Shown here: piece after piece, positions 1-64,000 of the stretch
Layout: the number at the start of each line of letters is the position of its first letter
Numbering within the stretch: position 1 is the stretch's first letter
Made by a program: the position numbers and the translations under genes
Notes under the pieces: generated by a model
Seen by the model: the letters and a program-made list of their open reading frames with translations, nothing else
Database searches by the model: none
What the model was told of the DNA's origin: nothing
Source of the DNA: Rhopilema esculentum
Taxonomy: Eukaryota
Reading direction: 5' to 3'
NCBI RefSeq assembly: GCF_013076305.1
Contig: NW_027019317.1
Span: forward strand, 14,431,651 to 14,495,650
Length of the DNA stretch: 64,000 nt

Positions 1-1881
1 TTGGTCTAATGGGAAATAACATTTAAGAGGTATTTGTGACAGAGCTGATGCCAATGGGGAGCTTTGGGGGACATGTCACCCTCCTATAAAGCTGTTTGTC
101 CGAAAATCTGAATGCTTGTGGTTAAATTTCAATACAAGCCCTAAGTCACATTTAACAATCAATTATTTTATGTTGCATTGGCTTAAAACTGAGTCCTCGT
201 GTAGCAATTTAATGGCCCTTTGTTGGGCAAAACTTTAGGATTCCTTTTGCAAGAAACTCCGGGATTTTTCTGGTTGATCATGGAAGCCTTTACAGTGGGC
301 TGCATGAAGCAAATGGCAAAAATGATAATCAAGATGTATATTCAGAATTTTACTATATGTTGAAGATGTCTTTGCCACTAGAGCACACGTTACACGAGAA
401 AGTGCTGCAGAGATTTTAAATATAGGCCCATGTCAACCTGGCAAAATGAACACTGATCTAAAAACAAATGACAAGCAAAGGTTTCCCTTCTTTGATTCTG
501 GATAGAATCTGCACAGAAATAGACCAAAGGTTTCAACATTTTGATGGGAATTTGTCAAAATTTGAACATCTACCCCCCAACAGAATTCTTGATGAATGAG
601 CAAGGTCTCATAAAGAAGCGCATTCTAAAAGCTACTAGAGGATTTGTCAAATCTGATGAACCTGTGTCTTTGCAGAAACACTGAAATCGAAGTTTGCAGC
701 CATGAAAAAGAGAAGAAGATTATTGATTGAAAACACCTGACTTTTTGGCATTATTGTGCCATGGAGCCTGTTTTTTCCATGCTATCAGGCTGCGTTGATA
801 ATGTTGTTTAACATTTTTTAAGTTGTAACATTTTGAATTTTACTTAAAATTGCTTTCTTTACAGCAAAAAGGCAACTACGCCATGAGGAAATCTATCTGC
901 ATCTCAAATATAGCAAATTCGGTTGCACAGTGAGCCACCAGACCTGTCCTAGCAAAAGGGATCTGACAAATAGATGTGCATGGGTGGTATTCTATCATTG
1001 AAGAAGATACTGTATGTCATCAGAAATACTATGCTGTCTGCCCCCTGACACCCTATTGCTGGTATGGGCCCTGATTGGTGATGACGTAAGACAATTAAAA
1101 TACCGCAAAAATAGCAAACTTGTTGAACAGGATAAAAAAGGTAAACTTTCTAAATAAGCAGAGCTTTGTCTTACCAATTTTTCCATTTTCAAGAACTCTG
1201 ATGATATCAAAATTGAAATAACATTTGAAGGCTCTAAAATATGAAACATGTTATCAAAATAAAGAAAATACCTAACCACTTTCATATTTGGATGTGCAAA
1301 AATATGTCATACTCAGATACTTAAATTAAGAAGGAGTTTTGTCTTTACAGCTAATGAATAGTTAAAGGACTCTAAGCACATATTAGTAGTCACAGGAGTA
1401 AACTGAATATGATATCAATTAGGATTCCATTAAATATTGTCTATACCAATCTTTATCCTTAAAAAATCACTATATAAAAAACCTATACTAGCATGATGTG
1501 CATGAATGCATATGATTTCCTTCAAACAAACAATTCAAGTGTCTACTTTTAGATACAGATACTTTATAGTATCTTGTTTTGAATTAATCCTTACATCACA
1601 GAACTGCCCATACATTAAAATCAAGGGCTTAAAATTATTATGTGAAAACAAACAAATGACAGCTGATTGTGTAAACTTGTAAGAAGGAAGACAAGATTGA
1701 TGTATAACATGGTATGATGTGAAAGTTGCAACACTGAAAATGAAGCTAGCCGGCAGAAAAGTGATACATAGAGATGTATTGACCTAACTTAAAAACTGAC
1801 ATTTGAATTTAAAGATAGAGATTCTATCACGTTACATGGATTTGAAATGAATAAAGATGAATGCCATAGAATATATTACCA

Positions 1882-2066
1882 AGTTTGGGTTTATCCTCCA
1901 CAGAAACACTCTCTTGTTTTACATACCGCATTAACCAATCAAAAATATACACATCACAGTGAACAGAAATATCAACATCTTCCCACTTGTCAGTTTCATT
2001 TGACAGATAATCAGCAAAATATTTCATTTCATTAATCAACAATTCCTTTTGGCATACAAAATCTTG
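1882..2066 (-). CDS. Exon-like ORF with good splice signals, product unidentified (possibly BTB-like)
   Basis: The acceptor is tgttttttcAG| and the donor is G|GTAATA. The translation is KQDFVCQKELLINEMKYFADYLSNETDKWEDVDISVHCDVYIFDWLMRYVKQESVSVEDKPKL. No confident family assignment can be made from memory. Confidence 0.3.
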
Positions 2067-2227
2067 TTTTACTGAAAAAACAAATAAGAGAAACTGAAAA
2101 AGGAAACGTGGAAGACAGGTTAATGTAAAGGTATCTTTAGAAGAACTCTTACTAACATCAGCCAAGAAACAAAAATGAAATATTGCATACTATATCACTG
2201 CTGGAAAATTTGTTATGTTCAGGTTAG

Positions 2228-3300
2228 GGCTGTCCAAACCTTCAGATATTCCTATTTGGTTATTCGGCTTATAATTTAACGAATATTCGGTTATTCGGCG
2301 AATATGGGTGTGGCAAAATGGGTGTGGCAGGGTGGTGGTAAAAAACTGCAATCTGAAAATTTATTGTAATTTAACCAAGCTGTGAATATAGCTTATCAGT
2401 CATTACTATTCGATAAGTTAGAACCATTAATTTTTTGTTTTCCTATTGATATTTCCTGTGTTTTACGTAACTTCAAAGGGTGTGCTACAAAGCAATTTTT
2501 AAAACGATTTTTTGTCAAAAATAAATGTTTTCTTGAACCTTCCCTAGCATTAGTCACCCCTAATGGCCAGAAAGTCAGTATCAAATTGACGAGAAACTAT
2601 AGTCGTAAGTCTTCAAAAAGGGTCGTTTTCCAACATTTTGTGAAATGAAAAGCTTTCTAGCACGGGCTTCGACACAGGTTGGGAAGTGGAGAAAGGGGGG
2701 GCAAGAGACAATTTAACACTCACAACAGAAGATTTTGTGAAAAGTTATATTATTCTGCAAAATAGTGATACGGCCAAAGCCCCCCGGCCACCCTTCGTCT
2801 GAGGCCCTGAAAAAGCCCCATGACCCCCACCTGCAACCCCGTCTCCACTCCCCCTGCCCCCTCCAATCTTGCTTTATTCGCTTTGTAACTATTTCTTGGG
2901 TTTGCGATTTTTGAAGAAGGCCCGTATCCATGAAACTTTCTCGAAGATTGAAGATAGGAAGTTGCCTTTCCCTTTTAGAGCAATCCTTGCTATTCGACCA
3001 GTTAATGCTATTTGATCAGTCACGGTTATTCGAATAGTCACAGCTATTCGATCATTCACGGTTATTCGAATAGTCACAGCTATTCGATCAGTCACGGTTA
3101 TTCAAACAACCATTGTGGACCTCCAACAGTGAGGTTATTCGCACTATTCGTCTCCAACCGAATAATCGTACTATTCGAACTATTCGTTTGTAACCGAATA
3201 ATCGTACTATTCGAACTATTCGCTTGTAACCGAATATTTGCTTTGGACTTCAGCTAACCGAAAAGTGAAACATGTAACCGAATACCGATTATTCGACCTT
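2228..3300. repeat. TTATTCG/CGAATAA satellite arrays flanking about 690 bp; possible foldback-type element
   Basis: The arrays at 2228-2300 and 2985-3300 are built from about 30-36-bp units containing ttattcg, attcgaa and cgaataatcg. The right array is partly the reverse complement of the left (attcggtta on both arms). Confidence 0.5.
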
Positions 3301-4275
3301 CGGTGGACAGGCCTAGTTCAGGTAGAAATTCTGCTTAGAATAAAGTTTTTGCTTGTGTTACAAGCCCTAATGTGATTATGATTATGATGTCTTAGGAAAG
3401 ACACAAATGGACTAAGTAATATAGAAGTGTGATTCTCATCTCATATCAGGATTTGCAGAAAAAAGCATTGTATGAACAAGTTTTTAAAAGAGTTACCATT
3501 TTTAGCTTCATCACAAACATGAATTACAATACTGGATCTAAAAATAAAAGAATTCCAATTATACAAAAAATTCAAAGCTGGTTTTCCAATGACAATCAGG
3601 CATTGCAAGGAGCAGAACAGCACATCTTTGACAATCTTAACACCTTTGCATTTCTAGGCAATCAGTTGAGCACCTAAGAAAATCTATGACGAGGTTACCT
3701 ATATCGTGAGTCAGTGAGTTGTGAGTCATGAATCACGAGTTATGATCAGTGATACATTATATATATACCTCTATAGCAAGGCTAAATGAATAAACTGGAT
3801 ACACATGGATGATGATATCCTGTTCTTTTCTATACAACGCTATGATACAATGGTACATCTTTGCTGGCATCATCCCTGGACGCAGGGGTGTGGGGGCACC
3901 CAGGACAGGTATATAGGAGCATACTGAACATATGCCCCAAAATGCTCTCAGAGTTGAGCAAAGACTCAGAATTATGAAAGACAACATTTATATATGTTTC
4001 TACATGTTATATATAGTAGTATAGTATATCTATACGGACACAGGCACCTTTCTAGTTGGACACACTAACAACAAACTGGATCCCAGATCTCCTAACGACA
4101 CAAGATTATGTGAGAGGGCCAAGTTTGATGTGGTTGAGGTTGGTTTTACACTGCTTTTTCTCAGTTTTTGACAAGCTGTGCTTGTCCTATTTTTATGGTT
4201 TCAAACAAACATTCAAATTTGAATGTCATATTTTCATTCTGCATAGGAAATTGTCTTCGGAGTTTAATCGACTCA

Positions 4276-4335
4276 TTGCAACACATTACAACTCATTGCA
4301 ACTCATTGCAACTCATTGCCACTCATGATTCATTG
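4276..4335. repeat. 9-bp microsatellite (AACTCATTGC) x about 5
   Basis: Seen directly in the sequence. Confidence 0.9.
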
Positions 4336-5189
4336 ACTCATTGGCTCAAACGCTAGTAAATATAATCAATGACTCAATTTACAGCTTACTATAAATTCTA
4401 ATTAGTCAACAACAGTTCAAAAATTGTGGTTTGTCATCATTAAATGTCTGTTTGCTATTCCATAAAGAGCGTCAAATTTATTACAAAATATCTTCAAATC
4501 TGACAAATAACAAAATAAGATTTTTTAATTGACTTATTTATACAGCATAAATGCACAAGGCTAGATTGACAGAGCTCCTAGAACTTTCTAGGGCCATGGG
4601 GGGCATTATGTCACTACCTGGAAAAAGGCACGTGTCTCTTGCTAATGAATTTCTTTACCACGCTAAAATTTCAAGTGGAACTTGAAAATCAAATAAATAG
4701 TTCATTTAGTCATTCTAGAATTTTTTTATATAAATACTGGTCAAGAATACCTGACATGCACTCAGGCAGCCCTTCCATGTGAATAACATGACACAAGAAA
4801 TAGATTTTTTGAGTAAATCAAGCTGACCAATAAATTAGGCAAAATTAAAGTTGAATCTCACTTTCCAGATAATCCTTTGGCCTCTTTGCCTTTCGTGCTT
4901 GGCCATTCTTCAAAGTAACTTTGCTAAGAACAAAAAAAAGTTTAATCACAGATTTTAGGTGCACACCTTTAATAAATCATTCAATGAAACATTTTTATAT
5001 AATATAAAAATCTTTTACAATACATGCTTACATCTACATCTGACTATACTACCTAATTACTTTACAAAGTGTACAACACTCCAGGGACAAGACCATAGGA
5101 GCAAAAGCCAATGACTACCCTGTGGCCATTAACTTAAACAAATATACAATAGGTAACAGCTAAATGAAACAATTACAGACACTTACAAA

Positions 5190-5480
5190 TACTATTAGTC
5201 ATTGATACCATAGTCATTATCCATCATTATGCAAGTACCATAGTCATTATTCATCATTATTACCATAGTCATTATCCATCATTATGCAAGTACCATCATC
5301 ATTATGCATCATTATGCAAGCACCATAGTCATTTTTCATCATTATTACCATAGTCATTATGTATCATTATGCAAGGACCATAGTCATTATGTATCATTAT
5401 GCAAGTACCATCATCATTATGCATCATTATGCAAGAACCATCATCATTATGCATCATTATGCAAGTACCATCATTATGCT
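5190..5480. repeat. About 30-bp minisatellite (ACCATAGTCATTATCCATCATTATGCAAGT variants), about 9 copies
   Basis: Seen directly in the sequence. Confidence 0.9.
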
Positions 5481-8264
5481 TTTGTAGAAATAGGGCAAAA
5501 TACAAAATAGCACTCGGTCACACTCTTTTACCAGTCTAGGGGTGCAATATGCCCAACTTGTGCCAACCTATTCCTGGTAAAGCTTGCATTTGAAGCATCT
5601 ATGGAGCATCAATCTTTACATGCATTTGAAGCACTTCTAAATTGACTTAATCTTTTTCCCCATTTGCAATACTTTGGACCACAAGAGCCTTTGAAATTCT
5701 CACACAATAAAGCTTGTCCTATAGAACAAGCACCAAAAAGCTTGTCCCATAGAACAAGCACCACTATTTGACATGGCAGTTACATAAGAGACAAAAAAGG
5801 CTTTATTTAACATCAAACTAAAGTAAAATGTTTCAGCATTAAAATGTCAAAGTTCATTCAAACACAGAAACTTTGCTTTTTGAGAGAGCTAAAAAGCCAA
5901 TTTAAGGCCAGTAACTACCAAAATACATCGTTGCACATATGACTTGTCAAATGGTGTAGAAATATTTGCATTTGAATAAAATGATGTCCAAAAAACTTCA
6001 GGCAAATGAACTTGCTTAAGGCATTTTTAGGCAGCTAGAACTGTTTTCTTCAGTGTCTGACCAATAATTTTATCGTTTCCTAACTCCTAAAAATGTAAAC
6101 AATTTATAACATATACATATGTAATTTTTTAGTTGCTCTCAAGAGCCATTAGTCAATCAACTTGATTTTTTGTTTATGGATTTATGAAGGAAACGTTAAA
6201 TTCAAAAAAGCTGGGCAAAGGTTTTCTTTATTAAAAGTGAATATTACAGTTTGTTCAATTTTTTATATTACTTGTTTTTATTATTTTCATGGCTCTAAAA
6301 TGATGATTTCATGCACAACTTGCTCTTTGTTGAAATTACAGTTGTCAGTAAAATTGGAATTACATTAATTTTCTAAAAACGAACTTACCTCCATGCTGTC
6401 TGCAACGTTTTCAGAATTTGAAGAAGGGTTCTGTTTAGTATAGATAGGACTGCAAAAAAAATCACATCACAACTGGCTTGACAAAAAACTTTTTGGTATA
6501 GGAATGCCTAGAAAAGTACAGCTTTAAAAAAGCCGAAAAATGTTTCAATTGGCTTAAAGATTTGAAACATGAAAACAATGCAGCAAATGCTACTCACACT
6601 TTTGACACTGAGAGTAAACTGTCCTGGTACCTTGTCCCCTTTCCAGCCATTTTAAAATAAAAATCGACTGATAGAAGAATAACTAGGCTAATAAAACTCC
6701 ATGACATTGACCAAGTATTTCTTGACTTGTTACATTAAACACGCCGAGCCAAATAGGACTCCCTGCTTAAATATTAATGAACCTGCGAGCAATGGTTGTT
6801 TTGTTTTGAAAAAGCCGAGTTCAAGAAGGCGATTGGATTATTGGTCTTGCTTCTAATGAGCCACCATATGTAAATTCTTTAGAATAACGAATTGAGGGAA
6901 GCATGGAGCGAGAATTGCAAAGGAACAGAATGGAAGTCTATGCATTTTTAATGCGCCAAATTATGTTAGAACTGGTGGTAGGAAATAATTTCTACAACGA
7001 CCTGTCTCACATGAAAGCCACATATGAATGCAAGATTTATTTTTTGCTCAAATTCTTCAAGTTCTGTGACTGAGTGTGTCTGGAATTCTGATTTTATCTC
7101 TCCGCATTCAATGATAATTTATCGGTGTTAACCGCCGCCATCAATCCGTATTCAAAAACTGCATTTTCAAAAGCAAAATATTCTGATCTTACCAGCAGCT
7201 ATTTCCTCCAAGTTATCGCCATTACAAACGCATTTCACAATCCAAATTAATCCCAATGCAAGCCAATCTGCTCAAAAATCTTTTCTTCAACGCCATTTGT
7301 AACAAATTTGGTTGAATCTGTGTTTTTAGTTGTTGCTGCTGTACACCAATGGTTTGATCGAAAGAGAGACTCCCAGGAAAAGGGCGGGCTTCGTTTCCTC
7401 TGAAGGTACTGATAGGGGGACTGTAAGGAGCCAGGAGGGAGGAACCAGGTACGCCTGCACAAGATTAAAGCAGGAGGGGCAGTGTTGGTTCTAAGAGCAA
7501 ATAGAAGAACTATTTTCACTGCCATAAAGCAGTACTTGCGAGGGAGGAGAAGGAGGCAGTGGCGAAGCTAACCAAGAACAGGTGGTGCTGCGGAAATGGG
7601 GTGAAGCCACGCCCTAACGACCATCGGAAAAGGGGGAAACGCCCTTCTAGATATGTTGAGATCAAGATTGCAGCGAAACATTTTCCACTGCTACATTTTG
7701 GAAAAAAGGGGATGAAGGCTCGGATCCTTTCAAGTTCCTCCTGCCTTACATTGAAGAAGTCAAAAGAGCATCACAAAAATTCTTTCTAAATTGAGTAACA
7801 TTTGAAAGTGTTTTCATTGATTGAAAATTTTGAAATCATTAACTAAAAAGAAATTGCTTGTGCAGATAGGCATATACAGTTGTAATACATACTGGAAACA
7901 TAATTGATTCAAATTATTTAAAAAAAGTAAAAATATTTGTCACAACATGGATATGTCTGATGCACGGTAGATAGGGTCTTGAATCGATTTGCTTTGAATA
8001 TCAGAGGAGATCCCCGACATTTTGCCAGTACAATACAATCTGATTCACCGAGTACAAAAACTTCTAGTAATTACTATTGTTTTCCTGTTTAAGGCAGGAG
8101 GACGAACTGCTGAAATTAAATTTAAGCAAGCCCTTTTTCTGTCATGCACACTCCATCTCCCCTCGATCTCGACTTTCCTGGTACAAAAAAAACGAAGATT
8201 CTCTCTCGGCAGCGGCGGCAAACTTCGTCTACTCTTTATAATAAGTCTTTGAATATGACTTCCT

Positions 8265-9279
8265 CAGTGGCGATTCTAGCCTTAAAAGTCTGGGAGGGGG
8301 CCAAACTTTCAGTTATAGAAGCCAACACTAGTTATTACTTTGGAAACTAGTAGAATGTAAAACAGTGGCGTGGTGGCTCAAAATTAGCTAGCTACAAGTC
8401 ACCGGTTCTTAGCTCCCCATAGATAAGTATGTCCTTGGTACAGCTCTATCAAGGCTGTTATCATTATGCCAAATAGTTTTATTTGTGGTGTAAGGAGCAG
8501 CTGTGTCCCCTAGGAAAAATAATAAAGACAAATTGTTGCTGGGGGCCCCTAAAGGTTCGGGACCGTTTGTTATTTGACTAAAAGTAACTTTGTTCTGTTA
8601 CTCCACTGAGTTTTATCTGTTTAACAATCATGCATCATGAACATGGTTTTCAACAGAAGAACTAATTTTCTAAAAAATAAAAGTCTAATAGCTTTGGGAG
8701 GCTGATTGGTAAAATTTTTCCACAGTAGTTATGTCTTATATCCAACCTCCATGAGATCAAGGAAATCATTCTGTTACACAGAACTTCAAGCCATACAATT
8801 TCGATAAGCAATAGTAAATTTGCCAAGGTAGACTGGGATGGTATTGGGCTGACCCTGCGCACCCCACCGCAAGAAGGTGGATCATCGTGATAATTTATAG
8901 CAAATTTAGAATTTAAATTATTGTCAAGAATGAGTTTTTCTTGGTAACTACAGAACTCTTGGTAACTCTTGGTTTTTATTTGGTAACTTATTAGAAAGGA
9001 GCCAGAAGTTCGTAAATGTCCACCTCGGTTACAAACCAAAACGCTTATCGGGGCCCCTAGTTTGTTAAATAAATGCAATAAAGATAGCATTGAGGAAAAT
9101 AAAGAGAGCAACCCTAACAAAGTCAAACAACGATTAAACAGCTTCGGATGAAAACATTGAATTTTTAATAGAGACTTTTGAAAAAACTGGGGAGGCAAAA
9201 CAAGGGGCAAAAAAAATTTTTGGGGGGCCGTGCCCCCCTGGCCCCCTGGCCCCCCTGGCCCCCCTTAGAAGCGCCACTG
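8265..9279. mobile_element. Non-autonomous hAT-like DNA transposon (about 1 kb)
   Basis: The TIRs are CAGTGGCGATTCTAG (8265) and CTTAGAAGCGCCACTG (ending 9279). The flanking 8-bp TSDs are GACTTCCT and GACTTTCT, matching at 7 of 8. The subtermini are G/C-rich with CCCCCTGG microrepeats. No transposase ORF is present. Confidence 0.6.
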
Positions 9280-9589
9280 GACTTTCTTTGCTTTCTGCAG
9301 TCTGAGAGAAAACTATATGCATATCAATAGGACCAACAACAAATTTTTACAGTAAACAGGACCAACAGAATGACCCTAAACAATTTGATTTCCATAAGTA
9401 CCACTCGTCTTGAAACGATCGATTCTTGTATAAATCAAGTGACGACAGCGTAGGGCCGAAGCTTCTAGCAGCAAAAACTTCTTCAGCAGCAGAATCATGA
9501 TGTCTTCGTTACAGTTAGTTTTATCCATGATATCAAAATAGTGAAGCCTGACTATGGCCTGAGTGAAAATTCTTTGTCGCAGAAAATCA

Positions 9590-10060
9590 ACAAGTTATAC
9601 CGAAACATAGGGCTCCAAAAGTCTAGGTCCTGCCTTTATGAAAGAGCAGGACCTGAGGTCCTGCCATTTCTGAAGGGCAGGAGGGCCATTATTTTCTTCT
9701 ATTGTAAGGCAGGACCAAAAACAGGGCTACGAAACGTTTGCCCATTGTTGGGCAGGACCAAACATAGGGTTTAGTCCTGCCTACGAGTATTGGGCAAGAC
9801 TGACCACAGGGCTAAATTTTTGGCGATATCAATTTACGAACGGGATACTCGAAATTCCATTTCAGTCACCCTGTGTCTCAAAATTGAAAAAAGGCACAGC
9901 CACGAAGTATAAGACAAGTAGAATAAGACAAGAAATGCCTTTGAATCAGACAAATAGTGATTTCATAAAGTGAATCAATTTTTAATATTTTAAAAATTCT
10001 TATCTGTGGAAATTTGTGGTCCTGCCTCTGAAAGCAGGACCTTTGGCTTCGCCACTGAAA
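9590..10060. repeat. Cluster of short hairpin repeats built on GGTCCTGCC / GGCAGGACC
   Basis: There are at least five inverted pairs, for example gtcctgcctttatgaaagagcaggac, gtcctgccatttctgaagggcaggag and ggtcctgcctctgaaagcaggacc. Confidence 0.6.
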
Positions 10061-11013
10061 GGAGGTACAAAAAATATTAGCATGGATCTGTTCTACCCAT
10101 AGAGCTGGGTTTGTTTACGATCAAAAGCTCTACACATAGGGATAATGTTGACAAAATTCTCCATGCAAGTGGGTATTAAATGGCCTTATCATTATTCGAA
10201 TTGTTTGGGTTCACAAAAATCATGGCAAACATACACGGGCTGGTAAAACTTTGATTGTCCACTAGTGTCAACTCTCAATTCTCCATGTTTGCAGGTTCAT
10301 TTTGCAAATGCAAAAAAAAAATTAATAATCACAAGAAAAAAGGACTATTCTTATATTAAGGCATAACATAAGCGTAACATTCTCGTTCTGACAATGGGCA
10401 CAAAGTCATTATCTCATAAGACGCCGCTGGTTTTTGAAGTTTACCATCGTCTGCTGAGAAAGAATCTTTTTCTATTTGTTTTCAATTTCTAATGGAAATC
10501 AACATAATGAGAGTGACTAAGCTGAACTAGTCATCAACTATCTCAAGATTCTATAATCTTTTTTAGGAGTTCACTGCTTGCCTCTGCCCAGGGGCAGGCT
10601 GGTCGGTCGGGCTACCGGCCAATTGCGGACTTCACGGCGATTTTTCTTAATTTTTGCTATTAAATGTCAACCCGTATTGTTTGGTAGGGGCCCTCTTCTG
10701 TTGCCATAGCACTTAGAAATTCTCACTAGAAATATAAATTCTCACTAGAAATTTGAATTCTCACTTAGAAGCACGCTAGAAATTCTCAAAATTAGTAGAT
10801 GCAGAATGAATAAAAAGATCACTTTGAGGTATTTAAGTACTGGAAAAGCATTTTCCAAAATTTTGGGCCCCAGCATAGAGAATACTGGGCCCAGGGCTCA
10901 CTGTGCCTAATATAATCATGCGATACTTGACTGGAATGTCCAAAATCTGATCATTTTTTTCTTCGGGCCCTCAGTTTAAATGTATTTTTATTTAAATGTA
11001 ATGTGTTCATATA

Positions 11014-11396
11014 CACTCTTTTTTTATAAGAACCAGTAAATTTCAGTTCAGGCTGGCTGTTCTTAATTTTTCTAAAATCTGAGGCTGGATTGTTCTTAAT
11101 TTGTTCTTAAAATAAGAGGGTGTAAGCAGTGCTATTGCTAGCTTTTTCACTCTAAGGAGGTGTTCAGGCTTCATTTGCCAACAAAGTGAGTGAGACAGCC
11201 TTAATTTGCTGACAAATTTAAATATTCACCGAAAAAGCACCCGCACATCGCTAAAAATCCTCGATTTTGAGAAAAAACGTTGTTCAGAATTGTATTTTGA
11301 AGAAACTCAGCCTCAGCTTGTTCTTAATTTGTTCTTAACTTTTGACCAGTTTTGAGGCTCGTGTTCTTATAAAATTGTTCTTACAAAAAAAGAGTG
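11014..11396 (+). mobile_element. Tc1/mariner-type (Stowaway-like) MITE, full-length 383-bp copy
   Basis: The 20-bp TIRs are CACTCTTTTTTTATAAGAAC and GTTCTTACAAAAAAAGAGTG. A flanking TA TSD is present at 11012-13 and 11397-98. The internal motif gttcttaatttgttcttaa recurs. Confidence 0.75.
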
Positions 11397-11959
11397 TAAA
11401 AGGACTGCGTATACCCAACTTGCATCAAAAGAATACTGACCAATCAGAAGCCGTTATTTTGATATACTTGACAAGTTGGGTATACGCAGTCCTTTTATAT
11501 TGACACATTACCTTTGAGCATAAGTCTAGGTGGTAAAGACATAACCGTTTTTGTGACTCAATTTCTAGTAAGTTACAAAATTTTGGCATAATTGCATTGG
11601 CCTGGCCTGAATGTGCTAGTTTTTTATTCCAAGATTTGTTGACGTGGCGAAAACAATGCAAAATAATGAATAAGTTTTTAATGTCTCCCTTAATAAACGG
11701 AACAAGAAAAAGAAGCGAGACCTTAATACAACACGAGAAGAAATGGAACCGTTCAAAACTAGCCCAAATAGACGTTGCTTTTACACGAGAACTGTTGGAA
11801 CCGTTCCATTTGGGACCTGCTATCCACTTTCTTTTGGCTCCGCTACAGAAGTAGTTCCATTTGGAACCGTTCCGTTTGGCTTCCGTGTAAACGGGCAGAA
11901 CCGCTTGAAACCGAACCAATCGAGAACGCTTAGGAGACGAGGGGTGTCATATGCATTTC

Positions 11960-12110
11960 GGTAATCTTATGCATTTCGGTCCGGGCACTCAAATGTGTGA
12001 CAATTTTGGTTGTGCAAAAACGTACCCAATCACTTAAACATTAGGGTACCAAAACGAATAGTGGAGTTTAGCATGCAAAACGGTCCAGGTACACAATTTT
12101 CTGTTTCATA
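11960..12110 (-). repeat. Dispersed repeat, one copy here and two tandem copies inverted at 61840-62095
   Basis: ggttgtgcaaaaacgtacccaatcacttaaacattagggtaccaaaacgaatagtggagtttagcatgcaaaacggtcc is the reverse complement of gtgtacgcggaccgttttgcatgctaaattccaccattcgttttagtgcccgattgtttaagtgcttgggtacatttttgcataaccaaaattgcc. Confidence 0.7.
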
Positions 12111-12369
12111 TTGTTCAGAATATGAAGAGCAATCGAACTATTTCTAACAAGGGGGTACTAACAAGAAGCTGTGCTGTGATTTCCCTTGTTAAGTTTATGC
12201 AAAAAGGTACAACATGAATGGCGACTCCAAAGTTTGCTTGATTGACAAGTGTGAAATTTTAACCTCGAAAAGCGTTGTGTTCAGTTTTTCACTCATAACG
12301 TGCTATAACATCGCACTACGATGAAATCACATGATTTGAAACACTGGTATTTGAATATCGATAGGGCAA

Positions 12370-13110
12370 GTACACTGGTTTGATTTTCATTGATCTAGAA
12401 AGGCATTTGATACAGTAAATCATGATATCCTACTAAAGAAGCTAGAAAAATACGGAATTTGTGGACTAGAGCTTGATTGGTTTACTTCCTACTTGCAGGA
12501 AAGAAAGCAGTTCTGCAGGTAAATTCAACTTCCTCCAGGATAAACGACATAACTTATCGTGTCCCCCAGGGGGCCTGTCTTGGCCCACTTCTGTTCCTCA
12601 TTTACATAAATGATCTACCATTCTGCCTAAACAAAGAAAAGGTCACCATGTATGCTGATGATACTGCCATATCACACTCCTGGAGATGCCTTTCTAAATT
12701 GCAAGATGATCTAAACCAGGATCTTGTGTATTTTCAGAACTGGCTACATGGAAATAAATTGTCTCTAAACGTTGTAAAAACGCAGTCTTTGATTATTGGA
12801 TCCAGACCAAATATTCAAAAGATCGAAAAGAAGACTGAAGCTAAGCCTAGTTTCGAAGTAGGTGAGCAAAAGATCAATATGATAACCGATACTAAGTATC
12901 TGGGAGTTCAAATTGATGACAAACTCCAATGGGATCGCCATGCTAAGGCACTACGAGCTCTCGGTCTTATTAAGCATGCCAATAAATTTCTTCTATCAGG
13001 GGCTTTGCACTGTATAGAGGAATTGTTGAGCCACATTTCAGTTATTGCTGCTCGGTTTGGGGTTGTTGCAGTGAAACCAAAATCAATCTCTCCAAAAAAT
13101 CCAGAATAGA
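12370..13110 (+). mobile_element. Non-LTR (LINE) retrotransposon fragment, reverse-transcriptase domain, 5'-truncated and frameshifted
   Basis: The frames read FIDLEKAFDTVNHDILLKKLEKYGI ... VPQGACLGPLLFLIYINDLP ... MYADDTAISHS ... LGVQIDDKLQWDRH. These are RT motifs of the CR1/Jockey/L2 type, including YADD. Confidence 0.8.
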
Positions 13111-13610
13111 GCTGCAAGAATAGCTAAAAAAAGTCCTTATGATGCTCCTGCTTTCCCTCTGCTCCAAAATCGAGGATTTATGGTAATCACTTCTGCGGAC
13201 CCAGTGCGGAAGACAGACCAGCCAGCAGCATGCAAAAAAGGCAGAAAAACTATAAGCTTTCTGGAAATTTATATTTCGTAGGAATTGAAGGCCGTTTGAA
13301 AAAAGCCATGACAAAAACACGCACGTATAACCGATAGCTCAGCAATCTAAAGAGGAAGACCAAAACAGTTACAACGTGGTTTTGTTTATTTTTGTTATTA
13401 AATAGGTTTCTAGGCCAAGATGGCCTCTAACCTAATTACAATATAAACATAACAACAAAAGTTAATAGAATTACTGCTACAACAACAACTTTTCAAACGT
13501 TATTTTCAACTAAATTTAAATAGTACAATTTTTAATAACGAATAGAAAATTTAACATACGCAATATTAAAATGTCATTTTACAGAGAAAAATGTATATAA
13601 TCAACTTATA

Positions 13611-13894
13611 CAGTAAATCCCCGCATATAAGAACCTACAAAAATAAGAACCTAGAGGCTGTTTTTCCTAAATTATGCACCTTGTAATTAAGATCCTGTTT
13701 CAGTGTGATAAAATATAATAGGTTCTTATCCCAAGGGCAAAAAATAGAGTGATGATAATGAATCCTAAAATTTTAAATAAGGATCCTTCGAATAAGAACC
13801 TTTATACCCTGAAATTAATCCAAGTACCTTTTCAATAAGAACCTACTTCAGCCTGAACCTCAAAAAGTCGGTTCTTATATGTGGAGATTTACTG
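13611..13894. mobile_element. Second Tc1/mariner-type MITE family (284 bp)
   Basis: The TIRs are CAGTAAATCCCCGCATATAAGAACC and GGTTCTTATATGTGGAGATTTACTG, about 23 of 25 matching. A TA TSD is present at 13609-10 and 13895-96. The internal taagaacc motif recurs. Confidence 0.65.
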
Positions 13895-16324
13895 TAGTGG
13901 AAATCCGGGGTTTAAACATCTTCGGAATTAATATTATTACACTGTTCTTTCATTCTTGTTTCAAGCATTTTTATAGAAAAGTGGCAGCTAAATTGAGATA
14001 TTTTAAAGGGGCCTGTGCAACCAGCATGCTTTTCGCGCTCGCATTTGTTTTGTTTTTCTAACTGTGTTCTTCTATGGAAGACAAAAATGGCGAGGAGAAT
14101 TCAATGGGAAATTTCTCGAATCAATTTAGCGCTTCAAATCGCTTTTGACAGCTTCTATTTGGTTTCATTTTGCGCGGAGCTTGTGCTAACAGCTTTCCAC
14201 CATTTTCATGGACCACGAAAATGGCCGCCTTCCCAGCTTACGCCCGCCAAGGCTACTGGTTGTCCACGCCCCATTAAGTCTTCTTGACTTAATATCCAGA
14301 TAAATTGATTCCAATTTGTTAGCTGCTTTAAATTAGGGGCGGTTCATTGGACTTCATTGAAGAGATAGTACCTTTTAACAGTAAATTCTGGACACACCAG
14401 AAGCGGACTGGCCCACCGGGACACCGGGAAATTTCCCGGTGAGCCCTCTGCCCCAAGTTATTCTTTTCAAAAACTTGAAAACTTTCAAAAGGCAAATAAT
14501 CTTCGCACATTTGGATAGGGGGATATTTCTAAAGGTATTTTAAAAGGGCGTCATCGCAAAATTTTTCTGCTCGCTTCGCTCGCAGGAGACCCTTCACTAT
14601 TTCTCAACAGAATATTCAACACTTTCCCCTCGTTTTGGTATTTGTATAGAAAAATCTCTACGTTCTCAGGACAATCCTGATAATATAGAAACTAAAATGC
14701 TAAAGCAGTCCAATCCTAAAAAAAACTGGATTCTGATATGCTTGTCGTGGATTGTGCTCCAAGGAAAATGGACTTGATTTAAAACTTTTGAATACTGTTA
14801 ATTTTTCTAGATATTTGATTACAACTTTGGAAGGTCTCTTTTTACACGTAGAGGTTCCTCGCCTTACACAATTCAGGATATTAACGTTAGTGGAATTGTT
14901 AAGGAAATAGACAGGTGTAGAATATCGTCAGCCACCTAATTCCTACTTTCACTAAAAACCTGATTAGCTTGTATTTTTTTAAAGCAAGTACGCCATACAT
15001 TAATTCGGTATCTGTTGAGGGGGTAGTAAGGGATTTCATTAGCTAACTAGCAGACTGCTTGTCAACTGACTGATGACTAATAATTTTGTGAAACCAATGA
15101 CTTACGACTAACCATATTATTTTTTTGACTTATGACTAATGCAAATTATTCCTAATGTCTGATATCCAATAACCGAGGGCTCACTCTTTGGAAAAATTAA
15201 CTGAGCACTACCCTGTGCTCTTCCAATCACAATGGTTGTAACTGGATAAAATGATCGATGTGTTGGGTATGGGAAGAGTATTGGGTATGGAAACGTTCAT
15301 ATATTACGTAATCAAAGATGGGGAGGAGAGGGGGACTTACACAAATGTTATGGCTATTACGTTCATTATGGCACTTTGTTGGAGTTTGTTAAAATAGTTG
15401 TTTAGGGAGAAGGGGATTTTTCAAATATTGCCGATTTTTGATTGCGTAGAATGTGCACATTCCTTGTGTTGTCTCTCTTGAATAATAGTCCTTTTTCTTT
15501 GGGCCATCAACTATTCCTTGATAGTAAAAACTGCTCTAGATAATACTTTCTGAACAAGACTTCCGTGGCAAGCTTTTTTATTTCTATTTTATTTTCTTCA
15601 ACTAACAACTCATAGTCATCTTGCTTTTTGTACGTTAAAACCAGGAGTTTCGTGCCAAAAAGAAATTATGACTAGCTGAAAAAAATCTTGTACAATGTTT
15701 AAAAACATTATGCAGAATTTGTTGAGGATTGATGTCCTCATGTATAAATCTCCTGAAAAATTTAATAGAATATTAAACCGGATGTTTGGAAAAAAACTGG
15801 TTTCAAATTTACAACTAGCTATTAAAGTATTCCATTCTTTCTTCAAATTGAAAGAATTTCTGTCCCGGAATAGAGACTGTACTTTTTCTTAAGAAAATAC
15901 CATGTCTACGCACAGTTACTCATACAGAAGGAGCCTATCGATGTACAAAATTATCAATTTGCACAAAACGGATGGCAGCAGAATCTCTTAGAATTCATTT
16001 GTCCAAGATATTTTATCAGATATCTTTCGGACAAGTCTACAGTTTTAAGCACATGTTCAATACCTTATCATAATTCCGCACGCTGATGTCTATCTTTTGC
16101 AAATGATTTGTAACTGCAGCGTAGAGGCAGGAGCAACACAGTCATTAAGCTAGCAGGTGCTGAGGCACCTCTTGACATTTTTCAAAGGTATGCTGCAAAA
16201 CTTTAAATATAACCGTTTGATGAGCTAAGGCGCCAATTGGCGCCCTTTTGCTTGCTTTTCCCGGTAGGTCGAATGGTAGCCAGTCCGCCACTGGGACACA
16301 CCATAAGTAAATGAAATTCATCTC

Positions 16325-19300
16325 CTAAAAACCTGTCGCTAAGCAGAAACTGCAATGTTTTTCTTCTCTAGGGATAGGGTTTTTACCAAAACGACCAGTT
16401 TCTACTTCTAGATTACGAGCGCTCAGTCTTAACCGTGGATGGCATCGTCTTTCGTTAAAGTCTTTGACAATGTCAAGATAGGATTCGAATTTGAAAAAAA
16501 TTTTAACTTGAGCATATGTACATAATTTCTTGTTTAGTACAACGTGTATTTTAAGTTTGTTCATTATTTCACTCGCAAAATGACTTCTAACCTTAGATTT
16601 TATCGCAGCAGTGTTATCGTTGTGACTGATTTCGTATCTGGTTTTCAATTTGTGGGTTTTCGATACCCAATTGGGGGAGTCATTGTTTGTGCCGTTCGAG
16701 AGCGCTTCAAATGTACCTATCTGGTTCCAAATCAAGAAGGGACTCAAGCCTGAACAAGAATTTTAAGATATTTATGTGCCTGCTACACTGAATGGAAATT
16801 CTGTCCAATTCAGCGTAAATAGCGTCAGTGCAAGTAGTAGATTTGACCCTGAGTATGCATTTACAAGCAGAGAGATGTAGACGTCCAAGGGAAGGCCACT
16901 TATCAAATCCCTAGATTTCTGAGCCATAATTTATGAAGGGTACTATCATCTGGTCAAATAAATATAGAAAGAGTCCAGGCTGTATGCTGTAAACCATTCA
17001 ACTTTTTGCATTTAGAAATTAAAGCAACATATGCTTTACCAGCTTTTTGCTTGACCTTTTCAATATGCTTGTTGTAAGAACCATTTGTCTTAAAAGTGAC
17101 ATCAAGATACTTGTAAGAATCACATTCTAAAACAGCATTATCTCCCAAGTACCATTTCTTCTTAGCTTTAGACTTCCGCTTGTTTTTTTTAAGCAGCATA
17201 ATTTTGGTTTTGTTTACATTAACTTCCATCTGAACTTTAGTTGTGAAAACATTTAACTTATCTAGTTGGGACTGGAGATCCTCTGCTGTTGTAGATAAAA
17301 GTATAAGATCATCAGCATACATCAAGGTATGAAAAACGTTTCGTCCAAGCTGAACATCCTTTGTATTTAAACAAATCGAATCGTTCAAGTTATTGAAAAA
17401 CATTGCAATAAGTATCGGGCTCAAAAGACAACCTTGCCTTACACCACGGTTGCAATCAAAAAAACTTGTAAGCCCGTCATTTGCTCTGGCGCATGATTTG
17501 ACTTTACCATAAAGTGTTGTAATTATTTTATGAAATTTACCGGAGACACCAAGATCGGGTAGCTTTTCAATCAATAAGGTGTGATTAACAGATTCAAATG
17601 CCTTTTTTAAATCTGAAGTGGTGACTTTCTTCCCTCTAAAATTTCTTCTATAATGGAGTTTAATCAGGGGCGCAGTGGCTGGGGGGGGGGCAGGGGGGGG
17701 ACAGCCGCCCCTCGCTGGCAAAAATTTTGTCGGATTGTCGGAAAATCCAACGTTTGTCGGATAATTTGAAATATTAGACAAAATGTAAGGTTTTCATCGA
17801 TCCTGTCCGAAAGGTCGCATATTTTTTTAAACCTGTCGTAAAATAGGGCATGCTCAACCCTTCTTACTTATTTTCATTAGAGTATTTATCGGAATTATCG
17901 CATTGCTGAAATTTGTAAAGGAAATTAACGCTCTGATCTTTCCGACAGTTAAAATTCAACTCAGTTCATTTCGAAATGAATTCGCTGGTGTTGTAGAAGA
18001 AGCAAAAAGTTAATATTTTCGCCATGACTTAGAAGAGGAAAATTTTGTCGAGCGACGAATACGCAGAAAGAAAAAGATGTCAGGGGAAAATTGCATAGAT
18101 GAATTAGAGGGAAATAGGGAATCCGTATATCATTGTGATTGTAGATACAGCTATCAGCTCAATGAATACAAGATTCACGTCTCATAAGGCGATTTTGACA
18201 GATTTTGCTTTGCTCAACCCCGAATGTTTTCAAAAAACAATTGAAAGGCAGTTGTGTGCAGTGTAATTCAAAAAGGTTGCGAAGAATAACGGCCTGGATG
18301 ACGAAAAATTAAGAGATGAGTACAGCTCTTTCGTCAATAATTACCGTAAATTTTGGAAAGTTGCAACCCTCTCCCGGCTGCAGGAGAAAGAGAAAACTTT
18401 TTAGTTCCATTGAGTTCTTCAGTTGATAATAAGTATAACCTGCAAAGTGCCTTTCCACAGCTGGTCCTTTACAAGGTTCTCTTCACTTTGCCAATAGGTT
18501 CAACAAACTATGAAAGAGCTTTTTCAAAGCTGAGGATTGTAAAAAAATCGGCTACGGTCAACGATGGGACAAGACCGCCTTTCCTCTCTGATAACAATCA
18601 ACGTCGAAAGTGATATTTTACAGTCGATAGACTATGGTGACATCATCGATTTGTATGCTGCCACATCTCTTTTGAGAAAGATGCTGCTTGAGTAACAGTT
18701 TATATAAATTTCAGTTAAAAGAAAACTATTCTTTTGGACGCGTTATATCTATTTAAGGTTTAGCATAAATAAATGCAAAGTAATTATGATGGGATTTAAA
18801 ATTTGCCAAAAAAACTTTTTGCTATAAACAGCTATAAACACTGACTTGACAGTTTATTGTCTAGTATAGCGAGAAGACTTGTAGGGTGTAAATTTATAAC
18901 TAGTTGCAGTTTTGTTTATAGCGATTTATATTTGGTAAGTTTTGTTAGAATAAAGGCTATTGTTGAACTTGAAGGTGTATAACGAACGATCCATTCGTTA
19001 ACGATTTCCAGATCCATTCGTGATATTGTAGTATCAAGTGTTGCAGTATATGCAGCAAGGGTAATCTTCAAGGAATATATTGAGAAAAAATTTGTCGGAA
19101 AAATCATAGTTTTATCGGAAAATTTTCAGCTTTGCCCCCCCAAAAAGTTAACTCCCACTGCGCCCCTGAGTTTAATGTAAAAAGATGATCAGAAGTTTGA
19201 AGCCCTTTTCGGTAAGCAATTTGATTTTCGTTTACAAGTTTGTAACCATCCAGTACTTCAATAAGTCTATCAAGAAAGACACCAAGAAACAGTTTGCCAA

Positions 19301-19478
19301 AAATACTAAGAAGGGTGATACCCCTATAATTATCGAGATCAGATTTTTCACCACCTTTAAATACAAGTACTATCATGCCTACTGCCCATTCCTTAGGAAA
19401 CTCTCCCGAGTCAAATATTTTATTGAATAATTTTGTGAAAACAATACAGACAGGGAATTTTGCATAACCATCTAGCAA
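16325..19478 (-). mobile_element. Non-LTR (LINE) retrotransposon ORF2 fragment (RT plus C-terminal region), interrupted by a nested hAT element at 17665-19168
   Basis: The ORF at 19104-19478 reads EFPKEWAVGMIVLVFKGG...YRGITLLSIFGKLF (RT N-terminal motifs). The ORF at 16954-17781 reads GVRQGCLLSPILIAMFFNNL...FHTLMYADDLILLSTT. The ORF at 16325-16747 reads RLRLSARNLEVETGRFGKNPIPREEKHCSFC, a CR1/L2-type C-terminal motif. Confidence 0.8.
17665..19168. mobile_element. Non-autonomous hAT-superfamily DNA transposon (about 1.5 kb) nested in the LINE RT ORF
   Basis: The 14-bp perfect TIR is CAGGGGCGCAGTGG at 17665 and CCACTGCGCCCCTG ending 19168. A perfect 8-bp TSD AGTTTAAT lies at 17657-17664 and 19169-19176. 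The internal ORF 18353-18613 ends ...LPIGSTNYERAFSKLRIVKKSATVNDGTRPP, which resembles the hAT C-terminal dimerisation motif. Confidence 0.75.
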
Positions 19479-20536
19479 CCTGCCTAACCCAAGTTTTTAA
19501 AGTTTAAATCATAAGAGCAAAAACCAATGATCATTTTAAGCCTTGGGAACATTCGGGCAAATGACCGGGCGTTTCCGGAAGCATGAAAAATGCACGGTCA
19601 GCAAAATTTCGAATTTCAAATTTTTCAAATCTAATGATACCATCAGAAAGAACTTGCAAAACTGAGCAAATAGTATGAAAAGAGCAATGTGATCTGACCT
19701 ATAAACAAAATGTAATGGCTGTAGAAACTTTTCGCTTTGTCAAACAACTTGCTTTCTGAAGTTTCTTTATAGTACAGACGCAGAGCTGTAAAATTGTGCA
19801 TGTTATATTAATGGCATAAAGTTCGGTACAAGTACACAATCTGATATGCTGAGTAAGATGAAATACATATCAAGCTTCAAAAATGCCCCAAAAGCTATTT
19901 TTAGACTGGGGTACTGGTACCTAGTCCTCTTTTAGGTATAGCACTACAACGTTTTAACTTTGCAAGCTATAAAATTGAAACATTCTTTCTGCCGTTATTT
20001 GACGTGCTGAATAAAATAAGATACAAAAACAGCTTTAAGAATTTCACAAAAAGCAATTTTCAGACTATTGTACTTGTAGCCAGTTCTGTATTGGGTCTTG
20101 CTCCACAGCTTTGTAACTATACAAGTTATACGACTGAAACTTTGTTTCCTGGTGTAATCCGAAGTGCTAGATAAAAGGAAACGTTGGGCTAGGTTTCCAG
20201 AATCTCAGTTCCACAAAAAATAAAGTTGTGGCCTGGATATCATCTTAATGTGACATCCCATCATTTATGAACAGGATTATGAACAGGAACATAATCCCTA
20301 AGATTGGATTAAAGAAGACGAAGCAGCAAAAAGTAACATAAAATTTTTCCATATTATTTGAGATTCAAAATACGATAATCAATAATTGCTCTAATTGTGA
20401 CGTGTAGTTAGTGCCAAGGCCTCAAAAGACGTTGCAGTATTGTAAAAAAGTGTACAGAAATACAAATATAATTATGTGAAATCGCTTATGTGAAATCACT
20501 ATTTTTTTCGTCAACATGTTCATCTCTGACCAGGTC

Positions 20537-20650
20537 CTATGGTGACTCCAGAGCACCAATCAGTCCTTGTGCAGTATTGAACAAGTTGATGGGCGATTCG
20601 CCATCAGTAATAAGTGTTGACTTTAAACCCAAAGACTGCAACAATTTCAC
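20537..20650 (-). CDS. MVP: Major vault protein terminal coding exon (stop codon TAG at 20537-20539 on minus strand)
   Basis: [37 protein letters not shown] matches MVP ([32 protein letters not shown]...). The acceptor is tcttttttAG|. The 15 exons sum to 2547 nt, 849 codons including the stop, with all intron phases consistent. Confidence 0.85.
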
Positions 20651-20878
20651 CTAAAAAAGATTTACCAAAATATGATTGGTTGCCTGTGCAATAATTCTGT
20701 TAGAAATATTTGAAAAGTCGTTGTAAAGCTGACAACTACCTTTAAATAAAGGAACAATTTCCTGATCTTAGAAATAAAATATTACTTTTATTACTTTTAT
20801 ACCAGACCATACCATATCTGTGTAATACAATACCAGAGAACACAAAAGGTGCTTGATTTTGACAGAAAAAAGGCATAC

Positions 20879-21067
20879 CTGCATCTCTGGACCTGCTGTT
20901 GCAATGGCCTGGATGGTATTTGCCCCAATGGAGTCAACCATTTCCTTGAACTTGGCGCTATCGATCTCTGCCATTTCACTTGCCTTCTTGATTTCAAGCT
21001 CGTTCTGCTCCTTCACATAATGCGTCTCCGCTTCACGGGCTTTTGTCAGCCTGCCGAGTTCTGAGTC
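20879..21067 (-). CDS. MVP: Major vault protein exon 14
   Basis: DSELGRLTKAREAETHYVKEQNELEIKKASEMAEIDSAKFKEMVDSIGANTIQAIATAGPEMQ matches MVP (...[27 protein letters not shown]). The acceptor is ttttactgtAG| and the donor is CAG|GTATGC. Confidence 0.85.
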
Positions 21068-21258
21068 CTACAGTAAAATACAAAACTAAAGCTCAGGTGA
21101 TTGTGTACAATTACATTAAAATATACAGCATGATCAGTACTTGGGCATCAAACTAATTTCAGGGAATACATTTTCAATTTAGAAATAAAGATTACAACAA
21201 AAACTGCATGAACTTTGTAACAAGAAAAAGAAGTATAAAATTTCACAAAGGAACAAAC

Positions 21259-21502
21259 CGCTTCAATCGATGCAGCTTGGGCTTTCAGTCTAGCTTGCTG
21301 CACAGCAGCCTCGCCTTCGATTCTCGAAGCTTCAGCTCGAGATTGCGCCTCTGCCTTCGCCTGCCCAGTGGACTCAACAGCAGCGCTCTGGGCTTGCAGC
21401 TCGAGTAGTTCTCTGCGTGATTTTTCAGCTTCAGCCTCATCTGAGATCTTCTGGCGTTCAAGTCTCCCTTTTGCTTCTTGTTCAAGCCGGTCAGCTTCAT
21501 GT
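21259..21502 (-). CDS. MVP: Major vault protein exon 13 (coiled-coil cap-helix region)
   Basis: (R)[81 protein letters not shown] matches MVP ([81 protein letters not shown]). The acceptor is gttgttgttAG| and the donor is |GTTTGT. Confidence 0.9.
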
Positions 21503-21791
21503 CTAACAACAACATTTTAACAAAATCGAATTGATAAAAAAACCAATCAAAACGCTATGCACGTGTCACATGTGGACAAGTCATTACTATTTGCCTGGAA
21601 AATATGGAAAATAAAACCGAAACGAGCTTACATTAACTTCTTAAGGGAGTGACTCTTCGTGCTTCTTAAGCTTCACAAAAGTTGTATCGTGATTTTATTG
21701 TTTCTGTCAAACTTGTTCATGAAACGAAAAACACAATGACGACAACAGCAACAGCAGCAACAATGGCAGAAACAAAACGATTGCAACTGAC

Positions 21792-22003
21792 CTTGCAGCA
21801 GCCTCTTGTGAGGCAGTAGTGATCTCGATTGCAAGCTGAACTGATTTCTGCAAAGCGTCTCGGGTGCGTTGGTCTACAGGCTCAACCGACTGAATGTCAA
21901 CACTCGTGATGTTGAGGTTGTTGGCAGGGAAGGTGAATTTGTCACGAACCTTCATCTTGTCATCAAAGCCGAACACAGAAGAGCGGATGATTTTGGCAGA
22001 GTT
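21792..22003 (-). CDS. MVP: Major vault protein exon 12
   Basis: [70 protein letters not shown] matches MVP (NSARIIRTAVFGFE...[38 protein letters not shown]). The acceptor is tcaatcaacAG| and the donor is AG|GTCAGT. Confidence 0.9.
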
Positions 22004-22239
22004 CTGTTGATTGAAATAGGAAGACCTTCATTAATTCATAAATTGGTGAATAAAACTCAAGGGTTTACAATAACAGATTCCAGGAAGTGGGTGATTTGGA
22101 GGGGAAAATTTGTTGGAAGAAGATAGCAACAAGGTAGGGCCATGAAAACAACAATAAGGTCACAAGCATGTGACTGATACACTAAATAGGCATATGAAAC
22201 ACAAAGTGCTTTCACCTTAAGGCCAAGCCCTCCTCTCTT

Positions 22240-24105
22240 TTAGACAATAAAAGAGACGAGCATAAGAAACGAGCAAACGGGGATAGCAAGATAGATGAGC
22301 AAAAGAGAAAATCAAAAGAGATGAACAAAAGAGATGAACAAAAGAGATGAGCAAAAGAGATGAGCAAACAAGAAAAGAAAAAGAGATGAAAAAAACAGAT
22401 GAGCAAACAAGATGAACAAATGAGATGAGCAAAAGAGATGAGAAAAAGAGATAAGCAAAAGAGATAAGCAAAAGAGATTAACGAAAGAGATGAACAAACA
22501 AGATGAGCAAACGAGATGAGCAAAAGAGATGAGAAAAAGAGATAAGCAAAAGAGATAAGCAAAAGAGATTAACGAAAGAGATGAACAAACAAGATGAGCA
22601 AACGAGATGAGCAAAAGAGATGAGAAAAAGAGATAAGCAAAAGAGATAAGCAAAAGAGATTAACGAAAGAGATGAACAAACAAGATGAGCAAACGAGATG
22701 AGCAAAAGAGATGAGAAAAAGAGATAAGCAAAAGAGATAAGCAAAAGAGATTAACGAAAGAGATGAACAAACAAGATGAGCAAACGAGATGAGCAAACGA
22801 GATGAGCAAAAGAGATGAACAAAACAGATCAACAAAAGAGATGAGCAAACAAGAAAAAGAAACGAGATGAGCAAACAAGAAAAACTAAAGAGACGAGTAA
22901 ACAAGAAAAGCAAAAGAGATGAGCAAACAAGAAAAACTAAAGCGATGAACAAAAAAGATAAACAAAAGAGATGAGAAAAAGAAATGAGCAGAAGAGATGA
23001 GCAAACAAGATGAGCAAAAGAGATGAACAAGACAGATGAGCAAAATATAAGCAAAAGTGATGAGGAAAAGTGATGAGCAAAAAAGATGAGCAAAAGAGAT
23101 AAGCAAAAGGGATGAGCAAAAGAGACGAGCAAACAAGAAAAGCAAAAGAAATGAACAAAAGAGATGAGCAAAAATATAAGCAAAAGTGATGAGAAAAAGT
23201 GATGAGCAAAAAAGATAAGCAAAAGGGATGAGCAAAAGAGATCAGCAAAAGTGATAAGCAAAAGTGATGAGAAAAATTGATGAGCAAAAAAGATGAGCAA
23301 AAAAGATGAGCAAAAGAGATAAGCAAAAGGGATGAGCAAAAGAGATGGAAAAAACAGATAAGGAAAGAGAAAAGCAAAAGAGATGAGCAAACAAGAAAAA
23401 CTAAAGAGATGAGCAAAAAAGATAAGCAAAAGAGCTGAGCAAAAGAGACGAGCAAACAAGAAAAGCAAAAGAGACGAACAAGACAGATGAGCAAAAATAT
23501 AAGCAAAAGTGATAAGCAAAAGTGATGAGAAAAAGTAATGAGCAATAAAGATAAGCAAAAGAGAAAAACAAAAGGGATGAGCAAGAGAGAGGAGCAAAAG
23601 GGATGAGCAAGAGATGGAAAAAACAGATGAGCAAAAGAGATAAGGAAAAGAAATGAGCAAACAAGAAAAGCAAACGAGATAAGTAAAGGGATGAGCAAGA
23701 GAGAGGAGCAAAAAAGATGAGCAAAAGAGATGAGCAAACAAGAAGAGCAAAAGAGACGAACAAGACAGATGAGCAAAAATATAAGCAAAAGTGATAAGCA
23801 AAAGTGATAAGAAAAAGTAATGAGCAATAAAGATGAGCAAAAGAGATAAGCAAAAGGGATGAGCAAGAGAGAGGAGCAAAAGGGATGAGCAAGAGATGGA
23901 AAAAACAGATGAGCAAAAGAGATAAGGAAAAGAAATGAGCAAACAAGAAAAGCAAACGAGATAAGTAAAGGGATGAGCAAGAGAGAGGAGCAAAAAGATG
24001 AGCAAAAGAGAGGAGCAAAAGATGAGGAAATGGTATGGTCAAAAAAGATGGACAAAAAAGATCGGCAAAAAAATGAGCAATCCATATGAGCAAACAAAGC
24101 ACATA
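22240..24105. repeat. About 1.9-kb purine-rich minisatellite (10-12-bp units, consensus about AAGAGATGAGC / AAACAAGATGAGC) in MVP intron 11
   Basis: There are hundreds of imperfect tandem copies, seen directly in the sequence. Six-frame ORFs of up to 478 aa across it are repeat artefacts ([11 protein letters not shown]...). Confidence 0.95.
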
Positions 24106-24118
24106 AATAAGCACTTGC

Positions 24119-24260
24119 CTTGTGGAAGTCGTCAAATTTGACCCCGGCAACAGCACCTCTCACTCTCGATGCAATTGCTTTACAGAGATCACCAACAAAA
24201 TCTGGCACAGAGAACAACTTAGCTTTGTCTTCGTCACTCTTTGGATCAACAAAGAAGTTC
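24119..24260 (-). CDS. MVP: Major vault protein exon 11 (followed by a GC-AG intron)
   Basis: (W)[47 protein letters not shown] matches MVP ([48 protein letters not shown]). The acceptor is ccttgcAG|. The only in-phase donor is AAG|GCAAGT, which is the non-canonical GC donor consensus. Confidence 0.8.
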
Positions 24261-24534
24261 CTGCAAGGCAAGCATAAGCTCAACATTTAAGTCTGGGTGC
24301 AAAAAGCCTCAAAGCAAAAAAAACTAAAGTATTGTAATTGACAGAAAGTCTCAAGGCTGGGGCACATGTATCATTTGCATTGGCACATAGGTATCGTAAA
24401 AACCAGATGTAACTCTAAATTTCAATCTAAAATTTTCTTTCAGCTAAATAATATGAATGAAAGAAATAAAAACCAAATGCGTTGATTAATATCGACTAGA
24501 AATGTAAAAATGAATAGCAAACATATAGACTCAC

Positions 24535-24732
24535 CAATTGTATGAAAGCTGAAGCGACAGTCTTGCGTGATCTGCCGTTTCCACAACAACAATATCAGTA
24601 CAGAAGTCTGGGCCGAGGAGGAGACAAAGGGCTTTTATGACATTTGGTCTCTTGGGCTTGCCCCCAGACAGACTTAACAGAGTGAATTGCTCATCAGGTC
24701 CGAGCATTACAAGGTCTGGTCCAAACACAACC
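24535..24732 (-). CDS. MVP: Major vault protein exon 10
   Basis: (R)[65 protein letters not shown](W) matches MVP ([67 protein letters not shown]). The acceptor is cgtttttcAG| and the donor is TG|GTGAGT. About 8.4 kb of intron separates this exon from exon 9. Confidence 0.9.
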
Positions 24733-25259
24733 CTGAAAAACGACAATTCATAATTGTCATCCTCTGAGAATTTATTGCTATATGTTTGGCATGCAAAAAC
24801 TACTTTGAAGGAAAGACAACAACAGGATTCTTACGACTTATATGATTGATACTGGAAACAGAAATTTGACATGGTAAGAGTGTACAGATTTCTATAAGAA
24901 AAAAGGTAAATTATCAGTCGCTTTAGCTGTGAAAAGCAACGAAATGTAAATTCTGCTTTTGCAACTTTTAAGGTTGAAAGATTTACTAGCTATAGAAAAC
25001 ATTTCATCTTAACATTTTAATATACTTTAACATAAAATAAAAATTACTGTCTACAGGCCTGCTCGATGCCGCATAGGCAGAGACGCTATTTGGTGTATAG
25101 AACAGGACGGGAATTGCCGATACATTCAGGAACATGACAACAAAATGTAATAACAACCATAGAGAAACTAGTTCCAACAATTGCCTGGAAACCACCAGAA
25201 CATGTGCTACCACTAAAACGCTTATTGACAAAATTGCATTTACCAAGCCTGCACTGATA

Positions 25260-26830
25260 CGGTCTACTTAAGTATTCCCTTCAGATTTCAGTGACCATTA
25301 TTTAATGGGCTGTATTCGTAAATGCAACCATCAGAAGTTTCCACCAAAGGAAATTAAATGGCGTGATTACATCCGATAGAACGTTTCAAAAATAAACTGC
25401 AAGCTCTCCACTGCAGACTGGTCTGACATTCACGAAACGAACGATGTTAATAAGGCTTGGAAGGTTTTTCACCAGATAAGACGTAGTATCTTTGTGAGCA
25501 CGCACCAATAATTGTAAAGCGAGTGAAATCCAAACCAGCTCCATGGCTTACCCCAGAGATTAAGGCTGCTATGAATGACCGAGACAGGCAAACCTGCAAC
25601 AAAAACCTGCAACACCTGATGGAGTTTATGGAACCTTAAAAAAACTGCGTAGAAAGGAAGCAACCGAACTCATCACCTATGTCATATTATAAACATGTCG
25701 ATCAACACTGGCGTGGTCCCTTCAGCATGAAAAATGGCCAGAATCATTCTTATTCATAAATCAGGACCTACATCAGACTTTGAAAATGACTGTCCTATCT
25801 CAGTTTTGCCCTCAGTGTCGAAAATTATAAGAGAAAATTGTTCATGAGCAGCTTATAACTTTCTTAGAAGAGAAAAATTTGACATATAGTCACCAGTTTG
25901 GTTTCCGAAATAAAATGTGTACTGAACATGCCGTAACTTTATTGCTTGATTCTATACGGCAGACGGTTGATAAAGGAAATATGGTTGGTGCCTGCTTCGT
26001 TGATTTATCTAAGGCATTCGACACTATCAGCCATTCAAATTTGTTAACCAAGCTACCTGGATATGGTATCCACGGTCGAGAACTTGCCTGGTTCACCGAT
26101 TACTTATTTCACCACAAAGCTATGGTACAGTACAAGCAAGCGCGCTCTGACTTATTTAACATTGACTCGGGAGTGCCACAATAGTCAATCCTAGGCCCCT
26201 AACTATTTTGCTACTTTTTAATGATCTAGTCGATGTGGTCAAGCTCAGGTTCTCAAATATGCAGACGACACCGTTGTTTACATTAGTGGTAGAAATGTGA
26301 AGGAAATGTCGAACTTGCTGTCAATCGATTTATCTTCTATTTCCAAATGGTTTGAAGAAAATGAACTCCTTATGAATTTTTAAACAAGGTAAGACTGAGG
26401 CTTTACTATTTGGAACTTCCAAAAAGACCACGCAGAACATCGAGGACATTGAGATTTATGCAAAGAAGTCAAAGATCTTTGTAACGTAAGAATACAAATA
26501 TCTTGGAGTGCCTGTTAATAGCTCCCTTAACATGACACCATTCTTTGACAAATGTTACAAGAAAACGTCGTCACGTCACGTCACTTGCGAAACTTGATGG
26601 ATGTTGATGTTGCCAAGTCGATCTACCAAACCATGGTACTACCAGCGTTTACATACTGCGGATTACACCTACTTTGTCTTACAGCTACACAGGAAGGTAA
26701 ACTGGTCTCTCTACACAAAAGAGCAGAGCGAATAGTAAAATCCAAGGAAATTCGCTCTGTCAGCAGTGCAAACCAGAAGCGAGCCTGCCAATTTGTAAAT
26801 CTTGCCTCGATGGAGATGTTATAGAGCCTT
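25260..26830 (+). mobile_element. Degenerate LINE ORF2 fragment (pre-RT linker plus RT) inside the 8.4-kb MVP intron 9
   Basis: The frames read DWSDIHETNDVNKAWKVF, then KSKPAPWLTPEIKAAMNDRDR, then FGFRNKMCTEHAVTLLLDSIRQTVDKGNMVGACFVDLSKAFDTISH...GIHGRELAWFTDYL, then a stop-ridden ...SGVPQ*SILGP*LF... continuation. Confidence 0.75.
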
Positions 26831-27539
26831 AAACATTACTTAAAAAAATGCAAAGATGGTATTACTGCCTAAGATTAGAACAGAATATGGGAGTAAAAGT
26901 GTTTTCATTTTACTGACGGAAAGCTGTTCAACATGCTTCCTTTGGAATGTCGCAGCCTAAATAGACTAGACTTTTCGGACTTTTTAGATGACTACTACAA
27001 GTAATCACAAATCACTGTAAAGACAATCTAGTTCCTTCCTTTACCCTCTTAGTTACATTTTTTATTTTTATATTTTTACTTTACTGGACACACATTTATA
27101 ACAGCTTTAGGTGGTTGAAGTTTTTATCTAGTTTAAATATTCGTTCATTATTATTATTATCATTGTCATCATTAGAGCTTCAAGTGTCAAATATACATAT
27201 CATTCAAAAACGATATATTTCAAAATATCCAATTCGCTTAAAGTTTTGGCAAAACCATTTGCACGAGAAAAAGATTATGCTGGGTATTTTCTCAATGTCT
27301 GAATAGATTAAAGGTATGAAATAAATTAAGCTTCACTGCACACTTTAAACATAAAAGCCTCGAGAGAAGTTAAACTTGAGATTACCCATTGGCAAACAAA
27401 AAAGGACCAGATTTTGAAATAGAAAACCACGAGATTTAACAAAGTAGATTTCTCAAAATTGTCTTTGTAACTTGAAGAGCTCTATAAACATCAAAACTGG
27501 TTTCATCAAATCGAATGACAATGTTAGCACAACTTGTTG

Positions 27540-28850
27540 ATACAGTCAAAAAGGCTCTTGTGGTAGAACTGAGGATAGGTGAAGCAAGTTTATGGTCTGG
27601 TAGTAAAACGGTTCTATGCTAGATAGAAAACAGGAATGAGTGGATTTTGTAAAACACAGAGTGAATGAGACATTGAAGGTGTCAAAGAAGGAAAATTGAG
27701 GATGTTGTAAGTGTCGGGAGAATTCAGCAGATGTAGGGTCAAGAGGAATAGAAGCTGAAGGATTGAAGGAACATAAGTTGTTGTGGAAGGAACCAGTTGG
27801 ATTCTGGGTCCTAGGGAGGGATAGCCAACAAAATAAAGGGAAATTGAGACAAAGGAAAGTAAAGAGAGATGAAATCGTCAGTTGTCATGCAAATAAATGT
27901 TGTTGACACACCAAGCGTAGAAAATGTGATTGACATAGGTCTCTAATTTGAACAAGTTGCATAAAGCAACTGCTAAGGTTTATTCGTAACTTGAAGGCAG
28001 GAAAGAAAGAGAATTTCCGAAAAACAAGGGGAGTTAAGAGAAGAAGAATGCTAGGAGCAGAAAGAGTGTGATTGTGTCTGCTCAAGAAGGTTTGAAGAAG
28101 GAGAGTGATCTTTGAGAAATTAGAAAGGGAGCTTCAGCTAGTAAACCACAAAGGAGTGCTTTAATCTATTATTATTATGTTACGTATAATCGTGCTGTCA
28201 TATTTTTGTTAAGTTTGAAGATTTTTTAATTTCAAGCATTTTTCCATCCGAAATCAAAAACGTTAAAAGGGTATTATTGGCGATTTTTGGGTCTGCAAGA
28301 GATTACAAAGGGGTGATATTTAAGAGCTTGCCCATTTAGGAGCTTGCCCATTGCCGATTTGCCAGACTTTCGTGTAAGACAAGCACCGGCACTTTCTAAT
28401 GCAAAAACGGACTTTGCTGGACCGCTTTTTGTAAAGGAAAAGAGGGGGCACTTTAAGTAAGTGCTTCATTACAGCGTTTTCCTGCTGTGTGACGTCAGCA
28501 GTACATCTGGAGCTGGTTCAAGTTATGTCAGATTCAAAATTGGTTGGCGGTTATTATAGCAAAGGTTCCCTGGATAGGAGGGTTTAATGAGAGAATGGTT
28601 GGAACTGCGAAAATATGTTTGGGGAAGGAGCTAGGCAGCGCATGAATTATGTATTATGAACAAAAAACCATTCTGATTGAGGTTGAGAACACCATTAACT
28701 CCCAACCTATTACATATGAATACGATGAAGCGGGAGGAGGGGCATTGAAACCAGCACATTCCACAAAGGATTCGAGAGTTCAAGCGAAGACCTTCAAGAG
28801 TAAAAGCAAGACAACACTTGTAGGCATTTTCTATCGTTATCTACTTTAAG
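27540..28850 (+). mobile_element. BEL/Pao-type LTR-retrotransposon pol fragment (RNase H/integrase region), pseudogenised, inside MVP intron 9
   Basis: LWSGSKTVLC*IENRNEW ... ENSADVGSRGIEAEGLKEHKLLWKEPVGF matches the BEL RNaseH-integrase junction (SDSxxALxWI...NPADxxSRG...LWWxGPxWL). QAPALSNAKTDFAGPLFVKEKRG matches the integrase zinc/core start (VGVDFAGP). LIEVENTINSQPITY matches the integrase C-terminal (EAVLNSRPLT). Stops and frameshifts are present. Confidence 0.6.
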
Positions 28851-29664
28851 TTACTGTCGCAGAGAACAGTACTAATTATCGATAGCTAGTGATGAAAAGT
28901 GCAAGGACGAATGGAAAAATGGCACTTAGGAATATTCTCCAACAGGAAACGATGAAAAAAACTTGGCTACAACGATTTATAGTTGGTGGTCAAGAAGTGA
29001 TGCGAAAAGTGGGAACATCGTTGAAGATCTCTCCTCAGTCAAGTTCCCGTGCGAAAAGGTAAACTAATAATAAAAACTGAAAATTTTTAAATTAGGCTAA
29101 ATACCTGCATCTTCATATACCTGAATACCTGAATCGTTCCGTTCCCGTTTGAACAGTAAACTTTACTGCTCAAAATTTGGAAAGCTATTGGAACATTACA
29201 TACAATAAACACTTGCATATACGAAGCTAGCAGATTAAGAATCTACAGACTGAAATTATGAATTCAAACTCCATCTTAAAGGAACCATCCACCCCAAAAT
29301 CTGTAATAGGCTCTTATTGTAGAGAAAATTACATTAAAACTCTAGTTGCTTTGTCATTGTCATCGAACTTTCAACTGATGTTATAGATGCTTTAAAATAG
29401 CTAAATAAATGCAGTATTCAGTACTCTGTTAAGTATTAATATTCCAAAGCAAAAGTGCTTAAATGTTGACATTTTACTTAAATTCATGTCTTTGGGAGAT
29501 CCTTTTGCTTAACGTTCTAAACATCTTCTGTAGGCGGTGGGGACTTCCACTAAGAAGTTTGAAATGGAACAAAAAAATGGTGAAAGCCCAGCACCGAGTA
29601 AAGGCGGGATTCCACTTCAGCGATTCTGGTCGCGCGACTGCTGTTCTGGACATGCGCAACTAAC

Positions 29665-30960
29665 TCAGTGGCCAGTGGCGTAGCGTCCATGTATGCTAAG
29701 CTCGCGGCGCAAGCGTAAAAAATTCTAAACAATTTCTAAAATTCTTGCAACACTTCTACGGGTAATAAACACATTGTAGTGTTGAAGTCAATGCAAGAAA
29801 TTTTCCGCAATGAACGGCTATTCTTTCTGGTCATATGCAGCATGCAGTGAACTCCAGCGCAAACATACCAATTAATTATTTTTCCAAGTAAACAGATCGC
29901 CAAAAATTGTGAAATTCGAAAAATCTGAAAAACTGAAGCCCCTCCACATCACTCTTTTTGCCTGCCTAAAATAGGATAAACATGCGATGCTCCAGTGCAG
30001 CTTCAATGCAGCTCGAGAGAAGCTTCTGAGAGCGGTGAGAATTTTCCGGACTGGAGCTTGCGGTCAGCCTTAGCGCAAGCATTCCCAAATATTCAATAAT
30101 ACACAACATTTTTCTGCCTATAAGCTGCTTTTTGCAAATAATTTTTGCGTGATACCTCATTTCAAATTTAATTATTTTTTATTCTTTACTTTGTCACTGT
30201 TAAAAAGAGAAAAAATTTCATCAAAGCTGGGTCAAAGTCTATTTGTCATGATCTGCATTCCGTATTTCAAGTCAAAAGGCTTGCCAGTATAGTCAGAATT
30301 TACGGACCAGGGCATGCGGTAGACCTGAGCGGAAGCCTTGCCAAATAGTTGATGATTTGCAAGGAACAACCTTCTGAAACCATTACACATGAAAGTATCT
30401 TCAATTCTAACAACTCTCACAGCTCTTTATTGTCATCTTTGTTAACTATGATGTTAAAAATGAGCAGAAACTTTTGCTCCTGTTCGCTCTGGCTCTGCTC
30501 TGCAGAGAGCTCCTCCTTACGGGAATCCCCAGATGCATTAGAACATATAATAATTTTTACATTAGGTGGGCATTAGGTGGTGCCTTTTCTTGACGAATAT
30601 GAATAGGAATAAGATATTTTGCGAAACAGTTTTAGCACTAGGAGTTATTCTGAAAATTTTTGCAAAACAACTAAGCTTTTTTCAAGAACTTTTCGCATGG
30701 GTTATAATTTTTCCCTTGGTCCACTTCTTTTTTCAACGTGCTTCAGAGCCCCTGATGCAGAGAATAGACACCTTGATTGATTAGAGTTAGAGTACAAACA
30801 ATTTGTTATTTTCAAAATCAAAATTTATTATCACGATTATCATTAGTTACCACTTGTATTTTTAAGGAGCTGAAATAACGATTACATTCATTCAACATAG
30901 CCGTATATTTTATGCTACCGCATGCCTAAGCTCTGCGCTCACGCTTCGCCACTGTCAGTG
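29665..30960. mobile_element. Possible hAT-like non-autonomous element with CAGTGGCG termini (boundaries uncertain)
   Basis: CAGTGGCCAGTGGCGTAGCG at 29665 faces CGCTTCGCCACTGTCAGTGGCAG at about 30940-30965 in inverted orientation. The direct subterminal motif GGTCGCGCGACTGCT/GGTCGCGCGACTACT lies outside each end. No clean TSD was found. Confidence 0.3.
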
Positions 30961-31205
30961 GCAGTGCTTCCTCATTCCACTGGCGGTCGCGCGACTACTT
31001 TTGGGAGTTGAATAGATGTTAATAGCTCAATTGGGCCAGCCGGTTGCTCGATTTAGTGTCCATATCGATACCGTAGACCTATCTAAGTCGAGAGGCGTCC
31101 ATTAACACATCTCAGGCAGTTATGTAACATTGAAATGTGCATAAAATACATTTTGGTTAGCGCGAAGGCCAGCATAAAAATTCTGTAGTTTAACGTGAAC
31201 AAACC

Positions 31206-31553
31206 ATGGAAGTTGTTAAAATACTTATAACATCACTTTTGGGGTTTATTGCTAAAACCTGCGATTCTGCTATCCTGAAACCTGAAAACTTGAAACCTAC
31301 TAAAACCTGCGGTTCTGCTATCGAGCAGCATTTACTGGAAAACCAAGATTGTGCAAAAAACTATAAGGACGACATGTTTCGGATTATTGGTAAAGCCCGA
31401 TCGTTGTTCCATCTATCTATCTACATAAGCACGCCCAAAAGTTTTGGAACCTATCAACATAAGCATGAAAAGACCGCTATTGTGTACACAAAAGGGGTTC
31501 GCTTTCACCTTAGGACTAAATTGGTAACATTCTTTATAGGCAAGCGGCACTGA
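31206..31553 (+). other. Repetitive TE-like ORF with the SAIEQHLLENQDCAKNY motif, copy 1
   Basis: The ORF reads ...KTCGSAIEQHLLENQDCAKNYKDDMFRIIGKARSLFHLSIYIS.... A second, truncated copy lies at 50588-50700 on the minus strand (IDSAIGQHLLDNQDCAKFY) with about 75% DNA identity over the motif. Confidence 0.4.
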
Positions 31554-33162
31554 TTGGTCAACCTCAACAGTCATGTGCTCGTGTTTCTGATTGGCCTATT
31601 TCGATCCACAACTGGGTATATATATTTATTAGCGTAGAGTTTTCGATCTATGTTCTGATGTATTAAACTCTGAAGAGTGTCAGACGAAAAGCTTTAGTTT
31701 TCTCAAATTTTTGCTTTTTTCAAAGCCATTTTCAAATTTTGTACCACCAAAAGATTTTTTGTCTGGTTTACGTTAAATGCCGCATTACCCTTTTTTGTTT
31801 TCTTTGGCGCTTATCCAAAAATTCAACTTCACGCTCTGCTACACTGAGAAAAGTATCTGGTTTAAACGGACCAATTGGCTTTTTTTCAGAGAAAAAAATT
31901 TGTTATTATGGGGGCTTTTTTGCGAAGGAAAAAGGAACCTTCTCATTTCCTTTCCCCCGTCCTTCATCCTTTGACTCTCTGAGGCTCTGGCACCCAGGGT
32001 AGGGGGCAACATACTTCAAAAGTTCCTCAAGACGATCAGCGCTCATCCTAAAATGTTGTAAGAAGTATTCCTTGTCGAAAAGTTTCATCTCTCAAAAACC
32101 TTTCATCAAAAGGTTGGAATGCGATTACCACTCATGCATTAGGTTGGCATAGTTTGTGTAACGTCATGTACGTTAGCTGACTATGATCTAGTGCCGACCG
32201 GGCACTGACAGCGATCACGTGACCAAATCTCGATTCGCGAAAGTGGAAACCCGCCTTAAGAACCAATTTAAGAGACTAAACTGCCTCTTTTCCTTAATAA
32301 TATCCAGTACATAAGAACCTATTCGGCTGACGCGTAAAATCTTAGGTTATTATTCGCGAATAGTTACTATAATCAATCGAGTTTGAACGTGACAATCTAA
32401 TGGGCGAATGGAAACGTCAGTAGGGCCGCTTTTGTTACGTCAGTATCCGATTAAGCAATCGGTTTAATTCTGTTAAAGCGGATAAAAAGAAGAGATTACA
32501 AAACATGAACAAGTTATTAAGACAGTTGCCAAGCAATAAATCTAAGCCAATTTGTAGTTATTTGAGGCGACATTCCTCTCACCAATAATATTGATAAACA
32601 GGGAAAGGTATTAAAGGCAGTCTGTCCCCTATTGTGCTCAACTTTATTTTCACGGGAGAGAAATTCATGCACCGTTGAGCTTGATCGATAAACGATTTAA
32701 ACCAATCAGAGACACATGGATTCCAGAGCTTTTGAATCAAATGGCTGTGTTCCCGTTGAAGTGAAGCTATGGCTAGAAAAAGTTTGTTCCCTGTTTGGTT
32801 CCCTGTAGAAAAAGTTTGGTTTTTGCGACAGATATGTCAACAGCGAAAGGAAATGCCTCTGTTATCATCAGTCAATTTCAGTAATGAAATCTTATTGCCA
32901 TTCCCGATAGCTTTTTGCTCGCAGTTTCAAATGTCGTCCACTACAGTAACTAGGCCAGCCAAATCCGTTGAGGCGGGGAGATATATTGTTCATATTGGCC
33001 AATCATTGAGGGGACAGACTGCCTTTAAATCTGCCGCAGCCAGAGCCTTACCAGTGAGCTTTTTTCAACCTCTTTATTCTTGAACAGGGGGGTACGCCGT
33101 GGATTTCAAGCTGGAGGGGCCGTAATAAACAATGTACAAAAAGTGAAATCGTTGATACATAC

Positions 33163-33551
33163 CTTGCTTTCTTTTCTTTGTAATCATAAATCTGAACTGC
33201 TGCATTATGGGGCACTCTGAACGTAACTACTTTTGTTTTATCTCGTGCCTTCCCTGTATCACTGCCTCCACCCCTTTCACTACGCCCCGAGAGGGGGTCC
33301 TTTCCTTGGGTTATCAAGTCTTCTACAACAGGAGGTAGTGTCTTCTCCCATAATTCCTCGTCCTGGGTTAACATGTAGGTGTTGCCTATTTCTGCCCGAA
33401 CCTTGCCAGTCCGTATGTCACGCACATATACCCCCTCGTTGGCATCGAGTGGAATAGCCGTTCTTCTGCTAACGACTTCTACTTCGACGGGGGGCACATA
33501 CTCGCAAGGACCTCTGATCATCCACTTATCACCAGGCTTGCGTTTAATCTT
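33163..33551 (-). CDS. MVP: Major vault protein exon 9 (largest coding exon)
   Basis: [70 protein letters not shown]...[22 protein letters not shown](R) matches MVP ([63 protein letters not shown]...[19 protein letters not shown]). The acceptor is tatccgatAG| and the donor is AG|GTATGT. Confidence 0.9.
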
Positions 33552-33774
33552 CTATCGGATAAGACCAAACAACTTTAAAAATTAAACAATTCTAGATATG
33601 CCAAAGCATAATACATCTAAACCTCAATGTCGGTGAACTTGTAAAACTTTCATCACTGCTACCTTTCACTGCACTTCACTACACTGTCAGTAAAAATCTA
33701 TTTTCACATAAACAAAATCGACAGCCGAAAAAGATGGCCATAGTTTTCCATTTCAACAAGTTGATTTTTTTTGT

Positions 33775-34975
33775 ATTCGACAGGGCCGAAAGGGCAGGAA
33801 GGGCAGGAAGGGCAGGAAGGGCAGGAAGGGCAAGGGCAAAGGGCAGGAAGGGCAGGAAGGGCAAAAAGGGCAGGAAGGGCAAAAAGGGCAGGAAGGGCAA
33901 AAAGGGCAGGAAGGGAAGGGCAAAAAGGGCAGGAAGGGCAAAAAGGGCAGGAAGGGCAAAAAGGGCAGGAAGGGCAAAAAGGGCAGGAAGGGCAAAGAGG
34001 GCAGGAAGAGCAAAAAGGGCAGGAAGAGCAAAAAGGGCAGGAAGAGCAAAAAGGGCAGGAAGGGCGAAAAGGGCAGGAAGGGCAAAAAGGGCAGGAAGGG
34101 CAAAAAGGGCAAAGAGGGCAGGAAGGGCAAAGAGGGCAGGAAGGGGAGAATGCAAAAAGGGGAGAATGTAGAAAAAGCAGAATGTAGAAAGGGCAGAATG
34201 CAAAAAGGGGAGAATGCAAAAAGGGCAGGAAGGGCAAAAAGGGCAGGAAGGGCAAAAAGGGCAGGAAGGGCAAAGAGGGCAGGAAGGGCAAAGAGGGCAG
34301 GAAGGGCAAAAAGGGCAGGAAGGGCGAAAAGGGCAGGAAGGGCAAAGAGGGCAGGAAGGGCAAAGAGGGCAGGAAGGGCAGAAAGGGCAGGAAGGGCGAA
34401 AAGGGCAGGAAGGGCAAAGAGGGCAGGAAGGGGAGAATGCAAAAAGGGGAGAATGTAGAAAAAACAGAATGTAGAAAGGGCAGAATGCAAAAAGGGGAGA
34501 ATGCAAAAAGGGGAGAATGCAAAAAGGGGAGAATGCAAAAAGGGAAGAATATAGAAAAGGCAGAATGTAGAAAAAGCAGAATGTAGAAAAAGCAGAATGT
34601 AAAAAAAGCAGAATGTAGAAAGAGCAGAATGTAGAAAGGGCAGAATATAGAAAAAGCAGAATGTAGAAAAAGCAGAATGTAGAAAAGGTGGAATGTAGAA
34701 AGGGCAGAATGTAGAAAGGGCAGAATATAGAAAAAGCAGAATGTAGAAAGGGCAGAATGTAGAAAGGGCAGAATGTAGAAAGGGCAGAATGTAGAAAAAG
34801 CAGAATGTAGAAAAAGCAGAATGTAGAAAAAGCAGAATGTAGAAAAAGCAGAATGTAGAAAAGGTGGAATGTAGAAAGGGCGGAATGTAGAAAGGGTAGA
34901 ATGTAGAAAGGGCGGAATGTAGAAAGGGCGGAATGTAGAAAGGATGGAATATAAAGAGGACCGGACGTAGAAAGG
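33775..34975. repeat. About 1.2-kb compound minisatellite in MVP intron 8: an 18-bp GGGCAGGAAGGGCAAAAA array followed by a 16-bp CAGAATGTAGAAARRG array
   Basis: This is seen directly in the sequence. Two arrays with different unit sequences sit side by side, with gggagaatgcaaaaag transition units between them. The long ORFs across it (up to 490 aa) are repeat artefacts. Confidence 0.95.
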
Positions 34976-35630
34976 GCAGAAAGGACAGTAAGAATAGAAG
35001 GAATAATCTTTGTGGTAACTTTGTTGTTTGCCAAGACGAGGGGGAAATTTTTCCCTAGATTAGCCACGTTTAAAAGAAACAGCGATAGGCAATAACTAAT
35101 GATGTGATATGGTGTTATTCCCCAGGAGGCCTTGCAAAAACCAAATTGCATAATTAAAATCTATGATTAGAAAAAATTTACAACGTTGAATGAATGAAAA
35201 ACTATAAGATGCTTTTACGTAATCATGGAGTTTAAGAAAGAGGGGCTAGTCTACCGTAATGTTGTAGATTACTGCAAACTTTTGGTTCATGAAATGAAAA
35301 TGTTTTTTCGCCAATTTTGGGAAAAAGGAATGTTAGGGGATTTGCAATGTGATTATGACTTTATAAAACCTTAAAGAACATGGCAAACTTCTTTTGAAGA
35401 TTTAAACACCATGGCTGTTTTAGGTCAGAGTTATTCCATCTGCTAGTATTCAATCTTCTGAACTTTGTAAATATTTCACAAAAAAGCCGCCATCTTTGAT
35501 AAAGCAAGCATTAAAGAAATACAACAATAGCTATTCTGGGCAAACTTGGGCTAACAATACCGGAAAGACTGCGAATCCTGGCCAACAAAAGAGACAAGGT
35601 GAGACACTTGAAAACTATGTAGATTTTCAC

Positions 35631-35756
35631 CTTGTTCTCCTCCTCGAATTCTTCGATAGCCCGGAGAATAAGTCCGCCATCTTCACCAAGAATATACACA
35701 CTTTGTATTTCATTCTCCAGTCTTTCTCCTGGCCTCAGAAAGAAAGACTTTTCACC
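35631..35756 (-). CDS. MVP: Major vault protein exon 8
   Basis: [42 protein letters not shown] matches MVP ([41 protein letters not shown]). The acceptor is ttcatttaAG| and the donor is |GTGAAA. Confidence 0.85.
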
Positions 35757-38661
35757 CTTAAATGAAAAAGTTGAAAACAATACATCAATTCACAATGCAC
35801 AAATATAACCAAGGGCGCCATGGCTACAGCTCTCCACTAGCGCAACAAATTTGTCGAAATAATTCAGAAAGTTTGCTACGTTGCCATAAATTTTAACAAA
35901 AATATAAATTGCCTTGGTCCGAGCAAGAAATTAGCCTCCAATGCACCCCTGGCGCTCTGATGATGAAGAATCAGACAATGTATGTAGTGTTACTCAAGGG
36001 CAAAGTGTTGTCTGACAAAACATACAGTGGTTTGTTATCATCGCATTAAATAGATGGTTTGTTACCATCTGCGTGAAATTCTGCTTGAAATTCAAGGTAC
36101 TAACGTAAAACCGACCTGTTCTACAAATCAAAGTGAGCCCCACCCTATCCGTGCAAAATCAAGACTGTACAATCGGCATCGTTATAGTCGTTAGTACGAA
36201 TGCCTTACCCATATAACAAAAAATAGACTTTTGAGATTTTACAAGGGGGAATACGGCTAGTCATTAGTCAGGTGATAAAGGACTTTGTCAGTCACTAGTC
36301 AAGGTTTTTGGTGCAAGTTAGTCAAAATTTCTTTGTAGCACAATTTCTTTTAGTTTTAACGTGGTTTCATAGTTGTATATACCAAAAGATTCTTAGGAGT
36401 TTTTTACTGAATAGACCAATTCGACTTACGGCCTCGTTTTGAAAAAAACTTCAAAAATTGTTAACCTCAGATTCGGATTAAGAGCAATGATTTAAAGCCT
36501 GATTTACACGAGACGAATTTTTCGCGCGAAGCGAATTTTTCGCCACGAATTTTTCGCCTGCGAATTCTTTGGGAATTCGAAGTTTAATTTCCACTGGCAG
36601 AATTTCTTTTGCGAATTCGCCGCGAATAATGCAAAAGAAAATGGCGTCTGTTCGAAGATTGTTGTTATTAAAAAAAGCGAGCAAAAAAGCAAAGAAAGGG
36701 GTACTTGGTTCGAAAAATTTATTCAGAACGTCTACAGAAGGGGGAGTTTCATCTTTTGGTAAATGACTTACGCTTACATTGTCAGGAATAATTACTTTCG
36801 AATGTCGCCAACTACATATGAGGAGCTTTTAACCTTTTATTGCACCAAAGACGCCTGTTGCTAGAAACGTCCCATTCCATTGTTTATGTTATAGGTGCGG
36901 GATTTTCCCAGCATTGTTTAGGCCTAGTCATAGGATACTCATTCTTCACCCATGTTGTTGTTTGAACCATTGCGTAGTTTTCTGTCGTTTTGCATACTTT
37001 TGATTTAGATATGTTTACATTGCATAGCACCATTCGGCCTAGCCCTTTCTTTCCCATTGGTTCACTAGTTGGGTTCGTGTCAGATGTCTTCAATTGCTGT
37101 TCTGATTGGTTTATTTTAAAAGGCGAAAAAATTCGCAGCGAAAAAGTAGGAATGGTTTCTACTTTTTCGCAGCGAATTATTCGCTGCGAATTTTCTAATG
37201 TCCACTTCTGCGCATATTTTTCGCGCATTCGCAGCGAAAAATTCGCTTCGCACGAAAAAATTCGTCTCGTGTAAATCAGGCTTAAGTCTACTTGGAAATT
37301 TTCATTATGGTATTGCTCACGATATTGATTTTTTGACGACATAAAGATAAAAAGTTTATAAGAGATTTGGCCGTGATTGGCGACTAGGTGGGTAAAGTTT
37401 CACCCGGAATGATTTTTGCGGTCAAATCCTTTGCGATCAAACAAAATGAAAAATTGTATCCAGCCTAAATCTATTGTGATAAAACCAAATCTGAGCTAAA
37501 AAAAGTTGCGTCGCATAATTAAATTTGGAGAAATTTTCAAAAACGTGGCCGTAAGTCGAATTGGTCTATTGTGATATAAAATATTCTGTCACAGGACGTT
37601 TGGAAATTGTTATCATACGTAGCGCAGATTTTACTTTTTGAGGATATTTGACGGCCAAAAGAAAAAGCAATATCATTCAAGAGTGAAAACATAGGGAAAA
37701 CATAAAGAGAAAACATATTGCGCAATGAAAATTGGAAAATCTCTTTCAAAACTCTTCCCTTAAATTACCAGTTAATAAGCAGAAGCTATAGGCCATAACA
37801 ATGACGGCAAACATTTGGGTTCAAACCCCTCCCCCATCTCATCGTCTCGATGAACCCCAATTTGTAAGCGTCTCGATGAACAATAGCCAACACATAGACA
37901 ATATGGGCTAGCTACAACCATTTTGATTGGAAAGCAAATGGATGGTTGATTTCCCTCCTGCTCTTAGTTGTTTTTGGGCAAACACAAGCTCATCTTTGCT
38001 CCTTTTGTGACCTGATGATAATACTTATTTGTCAAGTAGAAATGATTCTCTCTCAGCTCAAGTGCACACAGTCAGAAATTTTGAATATATGAGAATACAT
38101 GTGGCACTCGAGATTATTCACACTATTCAATAAAAGTAAGTCAATAAAAAAACATGGCTTTGGCTTGGCTTTTACAAATAATTAGTCAGTCAGTTGGCAA
38201 AACAGTCTGTTAGTCACCTACTACATCGTCGAAACCCCTTCTACACCCTCACCTTGGGAAGGTCTAATTTAATAACATATAACAGCTCAAAACTGTTAAT
38301 TGCGATAATTCTTCAGAATCTGCAGAAACTATTCCCTTTTGCTTCGTTAGCTATGACAAAAGGAGAGGGTATACCAAAATACAGCCAGTCATGATTTTCA
38401 TGTTGCCTTGCTATAGGTGGACATGAGATTGATCACATGAAGTTGCCTCGATTTGATTCTGAAAACAGGTTTCGTCAAAGGTCAGTTGTAAACAATGGCC
38501 TTCGAGATCACATTAGATCACATGGAACTAAAATCATCACACTGAAAGCTAAGGAAACCTGGCACGGCAGAGGACCTTTTTTACCTTGACAACGTTAGCT
38601 TCAGATAATCACCTGCAACATTTAATATTCTTCTTCACAGTTAGCAAATAGGCTGTTTTAC

Positions 38662-38772
38662 CTTGATGAGCTTCTTCTGTCCCATTTGAGGCTTGCCATC
38701 CTTTCCTACAGGGTCCATGATAACACAGTACTGTCTGTTGTTCAACGTTGTGATCTTGACCACATCAACAAC
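38662..38772 (-). CDS. MVP: Major vault protein exon 7
   Basis: [37 protein letters not shown] matches MVP ([36 protein letters not shown]). The acceptor is attattAG| and the donor is |GTAAAA. Confidence 0.85.
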
Positions 38773-38921
38773 CTAATAATTGGAAAACTGCATTGAGTTT
38801 GAATACCATTTTGGGTCTCACTTTAGTCCTAATATTAAAATAAAAAACCCGAAACATATGGGCTATTCCTTCTTAGCTCCTGCCTTTTAAAAAGATAAAC
38901 ATTTGAAAATTAGGCAAGGAC

Positions 38922-39047
38922 CTCTTCGTAGATGCCAGGTATGTGCGCCTCAGTGTCTTGAAAAGTAATTAACCATTCTTCGCCGTTTTTACGAACATTG
39001 CCACGATCATCTGTGAAGGTTCTTGTGGAGCGCATATGAAGCGCCTT
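38922..39047 (-). CDS. MVP: Major vault protein exon 6
   Basis: [42 protein letters not shown] matches MVP ([42 protein letters not shown]). The acceptor is tgtattctAG|. The donor |GTCCTT is weak, so the exact 3' boundary could shift by a few nt. Confidence 0.75.
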
Positions 39048-39947
39048 CTAGAATACAAAAGAGTAAACTACCATCAGGTTTGACAAACAGCAAGTCTTTG
39101 TTTACAGATAAAGAAAAGTTGACTAAGGCCTAGATTAAAGAAGGAGCCAGTCATCTGACAATCCTCATTATGATAAGCTGACACTGGGAAGACTGAATCC
39201 CGAGGTTGGCACAGCCTAAAACATCAAACTAAATAGGTCATTACATTTTGAAATATTACACGAAGCATTAGAAATTTACGCGGTTTTTTGTTTGAATAAT
39301 GATTACACTGTGTGGTTTAGTTATGGGGTAGTTTCATTTACTACTCAAAAACATGTCATTCTGTTTGTGCACGCCCAGCCTAATTTTAAGAAAGAAAATC
39401 AGAAATGTTTCTCACTTGCTTAATCAAATGAAATTTTGTTCCTCTCATGCGCTTAAGGTATGAAGTAGGTTGGGCACATGATAGGCTCAGTGTTTGATCC
39501 AGGTCTAATAATTTGTGATTGTTGCCTAATATCAATATTGGTTGCAGCTAGGTGTTTGATATAAGAATGAATCATGATATGGAATTTGTTAATCCCACTA
39601 ATGTGAAAGAGCTATTAAAACATGAAATGATGGGCGATTCCATTCTGATACTGGAAGCCAGTTGCAATCAGAATGAATGATGATATGCAATTTCTATATA
39701 GCACTGATATGAAAGTGCTTTCAAAATGTGAAATGATAGCACTGATATGAAAGGATTCACTTCACAACAGTAACATCATATGTAAATTGAGTGATTTTGC
39801 ACATTTATTTCAGCTCAAAATTCACATGAACGTGCAGATATAACCATACACAAATGAATTTTGGAAAATTAATAATGTAAAATTTTTTTTTCTGTATATC
39901 GAAAATACAAAAAATGCTAAAAAAATAATAGGTGATAGAGAAAGTAC

Positions 39948-40070
39948 CTTTTCTGTTAATACTGTAGCCTTGACAATATCAACAACTTCTTCATAGGCAC
40001 CTGGGAGGTATGCGCCCACCTTTTTCACAAGCCATTCCTCACCAGTCACTCGAAAATTGCCATTGCGATC
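39948..40070 (-). CDS. MVP: Major vault protein exon 5
   Basis: [41 protein letters not shown] matches MVP ([41 protein letters not shown]). The acceptor is aatcatttcAG| and the donor is |GTACTT. Confidence 0.85.
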
Positions 40071-40249
40071 CTGAAATGATTTTGCAAAGCAGTTATTTTT
40101 CTATCCATCTACTTTCCCTACTATCTACATTAATCCTGCATCTATCTTTTAAAATGATACTTGCTGGTGGCTGAACACAACTTTGTAAGCTGCTTGACAG
40201 CATTAAGTAAATATGCTTGACAATCATCAAAATTTTAGCTAAATCACAC

Positions 40250-40353
40250 CTTAGTTTCTCCTCTGGCCCTCAATTTCAAGGCCTGGTTTGGCTTTATTAC
40301 TGTGGCTCTGATAGTCTCCAAGACCTCAACCTCTTTTCTTGGAATGTATGTTC
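40250..40353 (-). CDS. MVP: Major vault protein exon 4
   Basis: (G)[34 protein letters not shown] matches MVP ([33 protein letters not shown]). The acceptor is cttcttcctAG| and the donor is |GTGTGA. Confidence 0.85.
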
Positions 40354-41043
40354 CTAGGAAGAAGTTTACATGAAGAAGACTGAAGTTATTTATGAATGCC
40401 AAATAAATGAAAATGACAATGAAGAAAGACATTGCAATACAATTACCTGGAAACAGGTTATAAAAACAATAGCAAAACGGATCTAGTGGCATTATTTTCT
40501 ATACCAATTTTGAATGACAGAGCGTAATTTATATAGCTTACAAAATAACTACCATGAAGCTATTATAAAATTTTCGATCTCTTGACTAAAGAGATCTTCT
40601 TGGCTAAAGAGAGTGGGTGGTTATTGTAAAACTTTATAATTGAGCGTATTGGATAGGGGTTTAAAAACGAGTGAGGGCTAAATAGAGCTTTCAGGGTGCA
40701 TTGGATTTCTATTTATCAAATTGGTAAGGTAACAATTGGCAGGCAAGAGAAGATGGTTCTAGAAAAGACTCTCTTGGCAGTATAGGAAAATCAAACCATT
40801 TGACTAAAAAGACAGTTCACAAAACCCAACATCTTGTTGAAAGGTTAACAAAGAAAATGAGAAAACAAAGTTTGAAACTGATTCTAGATAAGTTAGAATA
40901 GATATTGGATTGCCTCATGTTGTTTTGCTGTTTTCCTACCTTTCCTCATTCATAGTACAAGTGCCTTGTCTGAGGGTGCTGTCAAACCAAGACATTTGAA
41001 TGAAAATAAAAACTGAATGGCAAAGAGATATGGTATTATGTAC

Positions 41044-41224
41044 CTGGTCCTTCGAACAAGTATTCATCTCCAGCCACTTTCTTTTCACCGCTTTGATCCT
41101 CAAAGTCAAGAACAGCCCTCAGACGGAGGGCTGAGTTGGCAGGAACAACTCTAAGAGATGTTGGTGGTTGTTTGAGTTCTTCGCCAGGGTAGAGAGGGAA
41201 AGGGTCTTGGGCAAGACGGACATC
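41044..41224 (-). CDS. MVP: Major vault protein exon 3
   Basis: [19 protein letters not shown]...[12 protein letters not shown](G) matches MVP ([15 protein letters not shown]...VVAGDEWLFEGPG). The acceptor is tttttgttAG| and the donor is |GTACAT; the exon ends in phase 1. Confidence 0.85.
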
Positions 41225-41280
41225 CTAACAAAAAGATCAAATGACTGTTTGGTATATATCATTCAAAGGATAGATTATAG

Positions 41281-41466
41281 CAGTGGTGGCGCCAGGGGAG
41301 GGCTAGAGGGGGCTACAGCCCCTCTGTTGGAAGCATCTAGCCCCCCCCTCCCCCCATCGGAGCAAATTTGACAAAATAACATATGGAAATTGCTTATTTT
41401 AGTCATTTTAGCCCCCCTGTCGGAAGCTCCAACCCCTCTGTCGGAAGATTTCTGGTGGCACCTCTG
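41281..41466. mobile_element. 186-bp hAT-type MITE inside MVP intron 2
   Basis: The TIRs are CAGTGGTGGCGCCAGG and CCAGAGGTGCCACCAG (about 12 of 16 matching, CAG-terminal). The flanking 8-bp TSDs are GATTATAG and GATTATAT, matching at 7 of 8. Internally there are C-rich blocks and the repeated motif ctgtcggaag. Confidence 0.55.
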
Positions 41467-41779
41467 GATTATATAACAGAAATTTTTTTTAAAAAACTGG
41501 GCTTCTGAGTAAACATTAAACTGTACTATTAAATCACTTTTTCTAGTGCTGGTAAAAAATGAAATCAAACACACAGTAAATGGATAAGTGCAGCAAAAGC
41601 CAAAGCAAGTGCTCTAATAAATGGCACAAACACTGCACAAGTATATTCTGATGCTCTTCTCAAAGATGCCTCTCTCATAAGGGCCTTTTTTCTCAGATGA
41701 AAATGGGCCTTCCAGCAAAAATAAATAAAGGCATGAATTTGGTGAAGTACTTTTAAAAAATAGTTAAAGAAAAACTCAC

Positions 41780-41917
41780 AAGATCAGCATGTTTCAATTT
41801 AACCTGGCCGTGCTCATCAAGGATAACTTTGCCAGTTTTGTCCTTCAATACTGGATTTTCAACAATGCAGTAGTGTCTTGGAGGTATGGTTATCATCTTT
41901 TCTGGGCCAAAAACAAC
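41780..41917 (-). CDS. MVP: Major vault protein exon 2
   Basis: VVFGPEKMITIPPRHYCIVENPVLKDKTGKVILDEHGQVKLKHADL matches MVP (VLFAPMRMVTVPPRHYC...VRLRHADL). The acceptor is cgttacAG| and the donor is |GTGAGT; the exon is phase 0 at both ends. Confidence 0.85.
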
Positions 41918-42523
41918 CTGTAACGTAGTTGTAGATTAGTCAGTGAACATTGGAAGCAATGACAACATGATTAATGGAGAAAATTAATGTGATTTTATGT
42001 AGGCCAAAAACTGGCAAAAGTTGAGAAACAGACTAAAAATTTAAAGATTTTTCTGGAAATTTCAGTAATTATAAAATAAAACTTTTTTCAGAATATATAT
42101 ATCAATTCACAAATAGACAGTTGTGTTTATTTGACATTTCAAGTATTTATAATGAAATATACTAATATTGATAACTGTTCATTTACAATTTGGCAATTTC
42201 TTAATTTTTATCATTAAAAACATAAAAGCATCCTTCAAACAACACATAATTACACAGGAAATTATCTGACATGTCCCAAATACTGCAAGTCACATTTATA
42301 GCCACTATGTCAAGTAGCCCTAAACAAACAATTTGTGTGAGTCAGCCTAACCAAGAAAATATAGTATATTTCAATGGGCAGCTAGTTTGATTTTCTCCTT
42401 TCATGCTTCAGAAAATGCACTGTACATTTTTAAAATAACCTTGAAAATAGCAGTTTCTTTTAAGAATGAAATTGTTACTATGCAAACTTGGTCCTACATC
42501 TTCTAAATCAAAACTCCACATAC

Positions 42524-42673
42524 CTTTTCATTGTCTTGCCTGACATAGGTTTTTGGGCCAACTTCAACCCTTGTAACATTACTATTTTGATCAAGCACAT
42601 GGAGATAAAAATAAGGTGCAATGCGGAACAGACTGTCATCTGGTTGTGCACCTTTTGAGTTTCTCTTATCCAT
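42524..42673 (-). CDS. MVP: Major vault protein, coding exon 1 (start codon at 42671-42673 on minus strand)
   Basis: Translation [50 protein letters not shown] matches the MVP N-terminus (human [42 protein letters not shown]). A stop codon lies in frame upstream. The donor AAG|GTATGT follows the exon. Confidence 0.85.
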
Positions 42674-43814
42674 CTTGACTTCAATCCAATTTTAGCCAAC
42701 CTAAAAAATTGCATAAAATATATTATATAAAAATAGCTCACATTTAACTTTTTTCTTGTCACAGATCTGAGAAATCTTACACTCTGTGGATTCTAAATCA
42801 CTTCTTCAAATAGCAAGGAACATAACAAAGATGGGGACATATTTTAAACTTCTGCTTCAAAAGTAGGGGGGGGGGGGGTTATAGAGGATCTCCATAAAGT
42901 GGCTGGCTAAACAGAGCTTTTACAGTATAAAAACTTTTCTTCTGACATTCCTCAGAGTAAAAAATGCCAGAATAAGGATTCGAAATGCGAAGTGAGAAAA
43001 GATATCTAGTTGTGAATCAAATAATCAGAAACTTGGCCTAAAAGTAAGTTGAAAAGAAAATTCATCACAGTGATGCAATAATGACGAACGTGGGTATAAC
43101 AGGGTAATAGGCTTCGAATACTGGATTCTGGATCCTTTTCATTTCAACTGGATTCTCCAAAACATAAAAATGAACAAAACCATTTGAAGTTTATGTAAAA
43201 ATTTATCTCGAAGAATGTTTGCTTACGCTGCAGTTTTCACGTTTGCTACCAATAGTAGGTACCCACCTTTCATCAACCTAATGGTAGTTTTATTTTAATA
43301 TTTTAACGAGTTTTCTGTCAGACAGGCTGCAAAAGGATGACGAGTTTAATACACAGCATAACCTACAATCGGCAGGGACTTCATGCCGAATGAAATGGCT
43401 GTCAGTTGCACGACGAAACAATTTTACCAGCCAGTACGTGCTTTTGGGGGCCTAAAAGGGTGGATGAGGAATTTACTTATATTGATACAGCATATCACAA
43501 AAATCTTTGAACTAAAAATATAGAAAATGTATGCGAAAAGTACTGCTTACCTCAAGATTACCCTCAACTTGTGCAGATTTCAGCAAGGAAGAATCCAGTG
43601 GGCTTTGGTAGGCGGAAGGTCGCTTGGTTTCATGCTGCGCGAACCTGATTGGCTGAAAATGATGTAATTGTTGCATTGGTAGGCCGAAATTATAAATAAG
43701 CCTCGCTTCAGCAGCGAGGCCCCCATAAGGCGAGCAAAAAAAAAGACAATTTTGCAAGGGAACATTTTGCGAGTCCTTTTTGCATTTCACTTGATTTCTT
43801 CTGTTCACACACTA

Positions 43815-44197
43815 CACTCTTTTTTTATAAGAACAATTTTATAAGAACACGAGCCTCAAAACTGTTCAAAAGTTAAGAACAAATTAAGAACAAGCTGAGG
43901 CTGAGCTTCTTCAAAATGCAATTTTGAACAACGTTTTTTCTCAAAATCGAGGATTTTAAGCGATGTGTGGGTGCTTTTTCGGTGAATATTCAAATTTTTC
44001 AGCAAATTAAGGCTGTCTCACTCACTTTGTTGGCAAATGAGGCCTGAACATCCCTTAGAGCGAAAAAGCTAGCAATAGCACTGCTTACGCCCTCTTAATT
44101 TAAGAACAAATTAAGAACGATCCTGCCTCAGATTTTCGAAAAACTTAAGAACAGTCAGCCTGAACTGAAATTTACTGGTTCTTATAAAAAAAGAGTG
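43815..44197 (-). mobile_element. Second full-length copy (383 bp, opposite orientation) of the same Tc1/mariner-type MITE family
   Basis: This copy has the same TIRs and internal sequence as the copy at 11014-11396 and is flanked by TA at 43813-14 and 44198-99. It sits about 1.1 kb upstream of the MVP start codon. Confidence 0.75.
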
Positions 44198-47100
44198 TAT
44201 GTGTTTCGCCCCGCAGTCTTTCAATTAAGGGTGAGCTGACACGCAAAATTAAATTGACCTCAAATGAAAGCATATCGAGCATAAATACCTGATACATTAT
44301 AATTTTTTTTATATTCAACACAGTTTTCGCGTTTTCGAGCTTCAAAGATAGCCACTGAACATTTTCCGAGCACGGACGAGTTTGCCCGAGCCTTCTGCAT
44401 AATCGTGATGTCATAAATGCCATGTTCACATCTGTAACGACACAGGGTTCCCTTACGGACAGTATCACGTGACAATTGCACCATTGCGCTGTGATTGCAT
44501 CAGCGTCTGTAAATATGTTTTTTGTATTACGTAATTATTATTTTAAGGTTTGCTTAGGTTATATAAAGGGTTGTTTCTTAAGTTAGGAGTAGTCTTGTCG
44601 AAAGTTTTGTCGTGCCTGTGGAAGCCGTGTCGTTATTTGTCGAGCTTGTTGTTAGCCGTTAGTCGTATCATTGCCATAAAAAGAAGAATTTTGATCTTAT
44701 CTGCCGTTGCCGTATTTTTTGAGAATTTCTGCCTACAAAGAACTCACGTTTGTAAAACCCCCATTTTAAGAGGTTTTACACATCACTTGAGTAACACGAC
44801 AGTCTGGAAGGCCGTACTTTTATGACTTTGCGGAAGAGCATCGATACATTAATTGTGTAGGTTTTGGCTCCATTTCGACAACCTGATTGGAAAACAGATT
44901 ATGACTCCTTTACAAACCTTTCATAATAAGATTTTGAAAGAATATCGTATTATTCAGCGGGTTTAAGGCCCTTCCTCCGTCTTGCAGGACCCAGTGTGTG
45001 CCGGGCCAACATATCATATAATGGTAGCGATAAATATATTGGCAAAATTTTTTTATTTTCTGGAAACCTAAGTGAAATACTATTATTTTGTTAAATACGG
45101 CTCCTGTTAGACTTATTTATCAGGCCTGCCCCCCCCCCCTTAAAAAAGCTGATATCGGTCTTTGATCCTGATTAACTTCAATATACGCAGTAAAGATTTC
45201 GGATTTAAGTCACTAATTTTCGGCATATTCCTTATTCAATCACATGAACGATTTTTAGGGGTTAAGAACCTGGTACGAACGGGTCGTTATTTGCAGGAAA
45301 ACAACTTAGTAAAATTTTCAACTCCCAGGCCGCTGCACTTCTGTAACTTGGGTGAACCGACGAGTTGGCAAACCCAAAATAAAATAACGTTCATGATTCA
45401 TATGGATGTATAAACAATCTATCGAAGTAACGATATTTTGAATTTATTCGAAAAAGAAGCTAGATTCATGATAAAATGAAAAGATTCTCACATTCGCCAA
45501 GGGGCGATTCACTCTTGCAAATGGCGTACGAAATTTTGCCTAAAACAAAAGGATTTCTAGGGATTTTTAGAAAAAACAATAGGATTTTCATAAAAGAGTG
45601 ATTTGCCCCTCGACATTCGCCACATTCAACAGCATGATTGCCTTCAGAACAGAGAAATTCTTCGAGCAGCTAAAAGCGCCTATTCCTTCCAAACTTAAAT
45701 TCCTTCCTAACATAACCCAGTGCCAGCCAAAACATATCCTTCTTACATTTCATTAGCCTCAAACTTTCATGTATCTTGGATCGAAGGCTACGCAGATCTC
45801 CTCGAATATTAACTGAACAAGATGAACTGAACTGTCCAGTCCGTGCGTGATTTCCATGGGGTAAAAGCATGGTGTTTGTAAAAACAGGCACTGAGTCGCA
45901 TGAAATGCCGATAATGGTCGAATACTCGACGATAATTTCACGACATCAAGATTATCGCGAATGGATATAAACAAATTTTGATATCCTTTCGCGGTAATCG
46001 TGATCCGATGACGTCAATCGTTTTGTTCAAAATAATGTGAAGAATTTTTGAAGAGAAAGGAGTGTCCAAGGCACTGTGTCCAAGGAAATGTTGAAAAACT
46101 GTCATTTTAGTTATTCGGTAGGTTTTGTGCGTTTTGTTTAGGATATCGCATCAAACATTCTGATTTCAAAATGGAAAATGAGAAATTGCAATTCTACGAG
46201 AAACTTTTTGAAGCTGTGAGAAAATATCTGTAATGAAATTCACGGTCGTTCAGTCGTAGCTCTTGATATTTGCTAAATGTTTTATTTTTGCAAATACCTC
46301 TGACCCAGAACCATCTCTTATTTCTCTCTCAATTTTTTGCCTTTTCTCTTATCTGTCTACGTGTTGAATATGTGTTGTTGAATACATATATTTCACTACC
46401 CGGTCCCAGTTGAAAGTTGATAGCAATAAAGTCGGTCCCGATCTAGCCATCTGCTTAGTATTTCTGTCTATCACACCCAAAGCTGGTCCCAAATCTGCTG
46501 GTACCATAATAATAATATAATATAAATAATAATTAATTTGTTTAAAGTTGCCGTATTAAATGAACGGCTGATAGCTGTATTGCAGTAAAGTAAGGCATAT
46601 AGTGGGGCATTTTCTAGGAAGGGCTAATCACCGAAAAATGACAGGGGACAGAATCGGTCCAGACAAAAGGACTTTGGAAAAAAACTCCGACAACAATAAC
46701 TTTTTCGCCATATGTACAAGCTTTATCTTGTTTCCGTGCTATGCGCGGCGTTGGATGCCCAAATTTCAAGGGGAATGCGAGAGCAGCAGTCACATTCCCT
46801 CAATAGTATCTCAATAGAAAATTTCAGGTAAAATCCGCACGGTGGAAGAAACGCTTTAGGTATTTCAGAGACCTTCCTGTCATAAAATAAATAAAGGTTC
46901 AAACAAAGGTAGTTGCTCTGTTGGTTAAATTAAATATGATATTCTTGTTGGCATTAAATCTAAAAATCCAGGCCCTCTTTAGGTAAAATTGTGCCTTATT
47001 TCCATTTCCCCCAAAGTTTCTCGAACTGCAATTCACAATGAAATCCAGATTTTTTTGAACATTCAAAAGGCATGCTAAGATGGAAAGAGTGATCCAAATT

Positions 47101-49009
47101 GACAACCAGCGTTGTTTGTTACCTAAAAGTAACTGACAACATGGTTTTTTCAAGTCCATAGCGAAATTGTACCAGTTGTTTCTAACTGCTGTTCAATTTG
47201 TTTGCAAGAAAGAATTTTCAATAGGGTTAGGAGGACTGCTTTAGTTAAATTTGCTTAAAAAGTGCATTTTCCAGGGAACTGGAAGCATCAAAATTCGAAA
47301 ATTTCCTTCTTCTTCGGCGGCAACTAGTGCCGCCTCGGGTAGTAACTATATCCTTTACCCGTTCCGATATAGAGATTTGACAAAACTATTAGGAAACTCC
47401 GTTATTATCATATAAAAATATATGTGGCGAATTATATACAGAGTTAGATTCACAAAATATATTGCAGAGGCTCGTGACAGCAACTATATAATTTCAGGCA
47501 ACAAGGCCTGCCTCGCGACGGCCCTGGAGAGCGGCCCCGACAATATCTATATCTCAAAAATCGGTCTGTCGTGGCGAAAACTCGGTCCCTTCAAAGAACA
47601 CCCCCCTAAAAAAAATTTGCATTTGCGCCTCTGCCTGTGTTCAGCCATTTTGAGTATACGACTAACGCGTCAGTAAGTACATGATCTAGCTGAGCATACT
47701 ACTGTCAGGAAATATTTTACCGTGGTAATCGTGATAATCGTGATAATCGCCTAGTGAGTGTCAGGCTTTAGAGCAAAATAGTGTCAAAACGGACAACAAT
47801 AAGTAACCGAAAATTTGAAATTAAAATTCCATGCATCGTTTTCTGCATTATATCAAAAAATAGTTTTGCGTATAGTTGTTCATTTTTCGCGATGTTTTGT
47901 CGACGTGGGATAGAGTACTTTCGAGCTGGGAAATCAGAACACGTTTGTTATTCGTTTAAACTTTATTTCACCGTCGAATCCCCTGAACATTAGCGAATAC
48001 AACCTCATACAATTCAGTGGTTCTACAAAAGATCTTTTCGCAGACTTCGCAAAAGCTTTAGACTAAAAAGAGTAGCAACATCAGATCTCAGTAACATCAG
48101 ATCTATATTTTCAGTAATTCTCAGGCTACTTAGAACCAGGAGGCAAATCATTGATTAAAATCACACACACTTTCCAAAGTAATATCTAAATAGTAATGAT
48201 TAATAGAAAATAATAACATCAATCACAAAATGATCAAATTAATCATAAAAAATAGCCACTGATAAATAATTCTGTAAATTTTATAGGGAGTGATTTGCCC
48301 CTCGCTTGGAAACAGTAAGCGTTAGATCTACAAAATTTGTTATAATTAAAGGCTTCAACACACATGTGGTACTGACTGTAAAAGATTCAATGAAATATTG
48401 GATGCCTTCAATTTATCTCAATTCGAACACATCCATGGTGTGCTAGTAGTTTGACAGTTATGAAAAAAGTCAAGCGTAAAGTCGAGATAATAAACCACGA
48501 TTAAGTGGATTTTAATAAAGATGGAAGTCAAGCAATGAAGATGGAAGATGTACTTACAATAAAGGAATCAAAGGTTGGAACATTCACTCACAAAGGCTAT
48601 AATTCTTCAGAGTTGTGAACAAATTAAGACCCCGTTTACACTGTGCTGGATAAAATTTATCCGCATAAAACTTGTTCTGATTGATTTGCTTTTACACTGT
48701 GCCGCGCAAATGTTGTCCACTTTGCCTTCCTGTTTTCACTGTGCCGGATAACTGCAGTCACATGACCTAAATAATGGACAGAAGGCCCAAAACGAAGTCT
48801 TCTCTGGGCAACAAAACAATAACAAACTTCCCGCCAACGTAAAAAGACTTCAAACTCTCTTCAGAATCTTCTGCTTCTCTTTTAGACCAAATCCAAAGAT
48901 ATTGTCAATGCAAATAAGGCCTAGTTTGTTTCAATAGTTTGTTCTTGAAACAAAATGACACTGAACTAGCAACAAAAGGAGGGAAAGCTGACAAGGATGC
49001 CAATTTTAC

Positions 49010-50198
49010 GTGGACTGGCAAGATACTGCACTTTTAACACGAGTAGCTAAAGCTCTCGACACGGTTGACCACAAAATTTTACTAGACAAACTCAACCACT
49101 ATGGTATAAGAGGAAATCCATTAAACTGGTTCAAATCGCACTTATCAAAAAGAACACAAAAAGTTTGCATAAATGGAACTTTGTCTGAACCCCAAATTAT
49201 AACTCATGGTGTACCCCAAGGAAGTGTACTTGGTCCCCTTCTATTCCTGTTATATATAAACGATTTGCCTTCGTGCTCCAAAATCCTTAAATTCCATTAT
49301 TTCGCTGATGATACAAGCATCTTTCTTTCTAATGATAATCCAAATGATCTTGAATCCATTGTTAACCATGAGTTAAAAAATGTCTCGACATGGCTTTCCA
49401 CCAACAGGTTATCACTTAACGTTGATAAATCTAATTTCCTTACTATCTCAAGTAAGAAAACAATTGATTCTATCCTAGACATCAAAATTGATAATATTCC
49501 CTATAGAAAAAGTCCATATAAAATTTCTTGGTGTTCTTATTGATAATAGATTAAATTGGAAACAACATACACAAAATGTCAACACAAAAATCTCGAAAAG
49601 CATCGGAATACTGGCAAAGATGAGACACTTTGTTTCATTAGATGTACTAAAACAATTGCATCATTCTTTCATTTCTCCTAATCTCAGCTATGCTATCATT
49701 AATTGGGGTAGTGCTTCAAAATCTGCTACGAACGATTTAAGAAAAAGTCTTAAAAAAGCGATTAGAATTATGAACTTTGCAGGCTATAGAGCTAAGTCGA
49801 AGCCCTTGTTTTCTAAACTAGAATTACTAAAATTTGAAGATACTTATAAATTTGAAACTGCAATATTCAGGAACGATGTTAACAACAATAACATCACCTC
49901 GACTTTATGTGACCTGTTTCGAAAATCCAATGTACGGCACAGCTTTAAGACTCGCCAAGCCACTCAGAATCAGTTCTCCCTGCCTCTGGTAACAACTGAA
50001 TGTCGTAAAAAATTTATTACATTCAATGGCATCAAAATATGGAATAAAATACCCTTAGAAATTTGTTCTATGTCAAGTGAAAATAAATTTAGTAAAGTTC
50101 TTTACAAGTGGCTATTGCAACATTATTGAAAATCACGAATCTTCAGTCAAGCACTCAATTATATCGTGAATATTAAGCTTAACCCCTTATCGTTATTA
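49010..50198 (+). mobile_element. LINE RT fragment (RT core to thumb), 5'-truncated
   Basis: The ORFs at 49010-49543 and 49488-50129 read ALDTVDHKILLDKLNHYGIRGNPLNWFKSHLSKRTQKVCING...VPQGSVLGPLLFLLYINDLP...FADDTSIFL...KFLGVLIDNRLNWKQH. This is the same clade as the 12370 copy. Confidence 0.8.
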
Positions 50199-50466
50199 GT
50201 GCTATTGCTAGCTTTTTCGCTCTAAGGAGGTGTTCAGGCCTCATTTGCCAACAAAGTGAGTGAGACAGCCTTAATTTGCTGTCAAATATGAATATTCATC
50301 GAAAAAGCACCCACACATCGCTAAAAATCCTCGATTTTGAGAAAAAACGTTGTTCAAAATTGCATTTTGCAGAAGCTTAGCCTCAGCTTGTTCTTAATTT
50401 GTTCTTAAGTTTTGACCAGTTTTGAGGCATGTGTTCTTATAAAATTGTTCTTACAAAAAAAGAGTG
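50199..50466 (+). mobile_element. 5'-truncated copy of the same MITE family, abutting the 3' end of the LINE fragment at 49010-50198
   Basis: It aligns to positions about 11128-11396 of the full copy (gtgctattgctagctttttc ... gttcttacaaaaaaagagtg). The left 115 bp of the MITE are missing. Confidence 0.6.
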
Positions 50467-51244
50467 AAAGCTTTTCCGTCAAACTCTATTCAGAGCATAA
50501 AACGTAAGAATAAGGGTCCGAAAGAACACGATGGAAAATATATACCCAGTTGTGGATCGAAATGGAAAGACGACCGGGCTCTGCCAATTATCTGGAACAT
50601 GTCACCATATAGAATTTTGCACAATCTTGGTTGTCTAAAAGATGTTGACCGATGGCAGAGTCAATAGTTTTTGCTGTGTTTTTAGACCCACAAGATCGAA
50701 GAGGCTGTTCTTTTTGAGGGGCAGTTTTGTTTTTTATGTTGGAAGGAACATGCTGTTGTATCCTATCCCCCAATCTTTGGGTTGTGCGTACTACGTAGCC
50801 AGAATTTTATTAAGAAAGTAAGCAAATTTTATTAAGAAAGTATCTGTGCTTTATCAAAGTGAATAGTCGAAAATGGCTACCTTTAAAACATGGAATCCTC
50901 TACCTCACATCTACTTTTCAAGGTCGCTTGGCATTTTACATGACGCTGCCAATCTATCTAAAACATGGGTAGTTTTGATTTGTTTGCTCCATTGGTACAA
51001 CTCATAATATCATAAAATATCATAATATCATAAAATATCATAATATTATAAAAGAAGCGCAAAAGAAAGTGCTTCCTAAAATCCTAACCCGTTTTCTAAA
51101 AAACCAACATTGTTCCGTGTGGGAGAGGGGGATGATTGGTTTTGTCAGTGGAAATTGATGTCAGTGTTTCAAGACTTTTGGAAGGCATTGTAGAGCATAC
51201 TGTATCGTATCTAGCTTTGAAACAGATGCTCAGAAGCTTTCTAT

Positions 51245-51440
51245 GTGTTTCTTGATATCTGTATTAAACTGAATCCTGACAAATGTCATCTTTCGATTTT
51301 TGGGGAGAAAAACACTGACGTATCAGTGCAGATTGGTGCAACCACAATAACAGAATCTGATGAAGAAAAACTTTTAGGTGTAACTTTGGATAAGAACCTG
51401 GATTTCAAGAACCACGTAAACGCACGTAAACACACAAACG
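51245..51440 (+). mobile_element. Short LINE RT C-terminal fragment
   Basis: LNPDKCHLSIFGEKNTDVSVQIGATTITESDEEKLLGVTLDKNLDFKNHV matches the RT tail motif (LNxxKTxxxxFxxK...xVKYLGVxIDxxLxFxxHI). Confidence 0.5.
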
Positions 51441-52719
51441 TAAAAAAGAGAGAATTAGAAGCAAACAAGAGAAGGTGCTGCTAAAGTCGGCGGCAGTGCA
51501 AGTCTCACGGGGACTGCAAATAATATGTGTAACAACAAAAACACCGAAAGAACTACTTTAATAAGTAATTTCCTCTAACCTCCTCATTGCATTGACTCTA
51601 TTGTACTAACTCTATTGTATTGATTTTGTATATGTTAGCTCCATTTGTTTTGTAAAGTATTACTGATGAAAACTTCGGTCGAAACGATTAAGCGATAGTG
51701 TTTTTTCTGAGTATCTAAACATATATATTTATATAAATGCGTTCCCCCTCGACCCACTAAATATACTTCTTTGTACACAATTACCCTACTAGTGGAAAAT
51801 CCTTAAAAATACCTCTCCACTTGAAAAACTATCAGCTCTACAGGGCTCAAGTAGAATTATTTCTGTCATCAGCTGACAACAGAATTGACATTAGTGCTTG
51901 ATATCATGATCAAACACAAATTTTTCTTTGTGTTCAATATTTTTTGAAATCGTTGATTTTTGAAGATGTTATCTTGAAGACCTTTAAAGACGATTCTTGT
52001 TGGACTTTTTATGTTCTATTACAGGGGAAACGTACCACGCTTGATTTATTTTTATATACTATCTAATTATGTATCATTACACCCCATGGCTTTACACATG
52101 AGACTTAGCGATTTTGAGTAAAGATAACTAAATGTTTCCGTACAGCCAACCATTTTAAGCCGGTTCGCCATGATCACTTGTTGTGGGATGTACAGAACTT
52201 TGTAGTTTGTTGGCGCGAATAACCATGATTTCCCTTTGTTTGTAGTTAGTTTTATCTATATAGCAAATAGGTCATATTCCAAGTCTTGGTAGCTTTAACA
52301 AAACTATTATCACCGCAAATGATTTTATCATCAGCCTAAAAGATCCAGGAAACTTATACTGCCTGTCCAAAATTCATGAAATTTGTTTCTCTGATCATTG
52401 ACTATGCTCTGATGAAATATTTATAGAGGACGTAATACCAGAAGGACTGGGATTCAATGTGGGAAGAGAAAAGATGAACGAACACGAAAGAAAAGATTAT
52501 CGAGTTTATCGTTAAACAATAATGAGAGATATACAAACTGAATGTTATCAAAATAATGGCAAAAGCTAACAAATATAAGATTAAAAAAATGAAAAAAGTG
52601 ATATTAATTACCATGATACACTTCTAAAGGTATGAAAACGAATTTTACACAACGCCTCATGTCGATTAAAGTTTAATTTCATGTCTTCCATTGCTCTTTT
52701 CCTATCTCCTGCAGCAACA

Positions 52720-52935
52720 TCATTCCATCTTTAGGTAGAGAAACGAGGCTAAGATTACCATCAACGCGCAGAATGATAACTGAATCGAGACTGCGCTACT
52801 TGGGCTTTGTTTGAAAGAGCGGTAGATGGTTCGACCGTTTCTTTGTTGAATAGGACGATAATTGTTGCTAAGGTATTCCGTTTCATTTGCCGGCTTCATG
52901 GTTTTATGGTGAAGCAGCTTTCTGAAATCCGTCAT
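52720..52935 (-). CDS. Alpha-carbonic anhydrase terminal exon with a hydrophobic C-terminal tail (stop at 52720-52722 on minus strand)
   Basis: MTDFRKLLHHKTMKPANETEYLSNNYRPIQQRNGRTIYRSFKQSPSSAVSIQLSFCALMVILASFLYLKME* matches alpha-CA ([39 protein letters not shown]). It then extends into a roughly 20-residue hydrophobic tail, as in membrane-anchored CAs. The acceptor is ttgacAG|ATG. Confidence 0.75.
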   Translation of the reverse strand: MTDFRKLLHHKTMKPANETEYLSNNYRPIQQRNGRTIYRSFKQSPSSAVSIQLSFCALMVILASFLYLKME

Positions 52936-53430
52936 CTGTCAATGCAGAATGCAAAACTTTGATAGTAATTACGAGAAAAGCTTTGAACCCGAAATCGCAA
53001 TCAAACAACAATTAAAAAGTGAAACAAAAGAAATGTAGATCCCTTCCCAGAAATTTTCACAATGAATTCCTTAGTAAGTAACAAGGGACTATAAGTACCA
53101 TCAAGATAAAATAAGTACCAGCCTTACTTTTTCTTGGTACCTTGTGCCAAAGGCAACTAAACTGACATACATTATAAAGAAAAGAAAGGTGTTTCTCAGC
53201 ATGGTTACCAAAGAAGTTCTGTTTCAAAGGATGTCGCATTTTTAGCTATAGGGAAAGCAAAACGACATGTAGAATTTGGCGTAAAAAGAAAGATTTGGGC
53301 ATGGATTCCATTAAGAATTAGATTGAGAATTAGATTGGCGCTTCCTTTGATCATGACACAGAAAACATTACCAAATAAAATCTTCACCCAGAAGAAATTA
53401 ACTGTAGAGACAATAAAATTGTATTTGTAC

Positions 53431-53588
53431 CTGTGCATGGGAGATAGTAATTTCCTTTGTAAAGACAACCCACTGAACCGCTTCACTACAAGGTGGAGTT
53501 GTAAGGGATCCATTGTAATGGTAGAAGGTGTTGTTGGGGACCATGAACGCATCGTTCAAAGGAAATGGCTGTATTTCCACTTTTGTTT
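53431..53588 (-). CDS. Alpha-carbonic anhydrase exon with the SLTTPP active-site loop
   Basis: (K)[52 protein letters not shown] matches alpha-CA ([51 protein letters not shown]). The acceptor is ctttgcAG| and the donor is CAG|GTACAA. Confidence 0.8.
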
Positions 53589-54139
53589 CTGCAAAGTGTT
53601 AAAGAACATGAAGGGAAATAATCATTACCGAAAATGATTTGAGAATTTCCATTTTAGACTTTCTTTAAGGATGAGATTAGAAGATTAAACGACACTTGGA
53701 AGTAGATTTATCTTGCTATGCAAAGGCGAAGTCGAGGAAGTCAATAGAGTGATGACGTCACAAATTTGTTTTCTCTAAAATTGTTGAATATAGATTTGAT
53801 GACAACGCGAAATCAAATATAGGTGTTAAGAATTAGAAGAAATTTATTAAGATATCCTATGTAATGTGGTCAAAATTGAAAAAAATACCGTGCACACTTG
53901 AGAGGTGTTGACAACGAACATAAAACTTTCAAATTACCTTAATCACAAAGACTCATTTACTGAAAAATTATGTACAACTTTGCGATTGTCGATAGTTTAA
54001 AAAGAGCGCTTTGCCGTTCATTTCGCCTTAATTGAAAACATAAACATAAAAAACTTTACCTATTTGTTTTCTGTAACAGCAACTATTTTATGGAATATTC
54101 AAATACAGATATTGATTTTAAATTTTGCACAGAGATTGA

Positions 54140-54425
54140 TGTCAGCCCCGTAACCTCTCTTCTGGTAATACCCCCGTAACCTCTCTTCTGGTAACACCCC
54201 CGTAACCTCTCTTCTGGTAACACCCCCGTAACCTCTCTTCTGGTAATACCCCCGTAACCTCTCTTCTGGTAATACCCCCGTAACCTCTCTTCTGGTAACA
54301 CCCCCGTAACCTCTCTTCTGGCTATACCCGCGTAACCTCTCTTCTGGTAACACCCCCGTAACCTCTCTTCTGGTAACACCCCCGTAACCTCTCTTCTGGT
54401 AATACCCCCGTAACCTCTCTCGAAA
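54140..54425. repeat. 30-bp x about 10 tandem repeat (CCCCCGTAACCTCTCTTCTGGTAAYA) in the carbonic anhydrase intron
   Basis: The copies are near-perfect and seen directly in the sequence. Confidence 0.95.
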
Positions 54426-54561
54426 CCCTTTCAACTTTCGTCAATCAACTCTCCTGAACCTCTACAAAAATCTATCAACTTTTAGGTAATTCTAAAAGAG
54501 TATTTTTCCGTAGCAACCATTTATTACGGTAGCAAAAGATATCAATGAGAGATTAACTTAC

Positions 54562-54634
54562 TTCCCAGGGTGATATTCGACAAGAAAGGAGTCAGCTTGC
54601 TAATAAACGAGTTATTTTTGCCGTTTGGATCGAT
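54562..54634 (-). CDS. Alpha-carbonic anhydrase exon
   Basis: IDPNGKNNSFISKLTPFLSNITLG matches the alpha-CA pattern ([21 protein letters not shown]). The acceptor tttttttttAG| is strong and the donor A|GTAAGT is a perfect consensus. Phase 1 is continued correctly by the next exon. Confidence 0.6.
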
Positions 54635-54844
54635 CTAAAAAAAAACAGTATACGTTGTTATTGGATTGTGATAAAATTCCGAATTTATCTATCCTTTTCT
54701 CAGTTAATAATTTTGTGGGCACGCTAAAATCACAATGGATCTAAGTGATCGCGGGAAGGATTTACTTTTTAATAATTTGGTGCTTAAAAGATTAACAAGG
54801 TAGGATTGTCTGCATTAGATACATTAGATCAAGATAGTACGAAC

Positions 54845-54937
54845 CTCCATAACCGTACCGAATACCATCAAGCCATCGTATTTGGTAAGTGCAACAGACA
54901 CATTGTCGTAGGCTGTATTCACGTGAACAAAATGCAT
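54845..54937 (-). CDS. Alpha-carbonic anhydrase exon carrying the third zinc-ligand histidine
   Basis: MHFVHVNTAYDNVSVALTKYDGLMVFGTVME matches alpha-CA ([33 protein letters not shown]). The acceptor is ttttttgccttcgtAG| and the donor is GAG|GTTCGT, which is weak. Confidence 0.65.
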
Positions 54938-55645
54938 CTACGAAGGCAAAAAATTCTAACTGGAACAAAAACCAGTATTCACCAATTATGTTTGGAATAA
55001 ACCAATTCACATCTTTATTTAACAGTGCTGTCGAAACGAAATTCATATTGGAGTAGAGGGGGGGGTGGGGGTTGGGGGCGCTGTCTATTGTATTTCAGTA
55101 TCGTGTTTATACTTCAGTATGAGAATTATTGGCTCCATCCCCCCCACCCGCTTCCGAAGGCCCTGTTTATATATAGCAGTATATATTGACGACCAGCAAG
55201 TAACACAGACTTGACAAGACTGATTTAGATAAACGGCAATCAAACTGACAGATTTCAGCACGGGGACTATTTTGAATTGGTTTCAACACAAAACATTGCG
55301 TTGAAAAACGATTTGGTTAGGCAAAACCCAATTGATTAGGGAATTTACACCATCAGAAATAGAAAAAAACATTTCTGGAGAAGACATTTGCTGAGTGATT
55401 TGTTATCAAACGACATAGGTAAAGTGCTGGTTGTAGAGTTCGCTGCTTTTTGTTACTTTGCTGTTTTCCAAAATATAATTATTTGATGCTAAGCAGCCAA
55501 GGCCTGAGAAAAATTGTATTTCATGGACTTCACATCAGGCTATTGCATGATCAGAATCAGTTAAATCGAATGAAATAGATATTGATATCCTTTTTTGCAA
55601 TAATATCTCAAAATAAATAAGAAATCAGGAAATGAGAGACATTAC

Positions 55646-55773
55646 CTCACCCGGATGGAGATGCGAATTTTGATATTTCATTGAATGCTCCGAGCCAACA
55701 CTGTCGGTTGCTCCCCAATGAAAATGAATCTGCCATGGCCTGAAAATCTTACCTACGATCAACGCCAAGATGT
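55646..55773 (-). CDS. Alpha-carbonic anhydrase exon carrying two zinc-ligand histidines
   Basis: DILALIVGKIFRPWQIHFHWGATDSVGSEHSMKYQNSHLHPGE matches alpha-CA ([25 protein letters not shown]...), including the HFHWG zinc-His motif. The acceptor is aacaagAG| and the donor is GAG|GTAATG. It joins in phase to the previous exon (G + AC = D). Confidence 0.65.
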
Positions 55774-56039
55774 CTCTTGTTTACAAATAATTAATCTTTC
55801 TACAGAATTGCAGTAGTTGGGAGAAATGGGCGGGTCGAGGAAAGCCCCCCCCCCTAAAGAACCAGTTTTTTTCGGAAAATTTCGTAAGCTTTAGTTATTT
55901 GTCAGAATTAAACAGCAAAATCTACCTTTAGTCCCCTTGATATATACCTCACACTGAAACCCCGATTTCGTTAAAATTGAAATCTGCCGCGAACAGTTAC
56001 AGCTTACAACGGACACATCTTAGAGTATATCAGAACCAG

Positions 56040-56160
56040 TAAATTGAAGTTCAGGTTGGCTGTTCTTAATTTTTCACAAATCTTCGAGGCTGGAATGTTC
56101 TTAACTCGTTCTTATAATATTAGATTTTAAGCAGTTTACTCGCCAGCTATTGTGCTGAAG
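56040..56160 (+). repeat. Internal fragment of the same MITE family
   Basis: gttcaggttggctgttcttaatttttcacaaatcttcgaggctggaatgttcttaa matches about 11040-11130 of the full copy. Confidence 0.4.
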
Positions 56161-56445
56161 GGGCATGTTTAAAAAAAAAATGAGCCATGATTTTTTGCCA
56201 ACAGGTTTGAAGATTGACAAAAAAGCACTCATAGAAAGCAAAAATGCCTTGTTTTTGACATTACCGTCTGTAAAAAAAATATAAAATATATATATAGAAA
56301 ATGTAAATAGACTCGTTCTCCTTAAAAAGACAGGGCACTTCTTCACCTGTAGACTGAGAAGTGTGCCCTAAAAACTCTAATTATGTTGCGCGATTTAGTT
56401 TCAAACAGGCATGCTCTTAGAGAAAGGTTAAACTGCACAACATAC

Positions 56446-56661
56446 CGAAAGCGCGAACGGACATCCCATTCCAATTTTTCAAAGACATCTGTAAAGTATG
56501 TCCATTATTTTCTAGTTGGAAGTTGGAGGATGAAGTTAGGCCATAGCCAGTGAATTGGAAAGGGCTGAAACTCTTGTAATTTGCTTCGGACTCTAGCAGA
56601 TGGATCGGTGACTGGCGCCTCTTGTTGCAGGTTGGATAGCTTTTATACCAGTTTGCTGGGC
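56446..56661 (-). CDS. Alpha-carbonic anhydrase exon (first recognisable catalytic-domain exon; the upstream signal-peptide/WGY exon was not located)
   Basis: (G)PANWYKSYPTCNKRRQSPIHLLESEANYKSFSPFQFTGYGL...FQLENNGHTLQMSLKNWNGMSVRAF matches alpha-CA ([22 protein letters not shown]...YDPSLKPLSVSY...NNGHAFNVEF). The acceptor is tcttgtttcgcctAG| in phase 1 and the donor is G|GTATGT. Confidence 0.7.
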
Positions 56662-59600
56662 CTAGGCGAAACAAGATTACCACGAGAAAATTATCGAATG
56701 TTGACTAAACCCAACAGTGAAGGACTTGGATTTTCAATATCAAAACGAAAATTTCTTGTTAATGATAAAAACGTGAAAAGGTAAAATGATGGCCTTTGAT
56801 CGCCCTTCTAAGCTGGCTTTAATTTCGGGGCTTAAAACATGGCTTTTAAAAGAGCAAACAAACCCAGACAGATGTTTGCTGAAAACAAAAAGATGAAAAC
56901 AATGGAAGTCTTGTTATTTGCTGTATCAACCAATCAGTGGATGCCAATTCAAAGAAAAGAGTCTTCGTACCTTCACTTCCACTGTAGCCCCAAGATGTTG
57001 CTGAAAAAAAGATACGATAGATCATATATAGAATTAAAAAGCAAAAAACTGCCTCAACATGAAATGTTTTATAAGCCTAGTCACGGACAGACAAAGCAGG
57101 TTACGCAAATCACAACCTTGTTGTTCTGGTTATACAGCAGAAGTATTATATAGCGTTTTTTTTTAAAATCTAGAAAACTGTGTAGATACTTGGAATATTG
57201 CGAACCTAGTCCTCTTTAAGGCAGTGAAAATGTTTGTTAGTGGTCAGCAAGTGATGTAAATGCCTTTATCATTACAAGGCCTTCCTGGGAATAAATTAGC
57301 ACAAGTGTGGCATTTTGCAATCCTAGACTGGGGTAGGAGTGTAATGGAGTGTTTTTGATGTTTTACCCGATTAGACAGGAAATTTTCATAACAATCTAGC
57401 AAACTAGGTAACCGAAGTTTTCAAAGTTTAAATCATTAGAGTAAAAGCCACTGATCATTTTAAGCCCTGGGAACATTCTGGCAAATGACCGGAAGTTGCG
57501 TTTCCGGAAGCATGAAAAATGCACTGTCAGCAAAATTTAGACTTTCGAATTTTTTTCAAATCTGATGACACTATCGGGAAGAACATGCAAAACAGAGCAA
57601 AAGTTTCCTGATAGTGCAGTGTTTGGTACAAGCAGTGCCTCGGAAAGGATTTACGGGCCCCTGGTCAGGACGAAAAAAATAAATAGTAAGCATTCCTTTG
57701 GCAGACGCTTCTAAGGGGTGGGGGGAATGCTCCTCAGGAGTTTTTGAAAAGATGGTCGCTAAAATTGCTATGGTATCGTAACTGCTCTAGTGGCAGCGGC
57801 GTAGATAGAGGGAGGTCGGAGGGGGCAAACCCCCCTGTAGAGCTTAACTGCTATTTTGTTGGAAAACTTCTGGTCTTCTCAGAAATTTAACACGATTGTC
57901 TATGTTTATCTAACTGTTATGCTTTGAAAGGAATTAATTTAAAGCTAAAGAAACGCAAGAGCATCTGAATGTATCAAAAGATTTATTTATTTCAGTTCCG
58001 ATGTCGTAATGTTATGTTAACACTAGTTTTGCATCTCATTTCATACAGCACGTCAAAAATTTCCTTTACTTCGTCTTTGACATTGAAATTGCCATAAAGA
58101 ATAAATTCTATCTCTTATCAGAAGTTGAAAGGATGTGCTCTGCCTGGCGAGCCTCGATGCAGAGAGGAGATGGGGAAGAACTTTACAGCCCTCAATTTAA
58201 CACTGTTTCCACTGGGAAGGAATTATCCTTTCCTTCCGGAATTGTGATCGATTGGAAGAAAAAAGGGCAGAAATTACAAATTAGAAAGAAAAATAGAGAT
58301 TCTCTAAGAAATTGGGATAACATTTCTGATTTATAGATTAGAAAATGAAGTTGTCAGACAGTAAGCAGGCCAATCACAATGGAAATGTTTCAAGGTTTTT
58401 GCAAACTGTGGCTAGTAAACTGGCTTGGCAAATTCAATGTTATTACTGTACAAAAAGCTGTTTTTACAATTTCTAATTTGGATTACATAATCTGTTCATA
58501 TGTAATGGCTACGTTATGGCAATTTAATCACAGGCTCTGTTCCGTCAAATCACACTAATTTTGTGTCTGTTCTAAATTTGATGAACCATGGCAGGATAGC
58601 AGCAATATATCATTTATTTGTCGTTGCTCGCAAAATTTGCAACAATTTAAATGATATTCCATATTTAGAAGTAATTCGTGGTGTTCTATTCAGTAATGTG
58701 TTACAAAATTAAAATAATGGCGTCACACCTAATAACTCTATTGTCACTACCCCCCGATTCTAAATGCATCGGAATTTTCGAAAAGTTTCGCAGCTCATTT
58801 TTCGAGGAAGGAAATTTTCGAAACCAAACAAGGAAAAGTTTGGAACTAGACAAAAGAATATAAGTTAATGAAGCGCGTGTGTTCAAGGTAACGCCAGTAA
58901 CGATTTCTCGAGAAAGAAAGGCAAAATAACGAGTGAAAGCAATTAATCCATATAAATCTAGTAACAGGGAAATCGGAAGAATTTTCGTCAATTTTGGAAG
59001 GAATTTTAAGCAAATAGAAGGATGTTTTTGGGGAAACTGATTGAGTAAAAAGTGGAAACACAGCAGATTAAACATAGTAAATAACTCGATTCAAAAGCAT
59101 TATGTCATCCTTTTAGTTTCCTGTGTTTTGATAAAAAGCAAATTATTAATTATAAAACAGGCGTGCTGCGGAGTGGGATCGCAAATAAGAAAACGAAACA
59201 AACACTACCTAGGATTGATGAAAATTGAAGAGACGACAAGTTTCAAATAACAGCTTTTGGCTTTCAAAATAAACAATACAGTCTGCAAATTCTTCTATTA
59301 TCATAAACTGTTCATGAATCATAAACTTTGATTTCTTTTCTGTGGCATAACTGCGCAAAGTTAATCCTTAAATCGAGGATCAAAGGGGGTTTTTTGCAGC
59401 ATAAAGGCATGTCTCTAATGTGCCGCATGCCGTGTAAAATTTGCTCAACACAATCTCAAATTGTCTTTTTTGTGAAGAAACAGCTGCTTTTATGAGTAAT
59501 TAAAATACACTTTGTTGCATCCTTGAGCCACCCATTGGGTTTCAATGGATCCAACCTAGTTTTCACCCGGGAAGTAACTCTACTTTTCGTATTTCGTATC

Positions 59601-60263
59601 CAAAACAAGAGGTCCATAATAAAGAACTTAGTTGGGAGACTGAAGGGACACATTCAAGTGGGGGAATTAGGGGGCATTTTCGACAGAAAAGGGGCGTGGT
59701 CTAATTTTTTTTAATCTCTAGAGCATGGCACCGCAAATGCAAGTTACCTCCCTCGTATAGGGCCGCTGCGAGGAGGAGGCTAGAGGGCAATTTCCCCAAT
59801 GGCCTTATAAAGTAATGAATTCCGTAATAAAAACACATTCAATCGGCGAATGGAAAAATAAGAAAGGGAGGAATTCGAGGATCTATGGTTTCATAAAGTA
59901 TAAAGTTGTCTTGATCTAGTTGGGTGCCCTTACAACATGCTTCAGTGTTGCATCTTGCGAGGGGCAAATCAGTCCATGGAAATCGAGTGGCAGTTCTCGT
60001 ACACCCTTTGTGAAAATGCTATTGTTTTATTAGAAAACCCATATAAATCCTTTTGTCTTTGTAATAATCTCTCACGCTATTTGGGAAAGTGAATTGCCCC
60101 TCGGCATTTGGACGCTAAATCAGATTGGACGCATGTAAATGCATTAAAATATAACCATTAACCGCAAATTGTTTTGGTCACGCTATGTTTTGGTTGCATT
60201 TGACCAGACACAAAGCAGCCAACAATTGAAAATGTATTCTTTATTCTGCCTTTGTCATTGCTA

Positions 60264-60930
60264 TCGGAGCGGAGTAACTTTCATATCAGATAGGGGTTTG
60301 AGTTACACTACGCCACACCAATCCGATACACAACGCTCTGATTAGCGGAGTGAAAATCACTTCGCTCTGGAGGTGATACGAAAATCACTCCGTAGCGGAG
60401 CGTTGTAGTGTAATCGCACGAATCCGATATGCTCAACTTTGAAATAAACCAGTTTCTTATTGTTTTCTGCTTGAAGCAATTCGATCGATAGTGAACAATG
60501 GCGCTTTCTGAGATTTTGTTGCTGTTGGATAATGCCAAATCGAAATCGTCAAAACATTTTCGTATTTGGATTTCATCTCTTCAAGAATTTTAATGAAGTG
60601 CCCCTTGGACGAAAAAAAATACTTAAACATATCAGATAACATCTCGCTATCCTTCCTACGAACCCCATTATTTATCTCTCAGTCATTTTATGCATAGCTA
60701 TTGAAAAAGGCTGTTTTCGTCATTTTATGCATAGCTATTGAAAAAGAATTCGCAACAGCACAAAGATCCGAAAATATCGTCAAAAAATTTAATCTGGTGG
60801 ATTTGGTGTACCAGAAATGCAAAGGAATAAAGGCTTATGAGCGAGCGGAGCGTCGTAGTGTAACTGCTAACCTAAATATCACTCCGGAGTAAAAGTTACT
60901 CCGCTCTGCTCCGCTCCGATAGCAATCCGG
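60264..60930. mobile_element. Foldback/MITE-like element with about 30-bp TIRs and internal sub-repeats
   Basis: The left end ATTGCTATCGGAGCGGAGTAACTTT (60264) faces the right end AAGTTACTCCGCTCTGCTCCGCTCCGATAGCAAT (ending about 60928). Internal inverted copies gttacactacgcc...acaacgctc pair with gagcgttgtagtgtaa, and a 28-bp tandem duplication is present at 60692-60750. Confidence 0.5.
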
Positions 60931-61839
60931 TATAGTGTAACTCTAGCCAAAATCTGCTCCACGGAAGAAACAGTTGAGGTAGTTCAGAGTCGGAAGAAAC
61001 ACGTCTTAAAATGAATAAAGGATCATGCAAAGGTAGTTGCTCCGTTGGTTTAATTTAAACCCAAAAACAAGGTCCCCCTTAGGTAAAATTGTGCCTTGTG
61101 TCCTTTTTCCCTGAATTTTCATAGTAGAAGCGCCAACGGCAACTTACAACGAGCTCCAGATCTTTTTTAAGTTCAAAAGGAATGCAAAGATGGAAAATGG
61201 ATCTAAATTGACAATCATTGAGTCCATACTGGAAAGTATAAAGTTGGTACGCCGCATATATACGCCAAAGTTAATCAATGTTGCGCCAACTTGCACCGGT
61301 ACTCCACTCCACCCACTCCATCAAATGTAAACTATATGCAAACAGGGCCACATTAACATGTTTAGGGCCCCAGGCCCAGGCATATATTAACAAGTGTACT
61401 GTACTGAGAAAAAATAAATTTCATGAATCATTGAAAAATTAATTAGAAGCCTAAAACCTTTGCCTCTTCATGAATTTTTTGCTTAATTTTTTAAGATAAG
61501 AATGCGTCCTCAAATCAAAACAAACGTCTCAATTCTGGTTGCCGCAGAAGGGTGAGAAATTTGTGAATATGAGTGATTCCAGTTCCCTGGAGAATGCACT
61601 CTTTGAAGCGATTTTACCTAAGCAAAATAGTTGAATGTTGGAACAACGTCTTGATATCGGAACTTGTCTTGGAGTTGTGAATAAAAAAAGGAGTTCAATA
61701 ACTGAATTTTCACCATGTGCCGTGGCCGAACATTACTAAGAATGGGCAGATAACTGCTTGGGGTCCCTATTTGTTCTAGATCTAGCATTCCTAAGGTACA
61801 GAGCCGCACTACCTACTCGAACCACGGGTCTGTAATCAG

Positions 61840-62095
61840 CGCCATCAGTTCGTGTACGCGGACCGTTTTGCATGCTAAATTCCACCATTCGTTTTAGTGC
61901 CCGATTGTTTAAGTGCTTGGGTACATTTTTGCATAACCAAAATTGCCCTTCGATTGTGTACGCGGACAGTTTTGCATACTAAATTCCACTATTAGTTTTG
62001 GTACCCTATTGTTTAAGTGCTTGGGTACGTTTTTGCATAACCAAAATTGCCATGCCTTTGTGTACCCGGACCGTAACGCATAAGGTTACCGAATA
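61840..62095 (+). repeat. Two tandem about 120-bp copies of the dispersed repeat also found at 11960-12110
   Basis: Seen directly in the sequence. Confidence 0.7.
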
Positions 62096-64000
62096 GGTAA
62101 TGTGAAAACCCCCGTCTCAGGGCCTCGAGTACTGACAAGGAAACTGGCAACTCCCTAATAAAACTTGATAATGCATGTTGGCAAATATTTTTGGAATCCT
62201 GAAAAGGTTCTTCCTGCAGTTTCACTCTCAAACTTCCCTTTATTTAGAAATAATATACTTTCGTTTGAACTCCAAAAGTTCTATAAAATGCGGACACGAC
62301 CAATAGGTTGAGCAAGGTAAACAACAGCTGTCATGAGGACAACGCTGGAAACATCCATGCTTTTCAAACTGTCCGAAACAGATCGCCAGCAGCTGCGACC
62401 TGCGAGCGAAAGCATTTGAGCTGCGAGTAAACAACAGTAGTATAGAATAGAACTTTACGGATACTATGAGCTAGGCTATCCGTAATCCAGTGCAAGAAAT
62501 CCAGCGTAGCATTTGCCGAGCATTTGCAAGTTTTTTAGCCTGGTCAAAGGATAACATTATAGAAAGTTTGTTCAAAGATCAGTACAATTGAAGCTAACGA
62601 GGTTGGAGTGACACTGTCTACCAGAAATGAGGCAGAATTGTTTAAAAGACATAACATTTTGTGATGTCAGACCCACAACAATTCAACTACTTTAGTAAAT
62701 CTTGGATCCAGCATTCGAGTTCAGTTTGGTTCATTTTGTAACGGCTTGCTTCAAAAATAATATTTTGAGTTAGAAGAATTTGACTTACCTTGTTGCACTT
62801 GGCAAACACTGGCAAACAGCACAAAGAAGACTTCAAGACTCATCGCGTAAATTGAAGTACCTGTTACTGAACCTTGGAACTTGCTGAAAGAACTGATGTG
62901 AGTCGCTGAGCCCTTTTGTAGTCCTTCCTTCTTTGTCTTGCTCTCCCTTTTGTCTTGTTCAAAACTGTGTCTTTTACCCCCTTTTGTCTCTTTTTCTGTG
63001 TTCCCGCGCTTGTCTTGTTCCTCCCAAGTTATGTTTTGTCAAGGGAATCACTGCATTTGCACGCCCTGTCTCCTCCGATGCGTCCCTGGCAACATCCAGC
63101 AGCGGTCGTTTTGAGTGCTAAACGGGTGTGATCCAGGGTTGCCAAGTGCTGGCAAGTCCTCAATCCCAAAGTTTCTGAATCCCAAATCAATCCCAAATCA
63201 ATCCCAAATCAATCCCAAAAGTAGATTCCTTCGCAGAGCTTATAGAAAGGAATAGACATTCCTCTGCAGCCTTGCCTTCTATATTTCCTGTGTAACGAAT
63301 TACGCATTATTCAGGGACGCCTGCACAAGATTAGGGCAGAAAGGGCAGTGTTGGTGCCGTGGGCAAATCGCGAAACTTTTCGTCTAACAGAATCGGGCAT
63401 TTCTAGGTGGGAGAGGGGTGAGGGTGGGGTAACGTAATAAAATATTAACTTAGAATATTCGGTGTTTTTACTAACAAAGATTCTAAACGAAATTATCCAT
63501 TATCGCTATCAAAACCAAAATCAAATTGTTATGGTATAGAAAGTACAACCTTTATGGGATCCAAGCTCTGGCAAGAGCTAACAAATGACATTAAAACATC
63601 TTCTAGCCTCGCAATATTTAAGAAAATGATTAAAACTTGGAAAGATACAAAATGCAACTGCAGACTATGCAAACCATACGTTGCGCAGATTGGATTCTTG
63701 AAATAGTCATCGAATAATTGTATATTTTTATCTAATGAGTCATCCTTTTAATTTTGTACATTTTCTATATCATTTATCCATTCATTGTGATTAATTCAAG
63801 ATTTGTAAATGTAGTATAAATAGTAGGCTTTAATTAGCTGTTATATTAGCTAAAAAAATTTGCTTCGCCTACTGTAAATTATTTTATAATAATAATAATG
63901 GAAACTTTTCATTTTCAATTCAATTAAAACTACAATTACAAATTTCACTATTACAGAGGTAATTTGCAATTAGCTAGCCTGGGTTTACAAAGAAAAAGAC

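Follow-up and report, generated by a model that had tools for sequence, protein, structure and literature searches.

A non-autonomous hAT element and a second hAT-like element nested in a decayed LINE downstream of a major vault protein gene

The locus and its interrupted LINE

The window analyzed here is a 64-kb stretch of DNA that carries a major vault protein gene. This gene is encoded by the minus strand, its exons spanning 33230 to 20549, and its best named match is the protein of Nematostella vectensis (80% identity), which suggests a cnidarian genome. A LINE, likewise on the minus strand, follows the last exon downstream at a distance of about 0.85 kb and is present in three separate parts. 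The 5′ part (19177 to 19670) encodes the N-terminal region of the reverse transcriptase (RT); the copy is 5′-truncated, and its true 5′ end is at or beyond 19670. The middle part (16302 to 17656) encodes the RT core with the RVT_1 domain and the C-terminal region of ORF2; it corresponds to residues 687-1131 of a full-length homologue (P0193), read in three frames and with an in-frame stop. The 3′ part of ORF2 (14278 to 14389) is aligned up to residue 1167 of the same homologue. The 5′ and middle parts are separated by an element of 1504 bp (17665 to 19168), the middle and 3′ parts by an element of 1896 bp (14398 to 16293). A search of the whole 64-kb window against Rfam returned no match.

The minus-strand translation of the reconstructed empty site matches RVT_1 with E = 2.8e-30, and the RT query retrieves 315 homologues at E ≤ 1e-10. 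The homologue P0193 is 1191 aa long and has both an Exo_endo_phos and an RVT_1 domain, i.e., an APE-type endonuclease and an RT; among solved structures it is nearest to human LINE-1 ORF2p (E about 1e-37). Both P0193 and a further full-length homologue, P0106, possess the endonuclease, which is absent from the window copy. The tblastn alignment of P0193 starts at its residue 577, at position 19445, and residues 1-576 have no match there in the window. Truncation at the 5′ end is typical of LINE copies. Judged from the sequence, the absence of the endonuclease is consistent with such a truncation, not with a different LINE family. The host LINE thus shares RVT_1 with APE-type LINEs, including human LINE-1 ORF2p, and differs from a full APE-type LINE in having no endonuclease, in being frameshifted and in being interrupted twice. 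With both elements removed, tblastn reveals at least four frameshifts and two in-frame stops. The LINE may have been dead before the hAT element entered it, or it may have decayed later. The only other fragment of this LINE family in the window (57373 to 57601) is 86% identical to 19448-19670 and ends short of the insertion site.

Six aligned homologues are uninterrupted across the site of the 1504-bp element (...KGYQTSDHIFTLRxIIENxFxNxKxPLYVCFVDFKKAFDSV...), where the window sequence reads ...KGLQTSDHLFTLN followed by SIIEEILEGRKSPL. The tblastn segments of four full-length LINE homologues stop at the edges of the element. After its in-silico excision, a single segment (residues 577-680 of P0193) spans the junction. 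Since the homologues are colinear and one segment runs across the excised junction, the 1.5-kb segment is an insertion and not a part of the LINE.

An earlier description of this DNA, made from the letters alone and called here the sequence-only reading, presented the LINE as cleanly split, with HLFTLN rejoining IKLHYRRNFRG in frame. The split is indeed clean, the RT is restored by removing the element and one copy of its target site duplication (TSD), and the quoted peptides are all present in the translations, but a count of the frames, like the alignment of the homologues, rules out that these two peptides join in frame. In the reconstructed sequence, HLFTLN is read in frame 2 and IKLHYRRNFRG in frame 1, and tblastn places its segments in frames -1 and -3. 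HLFTLN in fact continues into SIIEEILEGRKSPL, in agreement with the homologue consensus DHIFTLRxIIEN...PLYVCFVDFKKAFDSV. IKLHYRRNFRG results when the nucleotides for SIIEEILEGRK are read in another frame. This frame turns into the RT frame only past a separate deletion of about 14 nt, about 17 codons on, at YVCFV of the homologues.

Ends, transposase remnant and subterminal repeats

The 1504-bp element starts with a terminal inverted repeat (TIR) of 14 bp, CAGGGGCGCAGTGG (17665 to 17678, plus strand), and finishes with the exact reverse complement of this sequence (19155 to 19168, minus strand). Direct reading gives an identity of 14/14 that ends at base 15. Flush with the TIRs are the two copies of an 8-bp TSD, AGTTTAAT (17657 to 17664 and 19169 to 19176), identical at 8/8 positions. 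Perfect 14-bp TIRs and an exact 8-bp TSD had been claimed for the element, and both can be read directly at its ends. Its extent had been given as 17665-19176; the start of this range is correct and the end is not, since the range comprises the element (17665 to 19168) plus one TSD copy.

For the 14-mer TIR with at most two mismatches, 0.06 matches are expected by chance per 64-kb window. The window contains three matches, the third being a two-mismatch site at 35938, and as many were given by 0 of 100 shuffles. Flush identical flanks of 8 bp bring in an extra chance factor of roughly 4^-8. A pair at 35810-35951 was considered as a further copy and rejected (10/14 match, no TSD). No second copy of the 1504-bp element was found within the 64-kb window. 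The length of the TSD and the short TIRs are both those of hAT elements, in which TIRs are 10-25 bp long (PMC3942097).

Inside the element there is a decayed C-terminal remnant of a transposase, about 260 residues and a stop codon (17888 to 18695, plus strand), and the strand of the element is set by this remnant. The peptide YERAFSKLRIVKK, from which a remnant of the hAT C-terminal dimerisation domain had been proposed, is found in plus frame 2 of the six-frame translation. The proposal holds: after frameshift correction, the translation of about 18389-18692 scores 23.3 bits against PF05699 (Dimer_Tnp_hAT), where the Pfam gathering cut-off is 21.4. An intact relative of 481 aa (P0153) aligns by tblastn to 17888-18692 with its residues 216-481; this alignment runs over several stop codons and requires the frame to be switched three times or more. 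A composite query built from the remnant retrieves 29 homologues (best E = 1e-68), nearly all of them with PF05699. A name is attached to just one of these homologues, ‘zinc finger MYM-type protein 1-like’ of Hydra vulgaris (P0018; 32% identity, E = 2.8e-13).

The reconstructed transposase of a coding relative (L001, see below) matches the window through residues 602-793 only; therefore, the zinc-finger and catalytic parts are absent from the window copy. In particular, the window copy has no intact RNase-H-like catalytic domain, a feature of autonomous hAT elements. Since its transposase is limited to the C-terminal part and contains stops and frameshifts, the window copy is non-autonomous. 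A sequence search of PDB with the reconstructed L001 transposase returned no solved hAT transposase, so the placement within hAT is based on Pfam domains only.

The hexamer T[GA]TCGG occurs seven times in the element (0.97 expected), and 0 of 2000 shuffles reach seven. A left cluster (17728 to 17760, plus strand) has copies starting at 17728, 17736 and 17755, with an additional copy to the right of it at 17887. A right cluster (19093 to 19118, plus strand, in the same orientation as the left one) has copies starting at 19093 and 19113. All the relatives share the hexamer, at distances of 40-230 bp (left end) and 55-80 bp (right end), and its positions are conserved across family copies, including L001 and L007 of roughly 4 kb. 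We infer that these repeats are candidate binding sites, probably recognized by the transposase.

A second insertion in the host LINE, which does not figure in the sequence-only reading, is the hAT-like element at 14398-16293. It is non-coding, and no protein similarity was found in this interval. It is flanked by a perfect 8-bp TSD, GGACACAC (14390 to 14397 and 16294 to 16301), and its TIRs, CAGAAGCGGACTGGC and CAGTGGCGGACTGGC, agree at 13/15 positions. The removal of 14398-16293 restores the LINE ORF2 (...GDEFHLLMVCP joined to EFTVKRYY...), colinear with the homologue. When both elements are removed, one tblastn segment (residues 1114-1167 of P0193) crosses this second junction, HLLMVCP/EFTVKRYY. 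In view of the similarity between its TIR and the TIR of the 1504-bp element (CAGNNGCG.A.TGGC), we regard the second element as a related hAT-type, MITE-like one.

Relatives in other samples

Copies ending in the same TIR, the existence of which the sequence-only reading had made a matter for checking, do occur in other genomes, at unrelated sites and with perfect 8-bp TSDs of their own. The 14-mer CAGGGGCGCAGTGG ends the copies L002, L004, L005, L006, L008 and L009. Several family copies at unrelated sites come from the ENA sample ERZ25067906. Among them are a copy of 1681 bp with the identical TIR and the perfect 8-bp TSD GACTGGTC (L002) and a locus recovered twice, also with the identical TIR and with the perfect 8-bp TSD CCCTTCTT (L004 and L005). 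The same sample contains a copy of 2341 bp with a TSD of 6/8 (L009), a copy with degenerate ends (L003) and a right end only (L006). The window copy has 73-83% nucleotide identity to L002-L006 and its own internal deletion breakpoints. Other repeats common to the window and to the ERZ25067906 loci are merely 75-87% identical, so this sample represents a related but different species.

L008, on a Tara Oceans contig, ends in the identical TIR and has an intact C-terminal ORF of 228 aa (P0001). We rejected it as an autonomous partner of the window element: its contig opens within the 5′ subterminal region, and the 228-aa ORF follows at once, so it is itself an internal-deletion copy. The intact 481-aa relative, P0153, falls into the same 90% cluster as P0001 and reaches into the catalytic domain; it lies on a 1.9-kb contig. 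Among the relatives recovered there is no full-length copy with both ends and with exactly CAGGGGCGCAGTGG as TIRs. The recovered members of the identical-TIR subfamily are deleted copies and the 481-aa ORF on its short contig only.

Coding relatives are 4.0-4.5 kb long. Their transposases, of about 940 aa, are near-intact or intact and have DUF4371 and Dimer_Tnp_hAT domains, with PF05699 scores of 35-37 bits. L001 (4459 bp) has the TIR CAGTGGCGCCGTGG, a TSD of 7/8 and one frameshift; L007 (3964 bp) has the TSD GATATGAT (8/8) and one in-frame stop. Elements of 3964 bp are also found on seven JGI metagenome contigs (L011-L017), with 99.3-99.9% mutual identity where compared. L011 has the TSD CTCATTTC (8/8). 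L015 lacks a 229-bp GT..AG intron and has an uninterrupted ORF of 964 codons with DUF4371 and Dimer_Tnp_hAT. L010, with the TSD CATTTCCT (8/8), belongs to a related subfamily. L001, L007 and L011 share with the window element the TIR consensus CAGNNGCGNNGTGG, the neighboring G/C runs and the subterminal T[GA]TCGG; their TIRs differ from those of the window element at 2-4 of 14 bases.

With DUF4371 and then Dimer_Tnp_hAT, L001, L007 and L015 are similar to other DUF4371-bearing hAT transposases (‘ZMYM1-like’ of Hydra, P0018; BuT2, PMC3942097), whereas the identity of these relatives to any named protein is about 32% only. BuT2, which has DUF4371 and hATC, is a Tip-group element (PMC3942097). 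Precomputed Pfam matches of the relatives also list FAM200-ZBED5_RNase-like, and at the level of domain matches this points towards Buster-type relatives. The target consensus of Arensburger et al. 2011 is reportedly nTnnnnAn for Ac and nnnTAnnn for Buster. The eight TSDs collected (AGTTTAAT, GACTGGTC, CCCTTCTT, CATTTCCT, GATATGAT, CACCAAGY, CTCATTTC and GGACACAC), a small sample, fit neither consensus clearly.

Origin, age and meaning of the insertions

We conclude, with a probability of about 0.93, that a non-autonomous hAT element, probably moved in trans, is nested in a decayed, 5′-truncated LINE, and that a second hAT-like element also entered this LINE. The nesting of a hAT element in a LINE RT ORF was already the central proposal of the sequence-only reading, and the TIRs, the TSD, the PF05699 remnant and the restored RT all agree on it. 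The segment of 1.5 kb could in principle be native to the LINE, as an intron or an extra domain, or its TIRs and direct repeat could be coincidental. Only one LINE copy in the window spans the site, which gives the idea of a native segment some room. However, LINE copies with such a segment had been named as the observation to look for, and ten homologous ORF2 proteins (six in the alignment and four in the tblastn comparison) run colinearly through the site and do not have it. Besides, the segment stands alone at non-LINE sites in other genomes, with other flanks and its own TSDs. Coincidence is opposed by the low chance expectation of the TIR, even with two mismatches allowed. We therefore treat both variants as refuted, their probability being negligible. 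It is also very improbable, though slightly less so, that the element belongs to another superfamily of DNA transposons with 8-bp TSDs (e.g., P elements). A TSD of this length is not by itself unique to hAT, but the remnant passes PF05699, the full-length relatives carry DUF4371 together with PF05699, and the TIRs are short and begin with CAG, as is common among hAT elements.

The intact ends had also been taken as a sign of a relatively recent insertion, with an autonomous partner with the same TIRs perhaps still active in this genome. We consider a recent insertion combined with a live partner unlikely. It would agree with the TSD (8/8) and the TIRs (14/14), which are identical to the family consensus elsewhere, and with the intact P0153, which shares 90% identity or more with P0001; the contig of P0001 ends in the identical TIR. 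It would also agree with the nearly identical copies of about 4 kb of a sister subfamily in another sample, with their open 964-codon ORF. However, the 44 intact bases (16 of the TSD and 28 of the TIRs) bound the post-insertion divergence just to less than about 6.6% at 95%. L002 and L004 from ERZ25067906 are 11.5% apart though both keep perfect TSDs and TIRs; thus intact ends do not imply youth, and a recent date is not established. Divergence between the window copy and the recovered relatives is 17-27% throughout, all of these relatives come from other species, and the window has no second copy. The intact or near-intact relatives are all from other samples, and those with both ends have TIRs that differ at 2-4 positions.

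Besides the window, a long-read host/holobiont assembly and a Tara Oceans contig contain the identical 14-bp TIR. It is a more doubtful idea still that the lineage with CAGGGGCG..GTGG TIRs is a currently active hAT family in marine invertebrates, possibly horizontally transferred. If this were true, a live autonomous partner might exist here, and with it a possible vector for cnidarian transgenesis.

Transposases of hAT elements (Hermes, Ac/Ds) bind the ends of the element, excise it and insert it at an 8-bp staggered cut, the repair of which produces the duplication. The insertion in the window would have used the same cut-and-paste chemistry, by analogy with Hermes and Ac. The history of the locus would begin with an APE-type LINE, 5′-truncated, which inserted on the minus strand near the major vault protein gene and started to decay. 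Later the non-autonomous hAT element would have integrated into the RT-coding region of the LINE; the nesting makes this insertion the younger one. Identical-TIR short copies, together with transposase-coding relatives of about 4 kb elsewhere, suggest that the element is an internal-deletion derivative moved in trans. The transposase would have been supplied by a full-length relative of about 4 kb, as an enzyme of about 940 aa with zinc fingers, a DUF4371/RNase-H-like catalytic domain and a C-terminal hAT dimerisation domain. Such an enzyme would recognize the 14-bp TIRs, and the T[GA]TCGG repeats near the ends are probable further recognition sites. The excised element would then have been joined to an 8-bp staggered cut at AGTTTAAT, and the repair of this cut would have given the TSD. 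In a third event, the second, non-coding hAT-like element would have entered the 3′ part of the LINE likewise.

The window element is similar to Ds as compared with Ac, and to the deletion derivatives of BuT2 (PMC3942097), in its 8-bp TSD, short TIRs and conserved ends. In these derivatives, too, the coding middle is deleted, and copies have differing breakpoints and TSDs (PMC3942097). Unlike them, the window element keeps the C-terminal end of the transposase internally. It also differs from classic MITEs by its larger size of 1.5 kb.

The locus is a case of ordinary transposon layering, not a new kind of element, and it matters little beyond annotation. Within these limits, the order of events at the locus is obtained, with the LINE first and two hAT-type insertions after it. 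The ends, the TSD length and candidate binding repeats are defined for a hAT family whose only named homologue is ‘ZMYM1-like’ of Hydra, at 32% identity, and attention is drawn to a sister subfamily whose transposase, which bears an intron, appears to be intact. Annotation of this region should treat the pieces of RT and transposase on the downstream side of the major vault protein gene as repeats to be masked, not as genes.

A second insertion in the host LINE and other mobile-element debris

The 5'-truncated LINE that carries the non-autonomous hAT element also harbors a second nested hAT-like element, which is non-coding and lies in the 3' part of ORF2 (14398-16293, 1896 bp; 14390-16301 with the duplications). 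This element is flanked by a perfect 8-bp duplication (GGACACAC), and its inverted repeats, CAGAAGCGGACTGGC and CAGTGGCGGACTGGC, match at 13 of 15 positions. Taking it out restores the C-terminus of the LINE ORF2.

LINE debris is abundant in the window. Further reverse-transcriptase-like fragments and a LINE fragment are found at 12397-12956, 25729-26220, 49049-49459, and 57373-57601, all on the plus strand. The reverse-transcriptase-like fragments have 22-57% identity to the homologues of the host LINE, and the 230-bp fragment at 57373-57601 is 86% identical to positions 19448-19670 of the host LINE. Additionally, a 142-bp stretch (35810-35951) has hAT-like inverted ends, CAAGGGCGCCATGG and CAGGGGTGCATTGG (10 of 14 positions), and contains the TTTGTCGAAA motif internally; no target duplication was found at its edges. 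Chance could explain this resemblance, or the stretch could be a degenerate relative of a MITE.

The major vault protein gene and tandem repeats

The minus strand carries a major vault protein gene with the PF11978 shoulder domain, whose exons lie within 20549-33230. The best named match is from Nematostella vectensis (80%), and the last exon lies approximately 0.85 kb upstream of the LINE/hAT cluster. Two exons of this gene flank a 13-bp tandem repeat (unit AAAAGAGATGAGC, 22249-24080, about 142 copies with 75% matches), and thus the repeat is presumably intronic. Both its GC skew and its AT skew are strong. Purine-rich tandem arrays with AGGGCAGGA-type units (periods of 9, 18, 16, and 64 bp) and a separate 26-bp tandem array (10.6 copies, 95% matches) are located at 33782-34981 and 54146-54420.

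Subterminal repeats and metagenomic relatives of the hAT element

The T[GA]TCGG subterminal repeats of the window's hAT element (17728-17892 and 19093-19118) have the same orientation at both ends, i.e., they are not mirrored; therefore, the two ends are asymmetric outside the 14-bp inverted repeat. This orientation is kept in the family, as it was also observed in the relatives L001, L002, L004, L007, and L009.

The JGI metagenome contigs L011-L017 (Ga0187735_135441 and others) contain a sister subfamily of 3964-bp elements that are 99.3-99.9% identical to each other where compared. Left and right flanks are exchanged from one contig to another, a pattern that points to chimeric assembly of many nearly identical copies. 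One of them, L015, precisely lacks a 229-bp GT..AG intron, retains both inverted repeats, and has an open ORF of 964 codons. For a copy of a DNA transposon, such a spliced form with both inverted repeats is unusual; L015 may stem from a read-through transcript in a metatranscriptome.

A contig from a marine metagenome (L008, Tara Oceans, run ERR1726736) encodes an intact transposase C-terminus of 228 aa. The 14-bp inverted repeat at its end is exactly that of the window element, and therefore the DNA of planktonic or marine eukaryotes contains members of this family.

Follow-up and report, generated by a model that had tools for sequence, protein, structure and literature searches.

An intact major vault protein gene on the minus strand

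The DNA analyzed here, a 64-kb stretch of the genome of the edible jellyfish Rhopilema esculentum (hereafter, the window), carries on its minus strand a gene for the major vault protein (MVP). Its coding region begins with the A of the ATG at position 42673 and finishes at position 20537, the third base of the TAG stop codon (20539-20537). A tblastn search with an MVP query returned 15 colinear blocks, all of them on the minus strand. We resolved the junctions by hand, and they rest on sequence logic, on identity with the RefSeq model and on the conservation of introns across species. The 15 coding exons form a CDS of 2,547 nt for a product of 848 aa, which starts with MDKR...HVLDQNSNV, and the 848 codons are read through without frameshift or internal stop. 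The intron phases (0, 0, 1, 0, 0, 0, 0, 0, 2, 2, 0, 2, 0 and 0, in order) are mutually consistent. The original prediction had proposed 15 exons with consistent phases and 848 residues between positions 20537 and 42673, leaving the strand unstated, and our independent rebuild agrees with it to the exact coordinate. A plus-strand MVP gene was rejected, because no MVP is found among the plus-strand stop-to-stop ORFs and the tblastn blocks lie on the other strand. The motif AATAAA is absent within approximately 250 nt downstream of the stop codon.

Exon 1 (42524-42673, 150 nt) opens with the ATG at 42673-42671, ends at a gtatgt donor and is supported by tblastn, by junction resolution and by an exact match to the RefSeq protein. 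Tblastn and junction resolution define exons 2 (41780-41917, 138 nt), 3 (41044-41224, 181 nt, ending in phase 1), 4 (40250-40353, 104 nt), 5 (39948-40070, 123 nt), 7 (38662-38772, 111 nt), 8 (35631-35756, 126 nt), 10 (24535-24732, 198 nt, with a gtgagt donor), 12 (21792-22003, 212 nt), 14 (20879-21067, 189 nt) and 15 (20537-20650, 114 nt including the TAG stop). For exon 6 (38922-39047, 126 nt) and for exon 11 (24119-24260, 142 nt), which is followed by the only GC-AG intron of the gene, junction resolution is joined by a match to RefSeq. Exon 9 (33163-33551, 389 nt) is assigned through its RefSeq isoform match, and exon 13 (21259-21502, 244 nt), which encodes the coiled coil of the cap helix, through tblastn, junction resolution and structure alignment.

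The 848-aa model is identical, letter for letter, to RefSeq XP_065054794.1, annotated as 'major vault protein-like isoform X1' of R. esculentum. This protein is also the top database match (100% identity), followed by MVPs of other cnidarians and of bilaterians at 73-90% identity. An MVP model of the same species is present in EukProt as well (EP00795 P016050). The value of the locus as a new reference gene model, which the original prediction had put forward, falls away because a model for R. esculentum already exists.

When the exons are spliced and translated, as had been suggested, a Pfam search of the product detects the tandem vault repeat domains (PF01505, PF17794, PF17795 and PF17796), each exceeding its curated cut-off: Vault (E = 1.1e-66, 221 bits), Vault_2 (E = 1e-39, 135 bits), Vault_3 (E = 9.1e-37, 125 bits) and Vault_4 (E = 1.2e-15, 58 bits). 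The repeats are followed by MVP_shoulder (PF11978), whose match is also above cut-off and covers residues 523-640, that is, profile positions 1-118 of 118 (E = 5.2e-53). The anticipated colinearity with vertebrate MVP holds over nearly the whole protein, with a single alignment of 1,249 bits between residues 12-843 and residues 4-850 of the solved MVP chain 9z4w_A. Residues 745-843 separately match the C-terminal fragment 9z5n_B, and the cap-helix and cap-ring region is colinear with solved MVP. Vertebrate MVP (rat and human; PDB 4V60, 4HL8, 9Z4W and others) has the same domain order of vault repeats, shoulder and cap helix. The jellyfish protein differs from it in its short N-terminus and in the loop around residues 608-615, where approximately 10 residues are missing. 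Its C-terminal end lies five residues past the conserved C-terminal motif, and it is devoid of the tail of approximately 40 residues that closes human MVP.

Splice junctions and origin of the two isoforms

Thirteen of the 14 introns are of the GT-AG type and one, intron 11, is GC-AG. The donor of intron 11 reads AAG/gcaagt and is the sole canonical junction that returns the RefSeq protein. The usual consensus of GC donors is GCAAGT.

Exon 9 is preceded by a tandem NAGNAG acceptor (gaTAG/AAG). A start at 33551 gives isoform X1 with 848 aa, and a start at 33548 gives isoform X2 with 847 aa, which equals XP_065054795.1 residue for residue. The two products differ by one lysine, and the presence of two RefSeq isoforms is therefore explained by the tandem acceptor. 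Exon 6 has a similar acceptor (tcTAG/AAG), whose first AG is the one chosen in the annotated protein, and its donor, gtcctt, is weak.

Conservation of intron positions in Cnidaria

We compared the intron positions with those of the MVP genes of Nematostella vectensis and Hydra vulgaris, whose proteins are 76-77% identical to jellyfish MVP. Thirteen of the 14 introns sit in the same alignment column and have the same phase in Nematostella, and the remaining one is off by a single column in a gapped region. Hydra has lost several introns, and nine of the ten that it has coincide with introns of R. esculentum. Nematostella has two additional introns, within the stretch that corresponds to exon 9 of R. 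esculentum, and the donor of its intron equivalent to intron 11 is GT rather than GC. The two genes span 10.1 kb in Nematostella and 11.5 kb in Hydra, compared with 22.1 kb in R. esculentum.

Some features of the locus could be expected of a decaying, non-functional MVP pseudogene with a functional paralog elsewhere, namely the repeat-filled introns, the weak donor after exon 6 and the one non-GT donor. The rest of the evidence leaves this explanation with a vanishingly small chance of being correct. The reading frame is open over all 848 codons, the intron positions are conserved, and the GC donor is the very consensus of its class. The protein is 73-90% identical to the other animal MVPs listed above and approximately 62% identical to the MVP query across the tblastn blocks, and its domain scores are all far over threshold. 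Furthermore, the protein cluster with XP_065054794.1 contains only the two isoforms of the present gene. Judged from its sequence, the locus is almost certainly a single-copy, intact, protein-coding MVP gene of this scyphozoan, with introns enlarged by repeats.

Minisatellites in introns 8 and 11

Introns 7, 8, 9 and 11 together account for 79% of the intron DNA of the gene, whose median intron measures 580 bp. Tandem Repeats Finder identified two minisatellites in them, of 1.83 and 1.20 kb, in agreement with the expectation of two arrays longer than 1 kb each. The array in intron 11 (22249-24080, 1,832 bp) is composed of approximately 142 copies of a 13-bp unit, AAAAGAGATGAGC on the plus strand, and is 83% pyrimidine in the sense of the pre-mRNA. 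Intron 8 hosts a compound array (33782-34981, 1,200 bp; 86% pyrimidine in the same sense), in which approximately 37 copies of the 18-bp unit AGGGCAGGAAGGGCAAAA are followed by approximately 35 copies of the 16-bp unit AAGGGCAGAATGTAGA. The 18-bp and 16-bp units have a common AGGGCAG core. Long minus-strand frames of 449-493 codons run through the minisatellites, and we rejected them as coding because they are stop-free only owing to the 83-86% pyrimidine content of that strand.

In both arrays the units match one another at 75-89%. Short reads would hardly suffice to assemble 1.2-1.8 kb of such 13-18-bp units, and the length of the arrays, hence part of the 22-kb span of the gene, might in principle be an artifact of assembly. 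We consider this very unlikely, since the published assembly was built with PacBio long reads (PMC7172023) and the internal divergence and higher-order structure of the arrays do not resemble collapsed identical copies.

Transposable elements within and upstream of the gene

Intron 9 hosts four elements. The first is a decayed LINE-type retroelement (25101-26821, with approximate outer limits) on the plus strand, antisense to MVP. Its plus-strand ORF fragments at 25831-26380 match the Pfam reverse transcriptase family RVT_1 (E = 2.9e-12), as expected of the LINE reported initially, and the reverse-transcriptase ORF is interrupted by frameshifts.

The second element (28317-28846, plus strand) is a putative retrotransposon integrase remnant with frameshifts and an internal deletion. 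The fragment has no Pfam match at E <= 0.01 or at E <= 10. It aligns to its best homolog (P0122) with 40% identity over 96% of the fragment length, and this homolog gives matches to rve (20.7 bits) and DUF5641 (22.8 bits), both below cut-off. DUF5641 is a domain associated with BEL/Pao elements. Neither a Pao peptidase A17 domain nor LTRs were found for the fragment. The BEL/Pao label of the original prediction is weakly supported, through sub-threshold matches in the homolog, and the remnant is possibly BEL/Pao.

The third element, detected by a scan for terminal inverted repeats (TIRs) with target-site duplications, is a non-autonomous hAT-type element of 1,282 bp (29673-30954). Its TIRs, CAGTGGCGTAGCGT and ACGCTTCGCCACTG, match at 13 of 14 positions and a perfect 8-bp target-site duplication, TCAGTGGC, lies on both sides, as required of the hAT MITE that had been claimed. 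It contains no long ORF or transposase ORF, and a second copy is absent from the 64-kb window. The fourth is a MITE of 410 bp (32615-33024) with 16-nt perfect TIRs, AGGCAGTCTGTCCCCT, and TTAA flanks on both sides.

In intron 7 we found an unclassified composite inverted-repeat element (36410-37570), with outer arms of 50 nt that are 82% identical and a nested element (36495-37283) with 28-nt perfect arms. A hAT identity was rejected for this composite and for the inverted-repeat element at 32611-33028, the two most conspicuous of their kind, as both lack a direct duplication of 8 bp. Other ORFs in the region (31194-31550 on the plus strand, 37399-36887 and 44534-44175 on the minus strand) match no Pfam family.

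Upstream of the gene lies a Tc1/mariner-type (Stowaway-like) MITE (43815-44197), with 383 bp between TA duplications. Its inverted-repeat arms are perfect over 22 nt, flanking TA included, with TA on both sides, and its outer arm begins 1,140 bp 5' of the MVP ATG, where a mariner-type MITE had been placed at about 1.1 kb. Other copies occur in the window at 11008-11398 (94.6%), 50198-50469 (94-95%) and, partially, 56028-56135.

Repeat load and genome context

The repeat content of the gene has to be seen against that of the genome, of which 29% is repeats and where introns average 987 bp (PMC7172023). Introns that carry repeats are nothing unusual there, and describing the gene as a clean example of a conserved gene colonized by repeats is for this reason overstated. 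The GC content of the window (approximately 37%) agrees with the published 36.25% (PMC7172023). No tRNAs were found in the window, nor any Rfam RNA genes, intronic snoRNAs included, at gathering thresholds. Two permissive Rfam matches, to snoR66 (E = 0.52) and to the histone stem-loop (E = 0.02, with no adjoining histone ORF), were regarded as chance. The Rfam Vault RNA was unmatched in the window in both gathering and permissive modes; its linkage to MVP is not expected.

The intronic minisatellites and transposable elements might not be passive, if the arrays bound splicing regulators and the upstream MITE added promoter activity to MVP. The two arrays share the same strand polarity and are both rich in pyrimidines in the transcript, and the MITE lies 1.14 kb upstream of the ATG. 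We give this explanation very little weight: there is no sign of conservation, and the MVP genes of Nematostella and Hydra are half as large; the MITE is dispersed and multi-copy, with at least three further copies in the window; and agreement in polarity between two arrays is a one-in-two coincidence. It is equally improbable that the pyrimidine-rich minisatellites combine with the GC-AG intron and with the NAGNAG acceptors into a lineage-specific control of splicing or expression acting on the vault gene. The preferred explanation is that introns 7, 8, 9 and 11 owe their size to the two minisatellites and to transposable elements that are decayed or non-autonomous, all of which would be spliced out and are probably neutral passengers.

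Significance of the locus

The MVP gene of R. esculentum and its protein are already known from RefSeq, and what is added here (the exon coordinates, the GC-AG intron, the account of the NAGNAG acceptor and the inventory of repeats) is purely descriptive. The significance is little, as this is a conserved housekeeping-type gene with a repeat content typical of its genome. From the point of view of method, a eukaryotic gene model of 15 exons was obtained without error from the raw sequence by reading it without tools, GC-AG junction included.

In the jellyfish, a primary transcript of 22.1 kb from the minus strand would be spliced into the 15 coding exons and translated into an MVP in which vault repeat domains at the N-terminus are followed by a shoulder domain and, at the C-terminus, by a cap helix. 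The protein is presumably expressed, and by homology 78 copies of it are expected to build the shell of a vault ribonucleoprotein particle. MVPs are characterized by this self-assembly and by association with vault RNA, TEP1 and PARP4. The locus is of modest descriptive value for the tandem-acceptor origin of the two MVP isoforms, for the conservation of intron positions of the gene in Cnidaria, and for a small catalog of MITEs and minisatellites.

A complete MVP gene on the minus strand

A tblastn search in which a major vault protein (MVP) sequence served solely as a probe returned 15 blocks in colinear order, all on the minus strand, from ~42640 down to ~20555. No MVP-like open frames were found on the plus strand. 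We read the bases flanking each block once it had been extended over its open frame, set the junctions by hand and then spliced the exons. The coding exons, all on the minus strand, lie at 42673-42524 (exon 1, starting with ATG), 41917-41780, 41224-41044, 40353-40250, 40070-39948, 39047-38922 (exon 6), 38772-38662, 35756-35631, 33551-33163 (exon 9), 24732-24535, 24260-24119, 22003-21792 (exon 12), 21502-21259, 21067-20879 and 20650-20537 (exon 15, ending with the stop codon). The spliced coding sequence measures 2,547 nt, or 848 codons. The tblastn blocks and the hand-resolved junctions bear out the original prediction of a complete 15-exon gene with an 848-aa ORF, and its limits were exact: the stop codon ends at 20537 and the ATG begins at 42673.

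Thirteen of the 14 introns are GT-AG. Intron 11 is GC-AG (AAG/gcaagt ... caacag/AAC), with the donor at 24117-24118 on the minus strand, and no GT alternative for it preserves the frame; its counterpart in Nematostella vectensis, in contrast, has a GT donor (gtaggg). The GC content of the window (~37%) agrees with the 36.25% published for the R. esculentum genome (PMC7172023).

The 848-aa protein matches the Pfam families Vault, Vault_2, Vault_3, Vault_4 and MVP_shoulder (E 1e-15 to 1e-66). Residues 12-843 align in a single piece with residues 4-850 of solved MVP chains (1,249 bits), which is the end-to-end correspondence set beforehand as the test of the model. The top database match is 'major vault protein-like isoform X2 [Rhopilema esculentum]', at 100% identity, followed by scyphozoan and other animal MVPs at 73-90%. 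Exact-sequence look-up showed that our model is XP_065054794.1 (isoform X1), also present as EukProt EP00795 P016050, with the 847-aa XP_065054795.1 (isoform X2) as its cluster mate, which places the window in the edible jellyfish R. esculentum. Public databases already carry annotations of both the gene and this exact protein, and there is no new reference gene model to contribute, as had been proposed in case the species lacked an annotated MVP.

A single lysine, located where exons 8 and 9 join, distinguishes the two isoforms, because the acceptor of exon 9 is a tandem TAG/AAG (NAGNAG) site (gaTAG/AAG/ATT, 33548-33553, minus strand). Starting the exon 3 bases later yields isoform X2 exactly, and a pair of this kind is the usual product of such an acceptor. 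A second TAG/AAG site occurs at exon 6 (39044-39049, minus strand), where the annotated proteins use the upstream AG only.

Repeats within and near the gene

Tandem Repeats Finder confirmed the two intronic minisatellites longer than 1 kb. The first, in intron 11 (22249-24080, 1,832 bp), has ~142 copies of a 13-bp unit, and the second, in intron 8 (33782-34981, 1,200 bp), has 18-bp and then 16-bp units with a common AGGGCAG core. Both have the same strand polarity: purines predominate on the plus strand, which accounts for spikes in the skew profile of the window, and the MVP pre-mRNA is 83-86% pyrimidine across them. They are crossed by frames of 430-490 codons that lack stops and would be reported by a naive ORF finder; we rejected these frames as coding, since the pyrimidine composition accounts for the lack of stops. 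The frame through the 22249-24080 array continues in frame from exon 11.

Intron 9 (8,430 bp) holds plus-strand ORF fragments antisense to MVP. These are a decayed LINE, in agreement with the original prediction, with a reverse-transcriptase match at 25831-26380 on the plus strand (RVT_1, E=2.9e-12). A frameshifted putative integrase remnant at 28317-28846 had been called a BEL/Pao fragment. It has no Pfam match of its own, but 96% of its length aligns at 40% identity with a metagenomic protein that has rve and DUF5641 matches, both sub-threshold. As DUF5641 accompanies BEL/Pao elements, the label may be tentatively regarded as plausible. The predicted hAT-type element was recovered by scanning for inverted repeats with target-site duplications: 1,282 bp long (29673-30954), it has TIRs CAGTGGCGTAGCGT (13/14) and a perfect 8-bp duplication TCAGTGGC, and is a structural hAT signature without transposase.

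Upstream of the gene, the predicted mariner-type MITE (43815-44197) is flanked by TA on both sides and has 22-nt perfect inverted-repeat arms (43813-43834 and 44178-44199, flanking TA included), the outer arm beginning 1,140 bp from the ATG. It belongs to a ~390-bp TA-flanked family of Tc1/mariner type, with at least three further full or partial copies among the four occurrences in 64 kb (11008-11398, 43813-44203, 50198-50469 and 56028-56135; 79-95% identity). This MITE appears to be an abundant element of the R. esculentum genome.

Two further elements were absent from the prediction. A 410-bp MITE (32615-33024) has 16-nt perfect TIRs and TTAA at both flanks; TTAA duplication is a hallmark of piggyBac elements, but their usual TIR begins with CCC and that of this MITE does not. 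A composite inverted-repeat element in intron 7 (36410-37570; outer arms 50 nt, 82%), with no clear target-site duplication, contains internal 'TTCGC' palindromes and encloses a 789-bp element whose 28-nt arms are perfect. Intron 9 also has an open frame of 119 codons (31194-31550, plus strand), with no Pfam match and with a related, 78%-identical stretch at 50562-50659 (minus strand); we take it to resemble the GIY-YIG region of Penelope-like elements.

Flanks of the window

Outside the gene, RVT_1 remnants occur at 12477-13106 (plus), 16957-17793 (minus) and 48992-50126 (plus), with E-values between 3e-11 and 3e-24. At the nucleotide level these remnants resemble neither one another nor the LINE of intron 9, and the window therefore contains several distinct retroelement families. 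Further tandem arrays lie at 54094-54457 (26-bp unit, ~14 copies, 95% identity), 5151-5490 (25/30-bp), 2972-3106 (18-bp) and 61841-62048 (104-bp doublet). Exons of neighboring genes encode a SANBR-type BTB domain (1830-2189, minus; PF11822, E=1.3e-20) and an alpha-carbonic anhydrase (56420-56704, minus; PF00194, E=2.4e-15). The histone 3' stem-loop is matched below threshold at 9993-10046 (minus; 24.3 bits, gathering score 34, E=0.02); this is probably due to chance, as no histone ORF lies upstream of it.

Repeat load and intron conservation

Recognizable repeats add up to ~8.1 kb, which is 42% of the MVP intron DNA (19.6 kb); four introns (2.1, 2.1, 2.9 and 8.4 kb) carry 79% of that DNA. MVP introns have a median length of 580 bp and a mean of 1,399 bp; in the R. 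esculentum genome the mean intron is 987 bp and repeats make up 29% (PMC7172023). The gene had been put forward as a clean example of colonization by repeats, but given this median and the genomic repeat content there is nothing unusual about it, and its layout is ordinary among metazoan genes. No RNA genes were found in or near it. The intronic repeats are most likely without function and would be removed by splicing along with their introns. By homology, the MVP product would form the vault shell; that of rat is described as consisting of 78 MVP chains (PMC3762200). We infer vault assembly, MVP expression and repeat neutrality alike.

MVP is described as an ancient gene, widely conserved in eukaryotes (PMC3762200), and databases contain dozens of MVPs from cnidarians and other invertebrates. 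The comparison drew on Nematostella vectensis, whose MVP gene spans 10.1 kb, and Hydra vulgaris (11.5 kb). Exons at both loci were located with a small, exact mapper for spliced alignment, and all intron positions were then placed on a three-way alignment of the proteins. Of the 14 Rhopilema introns, 13 coincide with a Nematostella intron in both column and phase, whereas the remaining one, intron 8 beside the NAGNAG site, is one column off where the alignment is gapped. Within the region corresponding to Rhopilema exon 9, Nematostella has two additional introns, and nine of the ten Hydra introns match Rhopilema positions. Judged by these shared positions, the structure of the Rhopilema MVP gene is the ancestral cnidarian one, and the gene model is no artefact of forcing an ORF.

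Follow-up and report, generated by a model that had tools for sequence, protein, structure and literature searches.

Gene structure

The window analysed here, a 64,000-nt stretch of DNA from the edible scyphozoan jellyfish Rhopilema esculentum, contains on its minus strand a gene for an alpha-carbonic anhydrase (CA), whose coding sequence (62843..52720) is divided into eight exons and specifies 315 aa in a 948-nt frame without interruption. All seven introns are of the GT-AG type. The spliced product is identical over 315 residues to RefSeq XP_065054800.1 (P0001), named 'carbonic anhydrase 2-like', from the same species; the gene is already known and annotated. A first-pass annotation had described six alpha-CA exons with the hallmark residues between 52720 and 56661, a segment which corresponds to the 3' three-quarters of the gene. 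The coordinates, splice sites and motifs of these six exons were confirmed: each has an AG acceptor, each except the last has a GT donor, the QSPI-encoding exon begins at position 56661, and the TGA stop codon ends at 52720. The exon for the signal peptide and WGY, which had been expected upstream of 56661, was also found within the window; however, this missing 5' part consists of two exons (57000..56971 and 62843..62789) rather than one. A stop or frameshift in the upstream exons, which had been named as a sign of a pseudogene, is absent, and the frame is intact through all eight exons.

The coding part of exon 1 (62789..62843, minus strand, as are all exons) comprises the start ATG, the putative signal peptide MSLEVFFVLFASVCQVQQ and the first base of codon 19, and is followed by the donor gtaagt. 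A six-frame search located it through the P0001 N-terminus, which it matches exactly, and tblastn gave a match at 62843-62781. Intron 1 (57001..62788) is 5788 nt long and, by exon arithmetic, in phase 1. Exon 2 (56971..57000) has only 30 nt, flanked by tttttttcag and gtacgaag, and encodes (A)TSWGYSGSE(G), where the mature CA domain starts with its conserved W-x-Y; W22 and Y24 are conserved in at least 90% of 70 homologs. This micro-exon is required, because only with it does exon 1 reach exon 3 in frame. An ATG just 5' of exon 2 (atgttgaggcag..., at ~57050) was rejected as the start, since a stop follows after 8 codons.

Exon 3 (56446..56661, 216 nt) carries Cys40 (CA II Cys23), the QSPI motif, Asn81 (Asn62) and the proton-shuttle residue His83 (His64). 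Exon 4 (55646..55752, 107 nt) contains QIHFHWG with the zinc ligands His110 (55726..55724) and His112 (55720..55718), Glu122/His123 (Glu106/His107) and a clade-specific longer loop, SMKYQNSHLHPGE. Its acceptor at 55752 yields GKIFRPWQIHFHWG, in agreement with the orthologs, and an alternative acceptor (ttttcag/gcc) at 55739 was rejected as it breaks the frame. Exon 5 (54845..54937, 93 nt) contributes MHFVH, in which His138 (54934..54932) is the third zinc ligand and Val140 corresponds to Val121, and exon 6 (54562..54634, 73 nt) encodes IDPNGKNNSFISKLTPFLSNITLG. Exon 7 (53431..53588, 158 nt) supplies SLTTPPCSE, Leu220/Thr221/Thr222 (Leu198/Thr199/Thr200), Cys225 (Cys203) and Trp231 (Trp209). 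Exon 8 (52720..52935, 216 nt) completes the CA domain (..RTIYRSFK) and also carries the putative C-terminal signal and, at 52722..52720, the TGA stop; ATTAAA and AATAAA signals are situated 42 and 669 nt downstream of the stop codon. A tblastn search of the whole window with P0001 revealed no second CA copy or pseudo-exons, all matches outside the eight exons having E > 0.4.

An older EukProt model of the gene, P0002, differs from this structure in two respects. Intron 6 contains a 26-bp minisatellite (54146..54420; 10.6 copies with 95% matches according to Tandem Repeats Finder), of which 9 copies are in register against 0 expected, within a stop-free ORF (54099-54434). P0002 translates this intronic repeat as coding sequence, whereas in the orthologs ITLGK is followed by TKVEIQ without any insertion. 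In addition, P0002 leaves the tail after CALM, at gtaatc, and continues in two further exons, 43652..43551 and 43160..43068, so that the protein is longer and has another C-terminus, possibly as an alternative isoform. That the true transcript is nearer to P0002 seems very improbable to us. P0002 is on record as a predicted protein of R. esculentum, its two extra segments map to the window at 100% identity with ag/gt flanks on the first, and the GTAATC within the tail is donor-like; however, a model that translates a minisatellite contained in no ortholog is demonstrably unreliable, and its extra 63 residues match no Pfam family. Every ortholog, including the transcript-derived ones, ends right after the hydrophobic run, RefSeq took the short model, and the two polyadenylation-type signals noted above follow the short-model stop. 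P0002 was rejected as the primary model on account of the minisatellite and of the extra C-terminal peptide without a family match. The present work thus provides a complete, checked gene model of eight exons, including an easily overlooked micro-exon, where the older public model was wrong twice: it reads a minisatellite as coding and loses the 3' end to splicing.

Protein family, fold and catalytic residues

The spliced product belongs to the alpha-CA family. It matches Pfam PF00194 (Carb_anhydrase), the family against which the first-pass annotation had proposed to check the exons, scoring 239 bits where the gathering cut-off is 27 (E = 8.4e-71, well past anything due to chance), over profile positions 2-254 of 254. 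A single open frame runs through QSPI, HFHWG, EMHFVH and SLTTPPCSE and on into the tail, SAVSIQLSFCALMVILASFLYL (residues 291-312). Sequence matches in the PDB are CA7, CA12, CA14 and CA2, at 1e-41 to 1e-37. The AlphaFold2 model (mean pLDDT 92.5, pTM 0.85) has the alpha-CA fold: all of the 50 best Foldseek matches listed from the PDB are CAs, with target-normalised TM-scores of 0.91-0.94 and rmsd of 1.6-2.0 A to human CA II, VII and XIV and mouse CA XIV.

Every catalytic residue is retained. Equivalents of His64, Gln92, His94, His96, Glu106, His107, Glu117, His119, Val121, Leu198, Thr199, Thr200 and Trp209 are present, among them the proton-shuttle His83 (His64) and the gatekeepers Glu122 (Glu106) and Thr221 (Thr199), these features being defined as in PMC4981384. 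The zinc ligands His110, His112 and His138 are invariant across 70 homologs, as are Cys40 and Cys225. Cysteines occur only at residues 14, 40, 225 and 300, the first being part of the putative signal peptide and the last part of the tail; the protein has one canonical disulfide pair, Cys40-Cys225 (equivalent to Cys23-Cys203), and lacks the second, cnidarian-specific pair. Six N-x-S/T sequons were found.

Retention of the zinc histidines, the proton-shuttle His, the gatekeeper Glu and Thr and the extracellular-type Cys pair predicts that the enzyme is active, and neither a pseudogene nor a CA-related protein (CARP). The hallmark of CARPs, loss of at least one zinc-binding histidine, was not found, all three being kept. 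The chance that the gene is a non-functional copy of either kind appears negligible: the 948-nt frame is uninterrupted over eight exons with every splice site canonical, both gatekeepers are kept along with the zinc histidines, the protein is 47-62% identical to orthologs of other jellyfish with invariant catalytic columns, and the sequence analysis brought up nothing that favours such a copy.

Putative export signal and C-terminal anchor

Signal-peptide and GPI calls were made by hydropathy and rule-of-thumb inspection. The N-terminus has a hydrophobic core, VFFVLFASV (Kyte-Doolittle 9-residue maximum 2.87), which occupies its own exon just before the W-G-Y start of the domain and is common to all orthologs. 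The n-region of this putative signal peptide (MSLE) is without positive charge.

At the other end of the protein, a putative GPI-attachment signal (52732..52806, minus strand) consists of a patch of small residues (S288-P-S290-S-A292), the spacer VSIQ and a hydrophobic run of 16 residues, L297-L312 (52779..52732), after which only K-M-E precedes the stop. S290-S-A fits the rule of thumb for an omega site, as do S288 and A292; S290 (52800..52798) was the best candidate in the scan, and the propeptide would be 23-27 residues long. Windows of 19 residues with a Kyte-Doolittle value > 1.6 start only at residues 288-297, and in the AlphaFold model residues 293-314 form a lone helix outside the globular domain. 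In the six closest homologs retrieved, 0-3 residues follow the hydrophobic run, and several of these proteins end within the run itself. In contrast, among the 91 homologs included in the comparison of tail classes, those with a tail of the CA9/14 type (fish homologs) have 27-35 cytoplasmic residues with a polybasic stretch.

The small-residue patch, spacer, run and terminal K-M-E, their same layout in all six closest homologs and the much longer tails of the CA9/14-type proteins suggest that a GPI anchor, in the mode of CA4, is likelier than a transmembrane anchor. The same exported enzyme might instead keep its C-terminus as a type I single-pass transmembrane helix with a three-residue cytoplasmic stub, like CA9, CA12 and CA14, which we consider unlikely. 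Although V293-L312 represents 20 mostly hydrophobic residues, enough to span a bilayer, and the Lys directly after the run would suit such a helix, the hallmark of type I transmembrane CAs, a cytoplasmic tail with a basic stop-transfer sequence, is absent; the orthologs have equally short ends, some stopping inside the run, and the transmembrane-type homologs from the same search carry tails of 27-35 residues with a polybasic stop-transfer. The AlphaFold helix and the presence of CA12 and CA14 among the closest PDB sequence matches also favour a transmembrane reading, whereas the S-S-A patch lies 6-7 residues upstream of the run, as an omega site would. The hydrophobic C-terminal anchor reported by the first-pass annotation is present; of the analogues named there (CA4, CA9, CA12 and CA14), the tail fits the GPI type of CA4 and not the CA9/12/14 type, since only three residues come after the run.

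Overall, we think it quite probable that this intact eight-exon gene encodes a catalytically competent, 315-residue alpha-CA of the extracellular class, tethered outside the cell to the plasma membrane by a GPI anchor at about Ser290. The N-terminal hydrophobic peptide would send the protein into the ER, where the CA domain would be N-glycosylated (six sequons) and the Cys40-Cys225 bond formed. The C-terminal ~25 residues would be swapped for a GPI anchor at about Ser290, which would leave the enzyme at the outer side of the plasma membrane. There, CO2 and bicarbonate would be interconverted by a hydroxide bound to the zinc of His110/His112/His138, with Thr221 and Glu122 orienting and His83 shuttling the proton. 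Its role, which we infer entirely, may be in acid-base balance and epithelial CO2/HCO3- transport.

The RefSeq name 'carbonic anhydrase 2-like' implies a cytosolic enzyme of the CA II type, whereas several features point to an extracellular, membrane-tethered isoform: the putative signal peptide, the cysteine pair of the Cys23/Cys203 type, the sequons and the hydrophobic signal at the C-terminus. This suggests that the name misdescribes a probably extracellular, lipid-anchored isoform.

Comparison with other carbonic anhydrases

The jellyfish-clade homologs comprise Sanderia malayensis EP00794_P013891 (P0006), the EukProt 'GoldUCD' record P0003, which we take to be Aurelia, and the transcript contigs P0004, P0005 and P0007. 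They are 47-62% identical to the R. esculentum protein and share with it the putative signal peptide, the CA domain, the short hydrophobic C-terminus and the motifs FGxxF[KR]PWQIHFHWG and EMHFVHVNT. The longer loop after GSEH also occurs in those with >50% identity. Their tails keep the character of the R. esculentum tail, but not its sequence in detail. The Sanderia malayensis model appears to be without WGY, a gap probably due to an overlooked micro-exon. Three of the six closest homologs retrieved come from transcript-like contigs; P0004 and P0007 are full ORFs on contigs of 1.1-1.8 kb, i.e. transcripts, with the same architecture.

Vertebrate CA4 and CA15 have the same inferred attachment, with a signal peptide, a single CA domain bearing the Cys23-Cys203 disulfide, a C-terminal hydrophobic peptide and no cytoplasmic tail. 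Like the R. esculentum gene, the human CA4 gene has separate exons (1a/1b) for the signal peptide and for the first mature residues. However, the best 60 PDB matches do not include CA4; the best are CA7, CA12, the PTPRG CA domain, CA2, CA6 and CA14, with CA7 and CA12 at the top. As judged from the predicted anchor, the resemblance to CA4 is one of attachment mode only, and not of sequence orthology. CA9, CA12 and CA14 of vertebrates, which are among the best matches in both sequence and structure, share the extracellular domain and the disulfide; they differ in having a transmembrane helix and a basic cytoplasmic tail (27-35 residues in the fish homologs), against three residues in R. esculentum.

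Among cnidarian enzymes, the alpha-CA cluster named 'secreted and membrane-bound' (PMC4981384) shares the putative signal peptide, the single canonical disulfide and the predicted membrane attachment. Its member CruCA5 of Corallium rubrum, which is GPI-predicted (Le Goff et al. 2016, PMC4981384), has no proton-shuttle His, and 42 residues link its CA domain to the anchor site, whereas the linker of the R. esculentum CA is ~4-6 residues long and the equivalent of His64 is present. No scyphozoan was included in that study, and with the present gene the membrane-bound group would gain a scyphozoan CA, which may be of use for cnidarian CA catalogues. In the literature on CA in Rhopilema and jellyfish, nothing was found on this gene, Rhopilema esculentum and carbonic anhydrase being co-mentioned only in passing.

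The first-pass annotation had pointed to the importance of such enzymes in calcification. This relevance does not carry over to R. esculentum, as scyphozoan statoliths consist of calcium sulfate hemihydrate (PMC12746419) and how many CA genes a cnidarian has does not follow calcification (PMC4981384). The gene is an ordinary one; its significance is mostly housekeeping, and it raises no new question. A more speculative idea, to which we give little credence, is that Rhopilema, Sanderia, the GoldUCD record and the three transcript contigs represent a scyphozoan lineage of their own, whose CAs are lipid-anchored, carry His64 and are probably fast, perhaps with a jellyfish-specific job unconnected with carbonate skeletons. 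Such a lineage would be marked by FGxxF[KR]PWQIHFHWG and EMHFVHVNT and, in its closer members, by the lengthened 124-134 loop, and its job might be to handle pH or CO2, whether for the thick mesoglea or near the statocysts with their calcium sulfate.

Neighbouring repeats

The first-pass annotation had placed the gene tail-to-head next to TE-rich sequence, which is roughly right as to the neighbour. Reverse-transcriptase fragments are found at 49010-50129, 2.6 kb past the 3' end of the CA gene, with an RVT_1 match in 49010-49543; no Pfam match was obtained for the ORF at 49488-50129. These fragments are on the plus strand and the CA gene is on the minus strand, so the arrangement is tail-to-tail. 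By eye, a probable further reverse-transcriptase piece was seen at 51245-51484 on the plus strand. Within intron 1 of the CA gene, the ORF at 58701-59075 has no Pfam match. Intron 1 also contains dispersed repeats, which self-BLAST matched to other places in the window, and a tandem duplication of 104 bp at 61852-62074 (Tandem Repeats Finder).

Gene structure and 5' end

Exon boundaries of the alpha-carbonic anhydrase (CA) gene were located by string search, with the minus strand read over 52000-58000, and were then joined. The six exons reported in the first-pass annotation were recovered on the minus strand, with AG acceptors and GT donors throughout: the QSPI exon (exon 3, 56661..56446, 216 nt), exon 4 (55752..55646, 107 nt), exon 5 (54937..54845, 93 nt), exon 6 (54634..54562, 73 nt), exon 7 (53588..53431, 158 nt) and exon 8 (52935..52720, 216 nt), which has an AG acceptor and ends in a TGA stop (52722..52720). 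Their outer limits had been placed exactly: the QSPI exon begins with base 56661, and the stop codon closes with base 52720. The frame is open from end to end up to the TGA, and the motifs QSPI, HFHWG, E-M-H-F-V-H and SLTTPPCSE and the tail SAVSIQLSFCALMVILASFLYL were all found in this single frame. A 296-residue partial product matched a 315-residue NCBI protein (P0001, XP_065054800.1, named 'carbonic anhydrase 2-like [Rhopilema esculentum]') with 100% identity and 100% coverage; this jellyfish belongs to the scyphozoan order Rhizostomeae.

A signal-peptide/WGY exon had been expected upstream of 56661. This sequence does exist there, but as two exons rather than one. Exon 2 (57000..56971, 30 nt, minus strand) encodes TSWGYSGSE, is flanked by tttttttcag and gtacgaag and is in phase with exon 3. 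The coding part of exon 1 (62843..62789, 55 nt, minus strand) comprises the first 18 residues, MSLEVFFVLFASVCQVQQ (62843..62790), plus one base, and is followed by a gtaagt donor. Since the 18-residue N-terminus of P0001 maps to 62843..62790, the complete model consists of eight coding exons (62843..52720, minus strand), with introns 1-7 of 5788, 309, 693, 708, 210, 973 and 495 nt. The CDS totals 948 nt (315 codons plus stop), and its translation is exactly P0001. The gene is already annotated in RefSeq with an identical product, and is an ordinary representative of an enzyme family that is very well known. The rest of the window was found to contain neither a second CA copy nor stray CA exons.

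In the model of the Sanderia malayensis ortholog (P0006, EP00794_P013891), the W-G-Y segment is missing (columns ~40-55 of homolog alignment A1), and the hydrophobic N-terminus runs straight into TGPPNWYK, which suggests that a homologous 30-nt micro-exon was overlooked in that annotation.

Catalytic domain

In the profile check proposed with the first-pass annotation, the spliced product matched Pfam Carb_anhydrase (PF00194) end to end (239 bits, E = 8.4e-71), and the alpha-carbonic anhydrase interpretation is supported. The closest solved structures by sequence are human CA7 (1e-41), CA12, the PTPRG CA domain, CA2, CA6 and CA14, and among these matches no vertebrate isoform stands out as the single nearest. 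An AlphaFold2 model, built from a 70-sequence alignment, has a mean pLDDT of 92.5 and a pTM of 0.85; superposed on human CA II, VII and XIV and on mouse CA XIV, it gives target-normalised TM-scores between 0.91 and 0.94, with an rmsd of 1.6-2.0 Å. The equivalents of Asn62, His64, Gln92, His94, His96, Glu106, His107, Glu117, His119, Val121, Leu198, Thr199, Thr200 and Trp209 (CA II numbering) are all kept, and neither the zinc ligands nor the Cys pair varies among 70 homologs. This conservation predicts an enzyme that is active and whose proton shuttle is intact. An inactive carbonic anhydrase-related protein or a pseudogene is ruled out by the retained catalytic residues and invariant zinc ligands.

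Export and membrane anchoring

Four sequence features point to entry into the secretory pathway. A hydrophobic N-terminal segment, common to all orthologs, immediately precedes the W-G-Y domain start; the only cysteines are residue 14 (in the putative signal peptide), residues 40 and 225, and residue 300 (tail), so the mature domain holds exactly a Cys23/Cys203-type pair; there are six N-x-S/T sequons; and the C-terminus carries a hydrophobic peptide. Le Goff et al. 2016 (PMC4981384) sorted cnidarian alpha-CAs by disulfide count, with none in cytosolic forms, one canonical bridge in the 'secreted and membrane-bound' group and two in the 'secreted' group. By this criterion the predicted pair would place the protein in the membrane-bound/secreted cluster.

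Beyond the last strand of the domain (..RTIYRSF), the C-terminus reads K-Q-S-P-S-S-A-V-S-I-Q-LSFCALMVILASFLYL-K-M-E-stop: small residues (S288, S290-S-A292) are followed by a 4-6-residue spacer, 16 hydrophobic residues (L297-L312) and three more residues. The six closest homologs (among them P0006, the EukProt 'GoldUCD' record P0003, P0004, P0005 and P0007) share this layout, all with 0-3 residues beyond the hydrophobic run. P0004 and P0007 appear to be transcript assemblies, since each is a whole uninterrupted ORF on a 1.1-1.8-kb contig, and a protein end directly past the run is in this way supported at the mRNA level in relatives. Among 91 retrieved homologs with a locatable domain end, 50 have <=5 residues past the run and 19 have >12. 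The present tail is clearly of the short (<=5 residues) type; in contrast, the fish CA9/14-type homologs among the 19 have 27-35 cytoplasmic residues, starting YQQRKKYSKFKKD. A hydrophobic C-terminal anchor, as first proposed, is supported, and its type can be narrowed. A type I transmembrane anchor is improbable, as the tail falls in the short class and not in that of the fish proteins. GPI attachment, the anchoring mode of CA4, is favoured for the same reason and, given export, is rather probable by rule-of-thumb criteria.

The relevance to calcification suggested for such enzymes is not carried over to Rhopilema esculentum: the statoliths of scyphozoans consist of calcium sulfate hemihydrate and not of carbonate (PMC12746419), and Le Goff et al. 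saw no correlation of CA gene number with calcification or symbiosis, the non-calcifying Hydra having twelve isozymes (PMC4981384). The most likely role of the enzyme would be a general one at epithelial surfaces, the handling of extracellular CO2, HCO3- and H+. A literature search found no published work on CA in Rhopilema.

An alternative gene model

An older EukProt prediction from the same species (P0002, EP00795_Rhopilema_esculentum_P016052, 457 aa) departs twice from the RefSeq model. Intron 6 contains a 26-bp minisatellite (54146-54420, 10.6 copies, 95% matches) that is stop-free on the gene strand (ORF 54099-54434), and P0002 translates it as RGYGGVTRREVTGVLPEE... repeats. No ortholog has an insertion at this position, and the reading is a clear repeat-derived annotation artefact. 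P0002 also leaves the tail at CALM/gtaatc and splices to two minus-strand, exon-like segments, 43652..43551 (ttttcag acceptor, gtaagc donor) and 43160..43068 (ending in a TGA stop). The resulting 63-residue extension ends in a hydrophobic stretch, YYPVIPTFVIIASL, matches no Pfam family and is absent from every ortholog. An alternative 3' isoform with these splice signals is formally conceivable; with the minisatellite read-through and an extension found in no ortholog, P0002 is treated as a mis-prediction. The two segments may be spurious, or exons or UTR of an unannotated gene between the CA and vault-protein genes.

Repeats and neighbouring genes

Downstream of the CA gene 3' end lie a non-LTR reverse transcriptase fragment (49010-49543, plus strand, RVT_1, E = 6e-18, contiguous ORF to 50129) and, by eye, a probable second (51245-51484, plus strand). 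Two others occur at 12477-13109 (plus strand, RVT_1, E = 3e-11) and 16954-17781 (minus strand, RVT_1, E = 3e-24), and none of the four has a complete element ORF. Segments of the CA introns (56028-56135, 57373-57601, 60007-60105, 60949-61217, 61535-61621 and 61852-62118) are short dispersed repeats whose copies in other parts of the window, e.g. near 11.0, 12.0, 19.5 and 44-47 kb, are 68-86% identical; one stretch, 61852-62074, also forms a local tandem duplication of 104 bp.

Parts of a gene for major vault protein lie on the minus strand within ~22900-40500 (33048-33521, ~24120-24286, 39822-40049 and 40244-40492). They include a Vault_4 (E = 1.5e-16) and a Vault_3 repeat match (E = 5.6e-11), the MVP shoulder domain (E = 9e-19) and two ORFs that by eye resemble N-terminal vault repeats. 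Large satellites within the vault-protein gene region (22249-24080 and 33782-34981) comprise a 13-bp unit in 142 copies (AAAAGAGATGAGC) and nested 9/16/18/64-bp arrays; they yield long spurious ORFs (<=490 aa) and explain why GC and AT skew spike so strongly in the composition profile. At the left window edge, a SANBR-type BTB ORF (1827-2165, minus strand, PF11822, E = 1.1e-20) probably represents an exon from a further host gene.
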